The notes below the pieces were generated by a model. The model saw only the letters and a program-made list of their open reading frames with translations, did not search any database and was not told the origin of the DNA. Shown one piece after another: positions 1 to 64,000 of a stretch of DNA of 64,000 bases (its first letter is position 1; each line of letters opens with the position of its first letter). Position numbers and translations under genes: made by a program. The DNA is from Neoconidiobolus thromboides FSU 785 (Eukaryota; Fungi; Entomophthoromycota): contig MU626359.1 of NCBI GenBank assembly GCA_025603075.1, positions 13,842 through 77,841 on the forward strand. Direction: 5' to 3'.

Positions 1-900
1 TACTTAATAGTAATAACAAAATCCCAACAATAATTAAAATCATTTTCCTTGATATCTTTGGTTGTGGTTTTGACTTATTAGTTTCAAAAAAATCACTTTT
101 ATTATTCATTTTATTATTATTTTGAATTATCTCTATTATTTTGAAGCATTATCGTTCAGTATTTATAGTCAATTTTGACATAATGATGATGGAGAGCAAT
201 TACCCGGACAGTCATTGTGTTTTTAAGAGTTTGTATTTATACTATCAAGAACTTATATTCTTATTAGAGAGTTATTCATAATAGTAAGTACTTTTATTTA
301 CAATTATAGATATTTTATTTCAAAATGGTGATAAAATGCTTAAAGTCATTAAAATTTGATTCATAATTATAAATTGTTCATGATATATCAAATTGTTAAA
401 GAAGTGTGGCGATTTATCTAATGAATTATAGTATTTATAATATTAATACTAATATTGAATATATATTTTTATTAGTTATCATTATTTAATAACATTTTTA
501 GTCTTATAATTAGTTTGGTAATTTTATTTTTATTACTTTTATTGTTAAAAATATCAGAAATCATAAAATTGTTATTAAGAATGGTCAATAAAGGCTTCTT
601 AAAATGTTATAATTTTTAAAAGTTTAAGAATAATTTGATAGAGTCATTTTAAAGGAACGGCATACATTTTAATTTTGATTTTAATTTTGATTTTTAAAAT
701 AAGATTTTGTATCAATAAAATTTTATTGTATGCTTCTAAAATACTAATAATATTACAATATGTGCAAGAATATAACATTATAAGTTATTAAATACTCTTT
801 AAAATTATTTATTTTATAATATCCTTAGTTTCTAAAAAGATGGTAGAATAATTATATTCAGTATAAATAGACTAGATATTAATATAATGCTTGAAATATA

Positions 901-980
901 AGAATTTTATTAGCAATTTTTCCACTCAAATAGTGCTTGAAAGATGGAAAAAATAATGAAGCCAAAAAAACATCCCCATA
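901..980 (+). mobile_element. MITE-like ~98-bp repeat, left end degenerate or missing
   Basis: agaattttattagcaatttttccactcaaatagtgcttgaaagatggaaaaaataatgaagccaaaaaaacatccccata matches the family core and right TIR. Confidence 0.8.
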
Positions 981-1166
981 TCATGATTTATACTTATTTT
1001 ACTTTATTAAGCACAAAAATACACCTTCATATGATTAATTGGAAATTTCAATGTAGTTAATTTTATTCATAAATTTAGATAATTAAATCTTATTAAACTT
1101 TACATTATAAGAAAAAAAACACAAGTAATTTATTTTAAGAAAGAAGTTTTATTATTTATTAATGAC

Positions 1167-2339
1167 TTAACAAGATAAAAGCAATGGGTTAAACCCTTTA
1201 AAATTATGATTTTGGTCCATAATACCGAAATTCTTTTCAATACTAGGTCCTGATTTCCAAGTAGAATCTAATGCTTCCAATAAGTAATAGTCTAAATTCA
1301 TTTTTTTAGCTTTACAAATAAATCCTTTTAAAAATAAGGCTTGATTCTGGATACTAGCTGGTGCAAAAGTAGCTTGGTTTTTATCAGGAGATCCATTAGA
1401 TGGCCATCCAGTTTCTGATATAGTGACATTACGTTGATATTTATTGATCAAATTTGTAGCTTGATCTAAAACAGATTGAACTGCTTGTGTCATTACTTGA
1501 GTTATATCATTACTAGGTGTTGGATTTGGTCCAAAATATGAATATAAATTGGCAAAAACAGTATCACAAACTTTAACCAATTGATCACACCATTTATCTC
1601 CTACTTCAACAGTACTAATTATTACATTATTAATTTTATTTTTTTGAAACTGTTGGCGTACATAAATTATATTATTAACTAATTGATTTACATTCATTCC
1701 ATTAAATAACTCTTCATTGCCTACAGTTACCCCTAACACATAATTAGCATAACTTGGGTTTTTAGTCAATACATTGATAATCGCAGAACTTCCCTGTTCA
1801 ATTTTTTGTTGTCCACCTCTTATCCATATTCCTAATAATACTTTCATACTTAATCTTTTTTGAGCTATTATTTGTAATACCATTTCTATTTGATTACAAT
1901 CATTACTATATAAACGTATTTTATTTGTCATTTTATTTATTAATATTAAATCCGTTTCCATATCACTTTGAGTTTTACAATTATTATTTGTGTTAAATGG
2001 TGAATAATTCAATCCATTGATTACTTTATTCTCTTTATAGCTTATTGTCATACTATTATTACCATTATTACTATTATTACTATTGTTACTATAATTAGTC
2101 ATATTATTATTAGTTGTGGTAGTACTACCAGTAGTATACCCGGGGGCATTAATTAAATAGTTATTATTATTATTATTATTATTGGCATTACTATAATCAT
2201 TCAAATCACTGTTAGAAACTAACTTTGAAGATTGGCTTATTAAACTATTGCTATAAATAAAATCATTTGAATAAGGACTATATAAGCTATTGATCTCAGT
2301 GAGATTCCAGCTTATTAATAAAAGATAGTACCATTTCAT
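1167..2339 (-). CDS. Secreted GH17 beta-1,3-glucanase/glucanosyltransferase (Bgl2/Scw-like) with Asn-rich linker
   Basis: 390-aa ORF with signal peptide and GH17 motifs GLNYSP, IRLYSNDC, VGNEEL (acid/base Glu) and ISETGWP (nucleophile Glu). Confidence 0.92.
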   Translation of the reverse strand: MKWYYLLLISWNLTEINSLYSPYSNDFIYSNSLISQSSKLVSNSDLNDYSNANNNNNNNNYLINAPGYTTGSTTTTNNNMTNYSNNSNNSNNGNNSMTISYKENKVINGLNYSPFNTNNNCKTQSDMETDLILINKMTNKIRLYSNDCNQIEMVLQIIAQKRLSMKVLLGIWIRGGQQKIEQGSSAIINVLTKNPSYANYVLGVTVGNEELFNGMNVNQLVNNIIYVRQQFQKNKINNVIISTVEVGDKWCDQLVKVCDTVFANLYSYFGPNPTPSNDITQVMTQAVQSVLDQATNLINKYQRNVTISETGWPSNGSPDKNQATFAPASIQNQALFLKGFICKAKKMNLDYYLLEALDSTWKSGPSIEKNFGIMDQNHNFKGFNPLLLSC

Positions 2340-3261
2340 TATTGATAAAAGTTGAACAAGGGTTTAAATTGAAATATCATTCTATATATACTTGTTGGGT
2401 TTTTTTCTAGAAGCTAGAGCATATTATTGATCATCTATAATAGGTTAACATAATTTAAGCCATCATTACATTCAATTTTATGCTGTTTACTTTTTCCATA
2501 TGTTTGATAAGCCTAAAAGTCCTCAATTTCAATTTAAAGGCTTACCTTATTTAGTTTCCAAGATCTAAATTTAAGCCAATTATTAATTTTAAAGGTTTGC
2601 CAAGTCTTTGGAGTTTTAATTATTTTACTCCAGAATTATTTGTTTAAAATCCTTTTTATCTATTATTACTCCTTAATATAATCGATGATATGTTTTTGAT
2701 TAATTGATTTTTAGGTATTTAATGTATTTGTTTAGTTTTCTTGTTTCGATGGCTAATGTAGGCTTTTTTTAATTAATGTAGTTTATTTTCACACTCTTAA
2801 TTATACAACATTTAAATATCAGTTTTAGGTTGAGGAAATGGATAAACAATTCCCCATAATAGTAAAGATAAAAAAAGCAGTAATAGTCATACTATGTTTT
2901 AATATATATTATACCTTTAGATACAAAAGCGTTCGTAGTTTTAAGACATATCTTATAAGTTTAAACCATACAATTTAACTTGTATAAGATAATATTATGT
3001 ATTACTAATACTAACATCAATACTGTGATATGAATAACTATCAGTTAAAATACGTTTAAATAGGATAAACAATAAGTCTTACAATTTAAATTATTACTAT
3101 TGTTCTTATATAATCGATGGATCTTATTAATATTTTAAACATTGAATAATACCATTTACTATAATATATATATTATAATAAACCCATATGCTTTTTAAAA
3201 GAATCAAAAAATGACATGTTGTTATGAATATTAGAATATTATACTATCTCAAAAATTAAAT

Positions 3262-3367
3262 ATATGGGGATCTATTTCTGTATTTAAGAATTTTACTAAC
3301 AATTTTTCCACTCAAATAGCACTTAAAAGATGGAAAAAGTAATGAAGTCAAAAAAACATCCCCATAT
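3262..3367 (+). mobile_element. MITE-like element, full length
   Basis: ATAT-GGGGATCT...AAAAAACATCCCC-ATAT; 98 bp between the ATAT flanks (3266-3363). Confidence 0.9.
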
Positions 3368-3399
3368 ATGTTATTACTACCAACTATACTCTTTTTATA

Positions 3400-3800
3400 A
3401 AAAATGTTCAGACCCTTTGACAAACAACAAAAATTGATGAATTTTGTAACTTAGTTAAACTATCCCCAAACAAATAATCTGCTGTAAACGCATTGTTTTA
3501 ATCCAATCACCATAAATCAATTCTATTTTATGCAGTTTCTAACCCTAAAATAAATGTTAAAATCCGAACTCTAGATAATATTAGTTCTAGAATACACAGT
3601 TTTAAGTTTATGTGTCAGGATACGTTCTAAAACCATTATTATTTAAGGCCATTGACCTTAGCCTATGTTGAAATCCATGCTATGCTTAAAAACCAACTTT
3701 ATTCTTGCTTTTTACATCCTTCCTACCTTGATAAAATACTAATGAATTTATTGTTAAAATAAATTGTTTAAATAATGATAATTTTACTAAACTTTCAATT
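3400..3800 (+). pseudogene. Decayed IS630/Tc1-mariner-like DDE transposase remnant
   Basis: Frameshifted fragments INQFYFMQFL, TLDNISSRIHS, KPLLF..IDLS and HAMLKNQLY follow the order of the DN..H / SPDLNPIE..W..LK motifs. Confidence 0.4.
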
Positions 3801-4273
3801 GGAAATTTTGATATAGTATAAATAATGTTGAGAAAATAAGAATATAAGAAAAAAATCCAGTTCCCAATAATCAGTTGCTGCAATAGTAGTACATCTAACT
3901 CTAAATCAATTTTATTTGATGATAATCTATATTATTAATCTTATATGAAAGTAATGAACTGTATTATAATTAAGAAGCTACAGTTTATTTTTACTAAAGC
4001 TAATAAAAATTATTATTAAGTCAAAAAAACAAACTTGAACTGGTCAAAAGTAGTAGTTATTGGGATATTTCAGTATGATGTTGCATAGAATTTTATGTAT
4101 CTGACCCATCGAAATCCCTCTTTTAGTCTAATTAAATATATCACTTACACTAATTACGTGAAAAATTACATTCATTAATCTATGTGATAAAATTTCCCTA
4201 TCAATAATAATAGCTATAAATATAATTAATGAAGCGAAAGTATAAGAAAAAACGATTTCTAAAAAGGGAATTT

Positions 4274-4345
4274 GGCTAGCTGGCGCAATGGTAGCGCGTT
4301 GGACTCCAGATCTAGAGGTTAGAGGTTCGACTCCTCTGCTGGTCA
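4274..4345 (+). tRNA. tRNA-Trp (CCA), intronless
   Basis: 72-nt cloverleaf GGCTAGC/GCTGGTC-A, D-arm GCGC/GCGC, loop CT-CCA-GA, TTCGA T-loop, followed by a T-run Pol III terminator. Confidence 0.97.
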
Positions 4346-4457
4346 ACTTTTTATATATTCTAAATCGTTTTATGTATGTTAAATTTGAATGATTAACTAA
4401 AAATTGATGCTTAGCCTCTATCACTTACAAGATATCAAAAATGGAAAAAGATTAACC

Positions 4458-4531
4458 TGTATTTAATCAATTTTTAAGTAATAATTAACAATTGTGTATT
4501 TAATCAATTTTTAAGTAATAATTAACAATTG
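4458..4531. repeat. Tandem duplication, 37 bp x2
   Basis: tgtatttaatcaatttttaagtaataattaacaattg repeated exactly. Confidence 0.9.
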
Positions 4532-4982
4532 ATTGTTTTATACATAGATATGTTATTTTAATTTTAAATCTATAAGTCGAATATTTGGTTTAATATGTCC
4601 TTAATCTTTTTAATCTGCTTTTATCAAGTTTATTAGCTCATCATAAATTTAACAACTGTTCTTCTTTATGTTCTCCCTCCTTATAAATTTTTATTATTTA
4701 AGATTAGACAATAGTTGAAAATTTCGGAAATAGAATTATTGTTTTATTAACTTGTGAAACTATTAGAGTCTCATGGCTTTTATTTGATATTAATAATATA
4801 CGAATAGTTTAACCTTGTTAATTTTGTAATTATAATAAGTAGGATCAAAATGCCTATAGAATAATAAGTTTTAAACTTGATTAATATATTAGTACTGTAA
4901 GATAACGGTAGAATCGATAAATTCAATTAGTACCAAATTTTTAATGAATAACTTTAAAGCAGATAAGAAAGCAAATAAAAAA

Positions 4983-5816
4983 CTAATATGAAGGAGGTAA
5001 GGGAACAGAGTAGGGTGGTGGGGGAAGTAAAGGATAATAAATTTCTTGTTCCACATTATTAATAAAATAAACGAATGGTTTAGCGCCATTATTAAAATAC
5101 AGATGACATTTACCACTGGAATAAATGGTAGGGAACACTTCACCTAAAGGAGCTTGACTAGCTGGAAATTTTAATGGTCGAAATAAACAACCATTTTTGG
5201 TGAAATAAATTTGTCTCGTATAATTTTGATAACCAATACCAAGTATATCGCCTTGTTTTAAACTTTTACCGTATTTCACTGAGGGATACTTTTTTTTGCC
5301 ATAAACTTGTATATTGCCATTATTTGAACTATAACCTATACTATTTTCTATTTCTCCTAAAATTTATTAATATTTTATTTATCATGAGAAATTAATATTC
5401 TTACCAGGTTTAATACAACAGGTTTCATCTTTTGAAGCTAAACCAAAGATCACATTTGTATCTTCTTCTATAGAAATAATTTCAACCTCAATATAAAACT
5501 TAGAATATGGAGAAAGGGTTAAAGGTAGACCCGATTGTATACAACATTCTTTCATAAAGTATAAATTAAAAAGTTCACTAACTATGACTTTATCTAGTAA
5601 GTTCAAAGTCAAATGAAAGCTTAATTGATTATGATAATCATTTAATAGATTGCTAACTTGGCCTACTTCTCCGTTCGATAATCCCGGATCTTCTACCAGT
5701 GCTCTTCTTCTCCTTTTACTTTTAATAACAACATATATTATTAATACCACTACAATGATTATAATCACTAAAAGTAATACCATCAATTGGGATGAGTTTA
5801 ATATAGATTCAGTCAT
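4983..5816 (-). CDS. TM-SPRY-PPxY protein (Ssh4/Ear1-like Rsp5 adaptor), paralog 1, 2 exons
   Basis: N-terminal TM then KSKRRRR; SPRY motifs YIEVEI, FGLA, GDILGIGY, IYFTKNG, FPTIY; C-terminal PPPPY and PPSY; phase-1 intron ~5357-5404. Confidence 0.85.
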
Positions 5817-6379
5817 CTTTTACTTTGATTTTTGGTTTAAAACAACAAAAATAACAATGAGGGTGAACTTTATAATTCAATAAATAGCATTAAAAATTTA
5901 AAAAGCAATAAAACAAGTAAAAGATAAGAAATGTTTTTATTTACGCTTAAACTATACGTTTCTAATTTGTTAGTTGGTGGTATGATCATTTTCTTAATAA
6001 TGAGTTTTGACTCTGGTTTAACTTTCACTACGATCATTGGAGCTTCTATTTCTATATTTAGGTTATTACTTGAGTTTCGAATCTCATGATATTTCTTCTC
6101 TTAAATTCCAATTGTTAATGGATTGGAATTCCTCTCTCATGAACCTAAATTTATAATTATATGGAATATAACTAATGCTCAATAGTTGTGTGTTTGTTTA
6201 TTTGACTTTCATTTTTATTAAAACTAATATTTTATTGTGTAAATTTTATTGAATGAATATCGTCAAGGTTTTAACTTTCAAATTAAATTCACAATTAATT
6301 TGTAATAAAGAATGTTCTTTAACTACATTTATTGAGGATAATAATTGATTATAAAATATTTTCAAATACTGTCACAGTC

Positions 6380-6900
6380 AAAAAAGAAGAAAAGAAGGGA
6401 AGAGGTAATTAGCCAAGAACCTGTATTGTTTAGTTTGGGACAATCAAAAATTATAATTTTGACGCCATTTCTCAAGCAAGTGTTTTTTTTGTAAAATTGT
6501 TTATATTTTAAATATTTATTTTCACTATTAACTGTAAAAGATGATGTTATTATGACCCATGTTGTCAAGCATTATATTCTTTTATATTAAATTTGTAACT
6601 TGAATATAATTCTATAATTTCTCCATATTCTGTAACAAGATAAACTACTAAAGTACTTGGTCCAATATATTATAGATATATAAATTTGTATAATAATAGG
6701 TGATATAATACCAGGGTATGTGGTTTTTGTTATTAAAATAAACCTATAAAACGATCGAATATTAATATAACTATAGATTCTCGATTTCGAGTCCCTAAAT
6801 ATAAAATGAATGACTGAAATAAGAACAGGGATCATTTGTTGAACCTTAAACTCATATAAATTACAGAAAACCATAGCCCTGATTTTAGCTTTTCACACTG
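6380..6900 (-). pseudogene. Possible decayed IS630/Tc1-like transposase remnant
   Basis: Broken frames with IMLDNMGH followed by NGVKIIIFDCPKLN; many stops. Confidence 0.3.
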
Positions 6901-6991
6901 CTATTTTTGCACCAAATCTAAATTAACTTATGCAAAAAATGGTTTGTAAACAGACCAAAAAATAATAACTTATTTTTTTTAGTTAATTTTG

Positions 6992-7871
6992 ATGCTAATA
7001 CTTGACGGTTTACTCTATAAAGTGGGTATAGCTGCTGCTATTTTTTTTAGTGTAGTATGTTTACTTGGACTAATTGCTGATGTTCGCAGAAGACGTAGAC
7101 TACAAAGACAAGATCAAAGAAATGAAGAACTAGGAATTCCCCGTCCGCAAATGTTTAATAATCGACAGAATGTAGACAATTTGGACTGGACTTTTCCAAT
7201 TACTTTAAGTTGTGTTGATAAAGTGACTACGAGAGATGAATTTCAATTATTTTTTGTACAACCTTGTGGTATTCAAGCTAGTTATCCAATTCCCAGAAAT
7301 CAAGATAAAAGTTATTTTGAAATCAAGATTTTGGATATATTGGATGGACAGGAACTTTTTGTTGGACTAGCTCCAAAGAACCAAAATGAAACCGTTATTC
7401 CAGGTAATAAATATATTATTATTATGTTTTACTGACTAAAGTAGTATTTTAGGTGTTGGTGATGATAGTGTATCAATTAACTCAAAGGAGGGCAGTATAT
7501 TATTAAGCGGAAAATCTATATATTGGATTAATGGTAGGAAGTTTGGTAGTGGAGATGTAGTAGGATGTTTAATAACTAATTCATCACCAACTAATATATG
7601 TTTCACGCATAATGGTGAATTATTGGACCCAATACCAATGGTAAGAAATTCAATCCCAGTATTTCCATCATTATATTCTAGTGGTCAAGCTCATATTCAG
7701 TTTAATTTTGGGCATACTGAGTTTTTATTCTCTAAAGCCAACTTATTTCGTTATGGCTTAGTATCGACTTCAACACTTTCTGAGTTACCACCTGCTTATG
7801 AAAATGATATTGCTCCTCCAATCAATACCTTTAATAATCCTAATACATCGGCACCACAATATCCCTTGTAA
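6992..7871 (+). CDS. TM-SPRY-PPxY protein (Ssh4/Ear1-like), paralog 2, 2 exons
   Basis: TM then RRRRR; YFEIKI, FVGLAP, GDVVGC, FTHNG, FPSLY, FNFG; C-terminal LPPAY; intron ~7405-7452 at the same Gly codon as the other paralogs. Confidence 0.87.
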
Positions 7872-8347
7872 ATAAGATTTATTTGCTTAATTTTAATAAT
7901 TTTAATAAAGATTTGTTGTTATTTTGGTATTCGTGATACAAGTTATTAACTTTATTTTTTTATAGTATCCTTGAGTTAGGCTAAATAGATAAAAATTAAA
8001 ACAGAGGTTTGTGTGTAACTATTTGTATTAGAATTTTACATATTTATGTTTGGAACTTATCTTTTTCTCGATTTCTTACCTAAAGCGTTATAGTCAAAAT
8101 CCCCTTTATTGCCAAATTAAATAATTAATAGTTAATTATCTCTGATAAATTTTTAATAATCATAAGGGATTTAAAATAAGTTGGGTTTTATTAACTTTAT
8201 AACTGTAATTAAATTTACAAGTATTGGATCATAATGAAGAATAATATAATCTATAATAAAAAATTCAGTTTACAAATCGATATAAAGTTTATTTCAATAA
8301 ACGATAAAGATAAATAATAATTATATAAAAAACTCGCTACTAAAAAA

Positions 8348-8929
8348 CTAAGACTTAGTAGGAAAAAGTTGTTTAAAAAAATTAAAGTTATGAAAATCTT
8401 GATCCGGAGTAGCTTGAAAGCTTCTAAGTAATTGAGGTTGATCATTATAGGTACCAAAGATATTAGCTAATGCCTGTTGTTTTAAATTATGATATTCCAA
8501 TGTATCCATGCGATTAACTTCATAAGGAACAGTTTCTTTTTGTAAAGTAATATTAAAATCCGGATTTTGAGCTTTAAACTTGCCTTCATAATAGTTCTCA
8601 TTTTTGAAAGTAATCCCATTGGGCGTATTAGAAGATGAACGGGTATCCAACATTTCCTTTTCGTATTTTTTATTTTTTCCTAATCTTACTGGGGAGTATT
8701 TAAGTTGAGAAATACAAGATACGTTTCTAGATATTAACCTTTCGCCTCTCTTTTTACCACGACAAGCCCTATTATTAAACCAAACTTGAACTGCTTTTGC
8801 TTTTAGACCCAAGTCTTGGGCAAGGTATCTTTTAACACTGGTACCCGGCGTGGAATCTTGGTCAAAAACTGCTTGTAATTTTTCTAATTGTAAATCGGTA
8901 AATACGGTTTTAGTATGGCTATGATGCAT
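8348..8929 (-). CDS. Homeodomain protein with atypical residues
   Basis: N-terminal homeodomain F8-T9, L16, F20, helix 3 VQVWFNNR. Confidence 0.88.
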   Translation of the reverse strand: MHHSHTKTVFTDLQLEKLQAVFDQDSTPGTSVKRYLAQDLGLKAKAVQVWFNNRACRGKKRGERLISRNVSCISQLKYSPVRLGKNKKYEKEMLDTRSSSNTPNGITFKNENYYEGKFKAQNPDFNITLQKETVPYEVNRMDTLEYHNLKQQALANIFGTYNDQPQLLRSFQATPDQDFHNFNFFKQLFPTKS

Positions 8930-10275
8930 TTTTATTTTAAGATTAAAGTTTAATTGAATTCAATTCTGTATAGTATTAGGTATGAGTTTATTATTAGTTG
9001 AAATCCAGCCTGATTTTTCTTAGTAATAATATAATTAAAAAATAATTGTTTCTTGGGTATTAAACTGAACATTATATCATTGTTGAGTTATTAAACCAAT
9101 TAAATTTGTTGATTGTGAGATCCACTTTTATTGTCCATATATGACGAAATTTATTGGCTTGAGAATGCAACTTAAAGAATAATTGGTCTTTATTTTTAGA
9201 ACAGTGAATATTGCTTAATTAGCTACTTGACTATAATATAACAAAAATCTAAAATTTATTTTAAAAACTAGATCTAAGATAATTAAAACATTGGTATATT
9301 AAATTAATCATGAAACGCTAATTTGTTATATAATTTTCATAAAAGTAATTCTATTTTATGTAAAAGGAGTTTAATTGTTTTATTATTTGACTTTTATGAT
9401 AGTTGAATCAAATTGGCTGAAAGTGGCTCATTGTTAAATAGAAATAAAATATATATATCATTTTATACATAGGCTTTTTTATTGTCGATCTATTATGTTT
9501 ATATACGCGTAAGTTTAAAAGCTCTATTGAAATCAAGGATAAAATTTTCCATTTCATTTTTTTGTCCATTTAGTATGTATGTAGCATAAATTTTTGAGAG
9601 AGTATTCAAGTAATACTGGAAAACTCTCAAATAATGGAATGCTGTATTAAAGCTCATTTCTTTGCTTCTATATTTAAGAATAGTTAAGTAAAATATTAAT
9701 CAATAGACTACATTATAATTCATAATTTGCTATTAGATAGCTTTACAATTAAGGATATCAAAGTCTTATAAAGATAAGGTAAAGCAAGTTATTATTTTTG
9801 TAAGTTATAAATTATAATACAACCTATGCTATCTACTATTAAATATTATAAACAAGAATTTTATTAAATAAGGTTATAGGTCCAGATTTCTTAAAGTTCA
9901 CGATGAGATCTATTCAAAAATAAAAATACGCCACAGTGTTCTTATGGATTGTACTTTCGGATCTATTTATAAGCTGTATAAAAATTCTGAAAATTATCAA
10001 ATTTAGAATAAAAATTACCTTTTTAAAAAGATATTAGAACTATCTAAATGTAGAATATATTAATTTGATAATACATTATATTGGATTCCATTGATTTTAT
10101 TATACCAGAATTTGTATTCTAATATATTAGTAAAAGCTAAAAATAAATCAGTTCTAGATTTTATCTTTAATTAATTGATATTTATTTAAACTAACTAATA
10201 TAAACTATTTTTTTCTCTTAATCATTTTATCCACTTTCTAAACAATTTAAATTAAGAACACTTGGTTAAAGCAGT

Positions 10276-10381
10276 ATATGGGGGTATATTTTTGTATTTA
10301 AGAATTTTACTAATGATTTTTCCACTCAAATAACACTCAAAAAATGAAGAAGTAATAAAGCCAAAAAAAACATCCCCATAT
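10276..10381 (+). mobile_element. MITE-like element
   Basis: ATAT-GGGGGTAT...ACATCCCC-ATAT. Confidence 0.9.
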
Positions 10382-10645
10382 AAAAAAAGTTTGATGTTTG
10401 TTTATATTATATATTATATACACATAAAACAAACAAACTTATATTAAATAATTGAAAGATTATGAGTTAAGTAGTTACATATTAAAATGTTAAGAAAGAC
10501 TAACTATTTTATTACTCAAGTAAAAGTAAATGAACCTTGAAATTTTTGCTATTAACAAAATAACTACATTGTAACTTACTTTTTTTATAAAAATTATAAT
10601 TAAACCCTATGAGAAATGATAGCTCTATCAATCGGGTTTGAAAAA

Positions 10646-10750
10646 ATATGGGGATGTTTTTTTGATTTCATTGTTTTTCCATTTTTTAAGCGCTATTTGA
10701 GTAGAAAGATTGTTAGTAAAATTCCCAAACACAAAAAAACATTCCTATAT
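10646..10750 (-). mobile_element. MITE-like element
   Basis: Reverse orientation, ATAT flanks; inverted partner of the 10276 copy. Confidence 0.88.
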
Positions 10751-11803
10751 ATTTATTGGAAATATAATTGATATGTACAGATATAACGTTTTATTTTTTA
10801 TTTAAAACTTATTTTAATAACAATAAACTATAAAGATTTTTGCAGCGTTTTGAATGAATTAATATTATCTAGAGTATTTATTTACAGCAAATAGCGCCTA
10901 TTGATGTTTTTTTAGCTATATCATACATAGATTTAAAAACTTAAAATTTCCAATTTGATTGAAGCATCAATTTAAAAATAAAGCTGTAATAAACTCTCAA
11001 TAAAAATTTTGCTTAACTTGAAAATTTGCAAAAATGAAGTCTGGGAAAAAATGAACATCCAGTTTACTAGCCCATATTAACTTCAGTAGCTTGCAATCCA
11101 ACGATATAAATATTATCAAATTTATTGAGTAACAACGAAATAAACATTACTGATGACCAATGATAAAGCAAAAAAATAAAAAAAATAAAAAAATAAAAAT
11201 AATGGTTTATAAAATTCCAGTTTAATAAGTAGAAAAAAGCTATTAAGAATAAAAATTCCAGTTGAATTCATATCCCTGATTTTCGAGTTAAAATTACAAT
11301 TGAAAATTAATCTCAATCAAATAATTTGAAAATGTTAGAATTATAAAAGTTATTTGTTCCATATTGAAAAGAAGATTGCTAATATTTCAACTAAAGTTCA
11401 AATACACAATAGATAATAAAATAATAGATTCCATGTTTAATGAAGTCAAGTAGGAAAATAGAATTTATGCAATCACTATTTCAATATGAATAATAAATTG
11501 AGTCATTAATAAAATAACGTGAGTAATATGATCAAAGGAACAAAAATTAAATTTAAAAAGGTAATAAAATTTGAAGTTATGACTATTTAAAGAATCTGCA
11601 CCTTTGGTCTACCTCATTAATTTATTAAAATTTATTATATAATAATAATCAATATTAAAATCTTTTTTATTCCTACTAAATTATCTATTCTAGATTTACA
11701 TTGCTATTTTTTCTTATCTTTTTGTTTTGTACTTACATATTTACTTTTTATATTTTTATTTATCTTTTAAATTTGGAACTTTACTTCAATCCCCTTTACC
11801 ACT

Positions 11804-12677
11804 ATGAATCTTGAAATCATAATAATAATTGTTGTAATATCCATACTATTAATCATTGTAATAACCATAATAGCAATTAAATGTTACCAATCAAAGAGAC
11901 AACAAAGATTACGACAGGAGATAGCGGAAGAGGAAATGCGAGTATTGAACTATGAGCATAATCGTAAAAGGAAAGAAGAAGATACTAGTAATTTAGAAGG
12001 GGATGCTGAATCGAGTGGGAAGATGTATTGGGAATTTTCATTAACATCAGAAAATTATACTAGAATTCAAGTTACAAATCGAATTAATATTATCTTTTTA
12101 TCAATGTGCAGTTTACAAACTCAATTACCTTTGTTGCCCATTTCGCATTGTAATTATTTTGAGATCTTTTTTTTGAAATTAGATGAAAACGCTAAACCAT
12201 TTATTGGATTGGCGGCTAAGCAGAATAATTTAGAGTGTATCCCAGGTAATTAATTTATTTCATTGACTATCATCTTTATTAACGAATTTTTACTTAGGTG
12301 AAGAAAAAGAAAGTTTTGGATTAAGCATTAGCGAAGGGGTGATTCTAAAAGAAGGTAAAAAAAGCAGGAAAAAAGAAATTGAACGTATTGAATCGGGGGA
12401 TATAATTGGATGTTTTTATAATCCATTTAAACAATTATTCTATTTTACATATAATGGTTTGCCTTTAAAAAAACATAAGTTCGTTACAAATCAACTAAGA
12501 TTGTATCCTACGATTTATGCTAATTCTAGCTGTAAGATTCAATACAATTTTGGTGCAGTTCCATTCGCTTTTAAATTAGCAAACTCTTTACATTATGGTA
12601 TTGCTTCACACTCAGTGTATGATATTACGCCTCCAGAATATTTGCGGTTTAATAACCATGCTTCATTTGATGTATAA
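11804..12677 (+). CDS. TM-SPRY-PPxY protein (Ssh4/Ear1-like), paralog 3, 2 exons
   Basis: TM; YFEIFF, FIGLA, GDIIGC, YFTYNG, YPTIY, YNFG; C-terminal TPPEY; intron ~12246-12297 at the same position. Confidence 0.87.
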
Positions 12678-13233
12678 TAAATTTAACTGTATTTAAATTA
12701 AATGCTGTTCTTTAATTCCACCTATTTAGATCAAGCTTGAACTATTTAGTCTAAATCTAACAGTCATTGGTCAAAAATTTCTTTTTGACAAGAAGAAATT
12801 TTGCTTGAATTAGTTATTATTTTGTTCAAACTTGACTTCAATTTTAATTTTTAAATAATTAATCAGTTAATCTCAAATGTGATCTGAGTTTAAATGTTTC
12901 AATTTCCAAATTAACCTACCAACTTTAAAAATAAATATAAATCCCACAACCTAAAAACGTGACTTTGTTAACCGCGATGCAACAAATCAGAAATTTTATC
13001 TTTGTATTTTGATTGAACAATTCTCAGGCATCTTAAAGTTAGTTATTGAATGAAATGAACCTTATTCTTTACCTCGTTCCCGATGTCGAGATAAGTCTCG
13101 CCAAAGAGGCTGATCTTGTTCCCAATTCAACATAACATTCAATGTTATTGAGATATTGAATGAGATTGTATATTTTTATACAAAATAATAATAATTAAAA
13201 AATACTTTGATAATCTCATTTTATTTATTACAA

Positions 13234-15411
13234 CTAAAATAATTTTGATGCTTTGATCCAGTGATAACCTAAGTTATATGGCAATTGAGGCAGTATCTCA
13301 TTTGTATATACACGATCAGTAGGAACATAGTTTAAATACTCCATTGGCATAGTAGAGTTATAAATAGTTAAAGACTTTGGATTGTTACTTTTGACTAAAT
13401 ATTGTTCTCTTAAAGTAAAAGTAAATTGAGTTGCTAAAGGAAAAATCTCAGGGATAATTGATTTATAATTTGTATTAAATTTCAAACGTAAATTTTCAAT
13501 ATCTTCAATTAGTTTATCATAAATATATAATTGACCACCTTCCATATTATGAGGAGATACTTGATTTGTATTCATATTATGACCATCTGTATAAATAATC
13601 TTTATTTTTGGGTTATTAAATTGAATGAAACCATTTAATAACGTAGAACATGAAGATAAACAAATACCGTTAGTTAATATCATTAAATTTTCTAATTGAA
13701 ATGGGAACTTTTGATTATTTAACTCACTTTTAGGGCACTTATCCATAAAATAATTGGAAAGTACTTGATAATTGCTGTTACTATTTGCTATTAATTGATT
13801 AACATTTAAACTTTTATCTTTATTATTGTTGACATATTCCATTAAATTGACATTAATATTTTTACTTCTTTCTGTTAAATATCCTGGCGTTAACCAAGAG
13901 TTATTATTATATTGTTTGTTATTTATATCTATCCAATTGTTTGAACCCCAAACTCGGTGGTTTTGTTTGTTTTGTACTGAAGCTGATTCTGCTAATAAAT
14001 TGGCCAATAACGTATTTTTCATTCTTGTAGTGTATTGTACATGATGATTGGAATTTGATTTATTTATAGCATTATGATTTAACTCATTGCTGCTATCTTC
14101 ATTATCACTTTCTTGGTTGTTAATGTAATCTAATAAAGACAACGATGTACAAATAGGACCACCAGTATTATAAGATACATCAATGATTAATTTGGTACAC
14201 TTTAAATTTGCCAGTTTAACAAAAGATTTATGAATCATGGACTGAAACTCATTTAGCTGATCAACTGAGTTTACTTCGTTAGTTGGTAATAGTAACACGG
14301 CTATATTGTCTTGTTTTAATATTAAAGTCGTATAGTAAATATTTGAATCGACAATTATATAATTTAAAGGTGGATTCTCCCTTAAATAACCTTTAATACT
14401 CATTGAGTTTACATTTAATTCATTATTATATAGCATATTTGAGTTTAGTTCATTATTAATAATACTATTATAATTCAATTCTACTTCATTAGAATCATTA
14501 TTGCTATTATCCGACTGAGAAGATATTAAATTGGAACTAAAACAATATTTGTCAAAATAATCATGAGCTGAATCAAAACTTAAATTTCCTTCACCGACAT
14601 AGGGTAAAGTAATCGAATCTTTAGAATTATTGTATGTAATTTTTAATTGATTATATAAAGGCATTTCCGCAGGTGCTGAAAATTCACCGTAATTTAATTT
14701 CAATTCTTTGTTAGAAATAGTAGAATGGCTCATTAAATAGTTGAATCTAGTACTCGAATCTTTAATAACCCCATTTCTTTGTACCATAGTCAATAAAAAC
14801 GATAAGACAGATTGATCATTAATTTTATCAATTTGAATAGAGTTTAAAGTGGCAGGATCAATATTTCTTTGTTTGAACCAGGAGGTCTTAAATTTGGGAT
14901 TAACCTGAGCTATTATTTTGATCGTATTATTAGTATAAATGGGATGCAACATTAATGGGAAATAAAAATTGAAATGGCTAAAACAATGAACTTTAAATGT
15001 TAAATGGCCATCCTTAGGTAATAAAAATAGACTAGTTAAATTATTATAAAATTCAAATTCACTACCAAAATGTTTTGCTTCAAGCTGATTGATCTCATTT
15101 TCAAAGCTAAATTTCATACCAGTTTTAGCTTGATGACTGTCTTGACTCACTAAATCATTGAACACATACAACGGTAATACTTTTTTAATGTTCTCTAAAT
15201 ATTTTTGTTTTCGTACTTGATTCATTTCAAACATATTATAACAATTAATTACATCGTCTACAGAAATATTACTAAATACTTCCTTCATACTTAAGCTTTT
15301 ACAATAATCCGGTCCACCTTTTACTTTAATTTGTTTTAACTCACTGGTAGAAATTTGATATGGATTTACATTGAACAAAACACCAAACAACAATGGTAAA
15401 ACGAACTTCAT
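13234..15411 (-). CDS. Secreted peptidase family S41-like (fungal, CPAF-like)
   Basis: 725-aa ORF with signal peptide; IIDVSYNTGG and ILTNGICLSSCS motifs match S41-type cores; Asn-rich insertions. Confidence 0.75.
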   Translation of the reverse strand: MKFVLPLLFGVLFNVNPYQISTSELKQIKVKGGPDYCKSLSMKEVFSNISVDDVINCYNMFEMNQVRKQKYLENIKKVLPLYVFNDLVSQDSHQAKTGMKFSFENEINQLEAKHFGSEFEFYNNLTSLFLLPKDGHLTFKVHCFSHFNFYFPLMLHPIYTNNTIKIIAQVNPKFKTSWFKQRNIDPATLNSIQIDKINDQSVLSFLLTMVQRNGVIKDSSTRFNYLMSHSTISNKELKLNYGEFSAPAEMPLYNQLKITYNNSKDSITLPYVGEGNLSFDSAHDYFDKYCFSSNLISSQSDNSNNDSNEVELNYNSIINNELNSNMLYNNELNVNSMSIKGYLRENPPLNYIIVDSNIYYTTLILKQDNIAVLLLPTNEVNSVDQLNEFQSMIHKSFVKLANLKCTKLIIDVSYNTGGPICTSLSLLDYINNQESDNEDSSNELNHNAINKSNSNHHVQYTTRMKNTLLANLLAESASVQNKQNHRVWGSNNWIDINNKQYNNNSWLTPGYLTERSKNINVNLMEYVNNNKDKSLNVNQLIANSNSNYQVLSNYFMDKCPKSELNNQKFPFQLENLMILTNGICLSSCSTLLNGFIQFNNPKIKIIYTDGHNMNTNQVSPHNMEGGQLYIYDKLIEDIENLRLKFNTNYKSIIPEIFPLATQFTFTLREQYLVKSNNPKSLTIYNSTMPMEYLNYVPTDRVYTNEILPQLPYNLGYHWIKASKLF

Positions 15412-15733
15412 GCTTTTTACAATAGTAATAAAGATAACAAAACAATTTTTTACACTGAAAATAAACTATTACTTTCATTTATACTTTTCAATTTAAATAT
15501 CAAGTATTTCAATATAGTCAAAAGTAATATTCTACATGTCAACATTAATATTCTTTTAATGAAAATCTTTTCATTGTAAACTTAATTTTATTTTTAGCTT
15601 TTCGATACTCAAAAATAATGATTAAACGATCTCCCCTATCAACTAAAGATAATTAAATCATTTTTAAACTAATATATTTTTGTATTTTTAACATGTAAAT
15701 TTATAATAAAAATAATCTCTAAAAAAGAAGCCT

Positions 15734-15805
15734 GGCTAGCTGGCGCAATGGTAGCGCGTTGGACTCCAGATCTAGAGGTTAGAGGTTCGACTCCTCTGCT
15801 GGTCA
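15734..15805 (+). tRNA. tRNA-Trp (CCA), identical to the 4274 copy
   Basis: Same 72-nt sequence, T-run terminator. Confidence 0.97.
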
Positions 15806-15924
15806 ACTTTTTTGAAGTAAATATATATGTTCTTTTTCTTTTTTATTAAATTTAAATGAGTAAGCAAATTAGAAATCGATGCTTATCTTCCATTATTTCA
15901 AGGTATTAAACCGAAAAAAACAGT

Positions 15925-16023
15925 ATTTGAGAATGTATCTTTTTATTTAAGGATTTTATTAACAGTTTTTCCACTCAAATAGCGATTAGAAATAGAAGAA
16001 GTGATGAAACTAAAGACATCCCT
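15925..16023 (+). mobile_element. MITE-like element (diverged)
   Basis: gagaatgtatctttttatttaagg...ttccactcaaatagcg...gaaactaaagacatccc. Confidence 0.8.
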
Positions 16024-16060
16024 GTTCAATTATTTTAGATGTTGATTATTAATTAATTAT

Positions 16061-16165
16061 TATAAGGAGTGTTTTTTGGCTTCATTGCTTTTTCCACCTT
16101 TTAAACACTATTTGAGTAGAAAAATTGTTAGTAAAATCCTTAAATGTAGAGAAACATCCCCATAT
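16061..16165 (-). mobile_element. MITE-like element
   Basis: Reverse copy ending aaacatccccatat, ~36 bp from its partner. Confidence 0.85.
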
Positions 16166-17036
16166 ACTGTAAACATTCATATCAAACTATGAAAATTGAC
16201 TCCAGATTGATAGTTTAGATATTTGACTCTTACATTAGTCATATTTTATCATTTTCTGATACTTTTTATATTTAGTTTATTTCGGTTAATAAAAAATTTA
16301 GGACATTACTCTTTGTTAATATTTAGACAATGATATTTCAGCTCTGTATTGAAAAAATGAATAAAAGAATTTGATAAGAAAGACTTCACTATACTTATTA
16401 ATTGATTGATTAGTTTGAGATCTATCTTTATTTTTTTATTTTATACAATTATTTTTTGCTTTTTCAGCTTGAAAATGATTAAAACCATATATATTAAAAT
16501 ACATAAAATAGCCGTTTTTAAAATTTTAAAAACACATATGATTAGACACATTCAACATTAGAGGCTGTATATGTTTAATATAGAAAACTTTCAAACTTCT
16601 ATTTTCTATTAGAAATTAAAAGTTAAAGCTTAAAAATTTTAAAAATGAAACAAAGACACTCTTGAGACGTAATAATAATTTTAGAATATCATTGCACAAG
16701 ATAGTAAAACAGTATGAAAATGATTCAATAGATTTAAATTGTTGAAATGAACAACCTTGATATCATTCAATTTTTATAATATAATGATTTTATTTCTTAC
16801 TTTTTTAATAATTTATTAATCAGAATAATTAAAAAATATAGTTTTTATTATGGAAAATTATTATTAAAATAGACTGTTGTTACTTCCCAAAAATGATTTT
16901 AAAATTCTTTGTCTCCTTTAGATAGCAAGTGCCAATTCAAATAAAGCTTGATAAATCAAACTTCAGAATCCCATAATTTAACCTTAACTAAAAATTAACC
17001 TATAGTCGAACCCCATATGATAAAATATGTTCTAGA

Positions 17037-17081
17037 ATCGGTTGTCCAATAGAATACGAAAATTCGATCGGTAAACCAATA
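17037..17081 (+). promoter_or_regulatory. Paired CCAAT boxes upstream of PAB1
   Basis: ATCGGT-NNN-CCAATA twice; CCAAT at 17046 and 17076, exactly 30 bp apart. Confidence 0.55.
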
Positions 17082-17168
17082 ATGCTTAGAATCAAGCTGC
17101 CTGATTCCTAAGTTAACTATAAGTATCCCCGCAGGACTTCCTAAAGTTTTTACTTTTCAACTTTTTTT

Positions 17169-17243
17169 AAAGCAAACAAAAAAAACTGAAAAAAAACCCA
17201 AAAAATAAAAAAGAATTTAAACTCTAAAAAAAAATAAAAAATT
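17169..17243 (+). promoter_or_regulatory. A-rich leader immediately before the PAB1 start (candidate autoregulatory tract)
   Basis: 54 of 75 nt are A, directly upstream of the ATG. Confidence 0.6.
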
Positions 17244-19049
17244 ATGTCTACCTCAGTACAGCCAACCAGCACCCCTGTTGCTTCCCAAAATGCCTCCGAT
17301 GCTACTGCTGCCCCAGCTAGCCAAACTACCACTGGTACCGCTCAACCAACTGGTTCCCTTTATGTCGGCGACCTTTCGGAGTACGTTGCCGAGTCCCACC
17401 TTTTCGACTATTTCAACATGATCGGTCCTGTTGCTAGCATCCGTGTTTGCCGTGATGCTAATACCCGTCGTTCTCTTGGTTACGCTTATGTTAACTACCA
17501 TAACGTTTCCGATGCTGAACGCGCCATTGAAGCCTTGAACTATACTCCAATTCAAGGTAAGATCTGTCGCATTATGTGGTCCCAACGTGACCCATCTCTC
17601 CGTAAGATTGGTACCGGTAATGTTTTCATCAAGAACCTTGACCCTTCCATTGACAACAAGGCTCTTCATGATACCTTTACCGCCTTCGGTAAAATTCTTT
17701 CTTGTAAAGTTGTAACCGAAAACGGAAAGTCTAAAGGTTATGGTTTTGTCCATTTCGATAAATACGATGATGCTGAAGCTGCCATTCAAAATGTAAATGG
17801 TATGTTACTTAATGATCTTATTGTTTATGTTGGTCACCACCAAAGCTCTAAAGAGCGTGCTTCAAAAGCTGATGAAGCCAAGAAAATTTTTACCAATGTC
17901 TATGTAAAGAACATTGATCCATCTGTTACTGACGATCAATTAAACGAGTTATTTAGTCAACAAGGTCCAGTTACTTCAGCTCTTGTAAGTCGTACTGAAG
18001 ATGGTAAGTCTAAAGAATTTGGTTTTGTCAACTTTGAGAATCACGAGGATGCTATGAAGGCTATTGAGAACCTCCATGAACACGAACTTGCTGGAAAGAA
18101 GATTTTTGTTTGTCGTGCCCAAAAGAAAAATGAACGTGAACAAGAACTTCGTAAACAATTCGAACAGTTCAAGGAGGATAAGGCTGCTAAATCCCAAGGT
18201 GTTAACCTTTATGTTAAGAATCTTGATGACAACATTGACGATGAAAAACTTAGAGAAGCTTTTACTCCTTATGGTACTATTACCAGCTGCAAAGTCATGA
18301 GCGATGACAAGAAAGTTTCTAAAGGTTTTGGATTTGTTGCTTTCTCCACTACTGAAGAAGCCAGCAAAGCTCTTGCTGAAATGAACAATCGTATGCTTGG
18401 TAATAAACCACTTTATGTTGGTTATGCCCAACGTAAAGATGAGCGTAGAGCTATCTTAGAAGCTCAACGTAGTACTCGTATCCCATCTGGAATTCCAGCT
18501 CCTATGTACCCTAACACTGCTATCTTTTACCCACCAAATCCAGCTTACCCACCTCAAGGACAACGTGGTATGGTCTATGGCCAACCCGGTATGATGGCTC
18601 CACGTAACCGTTGGAATGGACAACAACAAATCCAAGGTCAATACGTACCTAATGGTGTTGGCGCTGCTCCTCATGCCTATGCTCAAGGTCGTGCTCCACG
18701 TCAACCACGTCAAAATCCTCCTCGTACTAACACCACTAACCGTCAGCCATTCCCTAACAATGCTATCCAAAGCCCTACCCAAGCTCAAGCTCCAGTTGAA
18801 GATGGTCAAGCTGCTGCTTCTGGTTTAACTGCTGCTGCCCTTGCTTCTGCTTCCCCTGAAGAACAAAAGCAAATGATCGGTGAACAACTTTTCCCCTTAA
18901 TTTTTGCCCATAATGAAGAACATGCTGGTAAGATCACTGGTATGCTTTTAGAAATGGATAATGATGAACTTCTTCATCTTATCGATAGCCCAGAAGCTTT
19001 AGAACAAAAAGTCTCAGAAGCTTTATCCGTTCTTGAGCAACATGCTTAA
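17244..19049 (+). CDS. PAB1: Cytoplasmic poly(A)-binding protein
   Basis: Four RRMs (SLYVGDL, RSLGYAYVNY, SKGYGFVHF, SKGFGFVAF), Pro/Gln linker and C-terminal MLLE domain (KITGMLLEMD); intronless. Confidence 0.99.
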   Translation: MSTSVQPTSTPVASQNASDATAAPASQTTTGTAQPTGSLYVGDLSEYVAESHLFDYFNMIGPVASIRVCRDANTRRSLGYAYVNYHNVSDAERAIEALNYTPIQGKICRIMWSQRDPSLRKIGTGNVFIKNLDPSIDNKALHDTFTAFGKILSCKVVTENGKSKGYGFVHFDKYDDAEAAIQNVNGMLLNDLIVYVGHHQSSKERASKADEAKKIFTNVYVKNIDPSVTDDQLNELFSQQGPVTSALVSRTEDGKSKEFGFVNFENHEDAMKAIENLHEHELAGKKIFVCRAQKKNEREQELRKQFEQFKEDKAAKSQGVNLYVKNLDDNIDDEKLREAFTPYGTITSCKVMSDDKKVSKGFGFVAFSTTEEASKALAEMNNRMLGNKPLYVGYAQRKDERRAILEAQRSTRIPSGIPAPMYPNTAIFYPPNPAYPPQGQRGMVYGQPGMMAPRNRWNGQQQIQGQYVPNGVGAAPHAYAQGRAPRQPRQNPPRTNTTNRQPFPNNAIQSPTQAQAPVEDGQAAASGLTAAALASASPEEQKQMIGEQLFPLIFAHNEEHAGKITGMLLEMDNDELLHLIDSPEALEQKVSEALSVLEQHA

Positions 19050-19326
19050 TTTTCTTAAATCCCCATTTTTTAACTTTATTATAACTTTTTCATGTCCTAC
19101 CTTTTTTGAGAATTTTTCTTTAATAGAGCCCCAAGTAAACTAAAAAATCTCATTTTTATAATCATTTTATTGTTTTTATTAAATTATTTTGATATGCTTT
19201 TAACCAATTTATTTTCAAAATTTATTTTTATTATTCATGTTAAAGTTTAATATTTAAAATAGAATATTTCAATTTTACAGTTATTATAGAAATGTCTAAT
19301 ATCAAAACAATCAATTATTTTTCAAT

Positions 19327-19453
19327 ATATGGGAGTGTTTTTTTTGACTTCATTATTTTTTCCATTTTTAAGCGCTATTTAAGCGGAAAATTTTTTAGTA
19401 TAATTTTATAAAAAACAAATGGGGATGTATTTTTGTGTTTAAGAGTTTAACAG
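19327..19453 (-). mobile_element. MITE-like element with its terminal ~35 bp flipped
   Basis: Reverse copy lacks its normal end and continues into atggggatgtatttttgtgtttaagag. Confidence 0.8.
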
Positions 19454-19710
19454 ATGAGTCTCTGTTTGAAAAGTGAATTAGAATAAAAAAGCGAATTTAT
19501 TGAACTAAAGTTGAGAAAAGTAAAATAAAATAAATACTACAAAATAAAGCACTGTTTAAATATAGCCAAAATACAAATAAAATTACAATACATAAAAGTA
19601 ACTCCTTTGATCAAATACGTTCACATTTTTATTTCAGTTTTTTTATATATTTAAAAATAGGCTAATAAAAAAGAATAAAAATTCAATGTTTTTTAAGTGG
19701 AAGGATTGAT

Positions 19711-20985
19711 TTAAATTACAGAACAATTAGAAGAATCAAGATGACGTGAGAGAGCATCTCGACGTTGGAAAGATCTACCACATTGAGGGCAATCATAATG
19801 GGTGACATCTTTGTTATGGACTTTAGTAATATGTCGAGCTAAATCATGTTTTCGATCAAATCTTTTACTACAAATTTCACAACACCAAGCTTTAATACGG
19901 TGAGGATCATGAGTAATCATATGGGTTTTTAAATTATATTGTCTTGCAAAGACCAATTTACACCCTGGGTATTGGCATGGGAATTTTTTAACTTCTTTTG
20001 TCTTTTCTTTACCTTCTACTCTTCTTCTCTCTACTGACTTTTGGGTTGTATCAACCTTAGGTGCTAACCATTGAAGCTCAGAAGCTTTTTTTGTGGTTTC
20101 GTTTAATTCTTCCGAAGTACTAAATAAAGATGTAGGTTCTAAAAATAATGAATTACCAAAGTTGCTCATAATGTCGTTAATTAATGGCTCCTCATTGCCA
20201 TCGACAGTTTCTTTTTCCATCTTGTTTATTTCAGATACGGTTTTTCTAAGCTTATTTAATCCAAGGGAAGAATCAAAGATTTTAGGAGAAGGTTGAATTA
20301 ATTCACTTTGTTGATGGTCGTTGTTAAACAAAGGTTCATAATTTAGATTATTATATTGTAAAGGCTGATTAATCAATGGAGATGGTTGAGCTGTACCGAT
20401 ATAAGGAGAGAGTAATAAACTGTTAAGATTTGAAAAGTTATCAATTAGAGGAGTGTATGGAAGATTAGGATTATTAAAGATATTTCCAGAATCTATTACT
20501 GGTGTAAAAAAGGACTGAAAATTGGAGTAACCATGTGAAATGAATGGGGAGTAGCTGGTATTATCTACAGGTGTATTTAAAGGTTGTGAAAGATGTGGTG
20601 AAAAAAGAGGTGGAACTTGGACATGGTTAAACTCAACGGAAGGTGAAATTAGAGGTTCTATAAGTGGAAGTTGGCTATTGAACCCAACAGAAGGTTGGTT
20701 TAAACTTCCAGGTCCTTTAGAAAATGAGTCCAATCCAGAGCTTCCTTTGGACATTTCGTCCATTAAATAATCAGCAAACAAGCTTGGTCCATTATTAAAA
20801 AGAGGTTGTTCATCAAAAAGACCGGCACCCAAATCATTGATGTTGTATTGATCTTTAAGTAGAGGTGTTTCAAAATCATGCATCATAGGAGTACCATTTA
20901 GATCATTAAGTAAAGGGGTGCCATCAAAATCATACATTAAAGGGGTACCATCTTGAATGAGGGGAGTAGTGTCGTATGGGTTCAT
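19711..20985 (-). CDS. Three-finger C2H2 transcription factor, Crz1/CrzA-like DNA-binding domain
   Basis: Fingers FARQYNLKTH, FDRKHDLARH and FQRRDALSRH parallel Crz1 helices; S/T-P-rich N-terminus; likely start MNPYD at 20985 because the upstream in-frame ATG lies in a predicted intron. Confidence 0.85.
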   Translation of the reverse strand: MNPYDTTPLIQDGTPLMYDFDGTPLLNDLNGTPMMHDFETPLLKDQYNINDLGAGLFDEQPLFNNGPSLFADYLMDEMSKGSSGLDSFSKGPGSLNQPSVGFNSQLPLIEPLISPSVEFNHVQVPPLFSPHLSQPLNTPVDNTSYSPFISHGYSNFQSFFTPVIDSGNIFNNPNLPYTPLIDNFSNLNSLLLSPYIGTAQPSPLINQPLQYNNLNYEPLFNNDHQQSELIQPSPKIFDSSLGLNKLRKTVSEINKMEKETVDGNEEPLINDIMSNFGNSLFLEPTSLFSTSEELNETTKKASELQWLAPKVDTTQKSVERRRVEGKEKTKEVKKFPCQYPGCKLVFARQYNLKTHMITHDPHRIKAWCCEICSKRFDRKHDLARHITKVHNKDVTHYDCPQCGRSFQRRDALSRHLDSSNCSVI

Positions 20986-20999
20986 AATTTTGTAATTTT

Positions 21000-21284
21000 C
21001 TTTATTAGCGTTAGTATACATTAAGATGAGAAGATAGAAGAAGACTAAGTTGGTTTAAGTTTTCCTAAAACTTTTTTTATAAAAGCGAAATGGTATAAAA
21101 TATGATAATTTTCGATAATGCATCTATCCTCACAATGGTGAGAGGAACGAAAGCAAAAGGTTGTAATTTATATCTTTCAAACTATCAAACTAAAAGGGTG
21201 ATCCCAACTGTTAAATCAAAGGTTTAATGAGTTGAAATGAGTAATAATAAAAAAGATAGGTTTATGTATGAATTTAGTACTTAC
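21000..21284 (-). other. Predicted 285-nt 5'-UTR intron of the C2H2 gene
   Basis: Minus strand G|GTAAGT donor at 21284, TACTAAC branch point and AAAG acceptor at 21000, 14 nt before the ATG. Confidence 0.6.
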
Positions 21285-22440
21285 CGCAGCAGATCAACTA
21301 GATGTAATAGTAATAACTGCGCAGATAATAGGTGTATAAAATAAGAAAAAAATAAGTTGAGATTCACTTTTCTTAATCCTTGGAGCTTTTTAATTAGTGC
21401 AATAACTTAGAAGAACTCATAATCTAATTATGATTCGTGCATTTTATTTTTAGATTACAAATTAAAATTCAACAATAATTCATGGTAAAATTTCTAAATT
21501 TGGTTAAAAGCATTAATGGGCTATGGTTGATTGAGTTATTGTGATGAATTAGTCTGTGGATTCATTCTAAATTTGCTTCAGATTTGATTTAAACGCAGAA
21601 GTGGGCATTTTTAATTTTCTATTTCTGGGGTTAATAATTATGATTTTTTCTATTCTTGTATTAGCAAATACAAAAATAAAATTCTCAGTTTTACCTTTAA
21701 GTCGAATCAATAATACTTTCATCAAATTATTAAAATTTCATACTTTGGAAGTATGATATTAAATAAACTTATTATCTTAGTAAGCAATAGTATTATCAAT
21801 GGATATAAAATATAACAATGAAGCATTGTTTAATACAATCGACGCTTAAAAATCTCAACATTCTTAGAGATAGCACTAGGTTATATTGGAATTAAAAGTA
21901 GCTAATTATTTAAAGCAATAATATAAAATATATAGAAAAAATAGAATTACATGATTGTAAATTGTAAGGCACGATTTTATTAAATATTGGTATTCTTGGT
22001 TGAGAAAAATACCAACAAGATAAAGGCTTGTGATTATGAAAGGCTTTGGGTTATATACTAATGATGTTAAATGATACACTAATGTAATCATAATGGTATA
22101 TCAAAAGCTTTAACATAATATATTTATTTTAATAATGTGAAAGTAAAAATGAATTAATAGTCTAAGATATTATTACTATGTTTAATCTATAAAATCTAGA
22201 GTATTTGGCAGGTTTTAGACTAATGGAGATTTATGTATTTATTATGAGTCATCTTTTGAAGAAACTCATTAATTTAGTTATATTTTATAAATCAGCCTTA
22301 AAAATGAAAAAGTATTTTAGTATTCATTTTATTTAATATACATGAAATTTTAATATGATAGTGTAATAAGCTATTGAAATAAGATATCAATATTAAGAAT
22401 TGATTTAATTGAGACAAAGTTATTACATAATGTAAGTAGT

Positions 22441-22547
22441 ATATGGGGATGTTTTTTTTGATTTCGTTACTTTTTCCATCTTTCAAGTGCTGTCTAAAGG
22501 GAAAGATTGTTGGTAAAATTCTTGAACACAAAAATACATCCCCATAT
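22441..22547 (-). mobile_element. MITE-like element
   Basis: ATAT-GGGGATGTTTT...TACATCCCC-ATAT. Confidence 0.9.
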
Positions 22548-22955
22548 ATAGTTGTTATATAATGCCTACAAAAACTGTCCTAAAAATTAAAACTCGAATT
22601 TGGATGTTCATTTCTTAATAATTAGCAATTGAAAGTATTTATTTTTTAGAACAATTTTTATAGGCACTGTAGTATTGCTAAGTTTATACTCAATTAAACG
22701 TATTTTTAATATTTGATTATATAAAATAAGATATTGTTATTAATGTTCTATACCTTTTTATTTATTTATTTATTGTATATTGTTCTTTGGATGATAAGAT
22801 TAATTTTTACTCTGGTATAATATAGCTTAATCATTTTAATTGAAATAGTAATGAAGGGGAGTTTTTTAAATGATGATATTTATTTATAACAATTTCAATA
22901 ATAAAGTAAAAAATTAGAAGACTAAGTAATTAAATATTAAAAGAAAATCACTTTC

Positions 22956-24584
22956 TTAATACTTATTCTTATGCTTTTTAAGACCACCATCATTACCTTG
23001 AGGGGTATTAACTTCTGGTTTTGGAGTAACGGTTTCTGGAGTTTTTTCAGCGTTAGTAGAGCTTGATGATGAATCATTTGGTACTTCAGTTGGGTATTTC
23101 TTTTTACCACTTGGTGTATTAGTTTCTGGTGTCTTTCCGGCTTCAGTAGAAGTAGAAGATGAATCTTCAGGTACATTTACTGGGTACTTATCCTTTTTAG
23201 TTGGAGTATTTGTCTCTGGTTTTGGAGTATTTCCATTTTCTGGAGTTTTACCAGCTTCGGTAGAGGTTGAAGACGAATCGGTTGGTATATTTACTGGGTA
23301 TTTATCTTTTGGTTTTTCGCTAGATGGTATACCTTGTGGAACAGAGTTATTTTGTTGTGGAGTATTGTTCTGTTGTGGAGTATTGTTTTGTTGTGGAGTA
23401 TTGTTTTGTTGTGGAGTATTGTTTTGTTGTGGAGTATTGTTTTGTTGTGGAGTATTGTTTTGTTGTGGAATACCATTTTCTGGAACTGAGTTATTTTGAG
23501 GGGTATTAATCTCGGGTTTTGGGGTATTACCATTTTGTGGAACTTTATCAGCTTGAGTAGAACTAGTAGAAGTTTCTTCAGGTAAATTTACTGGATACTT
23601 GTCCTTTTTAGTTGAAGTATTATCCTCTGGTTTTGGAGTATTTCCATTTTCTGGAGTGTTAGTTTCATCGGTGGAAGTAGAAGATGAATCAGTAGGTAAC
23701 TCTACTGGATACTTGTCCTTTTTAGTTGAAGTATTATCCTCTAATTTTGGAGTATTTCCATTTTCTGAAGTATTAGTTTCAGGTTTTGTAGTGTTACCAC
23801 TTTCTGGGATGGATTTATCTTGTGGAGTATTAGTTTCTGTTTTTGGAGTATTTCCATTTTCAGGGGTCTTACCAGCTTCGGTGGAAGTAGAAGATGAATC
23901 AGTAGGTAACTCTACTGGATACTTGTCCTTTTTAGTTGAAGTATTATCCTCTAATTTTGGAGTATTTCCATTTTCTGAAGTATTAGTTTCAGGTTTTGTA
24001 GTGTTACCACTTTCTGGGATGGATTTATCTTGTGGAGTATTAGTTTCTGTTTTTGGAGTATTTCCATTTTCAGGGGTCTTACCAGCTTCAGTGGAAGTAG
24101 AAGATGAATCAGTAGGTAACTCTACTGGATACTTGTTTTTGCCAGTTGGGGTATTCGTCTCTGATTTTGGAGTATTCCCATTTTCTGGAGTCTTTTCAGC
24201 ATTGGTGGAGCTAGATGATGAATCTTCAGGTACATTTACTGGATACTTGTCCTTTGATTTTCCACCAATGGGTTTTTCAGCATTTGGATTGAGACCAGTT
24301 GGCACAACAATTGGTGTATTTTGAGGAGTGTTTGCATTATTATTATCAGTTGGTTTTAAAACGTCTACTACAGCAGGACCAGCCTGAGGAGTACTTCCTT
24401 TATTACTCTCCATAATTTTTTGAATAATTTGTTTTAATTGATTAACATCAGTAATTTGTTCTGGGATTTTAACACCACTTTGTGCTAAGTTAGAAGCATC
24501 AATGCTTGGATTTCTACGAAGTAAAGGGCTTCCTTGTAAAAAGGATAATAAATTTATCAAAATCAAGGCAGTGGTAGTTCTCAT
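22956..24584 (-). CDS. Secreted repetitive Ser/Thr/Pro/Asn-rich protein with recurring K-x-K-Y-P motifs
   Basis: 542 aa; signal peptide then SPLLRR; eight KYP units plus terminal KNKY; PQQNNT repeats. Confidence 0.85.
   Translation of the reverse strand: MRTTTALILINLLSFLQGSPLLRRNPSIDASNLAQSGVKIPEQITDVNQLKQIIQKIMESNKGSTPQAGPAVVDVLKPTDNNNANTPQNTPIVVPTGLNPNAEKPIGGKSKDKYPVNVPEDSSSSSTNAEKTPENGNTPKSETNTPTGKNKYPVELPTDSSSTSTEAGKTPENGNTPKTETNTPQDKSIPESGNTTKPETNTSENGNTPKLEDNTSTKKDKYPVELPTDSSSTSTEAGKTPENGNTPKTETNTPQDKSIPESGNTTKPETNTSENGNTPKLEDNTSTKKDKYPVELPTDSSSTSTDETNTPENGNTPKPEDNTSTKKDKYPVNLPEETSTSSTQADKVPQNGNTPKPEINTPQNNSVPENGIPQQNNTPQQNNTPQQNNTPQQNNTPQQNNTPQQNNTPQQNNSVPQGIPSSEKPKDKYPVNIPTDSSSTSTEAGKTPENGNTPKPETNTPTKKDKYPVNVPEDSSSTSTEAGKTPETNTPSGKKKYPTEVPNDSSSSSTNAEKTPETVTPKPEVNTPQGNDGGLKKHKNKY
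23352..23470. repeat. 18-bp minisatellite (PQQNNT x ~6-7)
   Basis: tgttgtggagtattgttt tandem array. Confidence 0.92.
23671..24132. repeat. 210-bp (70-codon) intragenic tandem duplication, ~2.2 units
   Basis: Units start at 23671, 23881 and 24091; the first two differ at one base by eye. Confidence 0.93.
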
Positions 24585-25662
24585 GTTGAATCAATCAATG
24601 TATATATTCTAGTTCCAATCAATGGGTATTTAGTAAAGTAATAAGGTGGATTGTATATAAGAAATTAATATAATATACTAGTTTTTTAAAAATTTAGTGA
24701 GTTGAAATATGATGCTTATATACTATTAACTTCTTATTTATTATATCATTAAGTATATTATTTAACGGTTTTGTTTTATTATATTATTATAGTTTAGATA
24801 TTAATTGTTCCCTTACCAATTTTTATCTTAATTGTATTGTTTATTTTAATCAATTAGTGACGCTATTATGTGCGGTTCAACTTATATTAAATCTGCTATT
24901 TTTTTAGCTCAAGAATCCGATTTGAAATATTCAATGAAGTAGAATCGACTCATGATTGAAAGTGTAATAGTTATATTAAAAATCCGCTATTTTTTATAGT
25001 GGCTAAAAGAGCTAGCTCTCATATAGCTAATACAGATTTGTTTCAAATTTAATTAAACTAATAGTTTTGTTCTTGGAACTTGAGCTATTTTTTTAATATC
25101 AATAGAGATTTTAGAAGCTTTTATAAGTATTGGCTCTACTTGTTAAATAACTAATCAAAGCAAGATAACATTCTGAACCAAATAAGTTACTTTAATTATA
25201 TATCATTCAAATAAAAGATAACTAGATATTAATAACTATAAGGTTAGTTCGACTATAATGTTTTTATAAAAAATAGTAACGAGGGGTACAAAAGTAATTA
25301 AATATTTGTTGGAGCATAAAGTTTATGTGGAACCTATGCTTGAATAGCTCTTAAAACAGAAGGATTTTATTATTTTATTTAAACTTTCCCTGTTTAAAAC
25401 TGGATGATTTTAATAAAAACAATACAATTCAAATATTCTAAATTTAACTAATTACCTTGCTAGCCGGTTCTATCTAAATAACTTAGTCCTCAAATTCACT
25501 AACTTAGGCATCTGTCATTTTCATTTTATCTAAAAAAGCACTTATTGCCATCGCCTTTCAAGAAAAAAGATGATTATATCAATATAATATTATTTATTCA
25601 TCAAGATCGACATAATAGTTGATTAAGTCTAAACACTCAAGCGTTGAAAATTGATAAGAAAT

Positions 25663-25767
25663 ATATGGGTATGTATTTTTGTATTTGAGGATTTTACTAA
25701 CAATTTTTCCACTCAAATAGCGTTTAAAAGATGGAAAAAATAATGAAGCCAAAAAACATCACCATAT
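25663..25767 (+). mobile_element. MITE-like element
   Basis: ATAT flanks, family core. Confidence 0.9.
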
Positions 25768-25790
25768 ATTATTTGTATAGCTTTTAATAT

Positions 25791-25896
25791 ATATGGGAGT
25801 GTTTTTTTTGACTCCATTATTTTTCCATTTTTTAAGTACTATTTAAAGCGAAAATTTGTTAGCAAAATTCTTAAACACAAAAATACATCCCCATAT
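25791..25896 (-). mobile_element. MITE-like element
   Basis: Reverse copy ~25 bp from the 25663 copy; together a ~230-bp inverted repeat. Confidence 0.9.
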
Positions 25897-26072
25897 CTTA
25901 TTATTGTGTTAACCTACATCATTTAATCTTATTTAGATCTACTGCTTACGCAACTAAAATCTAGAATTAAAACATAAACCAACTACTGAATATTTAATAA
26001 AGGCATAATTTTATTACATTTACATTACTGATTTAACTCAAAAAATAATACAAATCTTTTCTATCGTAGCTT

Positions 26073-26712
26073 TTATCGATATCTTAGGCACAAGCAACTA
26101 AAAATGGGCGTAGCACCCGTTTTTGAAGCATCAAGAGCTTTAATACAGAACATGTTATATTCAGCTCGTAGTTTATACTTGTCGTGATAGTCAGTATTAC
26201 AAAAGTTTGTGTATATGCTGATGACTTTAAAGTAGTGTTTGTGGTAATCGGTAGTAGGTTTGCACTCTTTAAAATTTAAATCGAAGTACATTTCACTGGA
26301 AATAGGTTCACTTGCAATATTATCTCCAAAGCTTCTGATACCGTTACTATTGGTATTTCGTTGAATCAGCTCAAGTTCCTCTATTTATTCCTTAAACCTA
26401 CTGAAAACTAGCTTCTCTTCAATACTAATACACATGTTTTACTATTGATCTATGATAGAAAAGGCTATAGTAAGAGTCACTGCAGGTCTTAAGAATACCA
26501 GATAAGTCATCTTTACTTCTAGCTTGAGATATATATTATTTGAATCAACGATTATTAGCAAATGGTTGGCCGTCACAGTTATGTAAAATGATCTTTTAAA
26601 AAGATGCATAGCTTTATCATCAATAGGTCTTAAACTATGATGGCTAAAGGGGAATACTGTAATAGTGTAAGTTAAGAAAACTAAGAAGTAAACACAATAT
26701 CATTAAATTTCC
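26073..26712 (-). pseudogene. Small secreted protein family A pseudogene
   Basis: Fragments FPFSHHSLRPIDDKAMHLFKR and DLNFKECKPTTDYH...KLRAEY align to 47408-47977; start codon lost; frameshifts. Confidence 0.8.
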
Positions 26713-26804
26713 TTTTCGTTTATATAGTTTGGTAGATAGTCCTGTTTTATGTTTCCAAAATTAAACCCTTAATGAGTGATTACTTTGTGTTCAGTAAGTT
26801 CGAA

Positions 26805-26906
26805 ATATGGGGATGTATTTTTTTGTTTAAGAATTTTACTAACCTTTCCACTCAAATAACGCTTAAAAATAGAAAAGTAATGAAGCCAAAAAAAACATCC
26901 TCATAT
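26805..26906 (+). mobile_element. MITE-like element
   Basis: ATAT-GGGGATGT...ACATCCTC-ATAT. Confidence 0.9.
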
Positions 26907-28142
26907 TATACTTAAATTAGCTATAATGGCTCAATTTGAATTTAACTTTGTTTGTTTAAACTACAAGGCGTTATCTACAATAAAAGGTACTTCAACTATT
27001 CTGATATATTTTATGATTCTATTTGTAATTTTTTTATCAAGTCAAAATATACAAATATAGTTGCCAAATGAACTAATTGAAAAAACTGAATGCCCAGAAT
27101 TAAAACATTTGTACACAAATGATAAATATTATAATAAAACTAGTAAAAAGAGAATATAAATAAATAAAAGATTATAGAAAATTTATGTTCAATATTATGA
27201 TGTTTGTATGATTTACCTTTATTAAAAGCATTAAAAAAAGTTGTAAACTACAAGTTTTAAGCATATATTTTGAATTTTACTTATTTAAAAATGTTAATTT
27301 ATCAATAATCAATGCGTTTTTTAAACAATATATATATTGCTTATGAATATTGCTTATAATATAGTATTAATATCATAGCATAGCATTTGAATAATAAAAC
27401 AGTCAACTTTCAAATACTCCAGTCATTAAAAATAACTAATAAAATTTAACTAAATTTGACATTATTTAAAATCGTAAGCCAACCTTTAACAAATTGATTA
27501 TAAGATTTCAATTTTTTTCTTATGAATTTTCATAATATGATAATATCATTATAAATTGATCTTGAAATAATTTACATTCAATAATCATATGTTTGACTTT
27601 TATTTGCAATACCTTAACTTCATTCTCTCAGTTTGTTTAAGCTTTTTTCTTATCCTTAGAGTCCCTTCATATTTTTATTATCCTAGCTAACTTCTGGGCC
27701 ATTCAGCCTTATCGCATCAAGTTTCTACCCTTATGGCATCTAAATATCAGCTTTTTATGTAGCCATTTTATCATGCGCCTATTCGCATTTAAGTTTAGAT
27801 GTGGATGTAAAAGTTATACAGGACAGCACTATAGATTTTTAATAAAAATGAATTGAAAATTATAAGGATTCAAAATCAACATTGCTTCATCAAATAGGAT
27901 TTAAATACTTTAAAGACTAAATTATAAACAGTTGTATGGTTTAAAAATATGCAATGCTACATTTAGAATAGCTGTTTATCATACAAGTAAATTAATCGTT
28001 TAATCAATTATCAAATTTTAAATACAAATATAATAATTTTCCTTTTTAGGAAAAATTCAAAATTCAATTTCGAATCTAATGATTCAAATAGGATAAAAAT
28101 CACTCAAAATCAAGGATTTTAGAAAACTTCTTTCTTTAAATC

Positions 28143-30354
28143 ATGACTGAAGAAAATCAAACACAACCTAATGATAAAGAGTATCTTAATTTAAATTATC
28201 AACAATGGACCTTTGGAACTACAAAGAATCCAGATGAGAGTAAGCTATTTTGATTTTCAATTATTGATAAGATTATAATTAATAAAAAATAAACTAGTTT
28301 TAAATTTATTACCTGAGTTTCAATTGGATCCAAAAGAAGAAGAAGATAGTAATTCAACAGAAGAAGTAGATGAATCATTTCTTAATGAACAAAAAGAAGA
28401 TCAAGGTTTTTTAAATTATATGGCTAATTATTTGGAAAAAGTAGATGTCTCTTATTTGTAAGTTGGATGATTTATTATTATATAATTTATTTGATGTATT
28501 ATTAATTTATTAGAAAATTCAAACCTATTGATAATATAGATGGAGATAGAAAACAAAACTATCAATCTAGTTTACCACCTTTAGCTGAGGGTATTTTAAG
28601 AGGTTCGACAATGAGATATAAACAGCTGTTGACAATAAGTAAGCTCAATGAAGTTTATATAATACTTCAAGTCGTAATCTTTATATCCATTTTAGATAAG
28701 TTAACAATAGAAACAAACGATTTAAATCCAGAAAAAATAATAGAAGATTACTTAAAACCATTTGAAAATGAAGAAGAAAGTGAATTTGATCAATCTTTTG
28801 GAGTAAAAAACAATAACGACAGTAATTTTTATTTTATTTTTTATACAATTAAAATTAATAATAAATTATAAAGATATGGGTAATGAGGATGATTCGAATG
28901 AAAATGGTAAGTATAGATTATTACTAAATTATATGCATTGATATATATTCAAAATATTAAATGTATTTTTGATGTTACTAATGCTTATTATTACATACTA
29001 AATTATGCATTAATCGATTACTTATTTAAACGTAGATATATTAAATACATCGGGTACATTTGAACAAAAAGTGAAAACAGAAGAAGAAGTCAAACAGGGT
29101 AATTTAATTCAAATACATCGAAGCTCAATTGTAAAAATTTAATTAGAAAATATGAATGAATTAAAAAAATATATGCTAGAAATTAATGAATTTGAAAGTC
29201 AAATGAGTGGGGATAAAGAATATTTACCAGAAGAAGACTTGTTATATATTGATTTGGATATGACTTTAATATCTAATTCACCTTTGATGAAATTACAAAA
29301 ATTATTTGGTAAAGTAAGTAAATATGATGGATTTGATTTGATAGATAAGGATATGCTTTCGAATATATTTTATTTATTGCATAATTGTATCAAATATGCG
29401 GAATTTAAGACTTTGTTTGAAATCAATTCAAATTGTAACATAACTTTTACAGAGGATAATTTGGAAGAAGAATTTCAATCTGTTTGCACAACAATTAAAT
29501 ATGGTTTGTTAGCGACTAATTTAACACTAAGCATAGCCAATAAGTTAGAGATTAACCGATGTTTATACAGTGAAAACATTATGACTTCATCTCTAAGTTT
29601 CATACGAAATCAATTAACTTTCACATTATTTCCATCGATTGAAGTAGTCAAAGGAGGGTTTAATACAGCCAAATTCACAAATTTGTCGAAATCATTTATG
29701 AGAACATTGCAATATAATTTATCACAATTATCTAATGTTGCGTTTCAAGTTGCCAATTTTTTTCATGATTTTAAATTATTTATAAAAGATAGTGAAATTG
29801 GATTAAGTATTGTAATAACATTAAGTTATATTTGTATATCTAGTTTATTTGTGGATTTAACTGGGGGTAAAAAATACACAATATTTAGTAAAGGTTCTGG
29901 TAGTTTGTTTAAAAAACAATTCCAGGGAACTCTAGAAATTGTAAGTTTTGATTTTTTTTGTTAGATTTGCTAATTTAAGTTAATAATAATATAGATATTT
30001 ACTAATTATCCAGATCAAAGATCTTGGATACTTGAGGAAATATTAGCTTCTTTAATTAAATTACCACTAAATAAAAGAACAAGTAAAACTCATAGGTAAA
30101 TATGTTTATGATAAATATTTAAAATATAATAATTGTAATCTAACAATGATACAATACTAAACATAAATATAAATAGGTTAATTGATGGAAGATTTTTACA
30201 TTCTTCTACAGTATTAATACTTCAATTAATACAAAATATGTTTGAGAATTCTATTTCTAAATGGGTATTAGAATCTAAAGATTACCAAGAATTTGCTGTC
30301 GATCAATTTTCTCCAAAATCAAATGCATTTCGTCAAATAACTGATAAAGTAAAT

Positions 30355-30387
<33 letters not shown>

Positions 30388-33300
30388 GTAATAACAATAA
30401 TTTTTATTAACATTTTGTTATATTTGTTGTCATTTAGCTATATTCAAATTGGAAATATCATATTGAAGAAGCAAGTAAAATTATTGGATTTACTTTGAAG
30501 TATTTATTTTCAAGGTAATTTAACTATTTTGTTAACCTTATTATATTTATTTAATAGTAAATTGTAATAGAATTATAAAAAACAAAAATCAAAACGATAG
30601 TGAATATCGAATCATATTAGATAATATACTTGAAGATTCATTAACTATATTAAATTTACCAGAATGGCCAGGAGCGGAAATATTATTAAGAGTCATGACT
30701 ACAATTTTAGTTGGATTTGCTGATGATTCAACAACAGAGCAACAACTTAAAGGGTTTGCTATTGAATATCTAGGACATATAGCAGCAAGAATAAAAAAGC
30801 ATAACATTCAATCTTTAGAATCTGATTATCTTGAAGAATGTACAAAAAGTTCAAAAAGTCATGATTCAGAAATCATTGCTACTTTAGCTCAACTTCCGGA
30901 ATCGCTTTCATTATCACTTCCTATTAGTTCCATTGAAACTTTATTAGTATGCGAAGATAAAATACAATTGTATTTACAAGCACTTTCAACAGAAGATTCT
31001 TTGTATGAAGTAATTTTTATTTTGTATTTAATACTATTTTATAATAATTGTATTCTTAAAGGGAGCAAGGAAACTTCATTTGTGCCAATTTGGTATGACT
31101 CTACTTAAAATTTATCATGAGTCTACTCAAAATGATAGCAATAGTAAAGAAGTGGCAAAGCAATCATTAAATAAACGAAGTACTGAGATGATCAATTCCT
31201 ATTTAGCAAAAGTCATAGCTTTATCTTGTACTAAAAATACAATTGATTCAATTAAAGTATCTGAGCAACTAGAAACACAAAATAGAGATATTATTTGTAT
31301 ATTAAATGAAGCAATAGCCTTTAGAAAGCCATTATATCAATGTTTTAATTCAATATTATCAAGAATATTATTATGTTTGGAAATGAATGTATTATCCTAT
31401 CGATCTAAATCAATTAAAGCAATAACACAGATAGTATCTAATCATCCTGAGATAATTAATATACCAAAACTAAGATCATCAATACTTTATAGAATACAAG
31501 ATACATCAGCTTCTGTGAGAGATTCAGCAGTAGACTTGATTGGAAGATATATGAATTTAAAGCCAGAAACGATACCTGAATGTTATAAAATTGTTAGTGA
31601 AAGAGTATTAGATATTGCAACAGCAGTTAGAAAAAGAGTAGTTCGATTATTAAGGGATTTATATTCAACAATTAAAGATCGTAATTTAATGATTGACATT
31701 TGTTGTAAAATATTAAACAGAACGTATGATGATGAATTTCATGTTAGGGAATTAGCTATTAAAATATTGCAAGATATTTGGTTTATGCCATTAAAAAAAT
31801 ATAAATTACCACTTGATTATGATTTAAATACTTTAAATGATTCTAAAATAAAATTTGAAAGTATTTCCATTTTAGGGCAAAAAGAATTAATTGAAAGGGT
31901 ATCTATCATAATTGATGTTGTTAAAGTAACATGTGTATCTTTAGAAACAGATCAAGTTATTGTTGATTTTATATCCAAATCATTAGATAAACCAAAAGAT
32001 AATAAAAACGAAGCTTATAAACGATGGGGAAGTAACATGATTATGGCCAAATTAACTGTGAGTTGTTTATTAAATCAATTAGTTAATTTACCAGAAAACA
32101 TTAATGTCAATATTATTTCAAGTATATTAAAATGTATTTATACTTTTTGCTCATCAAAAAGTTCTTTAATACCAATCAATCATATACCTACTTTAGAGCC
32201 TTATTTAGGTTGTTTTAACGAACCTTCAGAGCAAATGAATATGTATTATGTATTAAAGATATATAATCAAGTAATTGCTAATGCTAGTTATAATTATCCT
32301 AAATTATTAAGCTCCATTGAAGGTACTTTATTAAATTCATTACCTAAATTATCCCCTATTGTATTATGTGAAGCTATTCCATGTTTATGTGTTGTTTCAG
32401 AAATGATTGGTAGTATTGAACTAAAGATTAGTAAATTATATCAGTCATGTATAGAACTACTGAAAAAAGAAAAGGTTAACTTTGAAAAGCATGGTATACT
32501 TTCAGCAGAAAAGAATACAATACGATTATTATTAATTTGTAGTTTAGTTAGCCAAAATATTGATAAAAAAAGAGGATCTAAAAATATTAACAGAAGATTC
32601 ATTAATAATCAAAAGCTTTTAGATGAAGTTTATGAACTTATATTATTCTTTACAAATAAGGATATGAAAATGATGGTACGATTAGCAGCTATTCAAAGTT
32701 TAGGGTTTGTTATGTTAGAATATCAAAGTTATTTTATTAAAGAAGAATCCTTTGAATTATTTTCAAATATTTTATTATCAAAAAATAAGGATATTAAATT
32801 GAAATTTTTAAATTTACTTTATGATTATTTAGCACAAGAATCGCCAACTATAACGGATATATTAAACAAAACAGAAGATAAAAAGATAATCGGTTTAGAA
32901 GATTTAATTGGTAATACAGAACAAATGGGAGAATCAAGTATCATATGTTCTGTTATGCAATATTGTTTAGAAAATATATTAAATTGTGGATTAAGTGGAA
33001 TTCATTCGTTACAAATGAGAGCATTAAAAGTAATTAAACCAATTGTTGAACAGGGTCATGTTAATCCATTAATGTGTTTACCAGTATTAATTGGCCTAAC
33101 TACAAGTGAAGATAAAAGTTTAAGTAATTTGGCTTATTTTATTTATACAAGTATAGCTATTCGATTTGAATCTATTGCTTATTCAAAAAATATTGAAGCT
33201 GTGCAAGTTACTTATCAATATCATTTAAAAGTTATGGAAAATGAGAGCCTATTTGGGTTTAGACAATCAGATAATGAATTTCCAGTGGGTTTATTAAATG

Positions 33301-34312
33301 ATTTTTATAAATTTATTCGTCATAGTAAACAACGTAGAAATGAATTATTTCATTCTATTATTAAAAACTTCGAATATGATTTTAAACAAAATCTAAATGG
33401 AGTAAATACTATTTAGTAATAATAGTAATATAAATAATTGTTTATTTTTTAGGTGGATGTTCAATATCATAAATTTATATTGGAAAATTTAGCGTTTTTA
33501 GAATATAAAACATTAGATGAACCAATTTATTTAATTACATTAATTAATCAAGTAATTTCTACAACAGGTGCTGATGTAATTCATTATATTGATAACGAAG
33601 ATAAAAAAGGTAGTTTAAATAACAGCGATATTATAGTATACGTTGATATTAACTTTGTAAAATAGAAGAAGACAATATTTCCGATTTATTATTAGCTAAA
33701 CTTTCTGACTCAATGAGTTGTTTATTAATTTTGAAAATTAATCTACAAATGCTATATACTATTAGTAGTTCGTAAGTTTATAAATTGTTAATAATGGCAA
33801 TAATAATAAATAATAACCTTAACTTTAATATAGTAAATTGATGACATATAGAACAGAAGATAGTAAATTATTTAAAGATAAACCATTGACTAAATATACT
33901 GGATTTGACCCAACGGGTGATTGGACAAGTTTTAAATTTTCTTTTGGTACAGTTGAAGACGAAATAGCATTAAATATTGCTAGTGAAAGAGTAATTCTAT
34001 TTAAATAATAGAAATACATATTTGACTTATTATTATTAGTTTAAAACCTTTTTGTCCCGAGATAGCTCTTCCTTATTAGATTGTGAAGATGTTTATTCCA
34101 ACGATACTTCTCATTTAAGAAAGTATCAATTACGTACCAGAAATAAAATCAAAAAAGCATCTGCTTCAAAGGCTGCCATGAAATATCAAGAGGATACAAC
34201 AGACGAAGAAGAGTGGGAAGGGGATAGTGATGAAGAAAGCGAAAATAGTGAAGAGGATAATAGTGATGAAGATTTCATGCCAAGGTTTCCAATTTCTGCT
34301 TTGAAAAAATAA
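28143..34312 (+). CDS. SCC2: Cohesin loader Scc2/NIPBL, multi-exon
   Basis: HEAT-repeat exons with YRSKSIKAITQIV, DTSASVRDSAVDLIGRY and ERVLDIATAVRKRVVRLL; acidic C-terminal tail; exons joined by short GT-AG introns; start approximate. Confidence 0.92.
30354..30400. repeat. (ATA)n microsatellite in an SCC2 intron
   Basis: About 10 perfect ATA units plus degenerate ones. Confidence 0.85.
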
Positions 34313-34556
34313 AGATGATCTAGCTTACAAAAAGAATAATAAAATGTTAAAGGCTATGTTAGATATCAATGCTTATTTTCGATTATTATTTGTTTTATTT
34401 TATTTTAACTAACAGCTACAGAGTGTCTATGTTTAATATAGGATGTTCTAAATTAACACAATATAGTAAACAAAGAACCAGCTAGATAATGTTACTAAAC
34501 TTGAGAAAAAAATAGTTCAGAATGCTATAACTTATTACCTTCAAAGTAGACTGCTG

Positions 34557-34662
34557 TATGTTGAGATGTATTTTTATATCTAAGAATTTTACCAACAATT
34601 TTTCCGCTTAAATAGCGCTTAAAAAATGGAAAAAATAATGAAGTCAAAAAACACTTCCATAT
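34557..34662 (+). mobile_element. MITE-like element
   Basis: Family core ttttccgcttaaatagcgcttaaaaaatggaaaaaataatgaagtc. Confidence 0.85.
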
Positions 34663-34839
34663 AACAAAATCTATCTTTTAATAATCAATAATAATAATCT
34701 TAATAGTTAGTAATTTTTGTAATTTGATAAATTAACATTCATTTTTTATCAAGTATTTTTGTATTATTATATTAGTAAGTTGTTCTTTAAATATATATAA
34801 CAATTAAATTTTTTCAAAGCATTAAAAAATAAATAAAAA

Positions 34840-34939
34840 TATAGGGGCGTTTTTTTGGGTTCATCACTTTTTCCATCTTTTGAGCGCTATTTAAGCAGAA
34901 AAATTGTTAGTAAAATTAAACAAAAATACATTCTCTTAT
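34840..34939 (-). mobile_element. MITE-like element
   Basis: Reverse copy, partner of 34557. Confidence 0.85.
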
Positions 34940-35055
34940 CGTAAAAGTCAAACTTGAGTAATTTGATTTTTAATACTATAAATTTATTGAATTTACAATT
35001 AAATGGTCTCAAAAATTATAAACAAGAAAAGCACTATAACTATAGAAACATCATA

Positions 35056-35866
35056 TTAAGCTTCTATAGTATAATTTGGTGGCATTTTAGGTTCTAAATT
35101 AACCCTATTCTTCCTCAGACCGCAATCATTAGCCCATTGAAACTTAAAGGGTTGTTTCCCAAAATTAAATTGAATAGAGCAAACTCCATTCGAATAAATA
35201 GTAGGATAAAATTGACTTTCTTCGGTTTTAAAATTAATCAATTCGCTTGCGATACCATCTAATGTGTAGTAGAGCTGGGATCGATAGTTATTATAATATA
35301 AACCAATGACTGTAGGAGGAGGGCGGTTAATATGATAAAGCTGTAAGAGTGGATGATGATGGCAGTGGATGGTACCAGTGTTGATATGTAAGCTGATACT
35401 ATTAGGCGAGTTGCCTTAAAGTAATAAAAGTTGTCAGTAATTGTCATTAAGTTATATGTAATTAAATATTTTACTTTTTTAACTTACCTATCTCATTAGA
35501 GTTCAAAACATCCTTCATTGCTAATCCGAAATAAAGGTTGCTAGTAGGAGATAGTTCAAGGATAGTAATTTCTAAATAAATAAATCCATTCCTCTCAACT
35601 GGTAGTTCTGTTTGTACATTAGAAGAAGAGTAGAAATTTATTTTATCTTCAGGATCAATAGTTAATTTGGTGAAATTGTTAGCAGTTAGTATGAATTCAG
35701 GGTAGTAGGGTGAGGTAGGGGAAGGGGATTGGGAGGAAGAAAGACCATTCTTGAGATTTCTGAAATAGATGTATAGGCGATGAAGAAGTATAAGGATAGA
35801 TATGAGGATCAAGATAGCTAATATTGGATAAAATATAGAACGAAAAAGTTGATTAGGATCAGACAT
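35056..35866 (-). CDS. TM-SPRY-PPxY protein (Ssh4/Ear1-like), paralog 4, 2 exons
   Basis: TM; YLEITI, YFGLA, YYTLDG, FYPTIY, FNFG; C-terminal MPPNY; phase-1 intron ~35415-35486 at the same Gly. Confidence 0.82.
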
Positions 35867-37734
35867 TTTATTATTATTTAGTTATTTTTTTATTTTAAAT
35901 AAAATAAGTTTTTAATTATAAATTTTCTTTTTTTTATATACTTTTTTATGAATTAAAAATTAATAGTTTCGGTATTTTAAATATTAATGTCTTCGGTCTT
36001 TTTTTATTTTATTCTAGAAATTTAGACGTGAGACGTCAGCTGAATGATGTGGCTTATAGTTTTTCAATGTAATGCAGGGAGTTTAATATACTGCGTAAGA
36101 TTATATAATTAGGGTTGGCTACTTTATTCTTTATTGAGGTTATTGGGGTTATTAGGTTTTGGTAGATGTAAATATTAAAATGAGTAGAGAGAGATAGGTA
36201 AGATTATTATATTATTGTTGCATTATTGTTGATTTTGGTATTTCATTTTAATCCTTTATTTTATTATACTGACTTTTATAAGATCAAACTCGCATTGATT
36301 TTCTGAAACTTTTTTAACATATTTATTTAATAGGTTTTTCATTAGGCTGGTAGTATAATATATAAGAATATAATAGAATCAAGACAACAAACAAACATTT
36401 GATTATGGTGTTATTTATAGATTTCTGTTATTATTGAGTCATCACCAATCATTTTATTATTTTTAACAAATATAAAAACAATTCCTACTTCTCTGTTTTT
36501 TTCTTTTAATTCATGCTTAATTATAAAAATATAAAAACCCTTCCCCCTTATAAATAACACTAAATTCTCAGATTAACCGAAGCCCTCTTAATCGCAAAAG
36601 CAAGTTAATTTTTTTGCTTTTTCTTTTACATCATATCATCTGGTTTTTAGTTTCTGAATGATGATAATAACCTTGCTTTTCTTGTTTTCCTACTTTTTGA
36701 TCATAGTTTTTTATTGTTGTTATCAAGTTATTAAACACTTGAGTTATAAAGTCGAAATAATGTATTTTCTGAGGTTTAGCTCTTTTAGGCTAAAAAGATT
36801 CTTGCCTTTAGCATTATATTATAAAACATGATTACGAGATGTTTACTAGTTTTCGCTGTCAATCTAAACTAAACAAATAAGTTTTTTAAATATTGTTTAT
36901 AGTCAAAATATCACAATTTTCAAATCTTGATTTTTTTATAAAAAAATTAAAGAATTTAAACTTGTTTATTCCTATAATTAGAAATTAAAAATTATTTTCC
37001 TTATTTAAAACGAAGAATTCAGGATTTTATTGATTACTTTTATTCTACTGCACTTAAAGGCGATAGTTATATATTGGATAATATATAAACCAACTATATA
37101 GATAACGCAGACTACATTTCTTTGGGTGTTTTGGCCTTTATTTTTTAATCCACGCCTTTGTAATATTACTAAATAAAGTAAATTACAATCCACTTAGGTG
37201 ACAGCGTTACCTACTGTCAATCCTACGTTTATTAATTGTAATATCACTTTTAGTTGTTTTAATATTAATATCAATATCCTTTACATGTCAAAAGCAAATA
37301 AAAACATAACACAATGGTTTTTTAGTATAGACTTAAGTAATTTTTGTAAAATGAACAAAGTTATTTATTTCAACTATATTTTGCTGTATATCACTAGCTT
37401 TCTTGCTGAACAAATCCTTTAAAATATTAAGCATCAAAACATTAGCAGGCTGATAGATAATTATTGATTACTTGCTATATTAAATAATTTCAAATAAGTC
37501 AAAGGAATATAAGCAATGTATATAATTATAAATAAATCAATAATTTATTCTTATCACAATTAAATAATCAACTGATCCATTGTCTTTAATAGTAAAAATC
37601 GAAGTTTTAGTTTCACTTCTAAGTCCATGCTTAATAGTAAATAGCACTAAAAATTAATCTAAAATGTAACACTTATTTCAACAATTTAGTATAAAGCCTT
37701 GTTTGCAATATATTGATTAACTGCATTTCCAAAA

Positions 37735-38948
37735 TCACTCCTTTTTAAAATATTTTGAAGCAGTTTCAGTCTCTGGTGACTCTTCCTTTTTTACTTTTGT
37801 AGCCTTGTTATTTAACCTTTCAAAGCTCAAACTGTCTTCTTTTTCTTCTAACTCAATTTTGATCTCAGGCTCCCCTGTCTCTAATTTTGGTCGCATAGCC
37901 GATCTGACATTACCCCTTTTCCCTAGCTTAGAAGTTTTATCAAACGAGGGACAATCCTCTGCAACAGGGCATTCAAAGCATCTAGGTCTATTCCCTAAAA
38001 TAGAATTAATCCATACTTTTTATTGCAATAACTCAAAAACTTACCAATACAAACGGTTTGCCCAAAACCAACCAATAAAAAGTTAATCTCTTTCCAGTAT
38101 TTCTTAGGCAATACATTTTCCAACGCTACTCTAGTTTGTTCCGGTTCTTTTGTTTTCACCCACCCTAATCGATTGCTAATCCTATGTACATGGGTATCTA
38201 CACCAATCCCTATATTATAATTCCAACCACATTGTAATGCTAGGAATGCCATTTTAGGACCCACCCCTGGAAGTTTCAATAATTCTTCTAAATTATCTGG
38301 TATATCATTATCATATTCCTCTAAACAAATTCTTGCTGTTCGTTTGATATATTTCCATTTTAAATTATGAAACCCCACTTTAGTGATACATTGATGTAAT
38401 TTTTCTTCATCCATATCTACTAATAATTGAGGAGTAAGTGGTTTTCCGCATGCTTGCCTCAGTTTTTTCATAGCTAAATAAGTGTCCTCATCTCGCGTTT
38501 GTGAGGATAAGATTAAAGATATTAACACGTGAAATCGAAATTCCTAAGTTATGTAAATTATATGAATACATAAAAATAGCATTTGATGACAAGACTTACT
38601 TTTCCTGTTAATTTTTCATCATCCCCACGTTCACAACCCATAGAGTCAACAGGTGCCGAATGAGTTTCTCTATATTTTCTAATTTTTAGAAAAGTTGATT
38701 CCCAGTTACTTGGGGGCTTATGACTTAGAAATGGACCACTAGTTATTAATACCTTCTTGGTTGCAGCTAGTATATATTTATTTTGATTAATATTAATAAT
38801 TCTTATTAATTTTATTTAATTTACCCTTTTTAACTTTTTTTGGCTTCTCCTCTGGTGAAGTAATTGTCATTGAACTATCGATATCGATTTCCTTTTTTAT
38901 TGTTGGTTCTATTTCCGTCTTTATTTTACTATGGCTTCTTAGCTTCAT
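37735..38948 (-). CDS. NTH1: Endonuclease III-like DNA glycosylase/AP lyase, multi-exon
   Basis: LSSQTRDE, HhH LPGVGPKMA, VDTHVHRI; 4Fe-4S motif C-x6-C-x2-C-x5-C spans the last intron. Confidence 0.95.
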
Positions 38949-39148
38949 GATTGTTGAAATTAGATATTTTTTTGAATTTTGAATTTTAAATAAAATAGTA
39001 AAAAGATAATCAAATTATTACGATAGCTTAGCGTATGTAATATTTTAGTCATTAGCATTTGGCATAAGAAAATTCAGAATCGATCGTGAATATTTAGCAG
39101 TAAAAGTGAATAAAATAAATCACTTATCAAAATAAGCTGTGTGATATA

Positions 39149-39231
39149 TGATCAGGATGGGATTCGAACCCACGCCTCCGAAGAGACCGCGGCCTTAACA
39201 CGGCGCCTTAGACCAACTCGGCCACCTGATC
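39149..39231 (-). tRNA. tRNA-Leu (AAG)
   Basis: GATCAGG/CCTGATC-A acceptor, loop TT-AAG-GC, long variable arm, GGTTCGAATCC. Confidence 0.96.
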
Positions 39232-39422
39232 TTAATAATTGAGCACTCCAGCAAATTTAAAATAAAATTTCAACAAAATGAAATAATTGAGTAAAAAAAT
39301 AGGCAGTATAACAAATATTCAAAGATAGGAAAGTAAATAAAAACAAAATGAACAACACTGAAAAATTAAATTAATAAAAGCACACTTTATTCAGTTTAAT
39401 TGAAAATAAATACTAATCCCAC

Positions 39423-40685
39423 TTAAGCAAACTCAATTTTACTATTTCCATTGAAGGTGGCAGCTCTAGCGGACCCAGCAGTTGGAGGAGGATGGGATTC
39501 ATCACCAAGATGACCAGTCTTAAAATTTCTTCTATCCTTGTCAAGGTGAGGGACTACGTCTTTATTTTTACTAACGACCTCAGTGTTTCCGTTAAAAGTT
39601 TCAATAACAAATCTTCCTTTGAAAGTAGCTGGGAGGGAGATAAAAGTGTTTCCATTGACAGTAGCTGAGTCATAGTTGATTTCATGATGGGGGCGATTAG
39701 CTTCATGAGACTCATCATGAAGTACTTTTATACTAGTGTTTCCATTCACGGCCTTTGCATGTACTTTATTGGAATTCTTGGCTGTTAAATCAACGTTACC
39801 ATCAACAGTAGCACCAACTACATGATCAGCTTTAATATTAGTGGTAGTGACATGGCCATGAGTGGCAAATAAAGCTACACTTTGACCGGTGGTACCTTCA
39901 ACATGAAGGTTACCAGAAACGGTGCCAAGGTTGATTTGATTAACAATCAAGTCTTTGATTTTAATATCACCACAAACCAATTTAAGTTCCAACTTTTGTA
40001 AAGTTAATTTGCCTTTAAAATCAGTTTCTATATCGCCGACTGGTAAATGAGACCAAAATTTTTCAAGGTGATCCAAGTCATTAGGAAGATAAATTAAAAT
40101 ATTAGCCTTAATACATTCCCCATTATTGTGGAATACTCTTGGCCCACGAATACTGAAATCATAAGAATCTTTATTAATATGGAAACCTACATGAACATCA
40201 TCGGCTACTTTAACATTACTGATAAAGATTTCAGGTTCTATTTTAATGTTTGGTGAATCGTGACGTGCAAATTTTACAGTACTGAATTTGACGCTTCCAA
40301 TCATGCCAACTCCAAAGGAGGTATGCTCTTTGGCGTTGAATTCAAAGGTTTCCTCTATTTTGTATGGAATGGTAGGATTGCAAACTGGTCTGGGTCCATG
40401 GCCATGACCTGGACCATGACCCGGTCCGTGTTCATGACCAGGGTGATAATAGGGTTTCATTTCACTATTTGCGTGCTGAAATGGGCAGTTGAATTGAACA
40501 GTTGAAGCTAATTGATAAAAACCAAAGACTAATAAAGAATAAAGAATAAGTTTAGTCAACACTCTTAATACACTGCACTTTCTTTTTTTGGGTTCTTCTG
40601 GTAAAGGCTCAGTATTGTTACCCTCTTCGCATAATAATGCTTCTTTTTCGTTATGTACTGGATAATACGCTTTTGTATCACTCAT
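39423..40685 (-). CDS. Single-pass membrane protein with DUF4097/putative adhesin-type beta-strand repeats
   Basis: TM near residues 40-60, His/Gly/Pro linker, repeated (T/V)xxGxx units (TVSGNL, TVDGNV, AVNGNT, TVNGNT, TFNGNT). Confidence 0.75.
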   Translation of the reverse strand: MSDTKAYYPVHNEKEALLCEEGNNTEPLPEEPKKRKCSVLRVLTKLILYSLLVFGFYQLASTVQFNCPFQHANSEMKPYYHPGHEHGPGHGPGHGHGPRPVCNPTIPYKIEETFEFNAKEHTSFGVGMIGSVKFSTVKFARHDSPNIKIEPEIFISNVKVADDVHVGFHINKDSYDFSIRGPRVFHNNGECIKANILIYLPNDLDHLEKFWSHLPVGDIETDFKGKLTLQKLELKLVCGDIKIKDLIVNQINLGTVSGNLHVEGTTGQSVALFATHGHVTTTNIKADHVVGATVDGNVDLTAKNSNKVHAKAVNGNTSIKVLHDESHEANRPHHEINYDSATVNGNTFISLPATFKGRFVIETFNGNTEVVSKNKDVVPHLDKDRRNFKTGHLGDESHPPPTAGSARAATFNGNSKIEFA

Positions 40686-41060
40686 TTTATTTCTTAAAGA
40701 GAAAACAGTGGTTTAGGTTTTTTTAGTATTTATGATGTCTTTTTTGAATTATGCTTGGAAAAGTTTGGTTTTTATAATTTGCTTGGCATTACCTTTTAAA
40801 TCTAGTGATCTCAAACTTTGGTTTAAATTCAAAAGTCCAATCACTTAAACTGCTTTTTTTTAAACTTTTAATTGTTTGGTTCGAATTTACTAGTTACTGC
40901 TTAGTTATTTATTAATTCGGGCTAATATTATTCAATTGCCCTTGATATTATACATACAACAATATTAAAAATACTTTTGATATTCTCAAGTCATGAATGA
41001 ACAGAGAGTTACGGGTTAGCATTGAATTTAAATGAGAGTATATTTAAATAACTTGAGAGC

Positions 41061-41164
41061 ATATGAGGATGTTTTTTCTGGTTTCATTACTTTTTCCATC
41101 TTTTAGACGCTATTTGAGTGGAAAAATTGGTAGTAAAATTCTTAAAAAAAATACATCCCCATAT
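41061..41164 (-). mobile_element. MITE-like element
   Basis: ATAT-GAGGATGT...ACATCCCC-ATAT. Confidence 0.9.
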
Positions 41165-42022
41165 TTTAAAACTCTAAGGTACCAAGAATATTAGCCCAAA
41201 TCGAGGTGACTGTTAGAAAATAAATAAAAACAGGAAATTAATAACTCATTACTGGTTCTATTTAAACATGGGTTGGGCATTTAATTTTGTGTCTTTTGAG
41301 TTTAACCATCGTAATTTTTTCTATTTTTATAATAACAAATATGAAATTAAATATCTCAATTCATGTTTAAATTAAACAATTAACAAGGTTTTTATAAAAA
41401 ACGGGTTTAGTCATTCAAACTTTGTTCAATAGTCGTAATATAGTAAATTTACTAACAATCCTTAATGAGGGTAAACAAATGTCTGAAAAAAATCAAATTT
41501 TTTGATTAGATCTTCATAGTAAAAAATGGCTAATAGGTTTTTAGGAACCTTAGGACTAACTTTGATACTAATGTCACTATTACTGTTTCTATTATTATTT
41601 TATGAAGTGTAATAGTGCATCTTTGAGTATAAGATAAGCTTACTACTGCTTTAACTATTTTCTTGCACTTAAAAACATATTTATGGTATTTTTGAAATTG
41701 AAATTGGGAATTTTTTCGATTGAAACTTGCTTTACATAAAATTTGATTATTTTTACTAAGTTTGTATTAAAAAATTAGACATTTATATTTATCCTTGGTA
41801 TAATCGCATTTATTTTTAAAGATCAGTTAGAATTGCTGTTATTAGTGTAAGTGTTTAGATTAACTGCTCCTGTAGCTCTTTTTAGATGACAGCCACACCC
41901 TAACATCTTATATACAGCCAAATCTATTTATTAAACTATGTAATAGCTATATTAAGTAATCATTAAGAAAGAAATGCTAATTTAAAAATTAATATATTGC
42001 ACAAACCATTTCACTAAAATCC

Positions 42023-42129
42023 ATATGGGAGTGTTTTTTTTGATTTCATTATTTTTTCCATTTTTAAAGCACTATTTGAGTGGAAAGATTGTTAGTAAAA
42101 TTCTTAAACACAAAAAAACACCCCCATAT
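42023..42129 (-). mobile_element. MITE-like element
   Basis: ATAT-GGGAGTGT...ACACCCCC-ATAT. Confidence 0.9.
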
Positions 42130-42324
42130 GCTAAGTTTAAACTTATTAAAAAAGACTATGATAAGTATACTCATTAAATATATCGAAGTAACTAACGTAA
42201 GTCTTAGCTGAAAAATACACTTGGATTTAAAATAAATACAGCTAAACCATTTTAAATTGTTATAATTAATTGAACTATAATATTTGAGTTTGCTATCCAT
42301 AAGGTAACTATATATTAAGGGGCC

Positions 42325-42430
42325 ATATGGCGATACATTTTTGTGTTTAAATATTTATTAACAATTTTTCTGCTCAAATAATACTTAAAAGATGGAAAAA
42401 ACAATGAAGCCAAAAAAAACAGCCTTATAT
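42325..42430 (+). mobile_element. MITE-like element inserted in a family A promoter
   Basis: ggggcc-ATAT-[98 bp]-ATAT-ttttaaaa, versus the empty site ggggcc-ATAT-tttttaaag at ~47335. Confidence 0.92.
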
Positions 42431-42477
42431 TTTTAAAATCATATAAGATAAAAATCATCTAATGTTATTAACTGAAA

Positions 42478-43100
42478 ACGAACTTTAATACTGTTGCTTC
42501 TCCTTTTTCATTTTGATTATCTTTTATTGCTCTAGAATTTCCTTTTAATTACATGTACTGAGGGTATTAATGATAAAATCATCAGTAACTTTAAAGGATT
42601 GTTACATACATGTAATGCCTAACTGATTGCCGATGATTGCCAACTTGAATGAAAAATGTTTCGAGATAGAAATAAAAAAGATATAGCTGACATTATTGAG
42701 TACTATAATAACTCATACTATGGCCTTTCTTTTAAGGCCCGATACCCAAATAGATAATTTAATAGTGAGCAGGTGCTAGTTTTCAGTAGTTTTAAGGAGA
42801 CACTAGACGAATTGGCCCTATTAGTTAAAATAGCGAGGACGATAGCGTCAGAAGCAAAAGCGTCAATGATAAAGGCGATATTTCAAATTGACTTATTGCT
42901 ATTACAACCAACTTTGAACAGATTTAAGGAGTGCAAAACAAAGTTGAATTTGAAAAGTCTCAAGGCGGAATCAATAAAGTATCTGGAGAGTTCGCGAAAG
43001 GAAATAGAAAAATTTATTGTAGATCATATCCTAGATATTTGAATATATCTAAAAAAAAATCCACTTCAAGTCTCTTTTTAACCACTTGGACTAATAATGT
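42478..43100 (+). pseudogene. Small secreted protein family A pseudogene
   Basis: ACG in place of the start; FKGLLHTCNA*LIADDCQLE*KM...NSYY...RFKECK. Confidence 0.85.
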
Positions 43101-43981
43101 ACTCTACAGCCAGTCTAAAGAGATTTATTTAGGAATTTCATTCATTTTCATTTAAACAATTTAAATTTAAATACAATTAAGCTTAAACAAAACAACCACA
43201 TTGTTCTTTGAATCAACCTAGCATTATATATGCAATAAATTTCTATTTCTATGAAATGCTTAGTAGTTAGTTTAAAATTTAAAATTTTAGTTCTTTGTTA
43301 AAACGTAAGCTAATGCCATAAATCCAATAATTATAGTCAAATCGATTTATGCTAGATTTCGTATAAAATATAATCTTAAACAAGGACAAGTATATTAGTA
43401 AAATCTATATAAATGATGTATATTTTTATAATATTTTTAATGTTTATTGTTTTAGTTATCATAAACTTTTGTTGATTTTCATATATAAATCAAGTAAGCT
43501 GATTAAAATTTTAGTACTATTAGAAACTTAATAGTGTTTTCATTATGTCAATTTCCAGTGCATATACATCATATACAATATTACAAAATATCAGACCATC
43601 AATTTTTATGATTCTTCATTATAAAACAATAAAATGATAAATTGTAAAAATAAATGATATGCTATTCAAATATTTAAATTATTTTGTAATACTGTAACTC
43701 TTTATTTGATTTAGTATGATTTTTTTGATTGTAAATTTTTTATTTATTTAACAAAGCTACATTCGAAAATTATAATCGTAAGATATACAAAAGTAGTTAA
43801 AGGATCCTTTGTCAAAACTAGATCCTATAGTTCAAACAAATAGAGTTAGATCTAATTCAAATCAGTATAACTACTTCAAGTTCGATATTTTATTTTGCTG
43901 GTTAAAGGGTTTTTACTTATCAAAGAAGCTCCATTTTTAAAAGCATGTAAGTAAAAAACCATGCAACTGTATCAACAAAAA

Positions 43982-44560
43982 ATGAGATTTGACAATTTTG
44001 CCTCTACTTTTTTGATTTCTTTAACTTTTATTGTTGCTACCCTCCCTCCTAATGATCATGGCTTAAAGCCCATTGGTGATAAAATTCTTAATATCGTCGA
44101 AGTATTTTTATTTGTCCAGGATGGCCAAAAAATTGCTGATAACTGCCAGCCTAAACGAAGTATTTCACAAGTTCAGAGTATATATGAATTTAATTCCATC
44201 TTTGATGCCTACGGGGAATCTCACCTCAATGTTTTATATCAAAATCCAGTCAGAATCAACGAATTTGATACTTAATGACATTAAATCATAGAGGTAATCA
44301 AATTGGCCCAAGATCAATTTGCTATTCATAGAGAAAGAATAAAAAAATAGCCTTTAAAAGTGAATCTATTGGTACCGAAATAAGCCTCGGTCAAATATTC
44401 AAAGGGTGTGTATCTTCCAAAGAATATCATGTAATCTGTGTTCAGCTTGTAGATATATCCAAATGTTCTTGGGATAGAGGTAAACTCAATATAAGAAAAT
44501 TACGCTCTAAATTTGATATAACCAAAAAGAAGCTTTTGATATTATAAAAAGGTCTGAAAG
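43982..44560 (+). pseudogene. Small secreted protein family A, truncated or pseudogenised copy
   Basis: MRFDNF signal peptide, DHGLKPIGDKI, IADNCQ; premature stop at 44275; downstream FKGCVSSKEYH in another frame. Confidence 0.8.
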
Positions 44561-45254
44561 TATTGATTTTTAATTACTTGTGCTTAAAATGACTTATGAA
44601 GTTGCTCTAAAGATCATTTAAAGTGTCTTTCGAGTTAATTAAACAATATTATATAGTTAGTTTCAATTGTAATATTATGACTTTAGATACATAAATATTT
44701 ATATTGATTTAAGGTTAGATAGCGTAGTCTGAGGTAATTTCATTTAATTAATAGTAAAAATTTCATTTATTTGTAAGACTTTTTACTAAGGTAAAAATTC
44801 AAAAAATAATAAGTATAGCCATTGAAACTTATGCTGATAGTACATTTGTATATATATTTCAGTGTTTAAATGTGTAAGTTAAGTTAAACTTACATTGTTT
44901 TCATATATAAGTTAGGTAATTTGAGTTAAACAAATGGAAATGTTTTTTATTAATTGTCTTTTTTGCTATTTTTTTAAATTAGAAATTAATTAGCCATTAT
45001 ATTGTTTAAGTTTCGATATGTGCTAAATAACTGTTCATTTTAATAGAAATTAAATTAATAGCCTTGAAATCACTAGATTGAACAAGCAACTATAAATTCA
45101 TCACTTGTCAGCACAAACTTGAACTTAAGCATCTGCCTTAATTAATTTTTGAAAAAATAGTAAAAAAGGGTAAAATAAAAAACATTCCCAAATACCAAGC
45201 AAACTTTAATGGTATTTCTATCTTAATAAAACTCATAGCTTTAATTCTTTAAAC

Positions 45255-45349
45255 TGTATAATGTGTTTTTGAATTTATTAAGAATTTTTCTGCTCAAATA
45301 GCACTTAAAAGATGAGAAAAGTGATAAAGCCAAAAAAATTATCTCTGTA
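45255..45349 (+). mobile_element. MITE-like element (degenerate)
   Basis: tttttctgctcaaatagcacttaaaagatgagaaaagtgataaagccaaaaaaa. Confidence 0.75.
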
Positions 45350-45427
45350 CATATTATATTAAATGTCACTATTTTTTGTTTTTATAATAACTTAGCGTAT
45401 CAATTAAAGTATACTACATAAAGTATA

Positions 45428-45529
45428 ATATGGGGTGTATTTTTTGGTTTCATTACTTTTTACATTTTTTAATCGCTACCTGAGCAGAAAAATTCTTAAT
45501 AAAATTAAACAAAAAATACATCCTCATAT
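45428..45529 (-). mobile_element. MITE-like element
   Basis: ATAT-GGGGTGT...ACATCCTC-ATAT. Confidence 0.87.
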
Positions 45530-45685
45530 AGTGTAATTTTAGTTAATATCATTTGAGTTGTTATAATAAAATTAAAAGCTGCAAACCATTTTATCAAAGA
45601 ATGTAAAGCAGATAGAATTAAAATTGATTCAAGTAATTATAGTAAGTAGAGTATGCGTTTTAAGTTTCCTGTAAGTGGGGTAATC

Positions 45686-45791
45686 ATATGGGGATGTATT
45701 TTTGTATTTAAGAATTTTACTGACAATTTTTCCACATAAATAGCGCTTAAAAAATGGAAAAATAATGAAACTAAAAAAAACAGCTCCATAT
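45686..45791 (+). mobile_element. MITE-like element
   Basis: ATAT-GGGGATGT...ACAGCTCC-ATAT, just upstream of the 45868 pseudogene. Confidence 0.9.
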
Positions 45792-45867
45792 ATTGAGGAG
45801 TAATATTTGTAGAAAAATACATAGCAAAAATTTACTACTTTAAGATGTTTAACTATATCAATCAAAG

Positions 45868-46380
45868 ATGAAGTTTAATGCTTTTATTTGGCTTTTACTA
45901 CTGAAGCATCCAGATCTAAATATCATGGTTTAAGAACTATTGGTGATGAAGTTATCGAAAGTTTTAAGAGATTATTGTATATCCATGATGATCAATTAAC
46001 TACCGGTAACTGTTAAATTGAATAAAAGAATGTACAAGCTGGAAAAAGAGAGGAATTCGATATTATCTTTCGAGCTTGTGATCAGACTTTTAATGATCTT
46101 TTAAATCTAAATCAACTTAATATAAATGAATTTAATATTAAGCTACAGAAAACTCAATGCAGAATTAAAATAGCTCGAGCAATTCACTGCTACCAATGGA
46201 GCTACCAATGGATATAAGAATATGATAAATAATGGAGGAAATAACAATAGTAATATCGGAAACGGGTATGCTGCCAGCAAACTCAACTTAGAATAAAGTT
46301 GAAAAGACTGCAAATCTTGCGTTGGTTGTAATGGATTCCTCACTAGAGCCTTCAGAATATTTAGATTGAAGTTAAATTAT
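45868..46380 (+). pseudogene. Small secreted protein family A pseudogene
   Basis: MKFNAF, frameshift, YHGLRTIGDEVIESFKRLLYIHD...NC*IE*K...ACDQ...KDCKS. Confidence 0.85.
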
Positions 46381-46828
46381 TACTCTCATAGAGAACAACG
46401 ATTAACCATTGAGGTTGTATATATCTTAAGAATTAAAAATGTTAGGTGTGACCTTAAACTTGTTCCTTCCTTAGCTACTTGTACGAAAGAAGCTATAAAA
46501 AGCTATTCTAAATATCGTTAAATTATTTTTTAATATAACTTTTCAGAATAGATCCAAAGAAAGTAAATTTCACTAAATATTTAATGATATTTTAAATTTC
46601 AATTTGATGATTTTACGTGCAAATAAGAATATTAATATAATATTTAATTAATATAGCTTAATTTAACATAAAGTTCTCAAAGGCGATAGTTCTATCCATC
46701 CTTACGATATTTCATCAATAATAAAACTCTAAAGCAATCGACACAGATATAAAAATCAATGCTAATATGCATGTTTTCTAAAAAATTTGTAATTGTTAAA
46801 TGTTTAAATTAAGCTAATTATTTTCAGT

Positions 46829-46931
46829 ATATAAAGCTATTTTTTTTGGTTTCATACTTTTTCCATTTTTTGAGCGTTATTTAGGCGGAAAAATTGTTAA
46901 TAAAATTGCTAAGCAAAAATATATTCCCACT
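46829..46931 (-). mobile_element. MITE-like element (degenerate)
   Basis: Reverse family core ttccattttttgagcgttatttaggcggaaaaattg. Confidence 0.75.
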
Positions 46932-47310
46932 TATTGTATATTTATAATAAATATTACAAGCAATAAAAGCCAGTTATAATTTTAAAAAAATAAAAGAAAA
47001 ATAAGAACCTGTTTTTTTCCACTCATTTCCTTAAATATCTTCAATAAAGGCAAGCTGTGCATACGCTATAATATTGAGTCTATATTATTTATGTAATATT
47101 ATTTATTCGCTATTTTTATTCAACTAGGTGGTCATATTATGTAAATATATTTGTTAAGCTTAGAATATAAAAAATACAAGTATACTCGCGGAATATGCCT
47201 AAGTAGATAAAGTGCTCCTTATTGGAAGTGGATTCCCTCAGTTAAAATAAATAAAGCTAACCTAAAATTAAATCAACCCAATTAATTCAAGTATTATTTT
47301 TAGTTTGCCG

Positions 47311-47376
47311 TCCACGGAATAATTATGTATTAAGGGGCCATATTTTTTAAAGTATATAAGACAAAATTGTATCGAT
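47311..47376 (+). promoter_or_regulatory. Conserved upstream block of family A genes
   Basis: TCCACGGAATAATTATGTATTAAGGGGCCATAT...TATATAAG; homologs at ~42296, ~49040 and 63686. Confidence 0.6.
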
Positions 47377-47407
47377 TAAAGACATCATTGAACTTCACCA
47401 AACAAAA

Positions 47408-47977
47408 ATGAAATTTAGTACTACTACTTTTACTTCTTTAATTTGCTTAACTTCCTCTGCTGCAGCATTTTCTTTTAATCACCATAGCTTAAGAGGTATT
47501 AGTGACGAAATCATTGGTGGCTTTAAGGGATTATTGCATATCCGTGATGTCCAGCCAATTGCCAATGATTGTCAATTTGAGCAAAAAATGTCCCAAGTTA
47601 AAAATAAAGAAGATTTTATTAACACTATTAAGTACTGCGACAACTCTTACTATGATCTTTTGTATGAAGGTAAATACTCAAGTAAGGAACTTAATAGTGA
47701 ACGGGAACAGCTTTTCAATAAATTTAAGGTAGCCTTAGAGAAACTCGATCCTAATCAAAAGAACAATGAAATTACTTTTGAAGATGGGCCTATTAATTAC
47801 GTATTAGACCTTAATAAAAGATATAAAGAATGTAAATCTCCCACTGATTATCGTGGACTCTACAATGAAGTCAAAGATACATATGATCGCCTTAGAGAAA
47901 ATCGTTATGTTGATCAGAGCCGATTACAAGTTGAATACGCAGACATCAAAAACAAATTTTCTAGTGTTCTAAATTAG
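47408..47977 (+). CDS. Small secreted protein, family A (intact, 189 aa, unknown function)
   Basis: Signal peptide ending ..SSAAA, HHSLR motif, three Cys, charged helical body, intronless. Confidence 0.88.
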   Translation: MKFSTTTFTSLICLTSSAAAFSFNHHSLRGISDEIIGGFKGLLHIRDVQPIANDCQFEQKMSQVKNKEDFINTIKYCDNSYYDLLYEGKYSSKELNSEREQLFNKFKVALEKLDPNQKNNEITFEDGPINYVLDLNKRYKECKSPTDYRGLYNEVKDTYDRLRENRYVDQSRLQVEYADIKNKFSSVLN

Positions 47978-48537
47978 ACTTTTAATATTGGGTTTTAACT
48001 GCTCGCCTTTAAAATGGCTTATAAAGATACTTTAAGGATTATTTAGTTTATTCCTAAATTATTATAATAAATATAGTTACAACTTTATTATATGTCCAAT
48101 AGTTTATTTACGCTTTTACTTTGCAGCTTTAATTATATAAATGTACTTTTGATATTCAGACAAACAATATAGCTTAACTTTGGATAATGTATTCAATGGT
48201 AAGTTTTGTGTATTTGCCCTCTCCTTTTATTAAAAAATAAATCTTTGGATAGCAATAAGTATAAATGTAGAAGTTCATGCTAATAATTATATTATTTATA
48301 CTTGATATCTAATGTTTGTTTACTAAATAGTATATACATTTTGAGTTAAAACACTTACTGTTTCTTATAACAACTTAGGCTATATTAATTACAATACATC
48401 TATATTTAATATAATAGCAGTATTTTAATTGATATTGATTGATCTACTATAAAGAATCAAAACACAAAAGTCATTTTACCAGTGAGTGTAGGCCAAATAT
48501 AACTAAACCATTCCTGCTAACTACAATCAATTAAACT

Positions 48538-48635
48538 ACATGGAAATGTTTTTTTAGTTTCATCGCTTTTTCATTTTTAAAGTTCTATTGAATGAAAAAG
48601 ACAGTAAATCTTTGAACGAAAAAGGCATCTTTATG
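48538..48635 (-). mobile_element. MITE-like element (highly degenerate)
   Basis: tggaaatgtttttttagtttcatcgctttttcatttttaaagttctattg. Confidence 0.6.
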
Positions 48636-48859
48636 TGCTATAATATTGAGTTTAAATTACTATAAAATCTTATCTGTTTATGTTTTTCGACTTAATTCAT
48701 TATAATTTTAACTACTTGAATTATAAAATTTTTTATCAAAACATACTTTTTGTTTAGTTATATTATATTGGACGATTGTATTTATCAAATTTAGACTTAA
48801 ATAAAAAAGATGTACTCATAGAACATACTCAAGTAGATAAAATACCTTTTGTCAGAAGT

Positions 48860-48963
48860 ATATGGGAATGTATTTTTTATTTAAGAATTCTACCAACAAC
48901 CTTTCCACTCAAATTAGCGCTTAAAAATGGAAAAGTAATGGAATAAAGAAAACATCGCCATAT
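48860..48963 (+). mobile_element. MITE-like element inserted in a family A promoter
   Basis: gaagt-ATAT-[96 bp]-ATAT-ccttgtagtt, versus the empty site gaagt-ggat-tccctcagtt at ~47225. Confidence 0.9.
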
Positions 48964-49119
48964 CCTTGTAGTTTGAACAAATAAAGCTAAACTAAAACTA
49001 AATCCATGGAATTGATTTGAGTTCATATTTCGTTTTCCTTCCACGGAGTAATTATGTATTAATAAGCCATATTTTTAAAGACATGTAAGATAAAAATTAT
49101 TGAACTTTATTAAATAAAA

Positions 49120-49450
49120 ATGAAATGTATTACTATTACTTTTACTAGTATAGCGTCTCCTTTTAACTACCTTGGTTTAAGGGCTATTGGTGATTTTAAA
49201 GGATTATTACATATTCACGAGAGCTAGTCAACTGCTGATGATTATCAATTTGGGTAAAAAATGTCTCAAGCCAAGCTAAAGATAAAGAGAATTTTATTAA
49301 GATTATTAAATATTGTGACAACTTATTCTATGATCTTTTGTATGATGGTAAATATTCAAGCAAGGAACTTAATAGTGGATGGAGGCTGGTTTCCAGTAGA
49401 TTCAAGGAAGCATTAGACGAACTTACTCCTAATTAAAAAAATAATAGTGT
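49120..49450 (+). pseudogene. Small secreted protein family A pseudogene (close relative of 47408)
   Basis: MKCITITF...LGLRAIGDFKGLLHIHES*STADDYQFG*KMSQ...YCDNLFYDLLYDGKYSSKELNS; deletions and stops. Confidence 0.9.
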
Positions 49451-49588
49451 TGTTTTTTGAAAATGTAACTGCAGGTTTAATGGGATTTCCATGATAGTTT
49501 AAAGTAGTATCATTACGATAAAAATTTATTTAAATTATATCGCTAATTTTTGTATATCAATTTTATTTGAAATATTATAGCATAGTAA

Positions 49589-49696
49589 AATGTGAAGATG
49601 TATTTTTGTGTTTAAGAATTTTACTAACAAATTTTCCACTTAAATAGCGCTTGAAAAATGAAAACAATAATGAAACTAAAAAAAACACTCCCATGT
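49589..49696 (+). mobile_element. MITE-like element
   Basis: Family core. Confidence 0.85.
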
Positions 49697-49712
49697 AATA
49701 CTTAATTAAAGC

Positions 49713-49820
49713 ATATGAGGGTGTATTTTTGTGTTTTTGAATTTTACTAATAATTTTTCCGCTCCAAATAGCGTTTAAAAGATGGAAAAAAAGTGATGAA
49801 GCTAAAAAACACCCCCATAT
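49713..49820 (+). mobile_element. MITE-like element
   Basis: ATAT-GAGGGTGT...ACACCCCC-ATAT; a solo end fragment follows at ~49883-49906. Confidence 0.88.
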
Positions 49821-50287
49821 GTAAATACATTTTTGAGTTTAAGAGCTCTACATAAGGTACATTTAATACCATTTAAATTGACAAAAAAAACAAAGACATC
49901 CCCATATGTTTGTAGGAGAAATTAAACGGTTTTGTTAATTTTTATTTGAAATTTAAAATCAAAAAATGTAAAAAATAGAATCTTGAGCTCAGATTAAACT
50001 ATTTAAAAATAAGATAGAATTAAAACTACTCCTCTACAAATAAGTTAGCAATATATTAATTACAAACTTAAGATTTGATTTGGTAAAACATCTGCTTTAT
50101 TAACTAAACACTATTGGTTTGTTTATGACAATAAAAGTATAAAAGAGATAATAATAATAACCCCAACTTCCACAAAAGTATCAAATAATACAAAATTGTA
50201 ACCCAAACTATAACAAAGACATAATACATCTTGATTATTTATTTAAATTTCTTTTTACAAAAATAATTTAATAAAAAGTACTTTTAC

Positions 50288-52153
50288 CTAACCTCTTTTC
50301 AAAGCCTCATTTTCAACTTTGAGCCTGTGGATTTCCTGTAAAAGTTTAGGTATTCGTTGGTTCTCTTCAATCAACCCTTGAAGTTGTTCCTAACCAATTA
50401 ATAACTAAATAATAAATTAAAAACACATTTTGTTTACCTTTAGTTGGCTCATCTGTTTTAAATAACTTAAATGTAACTCTTTAATATCTTGTTTTAATTC
50501 CATTTTTAACTCCAGCATCATCTCTTCAACTTCATTTCGAAATAATTCTACACCCGCCTGTTTACTTCCTTTATCCTCCACCTCTTCTTTATCATCACTT
50601 TGGGACATAATAGGTACCTTTATCTCTTCGATCGCCGGCTCTTTGTTTATGCGAGGGGTTATATAAGTGGCACTTGTTTTTCTTATTGGTGAAAAAATCC
50701 CATTAAACTCACTATTGATAATAGATGGTGAATACATCTTTGATATTGAAGGAGAATCAAAGGTTAAATTTGAAGGTGATGATGGGTCAAAATTACTTCT
50801 ACTTCTTTCACTTATTAAGGACATTGGCCTTCCTTTTGTTAGTAAATCTTTTTGGTTGGAATAGCTTATGGTCATTGATCGTCGATTATTACTACTCTTT
50901 TTCTTTTCTGGTCCTACTTCATCATCTAAATTTATCTTCTGATTGAGGTATAAGATAAATTTTATTGGTACTCCTTCAGCTAGATGATCAAAATCACTCT
51001 GCCATGTTGGCACATTAATATCTTTTAAATCGTACATAATAAGGTGGCCTAGTAAATCAATAAAATATTAAATACTATTTATGTTTGATTAATTAATTAA
51101 TCTATTACCATTTTCTGTACCCAGCATTAAGCAATTATCAGCAGGGCTAAAAGCAATACAGGTATAGTGCTCTTTGGTTTCATATACTTTAACTATTCTA
51201 ATCAAACTTAGTACCATTATTTTAAAACAAACTTAACTTTACTTCATTTTGACCGCATCATAAATCGCAATCCTACCATCCAGTCCAGTGGAAGCAAGCA
51301 AATATTTGTTAAATTTAGAAAATGTAAAAAACACTTTATCTGTTTTATGTTCATTAAATAAAAAGTATTCCCTATCACGAAAATGATATACCAAAATTTT
51401 GCCATCCTCTAGCAGTAGAGCTGAGCAATCAGAAGCAAATTTAGAGCTGAGGATTTCTTTGACTGGAGAATCTAATTCCAAATACTGTCTTTGTGACTTA
51501 TTAAGTTTATCCCCTCGAACCTTGTTATCCTTATAACTTTGAAAATAAATATTTTCATCTAAATTGATATCTATAGCACTCATCTCAGTCTCAATCGGGT
51601 ACCTACTACCCACAACAATTTTATTACTTTTTGTATGAACCTGATATAGTTGGGTATGGTGTTTCACTCCTAATAAGGCGGTTTGACCTAAATTGATAAA
51701 CTTACACATCACGATCTCGGTTTCCTTTATCTAATTAAAATATAAGTTAACTAAGTTTTAACTTAATCAATTTTGCTAAAGTAAAAAAGTAATTACTTTA
51801 TCTTCTTCTTTAAACACCTGTTTTAAGTCCCATTTTTTGAATCCAGTCAAAACGTTTAAATCTTTTTTCAAGTCTAAATGAATGCAACCGAAGACCTCTA
51901 ATTCTTCCCTCAAATTTTTCAAAAAACTTTCCAATTCGTTGAAGTTAAAACACCATGTACAAAACATGGTGTTTTTGCTTAAGATATATAACTGGTCATT
52001 GAAAGGAGATAATTCTAGTTTGTTTATCTCAAAAGGTAACTCTATATTTAATACCGCTTCAAAAATATCAAATTGCGTGGAATAAAACCCTACATTGTTG
52101 CCCTGTGCATAGATCCAATATTTCATCTCTATCCCTACTGGCTTTCTTTTCAT
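50288..52153 (-). CDS. WD40 protein resembling NEDD1/GCP-WD (gamma-tubulin ring complex adaptor), multi-exon
   Basis: WD blades LLASTGLDGRIAIYD, CIAFSP..LMLGTENG and MYDLK; S/P-rich linker; C-terminal helices LKQDIKELHLSYLKQM and EIHRLKVENEALK parallel the NEDD1 C-terminus. Confidence 0.65.
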
Positions 52154-52689
52154 TAAAAAACGCTTATTTGACTTTTTAGAATTTTAATTTATTTTGTTGA
52201 GGTTTGGTTGCATAAATTGAAGGGTTGCGTAGACCATGATGTTTAATCTAGACTACACTTTTGTACAAAATTAAATAATTTAATAAAGTAAGGTGATTTT
52301 TATCATATGTTAAACTTTACTAGCCAATATCTATATCAATATATACACGTTGTATGTTTGAACACTTATTCTTATTCATAAGAGGTTAATTTCTATCCCA
52401 AATAATTATCTTTGTAAAATAATCACTTGAAATTAAACTATTTTTGTACTTAATATTATTGATCCCTGAAAAATGTAGACATTTAAAAATTCAAAAGTCA
52501 AGTATTTGACATAGTATAGATCTATGGTTTTAGTACAAATTTGATGATGATATGATTGTTAAAAGTGGACTTAAAAACTCAAATTTTAATTAAAGTACAA
52601 AGTAATGCTTACTACTTATTCTCCGTTTTCAATTTTTAAGCCATTCTTTTAAAAATCAAACAAACATTTGTAAAATAGAATCTTTGAAT

Positions 52690-53250
52690 ATTGATCATTC
52701 CTATGATTATTTTTTCCACGAACAAATGCATCTCAACTCAGTAAGTTCATATCTACATGTAGCCAGTAGAAATCCTTTTCCAACTAAAAATCCAACTGAT
52801 ATTGTTAATTTAGTAAAGAGGACTTCATCATTTGGAATAACAAATAATAAGGTAGTATTTAAATAACATTTATTATTGGGACCTAATAAATAAGTGCAGA
52901 ACATAGCTTCCCTATAAATCCCAGATCTAGTTTCTAATTTCTCTTCTAGTTCTTTGCCTATAAACTTATTTCCAAAATCTGTCAATAAAGGCAAAATAGT
53001 TTCGGAAGTATGCCAAAGTTTTGCAGTTTTTGCTTTTATACCCATTGATCTTCCGTTCATAATTCAACGCTACTTTTCTATCTTGATCATTTTTGAATCC
53101 AATTCCAAGTTGAAGCTATCATTTTCTTTAATTATTAGATTATGTTTAAGTTCTCCAGTCACATGCCTTACATAATCATTTATATCACCTATCTTGGGCT
53201 TCCTATCTTCTATTTTATGTGATGAAAAATCGACACTTAGAAAATCTACT
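52690..53250 (-). pseudogene. Unknown family B, degraded copy 1
   Basis: KLWHT..KELEEKLETRSGIYR..LLGP..YLNTTLLF..NDEVLFTKL aligns with the 61.9-62.35 kb copy; frameshifts upstream. Confidence 0.6.
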
Positions 53251-53598
53251 AATACATTATAATAAAGTGAAGTTCTATAAACTCCAAAGTATATAAAGCC
53301 CTGGTGTTTGATGTAGGTTCGGAAAAATCTTAGTTATTGCTACTAGATACCATATATGATTTAGTTTTTTAATGTTTGATACCGCTTTTACAGCTTTATT
53401 TATAGCACCCAAAGCACTGCATTTATGAAATATTAAAATAAATGTACTAGGTCTAAAATATTAGTTGAAAAGTGTTTTAGTAATTTAAAGATTCAACTTG
53501 AGTTATAAGTTTATTGCTTTATTTAGCCATCTTATTAAAATATTTATTCAGCTTATAGTATTATTTATATAGCTTATTGTATTATCTGTTTAGTTTAT

Positions 53599-53706
53599 TA
53601 TATGTATATGTATTTTTGTGTTTAAGAGTTTTACTAATAATTTTTTCACTTAAATGGTGCTTAAAAGATAGAAAAAATAATGAAGCCAAAAAAAACAGCC
53701 CCATAT
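53599..53706 (+). mobile_element. MITE-like element
   Basis: Family core, ends acagcccc-ATAT. Confidence 0.87.
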
Positions 53707-53914
53707 AGTATTATAAAAATTGACTCAAATTTTTACTGTTTGTTCTATAAACCCTAATCTCCTATTATCAATAATAGCAAAAATTTTAAATGCACCCAAT
53801 ACACTATATCACTAATGTATCTTTATAAATAAAGCAATATATCAAGCTCGCCTTCGCAAATTTAATTACATAGGTTAGATATTAGATATTGAATTTTTAT
53901 GAGGTTTTGTAGAT

Positions 53915-54017
53915 AAAGCGCAAATTTTTTTTCGGTTTCATCATTTTTTCCATTTTTTAAGCGCTATTTGAGCAGAAAGATCGTTAGTAAAATTCTCAAG
54001 CAAAATACATCCTCATG
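53915..54017 (-). mobile_element. MITE-like element
   Basis: Reverse copy, partner of 53599. Confidence 0.82.
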
Positions 54018-54887
54018 GTTTCTTTTATTAGATTTTAGATTTAAGCTATTGATTTATAAATCTCAACTTTTTAGTTGCTTTTCAGGTCCGTTTTGTGCGC
54101 TAGCTTAATAATAGTATCCCTTAGTCTGCATATGATTTATTGACTCCTATATTACTTATTAAGTTTACTGTATTACAGTTCAAAATAACACTCTTACTTT
54201 GTTATTCTTACACAAAGCTCCTCTTTTTATTACTAAAATAAAAATAGTATTTCAAACAAAAGGCAAATTATGGGATCGTCACTAAACATATCTAAATAGA
54301 TTAAGGTATTAAGTTCATCTTGCAATCATTTTATATTAAAGTGAGCATTTAAGCATCTAACTTTAATGTAAAATAACGTGAATAAAATGTGAATGTCTTT
54401 TCATTTCAGTAATATCTTATCCACTTTTTACGTAGCTTAAATATAAAATTAACTAAATTGGAAAAAATGCCATCAAATTTCACAAAAAAATAAAACTTTG
54501 TAGCATTCATTAGCAGTATTATAAAAATGATAAGAGATTAAATCTGTGAATATCTACATGTCATTTTTCCTATAATTTATAATGAATTTATAATATTGTC
54601 ATATCTATTAAACTCAAGAAAGATAAATCATAATTATCCTATACTTGATAAGAATAATAAACGTCAACTCACAAAAAACAATTAAAAATGAGTCATTTTT
54701 AAAAATTAAATATCAGCAACAAAACATCTCTAAATTGATAAAGTTCCACCTGACATCAATTAGATAGTACGATTAAATTCTTCTTGATTGGTTCCTAATT
54801 AAAAAACAGGTATTAAAATTCGAAGTTTGAAATTTTAAATTAATAATATAAACTAATAGCAATTTCAAATTAAAACAATATTAAAAT

Positions 54888-56264
54888 ATGATCAACTCAT
54901 TAGGTGCTAGTATCGATGGTAAAAACCAATTTGAACAATCAGATGCAAGAGATATTGTATTGCCAAACCACAGGTCAAATTCTCACTATATTGCGGTAGA
55001 TGTAAGTATTTTAAAATAAAAGGCAATAAACCTACATATAGTAATAATTCAATCTCAGATAGGGGGCACATTAGCAAAGATAGTATACTACTTACCAGTA
55101 GAAGGTAAAGGTGGTTTAGGCGGGCGTTTAAACTTTGCCAAGTTTCAAACGGATGACGAGGAACAGTGGCTAAGTTTTATAAAACAACTTTTAGTGAGTT
55201 GTCCATCAAATAACGAAATAGCGCTAAGTGCCACTGGAGGTGGAGCACACCTTTATTTTGATAAGTTAAATGAAATAATAACACCGAAATCATTCTTGCA
55301 ATTGGACGAGATGGATTGTTTAATTAACGGGATCGATTATTTTATTAACGAGATACCAAATGAGGTGTTTATTTATAACCCAGAGTTTGATAACGCTATG
55401 GAATTTGTGCCCAAAGAGGATATTTCATACCCTTATATGGTAAGTTTTTTGATACTTATTTTGATTATGCACTTTTTATTTCTTTATAAGCTTTTAGTAG
55501 ACTGTTATTAACATCTTTATTGTTAGTTGGTCAATATTGGATCTGGAGTATCCATAATCTTAGTTACAGCACCTAATGAATATAAAAGAGTCAGTGGTAC
55601 TTCCTTAGGTGGAGGTACCTTTTGGGGTTTGGTTACTTTACTTACAGGAGTAAGATCTTTTGATGGTAAACTAAATTTCAATGCTAATTATTTACTCGGA
55701 ATTAACTTTTTATTTTAAAGAAATGTTAGAATTATCAAAAAAAGGTACAAATAGTAATGTAGATATGTTGGTTGGAGATATTTATGGTAAACAATATACC
55801 AAGATTGGTTTGAAAGCTTCAGCTATTGCTTCTTCAATGGGTAAAGTATACCGTAAAAATTTATTAGATAGCGAAGCTAAACTTACCAATCCACCTACGT
55901 TTAAAGAAGAAGATATCATTGTATCGCTGTTATATATGGTTAGGTAATTTTCATAATTGTAAATATATACTTTTATTCAATTATTTATAATTAGTAATAA
56001 TATTGGGCAAATTGCTTACTTAAATGCCCTAGAGCATAAAGTCAATCATATTTATTTTGGTGGCTATTTTATAAGAGGTAATGCTTAATATCACTAATAG
56101 TTTGAAGGTCATTAATTGTTCAAGGTCATGACGTTACAATGAACTCATTGAAATATGCAATCCAATTTTGGTCTAAAGGAAATATGACAGCTAGATTTTT
56201 AAGGCACGAAGGATATTTAGGTGCTATGGGTTGCCTATTGAAATTGCAAGATGAACAACCATAA
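54888..56264 (+). CDS. CAB1: Type II pantothenate kinase (Cab1/PANK), multi-exon
   Basis: IAVD|[57 protein letters not shown]. Confidence 0.96.
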
Positions 56265-56373
56265 AGAGATGAAGAAAAATAAAGAAACGTAAATACAAAT
56301 GATAAAAAATTAAAACAAATATCGAATTTTAGTTACAATATATACTTTATTTTACAACTTATTTAAACTTTAC

Positions 56374-59300
56374 TTATTTGTCTTTAAAATTCCATTGCAT
56401 TTGTTTTAATCGAATACTAAGCTGTGATTCAACAAACTGAAGTCCTTCTTTATCCCCATGGGCACGAATAAGTCTCAAAATAACGTCTGGAAGATAAGAT
56501 TCTACCATTTTACCCTTTGATGATGAATCAAACCCCTTATTTAATATAGCAGGTTCTCTTTTGGGTAACAACATGGAGTCACTCTTAACTTTACGCTCTG
56601 CCTTACGTTTATAAGTACTCATATACTCTTGAATCAAATTAGCAGTGCTGTAGAAATACATCTTCTGTATTTCTAAAAGCACGTGATATTCCGAATTTTC
56701 CAAGAGCCTAATGGGTAACCCATCTCCATCTTCTCCTCCATGAAAGTATATTTTTAATAACTAGATGATAAGATTAAATGAATTATAAAAATCAAATGAA
56801 ACTCACTTCAACTGCCATCATACAAAACTCGAATTCAGTCTTAGTAAGTGGCTTAGGCACTTGTTTATGGACCGAAAAGGAAGGTACAGTACAAGCTTCA
56901 ATACTGAGTAAGCATTCTTTCCAAATAGAATTAATAAATTTATGGCCTAAGGGTGGATATAGATATGTATAAGGTAAGTTCAATTTGATATCCAAATAGT
57001 TACAAAGATTCCATAACGCTTGATCACACTCTTCTTCTGTAAATTCCTGACCCTGTGCGCTTGCTTTTTTATTCAAAAATTTACCAAGCACGCTTTGCTT
57101 TCTTTTATTTAATTCTTTTAGTAAACTTTTACGTGAGAGATTAACTTTAATCTCTTCAGACAACTAATAAAATGTTAGATGTTAAATGTTAAGTTAGTAA
57201 ATAGAATATCGATGTACCTTTTCTAAAATCAGATGCAAAAGGTCGCGTTCTTTCATTTCAAGTAACTTTAATGCTTTAGAAACATAATATTGTGGATCAT
57301 CCTTTTCATCTGCTGTAGAGATGCTTAATAAGATTCTACCTTGAGGTTGTAATTCAACCCAAATATCTTTATCTTCCGTTGACCAATCACCTTCTGGGTC
57401 TAAATTAAGATATCCTTCCCCACACAAATCATCTTTGATATAATCTTTATCAAACACTTCCACTTTGAGTTTCTCTGCTTTGTGTAAAGAAATACCACAC
57501 GTCTCATTCCAACGTGGTAAAGCAGAATCCCATTGAATAGAAGTTGTAAATATTTTTTCATCATTTAATTTTAATATGGTGTAAGCATCGTTGTCTTTGC
57601 CAATATCACACTCTTTTAAAAATTCCGCCATCACAATATTAATATAAAACATAGTTACTTTTTCCTCACCATTTTCCTGTTGTTTTTGATATTCAGCTAG
57701 CACTTTGGAATATCTCGCATAATCTAAATTAGAAAACAGTTCCTGGATCCTCTTTCTTAGTTGATAAAGATTGTTGATTTTTATACACATTTCTTTTTTA
57801 AATTCTCTTTGATCTTGAATTCCTTTTTGTGTTTTTGCTAGTAAATTCCATTGGCTACCCTTTTCGTGTTCATTTGAAAAATTTTCTTCCATTTCTTTAT
57901 TAAAAAGGGTTTCCATTTCATGAGCATATAAATTCACACCTTCATAGATTACTTTAGCTACTTTGGCCATCAATCTAGATTCTAATAAATCATTAGGCCA
58001 AATCAATTTATGTACAAAATCGAGTTGCTCTCTAAAACATTGTAATAAATCATCAACGGAACTAGAATGTAATGCCATTTCCGATGTTTCTTTGAACTGA
58101 TCATATTTAATTGCTAATTCCACCCAACCGTTTGCTTTATCATCTAGAGCATTAAGCCATTTGTTAAACTGTCTATTAAACCATTGCACTAAATTCAAGT
58201 TAATTTTAAAATCAGGATGTATGGCTTTAACCATATCATACAACTTTAATACTGTATTATAAAAATCAAATGCATCTTCTACGGGAATGAGTTCACTCTC
58301 TTTACTATTATTCATATTCTCTACTTGTAATGTAAAGAATTTTAATTCTTGATCAATCAATATCTTAGACACATCAATTTGATTTAAAAATGGATGTTCA
58401 AATATTTTAATTGACTTATTAATATCTCTCATAATAAGTTTGGCCATCAATCTCAAATTTTGAGCTTCACTCTCTCCTGCTTCAGGCGCTGCAAACTCAT
58501 TTAATGTTTCATATCTCTGTGCTAAAATAGTTTGGATAGTATTATTCATTTCCTGAATGGCATTTTCTTTATCAAACCCAAACTCATTAAACAAATCCCC
58601 AAGTAAATTCTGCTCAATATGTTCGATCAGAAACTTGGCATTATCTAAAGGAAATTTGTCTAAATTCATTAAACCTTGCATCAGCTCATCGCACAACTTT
58701 TGATTTAAAAAAGATTCAATTTGGAAATAGTATACTCTCTCAGTTACTGGCCAATTGGTGATGGGAGTCTGATTAAAACTTTTATCTAGTTGACTTAAAG
58801 CATCAATAAGATAATCCAAGCCTAACATACCTTGAGTATAAAAATTGACTATTGCTTCAAGATAACTTAGATGTTTATGTACACTTGTAATTCTCCATCT
58901 GATAGAACATTCCTTTAATATTGTTTGTGTCTTATCAAGTAAAGCGTATGGGTTGTTTGATTTTAACTTTTCTTTATTCTTTATAAAATCATTTTTTATA
59001 CATAAGTATACTAATAATCGATAGGCTTCCCTTGGTTCCTTTGGTATATAAATAAAATTTCTTTCTTGATGATCATTTACGCTCATTCCTGCCATTTCTT
59101 GGCCACTGGCTAATAAGCCTGGATTGCTCATGCTTATACCTACTATTAATTGGTTCAAGGTACTACGTTCTTGTGTTTTGAATAATTGATAAGCATTTGG
59201 AGTTGGATACTCATCATTCTTTAAATAAGGTAGTAACATCAATTCTAAGTGAGTTAAACATTTTTTCAAATCTTGTAAAGCAGACTAGATAAAAAATTAG

Positions 59301-60045
59301 ATTATATGATGTAACAATTAAAACAACTTACTAATTCATTACAATGTGGTTTATATGCTTTTAATAACTTATCATGTTCGCCATAAGACATACTAAATAA
59401 GGTAGGCAAAAGGTTCAAAGCCCCATGATCTGAAGAGCTCAAATTTGCTGCACTCTCTTTACTTGGTTGTATACATTGATTTATCCTTTGTAAAGTATTT
59501 GCATAGCCTGGATGAGAGTTAAACTCCAAGTTAAGGATCTGTCTTAGTAAACTAGCGAACAATGTGATGTGCTCATTTGTGATTGCTTTTATTTCTTGAT
59601 GCGATAAATTTTTAGTTTCTGTTGACACCGGGTTACTGTACTTTGTAAATATCATAATTAAAGCTTCAATATTGCCAATCTTTTGTGTCACTTCTCTAGT
59701 GGAAACACCGGCTAAAAAATTATGGAAACTTTTTAAACAGATAATAAAGTTTTTATTGTTTTTAATTGATTGAAAGTTGTTGATCAGGGATGACTTTTTA
59801 ATATCCCCTATATGTTTTTTTAACGACTTGACTAGCTGCTCTAATAGTTTTTCATTTTGCTTTGGGTTCGCTTGACTGTTTTGATTACTATCTCCGGCAC
59901 CATCTTTATTATTTAATTGGTTTAGTCGCTCAGTTAAACACTCTGTAAGGATAACACAGCGTAACACAAAGGGATATAATTCATTTTCGTCAACCGAAAA
60001 ATCCATAAAGCTTCGGTTGGTGCCATTATTTACTTCTACTCCCAT
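56374..60045 (-). CDS. MUN (Munc13 homology)/C2-domain protein (YOR296W/Ync13-like), multi-exon
   Basis: Large helical ORFs; HSSSVDDL MHD motif; C2 segment DAYTIL..PRWNE..VEVFDKD..DDLCG. Confidence 0.78.
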
Positions 60046-60207
60046 TTCTTATAAAATTAGCTAAAAATGATAAGCTTGAATTTATGTTTTTTGTTAGAGT
60101 TCTGAATGTTCTTGCCCAATAAAATGCATGTAGTGATTTCTCCATTTTGTTCCAGCTAATAAATTAAAAACAAAATTTTATAATAGTTTAGATTAAATAT
60201 CTTTATT

Positions 60208-60567
60208 TTAATTTTTCAAAAACTCATCAATATCCTCAAGGAACTCTGCATCTTCTTTTTCATCTTCCATCTTTGTTTTGTCGTCTACCACATCTTTATT
60301 TTGATAAGGTTTCTTTTGATAAGGTCTTTTTTGATAAGGTTTCTTTCTTTGATATGGATTCTTTTGATACGGTCTCTTATTATATCTATTTCCAGATGAG
60401 TAGCCCATCGTAGGGTAGGGATTTTCACATGTTCCAGGAACTGTAATTGTGACTTTTTCTGTAGCGACCACCACTTCGGAAGTCACTGTTTCCGTTTCAC
60501 ATTTATCATTGGCATAAAGAAATGGCACGTTAACTAAAGCTATAAGGATAATTTCGTATAATCTCAT
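60208..60567 (-). CDS. Small secreted protein with a (K/R)xPYQ repeat block and acidic tail
   Basis: Signal peptide from the ATG at 60567 (MRLYEIILIALVNVPFLYA); two Cys; five PYQ units; D/E-rich C-terminus. Confidence 0.75.
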   Translation of the reverse strand: MRLYEIILIALVNVPFLYANDKCETETVTSEVVVATEKVTITVPGTCENPYPTMGYSSGNRYNKRPYQKNPYQRKKPYQKRPYQKKPYQNKDVVDDKTKMEDEKEDAEFLEDIDEFLKN

Positions 60568-61413
60568 TAAACTAATACAAATCAAATAACAAGTTAAAAA
60601 ATACAACTTTTTGTTATATATCATGTACTATAACCATGATAAACAAAATTAATAGGATTATCAGTATGAGTTTAGTTATTAAGTTTTTTAGGGTGATTAT
60701 CGTTTAATTTTAGCGATCTTCTAAGGTTGAGTTTGAGCTCACTTCAAAAGTTAATTCTCTTTTATTGGCTGGGAGTTGCAAAATTCGTAGTGACTGTTAT
60801 TTGAAGGTTAAAGTGATGATTTCAGTGAAGTAAAATTTAGTAACAATTTTCGAAAGCGAATGTAATGTAAATTTGTAAAAAATACATTTCTTAAGTTTTA
60901 AAAAAAAGAAATTAAATTTGAATAATATTTAAAGTATAAAATAGTATTTTTATTACAATATGTACCTTTTCAATGTTTTTATTAAAAAATAATAGCGCTT
61001 TGTATTTAAAATATGAAAAAATCGATATAAACTTATTAAAATATTCACTTTTAAATTAAATTAGGCTTTTTGACAGAAGCATATTGGAAAAAGGTGTATT
61101 TTAATTTAAAAATAAATAAAACGTGCCATAAAATAGCTTATCTTATTAAACATACTTTATATATAAAGGGATGGTTGTTATATTTTTTAACAAACTTAAT
61201 ACTTGTATTGCTTTTTCTAATTTTAAAATAATTTAAATGCATTCATGAAATCCTTTGAAGAAGTATGACTACGATTTAAGAGAAATAACTGATGATGTGG
61301 TTTCTTTTAAGCCATAAAAATATTAAAAACACTATTAGAATATATAACTTTTATATTTGTATAAAAAAATTAATACTTTTCAAAAGCTAAAGTAAATTAT
61401 TCAGTGTATGCTT

Positions 61414-61510
61414 CATATGAGGATATATTTTTTAAGAATTTTATTAACAGTTTTTCTAAAATAGTGCTTAAGAAAATGGAAAGTGATAAAACCAAAAAAC
61501 ACCCCCATAT
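61414..61510 (+). mobile_element. MITE-like element
   Basis: ATAT-GAGGAT...ACACCCCC-ATAT. Confidence 0.85.
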
Positions 61511-61559
61511 GCTATTTTATACACACTATAAGTACAGTTGAAAGCAATATTAAACGCCA

Positions 61560-62400
61560 AAAAATCTAAGTCAAATATTAGTGCTCTAAAAGGTGATGAT
61601 CAAGTTTTAACTGAAATTCTCTCAAATAATATTCTGAATGTTTCAAATAAGAACTATAACATGTATCAAGCATCATTCAACATCCAATAACGATGGATTC
61701 GTCAATGTCTTGCTCTATATCTTCTAAATCAAAAGGTAAATTTGAAGTATATCGTATAGAAGGTTATCCCATATATAATTGAAAAGCTTAAATATCATTC
61801 AGTATTCAAATTAAAAGATCATAAAGGGATGTTTTTTTGTTTCACTACTTTTCCACTTTTTAAGCGCTATTTGAGTGGAAAATTTGTTAGTGAAATATTT
61901 AAACATAAAAATATATCCACAACTTAAAATTGGATTCAATAATGAAGATAGAGAATTGACATTGCAATAAAAATGGGAAACTAACGGACATGAGGTTAAA
62001 ACATTAAAAGTGTGGCATAACTAAAATTACCATACGTTTAATATTATTGAATATCAGAAACGAGTGTATTCATAAAGAGTTAGGAGAAAGCTTAAAAACC
62101 AAGTTTAATGTTTACAGAAAAGTTGTTTCTTGTATCCATTTATTAGATCCTGATCAAATCCGCTATTACAATACTGCATTGACATTTCTTATGCTAAATA
62201 ATGAAGTCTTATTTAATAAGTTGGGAATGCCAACTAAACTTTCAGTCAATGGAGATTCTCCGCCAACTATTTGTACATATGGGCCAGCTAAAATCGAACG
62301 CTTTCATTGTAGGAGTGCTGAACGTAAGGGTAATCTGTGCAAGGCTGCTTAAACTTTGGAAAAGTCATTTGATTCTATGGAAATTAGCACAAGCGTTAGT
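61560..62400 (+). pseudogene. Unknown family B, degraded copy 2, interrupted by a MITE
   Basis: KVWHN..KELGESLKTKFNVYR..LLDP..YYNTALTF..NNEVLFNKL; stops upstream. Confidence 0.6.
61820..61922 (-). mobile_element. MITE-like element
   Basis: Reverse family core ttccactttttaagcgctatttgagtggaaaatttgttag. Confidence 0.85.
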
Positions 62401-62525
62401 GTAAATATTAAAAATAAAAAATAAATAGCAGATATAGCTTTACATTTTAATTGATGTTTGAATTTGTATATTTTTTAGCAGCCATATTGACTTTGAATTC
62501 TTTATTTAATAAATTAATCTGTATC

Positions 62526-62632
62526 AAATGGGAGTGTTTTTTTTGGCTTCATTACTTTTTCCGTCTTTTAAGCACTATTTAAGTAGAAAGATTGTTAGCA
62601 AAATTCTTAAACACAAAAATACATCCCCAAAT
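62526..62632 (-). mobile_element. MITE-like element
   Basis: atgggagtgttttttttggcttcattac...cttaaacacaaaaatacatcccc. Confidence 0.88.
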
Positions 62633-62769
62633 GTTTTACTATTTTTGTAGTTTTAATTTGTTATCCAACTTTAAATGAGTAAACATAAGTAACTTATTTA
62701 GCTTTTGTATTATGTTTAATATATATAAATAAGAGAATATAGTTTACAACGAATCTGTCTGTTTAGAGT

Positions 62770-63250
62770 AAAATTCATATGACCAAAGCTTATAGAGGTT
62801 TCTGTGTGGATAGAATCAAGGGTAAAAAAGTATAGTAGAAACATAATAAATATGATGTTGGTATGGCTGCGGTCTAAAGCGATTTTAGCTAATGATGAAA
62901 GGATTTGTGAAATTGCTGTTTTGTATAATTTTGTTTTTTGATACAAAAGAGAAGCCCATATCTTTTTTTATGGGTTGACCTAGATTTCAGGCCATTGGAG
63001 TTTAGAACCTAGTTTGTCAGAAAAATGATTCAATAGAATGCTGAAAAAAATGATTTAGGAAAGGCTAATAAACATGATTTCTACAATGCTTTTGTAGTTT
63101 TAACCCTCAAAGCCACTGATAAATTTGTGAGCTTTCCAACGTGTATAGGTAAGAGCAAAACAAGTATTTATTTTATCAGCCATAATGATTTGATTTTAAA
63201 TTTGGATCCAAAAAAGCAAATTATTTTTAATAAATTCTTATTTTACTTTC
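62770..63250 (-). pseudogene. Decayed Tc1/mariner-like transposase remnant
   Basis: Ordered fragments CFA..VGKL..NYKSI, KLQWPEI*VNP*KKIWASL (cf. WPxxSPDLNPIExxW) and LILSTQKPL*ALVI (cf. LIxSMPxRLxAVI). Confidence 0.5.
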
Positions 63251-63770
63251 TTCTTTATTAGTATTTGAATAAAATTCACTATTAGTTTCATTAACGTAAA
63301 ATTTAATATTAATCTACTTTAGCCTTTAACCTCAACTTTGGCATTAAATATTAGAATTAAATGATGCTAATTTCTCATGTAGTATAATTTAGAATCTCTT
63401 AATAGTACAATAAATTTTGAATCTAAAATTCAATGTATATAACTAATATTCATACTATCTTTATTAAATATAATATAACTTACAAAAAATACCACTATGA
63501 TATAAGAGTTTGATAAATGACATTTGGCTTTATAATATTTTTACCTTTGAAGAACCAACTTATAAATAGATTTTTTTAAAGAACAGTTCAAGAATAGTTA
63601 AAAAAGTAATCCCTTAAATGACATCCAAATGCTACGTGAATCCAAGCAATGGAAAAAATTTAAAAAAAGTTCTAATTAAATTTAAACGGAGTAATTATAA
63701 TCTCCGTCCAAAGCATTATAAAACCAATTTCAAATATTTTTTACAGTTAACCTTGAATCAAATTAAAACA

Positions 63771-64000
63771 ATGAAATTCAATACCATCTTATTATCTGCT
63801 ATCACTTACTTTGCTGCAAGTTCTTTAGCTTATCACACTAAACATCATGGTGTAAGAGCTATTGGCGATGAAATTATCGGTGGCTTTAAAGGATTATTAC
63901 ATATCCGCGGCGGACAATCAATTGCTGATCATTGCCAGATTGAGCAAAAGATTTCTCAAGTTACAAAGAGAGAACAATTTGATACCATTCTTAATACTTG
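63771..64000 (+). CDS. Small secreted protein family A, open to the window edge (3' truncated by the window)
   Basis: MKFNTILLSAITYFAASSLAYHTKHHGVRAIGDEIIGGFKGLLHIRGGQSIADHCQIEQKISQV..; absent from the ORF track because its stop lies outside the window. Confidence 0.85.
   Translation, partial: MKFNTILLSAITYFAASSLAYHTKHHGVRAIGDEIIGGFKGLLHIRGGQSIADHCQIEQKISQVTKREQFDTILNT

Follow-up and report, generated by a model that had tools for sequence, protein, structure and literature searches.

An old, mostly decayed array of predicted secreted proteins in Neoconidiobolus thromboides

Gene copies and mobile elements in the window

The window, a stretch of 64,000 nucleotides of very AT-rich DNA (25-30% GC) from Neoconidiobolus thromboides FSU 785, carries seven copies of one small gene family. 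All seven positions listed in a first-pass annotation were recovered by tblastn, with the 189-aa protein encoded at 47408 as the query, and by a six-frame search of the whole genome, with paralogue matches at E values of 1e-18 to 1e-26. The copies and neighboring features are the following.

26073..26721 (-), match 26157-26684: pseudogene without start codon, with 5 in-register stops and frameshifts (tblastn)
42475..43009 (+), part from 42563: pseudogene without start codon, with at least 7 in-register stops and many small indels (tblastn)
43982..44272 (+): pseudogene with about 100 open codons, stops at codons 98-101, second Cys of the pair missing (tblastn)
45831..46175 (+): pseudogene with the ATG retained at 45868, followed by frameshifts and 4 stops at codons 56, 59, 137, and 139 (tblastn)
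47408..47977 (+): intact gene, 189 aa (ORF call, AlphaFold2 models, transcript contigs)
49120..49457 (+): pseudogene with in-frame deletions of 24 nt and 15 nt, a frameshift near codon 62, and stops at codons 49, 59, 117, and 176 (tblastn)
63771..64000 (+): 5' part, 76 codons, of a second and probably intact member, open to the contig edge (tblastn)
47353-47361 (+): TATA-like box of the 47408 gene (sequence reading)
48068-48073 (+): AATAAA signal of the 47408 gene (sequence reading)
about 48086 (+): polyA addition site of the 47408 gene (loose end of 23 A's after 48086 in run X2)
42022-42130, 42324-42442, 45259-45549 (two), 45685-45796, 46816-46955, 48537-48598, 48860-48963, 49597-49821 (two): MITE copies (blastn census)

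Five copies, at 42.5, 44.0, 45.8, 47.4, and 49.1 kb, follow each other on the (+) strand at the regular spacing of a tandem array. Five of the seven copies are dead and the 47408 copy is intact, in agreement with the earlier description of a same-strand array with a majority of broken genes. The 26-kb copy is located on the opposite strand about 16 kb away from the array, and the 43982 copy has no second module recognizable in frame. Similarity extends into the flanking sequence, as the promoter region 47240-47407 aligns with 48970-49119 and with 42227-42328. The six-frame search found an eighth copy at the end of contig C648.

The gene at 63771 had been described as open to the edge of the window. 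The open frame was confirmed, but this edge is also the end of the contig, and the gene continues elsewhere: the contig end at 64000 shares an exact suffix-prefix overlap of 56 nt with the reverse complement of the end of contig C101, on which the frame (L018:1426-2001:-) remains open over 192 codons before it reaches a stop. This overlap and the open frame indicate that both parts together are probably a second intact member of about 250 aa.

About ten MITE copies, corresponding to 8 merged intervals, are interleaved with the array as noticed before, with 0.99 intervals per kb between 41.9 and 50.0 kb compared to 0.32 per kb over the remainder of the window. The elements have visible terminal inverted repeats, which begin with CATATGGG. 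The MITE at 42324-42442 is positioned between the promoter remnant of the 42475 copy (42227-42328) and its former start. The suggested term of a transposon-rich compartment nevertheless does not apply here in its usual meaning, since ordinary genes are present between the copies at 26 kb, 42-50 kb, and 63 kb.

Transcription of the intact gene and decay of five other copies

By inspection, the 47408 protein starts with a putative signal peptide of about aa 1-20, composed of Met-Lys, about 15 hydrophobic residues, and A-A-A before the predicted cut. A conserved segment (aa 24-46) follows with H-H-S-L-R and a 17-residue block ending in R, then module 1 (aa 47-117) with Cys55 and Cys77 in a C-x21-C arrangement, and module 2 (aa 126-189) with one Cys. 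The motifs reported for the family, which are the predicted signal peptide, H-H-x-L-R, the IGDEIIGGFKGLLHIR block, two Cys, and KECKS..DY, are real.

The 47408 gene is transcribed and polyadenylated. Its coding sequence is covered by contigs of four runs (X1, X2, X3, and X5) from three studies, the depth of which gives no ranking of expression level; X5 is a polyA RNA library, and X1 and X2 are shown to be RNA by a GT..AG splice in both. Absence of expression had been named as an argument against the proposal of an effector or toxin family, and this argument fails. X1 very likely represents a transcriptome of the sequenced strain in axenic culture, judged from its inferred origin, so that expression should not need a host signal. 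This short, intact, and transcribed gene is a clear experimental target. Some transcription was also visible at dead copies: the 49120 pseudogene is weakly transcribed with a spliced GT..AG intron (49085-49148) that takes out the former start codon, and one X1 contig extends over 45881-46780 at the 45831 pseudogene. The region of the 43982 pseudogene (43899-44893) had no contig in any of the four runs.

The product would enter the secretory pathway via the N-terminal signal peptide, and cleavage at a basic site a few residues further downstream would probably shorten it. This site is RR, the canonical dibasic Kex2-type site, at the aligned position of longer paralogues and a single Arg, which is not canonical for Kex2, in the branch to which the array belongs. 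With a GRAVY value of about -0.95 and a pI of 5.2-6.0 of the mature protein, the released product is predicted to be hydrophilic, mildly acidic, and soluble, with 17-20 kDa.

The pseudogenes contain 3-7 in-register stops each plus frameshifts, adding up to 23 stops in the five copies, 11 of which fall on the 8 Gln codons. The copies are 51-76% identical at the DNA level, the 49120 copy being the closest relative of the 47408 copy (76% nucleotide identity), and their dS values against the intact copy (0.5-1.5) are saturated or nearly so. The duplications are therefore old, and the rapid turnover previously assumed for the family did not hold. Purifying selection dominates between the intact copies (omega of 0.2-0.5). 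Between strains, the 47408 coding sequence showed 4 synonymous and 1 non-synonymous differences, and the first approximately 60 nt of the 3' UTR showed 7. As in a birth-and-death array, some copies are disabled and one is kept under selection and expressed. In the copy tree, the 47408 copy is grouped with three dead copies, c26, c42, and c49 (support of 0.99), and adjoins c49 with weak support, so that these three deaths look independent of each other; considering the weakly supported internal nodes, some common stops could have been inherited. The gene duplications probably came first. Single copies would then have been lost in succession while mutation was AT-biased, which would account for the repeated Gln-to-stop hits, and the MITEs would have accumulated afterwards in the dead DNA. 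The array would thus illustrate clearly how genes die slowly under AT-biased mutation.

The wider family and its predicted fold

The array copies represent a two-module branch of a family with at least nine further loci in the same genome, two of which are possibly halves of one gene. Its building block is a module of about 70 residues with an invariant C-x21-C and conserved Tyr, Leu-Leu, and (L)NSEW positions. The long paralogues carry two to four of these modules on Ser/Thr/Pro-rich or Asn/Gly-rich linkers; the two-module branch is devoid of their Ser/Thr-rich linkers. A profile search of 1.84 billion representative proteins yielded a single credible relative from elsewhere, a Massospora cicadina protein that is a full-length homologue with the same architecture as the two-module branch. 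The census of this and related genomes, which had been recommended, confirmed the known copies and added the eighth copy, the further loci, and this homologue. The family is not a species orphan, as "lineage-specific" might have meant, but judged from the available sequences it appears so far to be limited to Entomophthorales.

That no domain was recognizable at first reading was substantiated for 10 members: Pfam gave no family for the 189-aa protein at E values up to 10 and nothing above the curated cutoffs for nine further members. The AlphaFold2 model of the whole 47408 protein reached a pLDDT of 73.5, with 80-95 in both modules, and that of a single module a pLDDT of 90 and a pTM of 0.75. 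Each module is predicted to be an up-down-up three-helix bundle, in which the two paired Cys would tie helix 1 to helix 2. Structure prediction followed by a Foldseek search, as had been proposed, provided this confident module fold but not a specific match. Foldseek found no match with an E value below 1 for the single-module model, and the best VIA-align Z score of the whole model, 8.3, is under the level that is meaningful for helical bundles with this tool. Fold and sequence searches, with solved structures included, gave no functional lead and nothing resembling a known toxin fold.

The best matches of the single module were generic three-helix bundles such as domain I of the ribosome recycling factor, BAG, MIT, and the spectrin repeat (TM by query of 0.6-0.79). 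They have the up-down-up topology in common with the N. thromboides module but are, unlike it, intracellular domains without the Cys pair. This likeness is one of a common fold and not of homology.

Possible functions and comparison with known systems

The reading that agrees best with these data, and which is probably but by no means certainly correct, is that of an old and mostly decayed array from the two-module branch of an Entomophthorales family of secreted, soluble proteins, which would function extracellularly, for binding or as part of a coat, at the surface of the fungus or at the host interface, and would be neither enzymes nor pore-formers. An extracellular surface or binding role is suggested by the module-and-linker architecture of the long paralogues, which is its sole basis; modules on Ser/Thr/Pro- or Asn/Gly-rich linkers are a typical layout of glycosylated fungal proteins that are extracellular or associated with the wall. 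The two-module branch does not possess the Ser/Thr-rich linkers, so that a coat role may not apply to it. Should its members turn out to act on the host or to form the fungal surface, the family would offer a molecular handle on the biology of Entomophthorales, of which there are few.

Alternatively, the family may consist of host-directed effectors or toxins that the fungus releases into the insect, where they would suppress immunity or harm cells, with birth-and-death as the trace of an arms race. Predicted secretion, the missing Pfam domain, and the restriction to insect-pathogenic Entomophthorales would agree with this, as would the many pseudogenes and diverged paralogues in the array and an R-x-[IL]-x-[DE] motif just downstream of the signal peptide, which is kept in the two-module branch and in Massospora. 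This alternative is nevertheless unlikely: contigs from the probable axenic culture cover the intact gene, old duplications and an architecture conserved across two distant genera are not the pattern of a fast-evolving effector, the omega values indicate purifying selection, and no known toxin fold is resembled.

The conserved 17-mer between two Arg residues could also be excised as an amphipathic, membrane-active or signalling peptide, with the modules serving as the carrier. No other stretch of the branch is as well conserved: the 47408 and 63771 proteins are nearly identical in it, compared to about 50% elsewhere, and the corresponding stretch in Massospora is flanked by TR and KR. Its helical hydrophobic moment of 0.26, however, is close to the mean of shuffled sequences (0.25), 45% of which reach 0.26, and with a net charge of about zero it does not resemble peptides that are antimicrobial or cytolytic. 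In N. thromboides, the sites on both sides of it are monobasic. Conserved and confidently folded modules would be unnecessary in a mere carrier, and the long paralogues have no 17-mer at all, which makes a peptide precursor improbable.

The segment past the signal peptide, with R-x-[IL]-x-[DE] in the intact and most decayed copies and R-G-L-I-E in Massospora, is similar to export motifs known from Plasmodium and has a looser similarity to oomycete ones. By analogy, it might be a protease-recognized export or host-targeting signal of the PEXEL or RXLR type in front of disulfide-stapled helical modules that would act inside insect cells. We know of no effector delivery signal in zygomycete insect pathogens, and this would mean a convergent host-translocation system in these fungi; it is regarded as a very improbable function of the segment. 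An artefact of random ORFs in AT-rich DNA or of a misassembled repeat, which might have been suspected from the base composition and from two family copies at contig breaks, can be dismissed in view of the paralogue E values, the polyadenylated transcript in independent studies, the full-length homologue in another genus, and the module model with its pLDDT of 90.

The preferred surface or binding component can be compared with several known systems. No Pfam match links the family to the HsbA and Mp1 lipid-binding helical proteins, which fold as five-helix bundles, and AfMp4p was returned by Foldseek only with an E value of 0.5 and a TM of 0.22. Kex2-processed repeat proteins (KEPs) have several repeats split by KR or RR, whereas the long paralogues have one RR after the leader and linkers without dibasic sites. 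The oomycete RXLR effectors combine a signal peptide, an Arg motif as a processing site, and repeatable helical WY/LWY modules, and occur in clustered families with pseudogenes. Their layout is analogous to that of the N. thromboides family, and both have clustering with pseudogenes in common. The N. thromboides motif is, however, H-S-L-R or R-x-I-x-D instead of R-x-L-R, which in the oomycete proteins lies within about 40 residues of the signal peptide and is usually followed by EER; no copy contains R-x-L-R (the motif is H-H-S-L-R or H-H-G-V-R) or a subsequent EER. The conserved Tyr and Trp are in another order than in WY/LWY, and a disulfide is predicted to staple the N. thromboides bundle. 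Pfam gave no match to a WY/LWY domain, and no oomycete protein appeared in the profile search of the 1.84 billion representatives.

Fungi often have orphan secreted families that are clustered and include dead copies, and the pattern as such is ordinary. A close comparison is with small secreted proteins (SSPs) without a recognized enzymatic or curated domain, a lack that the present family shares. More than 180 SSP orthogroups are reported to indicate Entomophthoromycotina, and over two-thirds of the SSP groups that are shared remained without assignment (Chang et al. 2022, PMC9391592). These orthogroups agree with the N. thromboides family in a length of <300 aa, the missing Pfam domain, and the limitation to one subphylum, and would also agree in the signal peptide predicted for this family. 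That survey is a catalogue without a module, fold, or array, whereas the family described here comes with a predicted C-x21-C three-helix bundle, a modular family, a pseudogene array, and transcripts, and thereby adds an undescribed, putatively extracellular domain of about 70 residues, predicted to be foldable, in a poorly studied group of insect pathogens.

Copies and decay of the array

Neoconidiobolus thromboides is an insect-pathogenic zygomycete, and the small, predicted secreted proteins encoded in the window represent a lineage-restricted family of real genes with a transcribed intact member. The assembly comprises 24.6 Mb on 799 contigs; the DNA of the window has a GC content of 22 to 34%, and the window end coincides with a contig end (locus L004). 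A tblastn search with the 189-aa product as query recovered all seven copies listed by the first-pass annotation and none besides in the window, and a whole-genome search added an eighth copy at the end of contig C648. Every copy was aligned to the intact coding sequence at the DNA level. Nucleotide identity to this sequence was 57 to 62% in the five broken copies and 70% in the copy at 63771. The earlier count of at least five broken copies held, since five pseudogenes with in-register stops and indels were found.

Family copies in the window, with in-register stop codons
~26 kb, broken copy c26, 5 stops
~42 kb, broken copy c42, 7 stops
~43 kb, broken copy, 3 stops
~45 kb, broken copy c45, 4 stops
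47408-47977 (+), intact gene, 189 aa
~49 kb, broken copy c49, 4 stops
63771-64000, copy open to the window edge, 76 codons, no defect

Many indels in the broken copies are not multiples of three, and the start codon is gone in two of them. The stops are not explained by introns because they are located inside homologous, alignable coding sequence. All five pseudogenes detected in the genome belong to the two-module proteins of the window (the short branch) and are positioned within the window, where ordinary genes separate the three parts of the cluster.

The MITEs interspersed in the array belong to a family with a length of about 110 bp, whose terminal inverted repeats begin with CATATGGG. 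The 64-kb window contains 26 merged MITE intervals, one of them at 42022-42130, and their density in the array is three times that of the rest of the window. In the 42.5-kb copy, one MITE separates the promoter remnant from the former start, a site that is empty in the intact gene. Many MITE copies have matching contigs in the RNA runs.

Pairwise DNA identity of the copies ranged between 51 and 79%. The dS values from the intact copy were 0.5 to 1.5 and thus saturated or nearly so, indicating that the duplications are old. Compared to the intact copy, omega was 0.22 to 0.28 for undamaged N-terminal pieces, 0.32 to 0.43 for three pseudogenes, and 0.61 to 0.65 for the other two, so that most of the dead copies had been under constraint during a large part of their history; owing to the saturation of dS, dN/dS is uninformative as a test for a pseudogene.

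Evaluation of the stops needs to consider that 11 of the 23 affect Gln codons, which make up 8 of the 189 codons. Codons 49, 56, 59, and 117 were struck in two to four copies, codon 59 in four, sometimes by different stop triplets. Common stops are present in c42 and c49 (codons 49, 59, and 117) and in c26 and c45 (codons 56 and 59), all of them at Gln codons. This may mean that copies already dead had been duplicated. In the tree, the intact copy groups with c26, c42, and c49 (support of 0.99) and adjoins c49 with weak support. Duplication of dead copies was set aside on account of this grouping, albeit with weak node support, and of the Gln codons. Both features together make parallel C-to-T events in an AT-biased genome the simpler reading, and the common stops are probably best read in this way; some of them may have been inherited.

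Transcripts and a gene at the contig break

Contigs of four transcript runs from three studies, designated X1, X2, X3, and X5, were placed on positions 43700-49650. The first-pass reading presupposed that the intact copy is expressed, and the intact gene was indeed covered in all four runs. The X1 contigs agree with it with zero differences, and this run represents very probably the sequenced strain. X2 and X3, from a second study, represent another strain or a close relative. The third study contributed X5, a polyA metatranscriptome with a contig of 515 nt on the gene (47497-48011). A TATA-like box is situated 47 nt upstream of the ATG, and a run of A's follows position 48086 in X2, 13 nt past AATAAA.

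Transcript contigs were also found at two pseudogene regions. Those of X1 on the 45.8-kb and 49.1-kb regions had depths of 57 and 24 versus about 3,300, with depth being a poor measure of expression. In two runs of separate studies, a low-depth transcript at 48682-49625 crosses the 49.1-kb pseudogene, with removal of a 64-nt GT..AG intron (49085-49148) that takes out the old start codon of this copy. The GT..AG splice in X1 and X2 indicates that both runs contain RNA and not contaminating DNA. No contig of any of the four runs covered positions 43899-44893, which hold the 43982 pseudogene.

Between the strains, the coding sequence differs by four synonymous changes (positions 47464, 47668, 47671, and 47710) and a single non-synonymous one (47550, V48A), and the first 60 nt or so of the 3' UTR by seven, a pattern that fits purifying selection, with small numbers. 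The X3 contig matches from 47417 on; the preceding 26 letters (47391-47417) are unlike the reference and without an ATG, and this strain may have a different 5' end and start codon. An X1 contig (47613-48641) skips 50 nt at 48309-48358 that end in CT..AC, a canonical minus-strand intron. These ends suggest that a spliced transcript, convergent or antisense, lies directly downstream of the intact gene and possibly overlaps it; no minus-strand open reading frame of at least 40 aa was present there.

Three contig ends meet within one family gene: that of the window (63944-64000), that of locus L018 (C101:75859-77859), and that of locus L005 on C648. The last 56 bases of C102, the contig of the window, match exactly the beginning of the reverse-complemented C101 end, and the C648 end overlaps the same C101 sequence exactly over 36 bases. 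The reading frame of the 63771 copy continues for 192 codons in C101 before a stop. This copy is probably a second intact gene. Read across both pieces, its protein would have about 250 aa: a C-x21-C pair in front of an (NNGG)n linker, then a second module and, behind a KR site, a basic tail. The C102 and C648 sequences share about 97 terminal bases without a difference but diverge upstream, so that the assembly has two 5' halves for a single 3' half. The sequence overlaps suggest either that the assembler collapsed two genes with almost the same 3' part or that gene conversion took place recently.

Modules, relatives, and predicted fold

Through weak matches of the 189-aa protein on C241 and C114, two intact, predicted secreted proteins were identified (271 and 308 aa), and a search with these two proteins revealed further members.

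Further family members in the genome
C35, 478 aa
C45, 332 aa
C127, 237 aa
C114, 137 and 208 aa
C179, partial gene

The common unit is a module of about 70 aa, with two Cys at a constant distance of exactly 21 residues, then x3-Y-x2-L-L and, in most, (L)NSEW. The Cys are absent from some modules, namely from those of the C127 and Massospora proteins. In the long members, two to four modules are joined by linkers rich in Ser/Thr/Pro or Asn/Gly. The short branch, composed of a signal peptide, a conserved N-terminal segment, a two-Cys module, a short linker, and a terminal module, can be aligned over its full length to the two final modules of the long members. The 137- and 208-aa proteins (P0007 and P0008, region G000:C114:28858-29034, locus L044) are small secreted members encoded on the same contig that share an N-terminal R-G-L segment and a short basic tail after KR (..LKVLKL and ..SKILKL). 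A comparable basic tail follows KR in the C101 part of the 63771 gene, and the Massospora protein also terminates in a short basic stretch.

A search of 1.84 billion representative proteins with a 71-position profile of the module gave six matches. Three of these were from this genome and one was a hypothetical protein of Massospora cicadina (E of 1e-11). The other two are apparently spurious: P0005 is an ankyrin-repeat protein, and P0006 has C-x13-C repeats with a differing spacing. The Massospora locus (L050:10001-10696, JAKSZP010002827.1) contains one uninterrupted open reading frame of 231 codons with a good signal peptide, 12 codons of which the deposited model KAI0244039.1 excises as an "intron." The architecture is that of the short branch, including the N-terminal segment and K-S-P-x-D-Y in module 2, without Cys.

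Word-based protein searches returned only same-species proteins and one Massospora protein, and a scan of metagenome contigs found no relative. That no domain was recognized in the first pass agrees with Pfam, which has no model for the family: none of ten members scored above the cut-off, and matches to New_glue and Mucin were low-complexity matches to linkers only. Among solved structures, the best sequence-profile match (E of 0.065) was not meaningful, and an ESM Atlas feature search with two members gave no usable match.

A modular helical fold was confidently predicted. AlphaFold2 with the family alignment placed three-helix bundles at residues 50-113 and 128-188 (block pLDDT of 80 to 95), with the first 46 residues poorly defined. 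The single-module model (mean pLDDT of 90, pTM of 0.75) consists of a first helix that is short and broken and of two long ones. Cys55 is placed in helix 1, Cys77 is placed in helix 2, and a stapling disulfide would fit the invariant Cys spacing. Searches with the whole and the single-module models by Foldseek against the PDB, by VIA-align wide, and in the ESM Atlas gave generic helical bundles only and no specific match in any library. With the whole model, no Foldseek E value was under 0.37, and with the module none was under 1.5; the best VIA-align Z of 8.3 was under the tool's own bar for helical bundles, and the Atlas rows were ribosome-recycling-factor-like and phage three-helix bundles. 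The three-helix fold is common and uninformative on function.

Probable role

The product would be secreted via its signal peptide, as judged by inspection, and may be trimmed at a basic site, which is RR in the long paralogues and aligned with the single Arg of H-H-S-L-R in the window. Judged by its composition, it is probably soluble, hydrophilic, and mildly acidic. The arrangement of modules in the long members, as beads on a linker, suggests that the proteins act outside the cell in binding, in a coat, or in a matrix; this role has about an even chance of being correct for the family as a whole and a lower one for the short branch. An effector function, as put forward in the first pass, is unlikely, its most suggestive detail being a putative R-x-[IL]-x-[DE] motif that the two genera have retained. 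Release of a peptide is a weakened proposal: the 17-mer, a conserved N-terminal stretch between two Arg residues, is no more amphipathic than expected by chance and has a net charge of about zero. An antimicrobial 17-mer was rejected on the same charge and on a hydrophobic moment equal to that of shuffled sequences.

The first-pass observation was confirmed and extended, and its interpretation is partly right. The proteins form an undescribed domain family, seen here in Entomophthorales only, within a genomic pattern of a well-known kind. Surveys of zygomycete secretomes have already reported hundreds of unassigned secreted orthogroups (PMC9391592).
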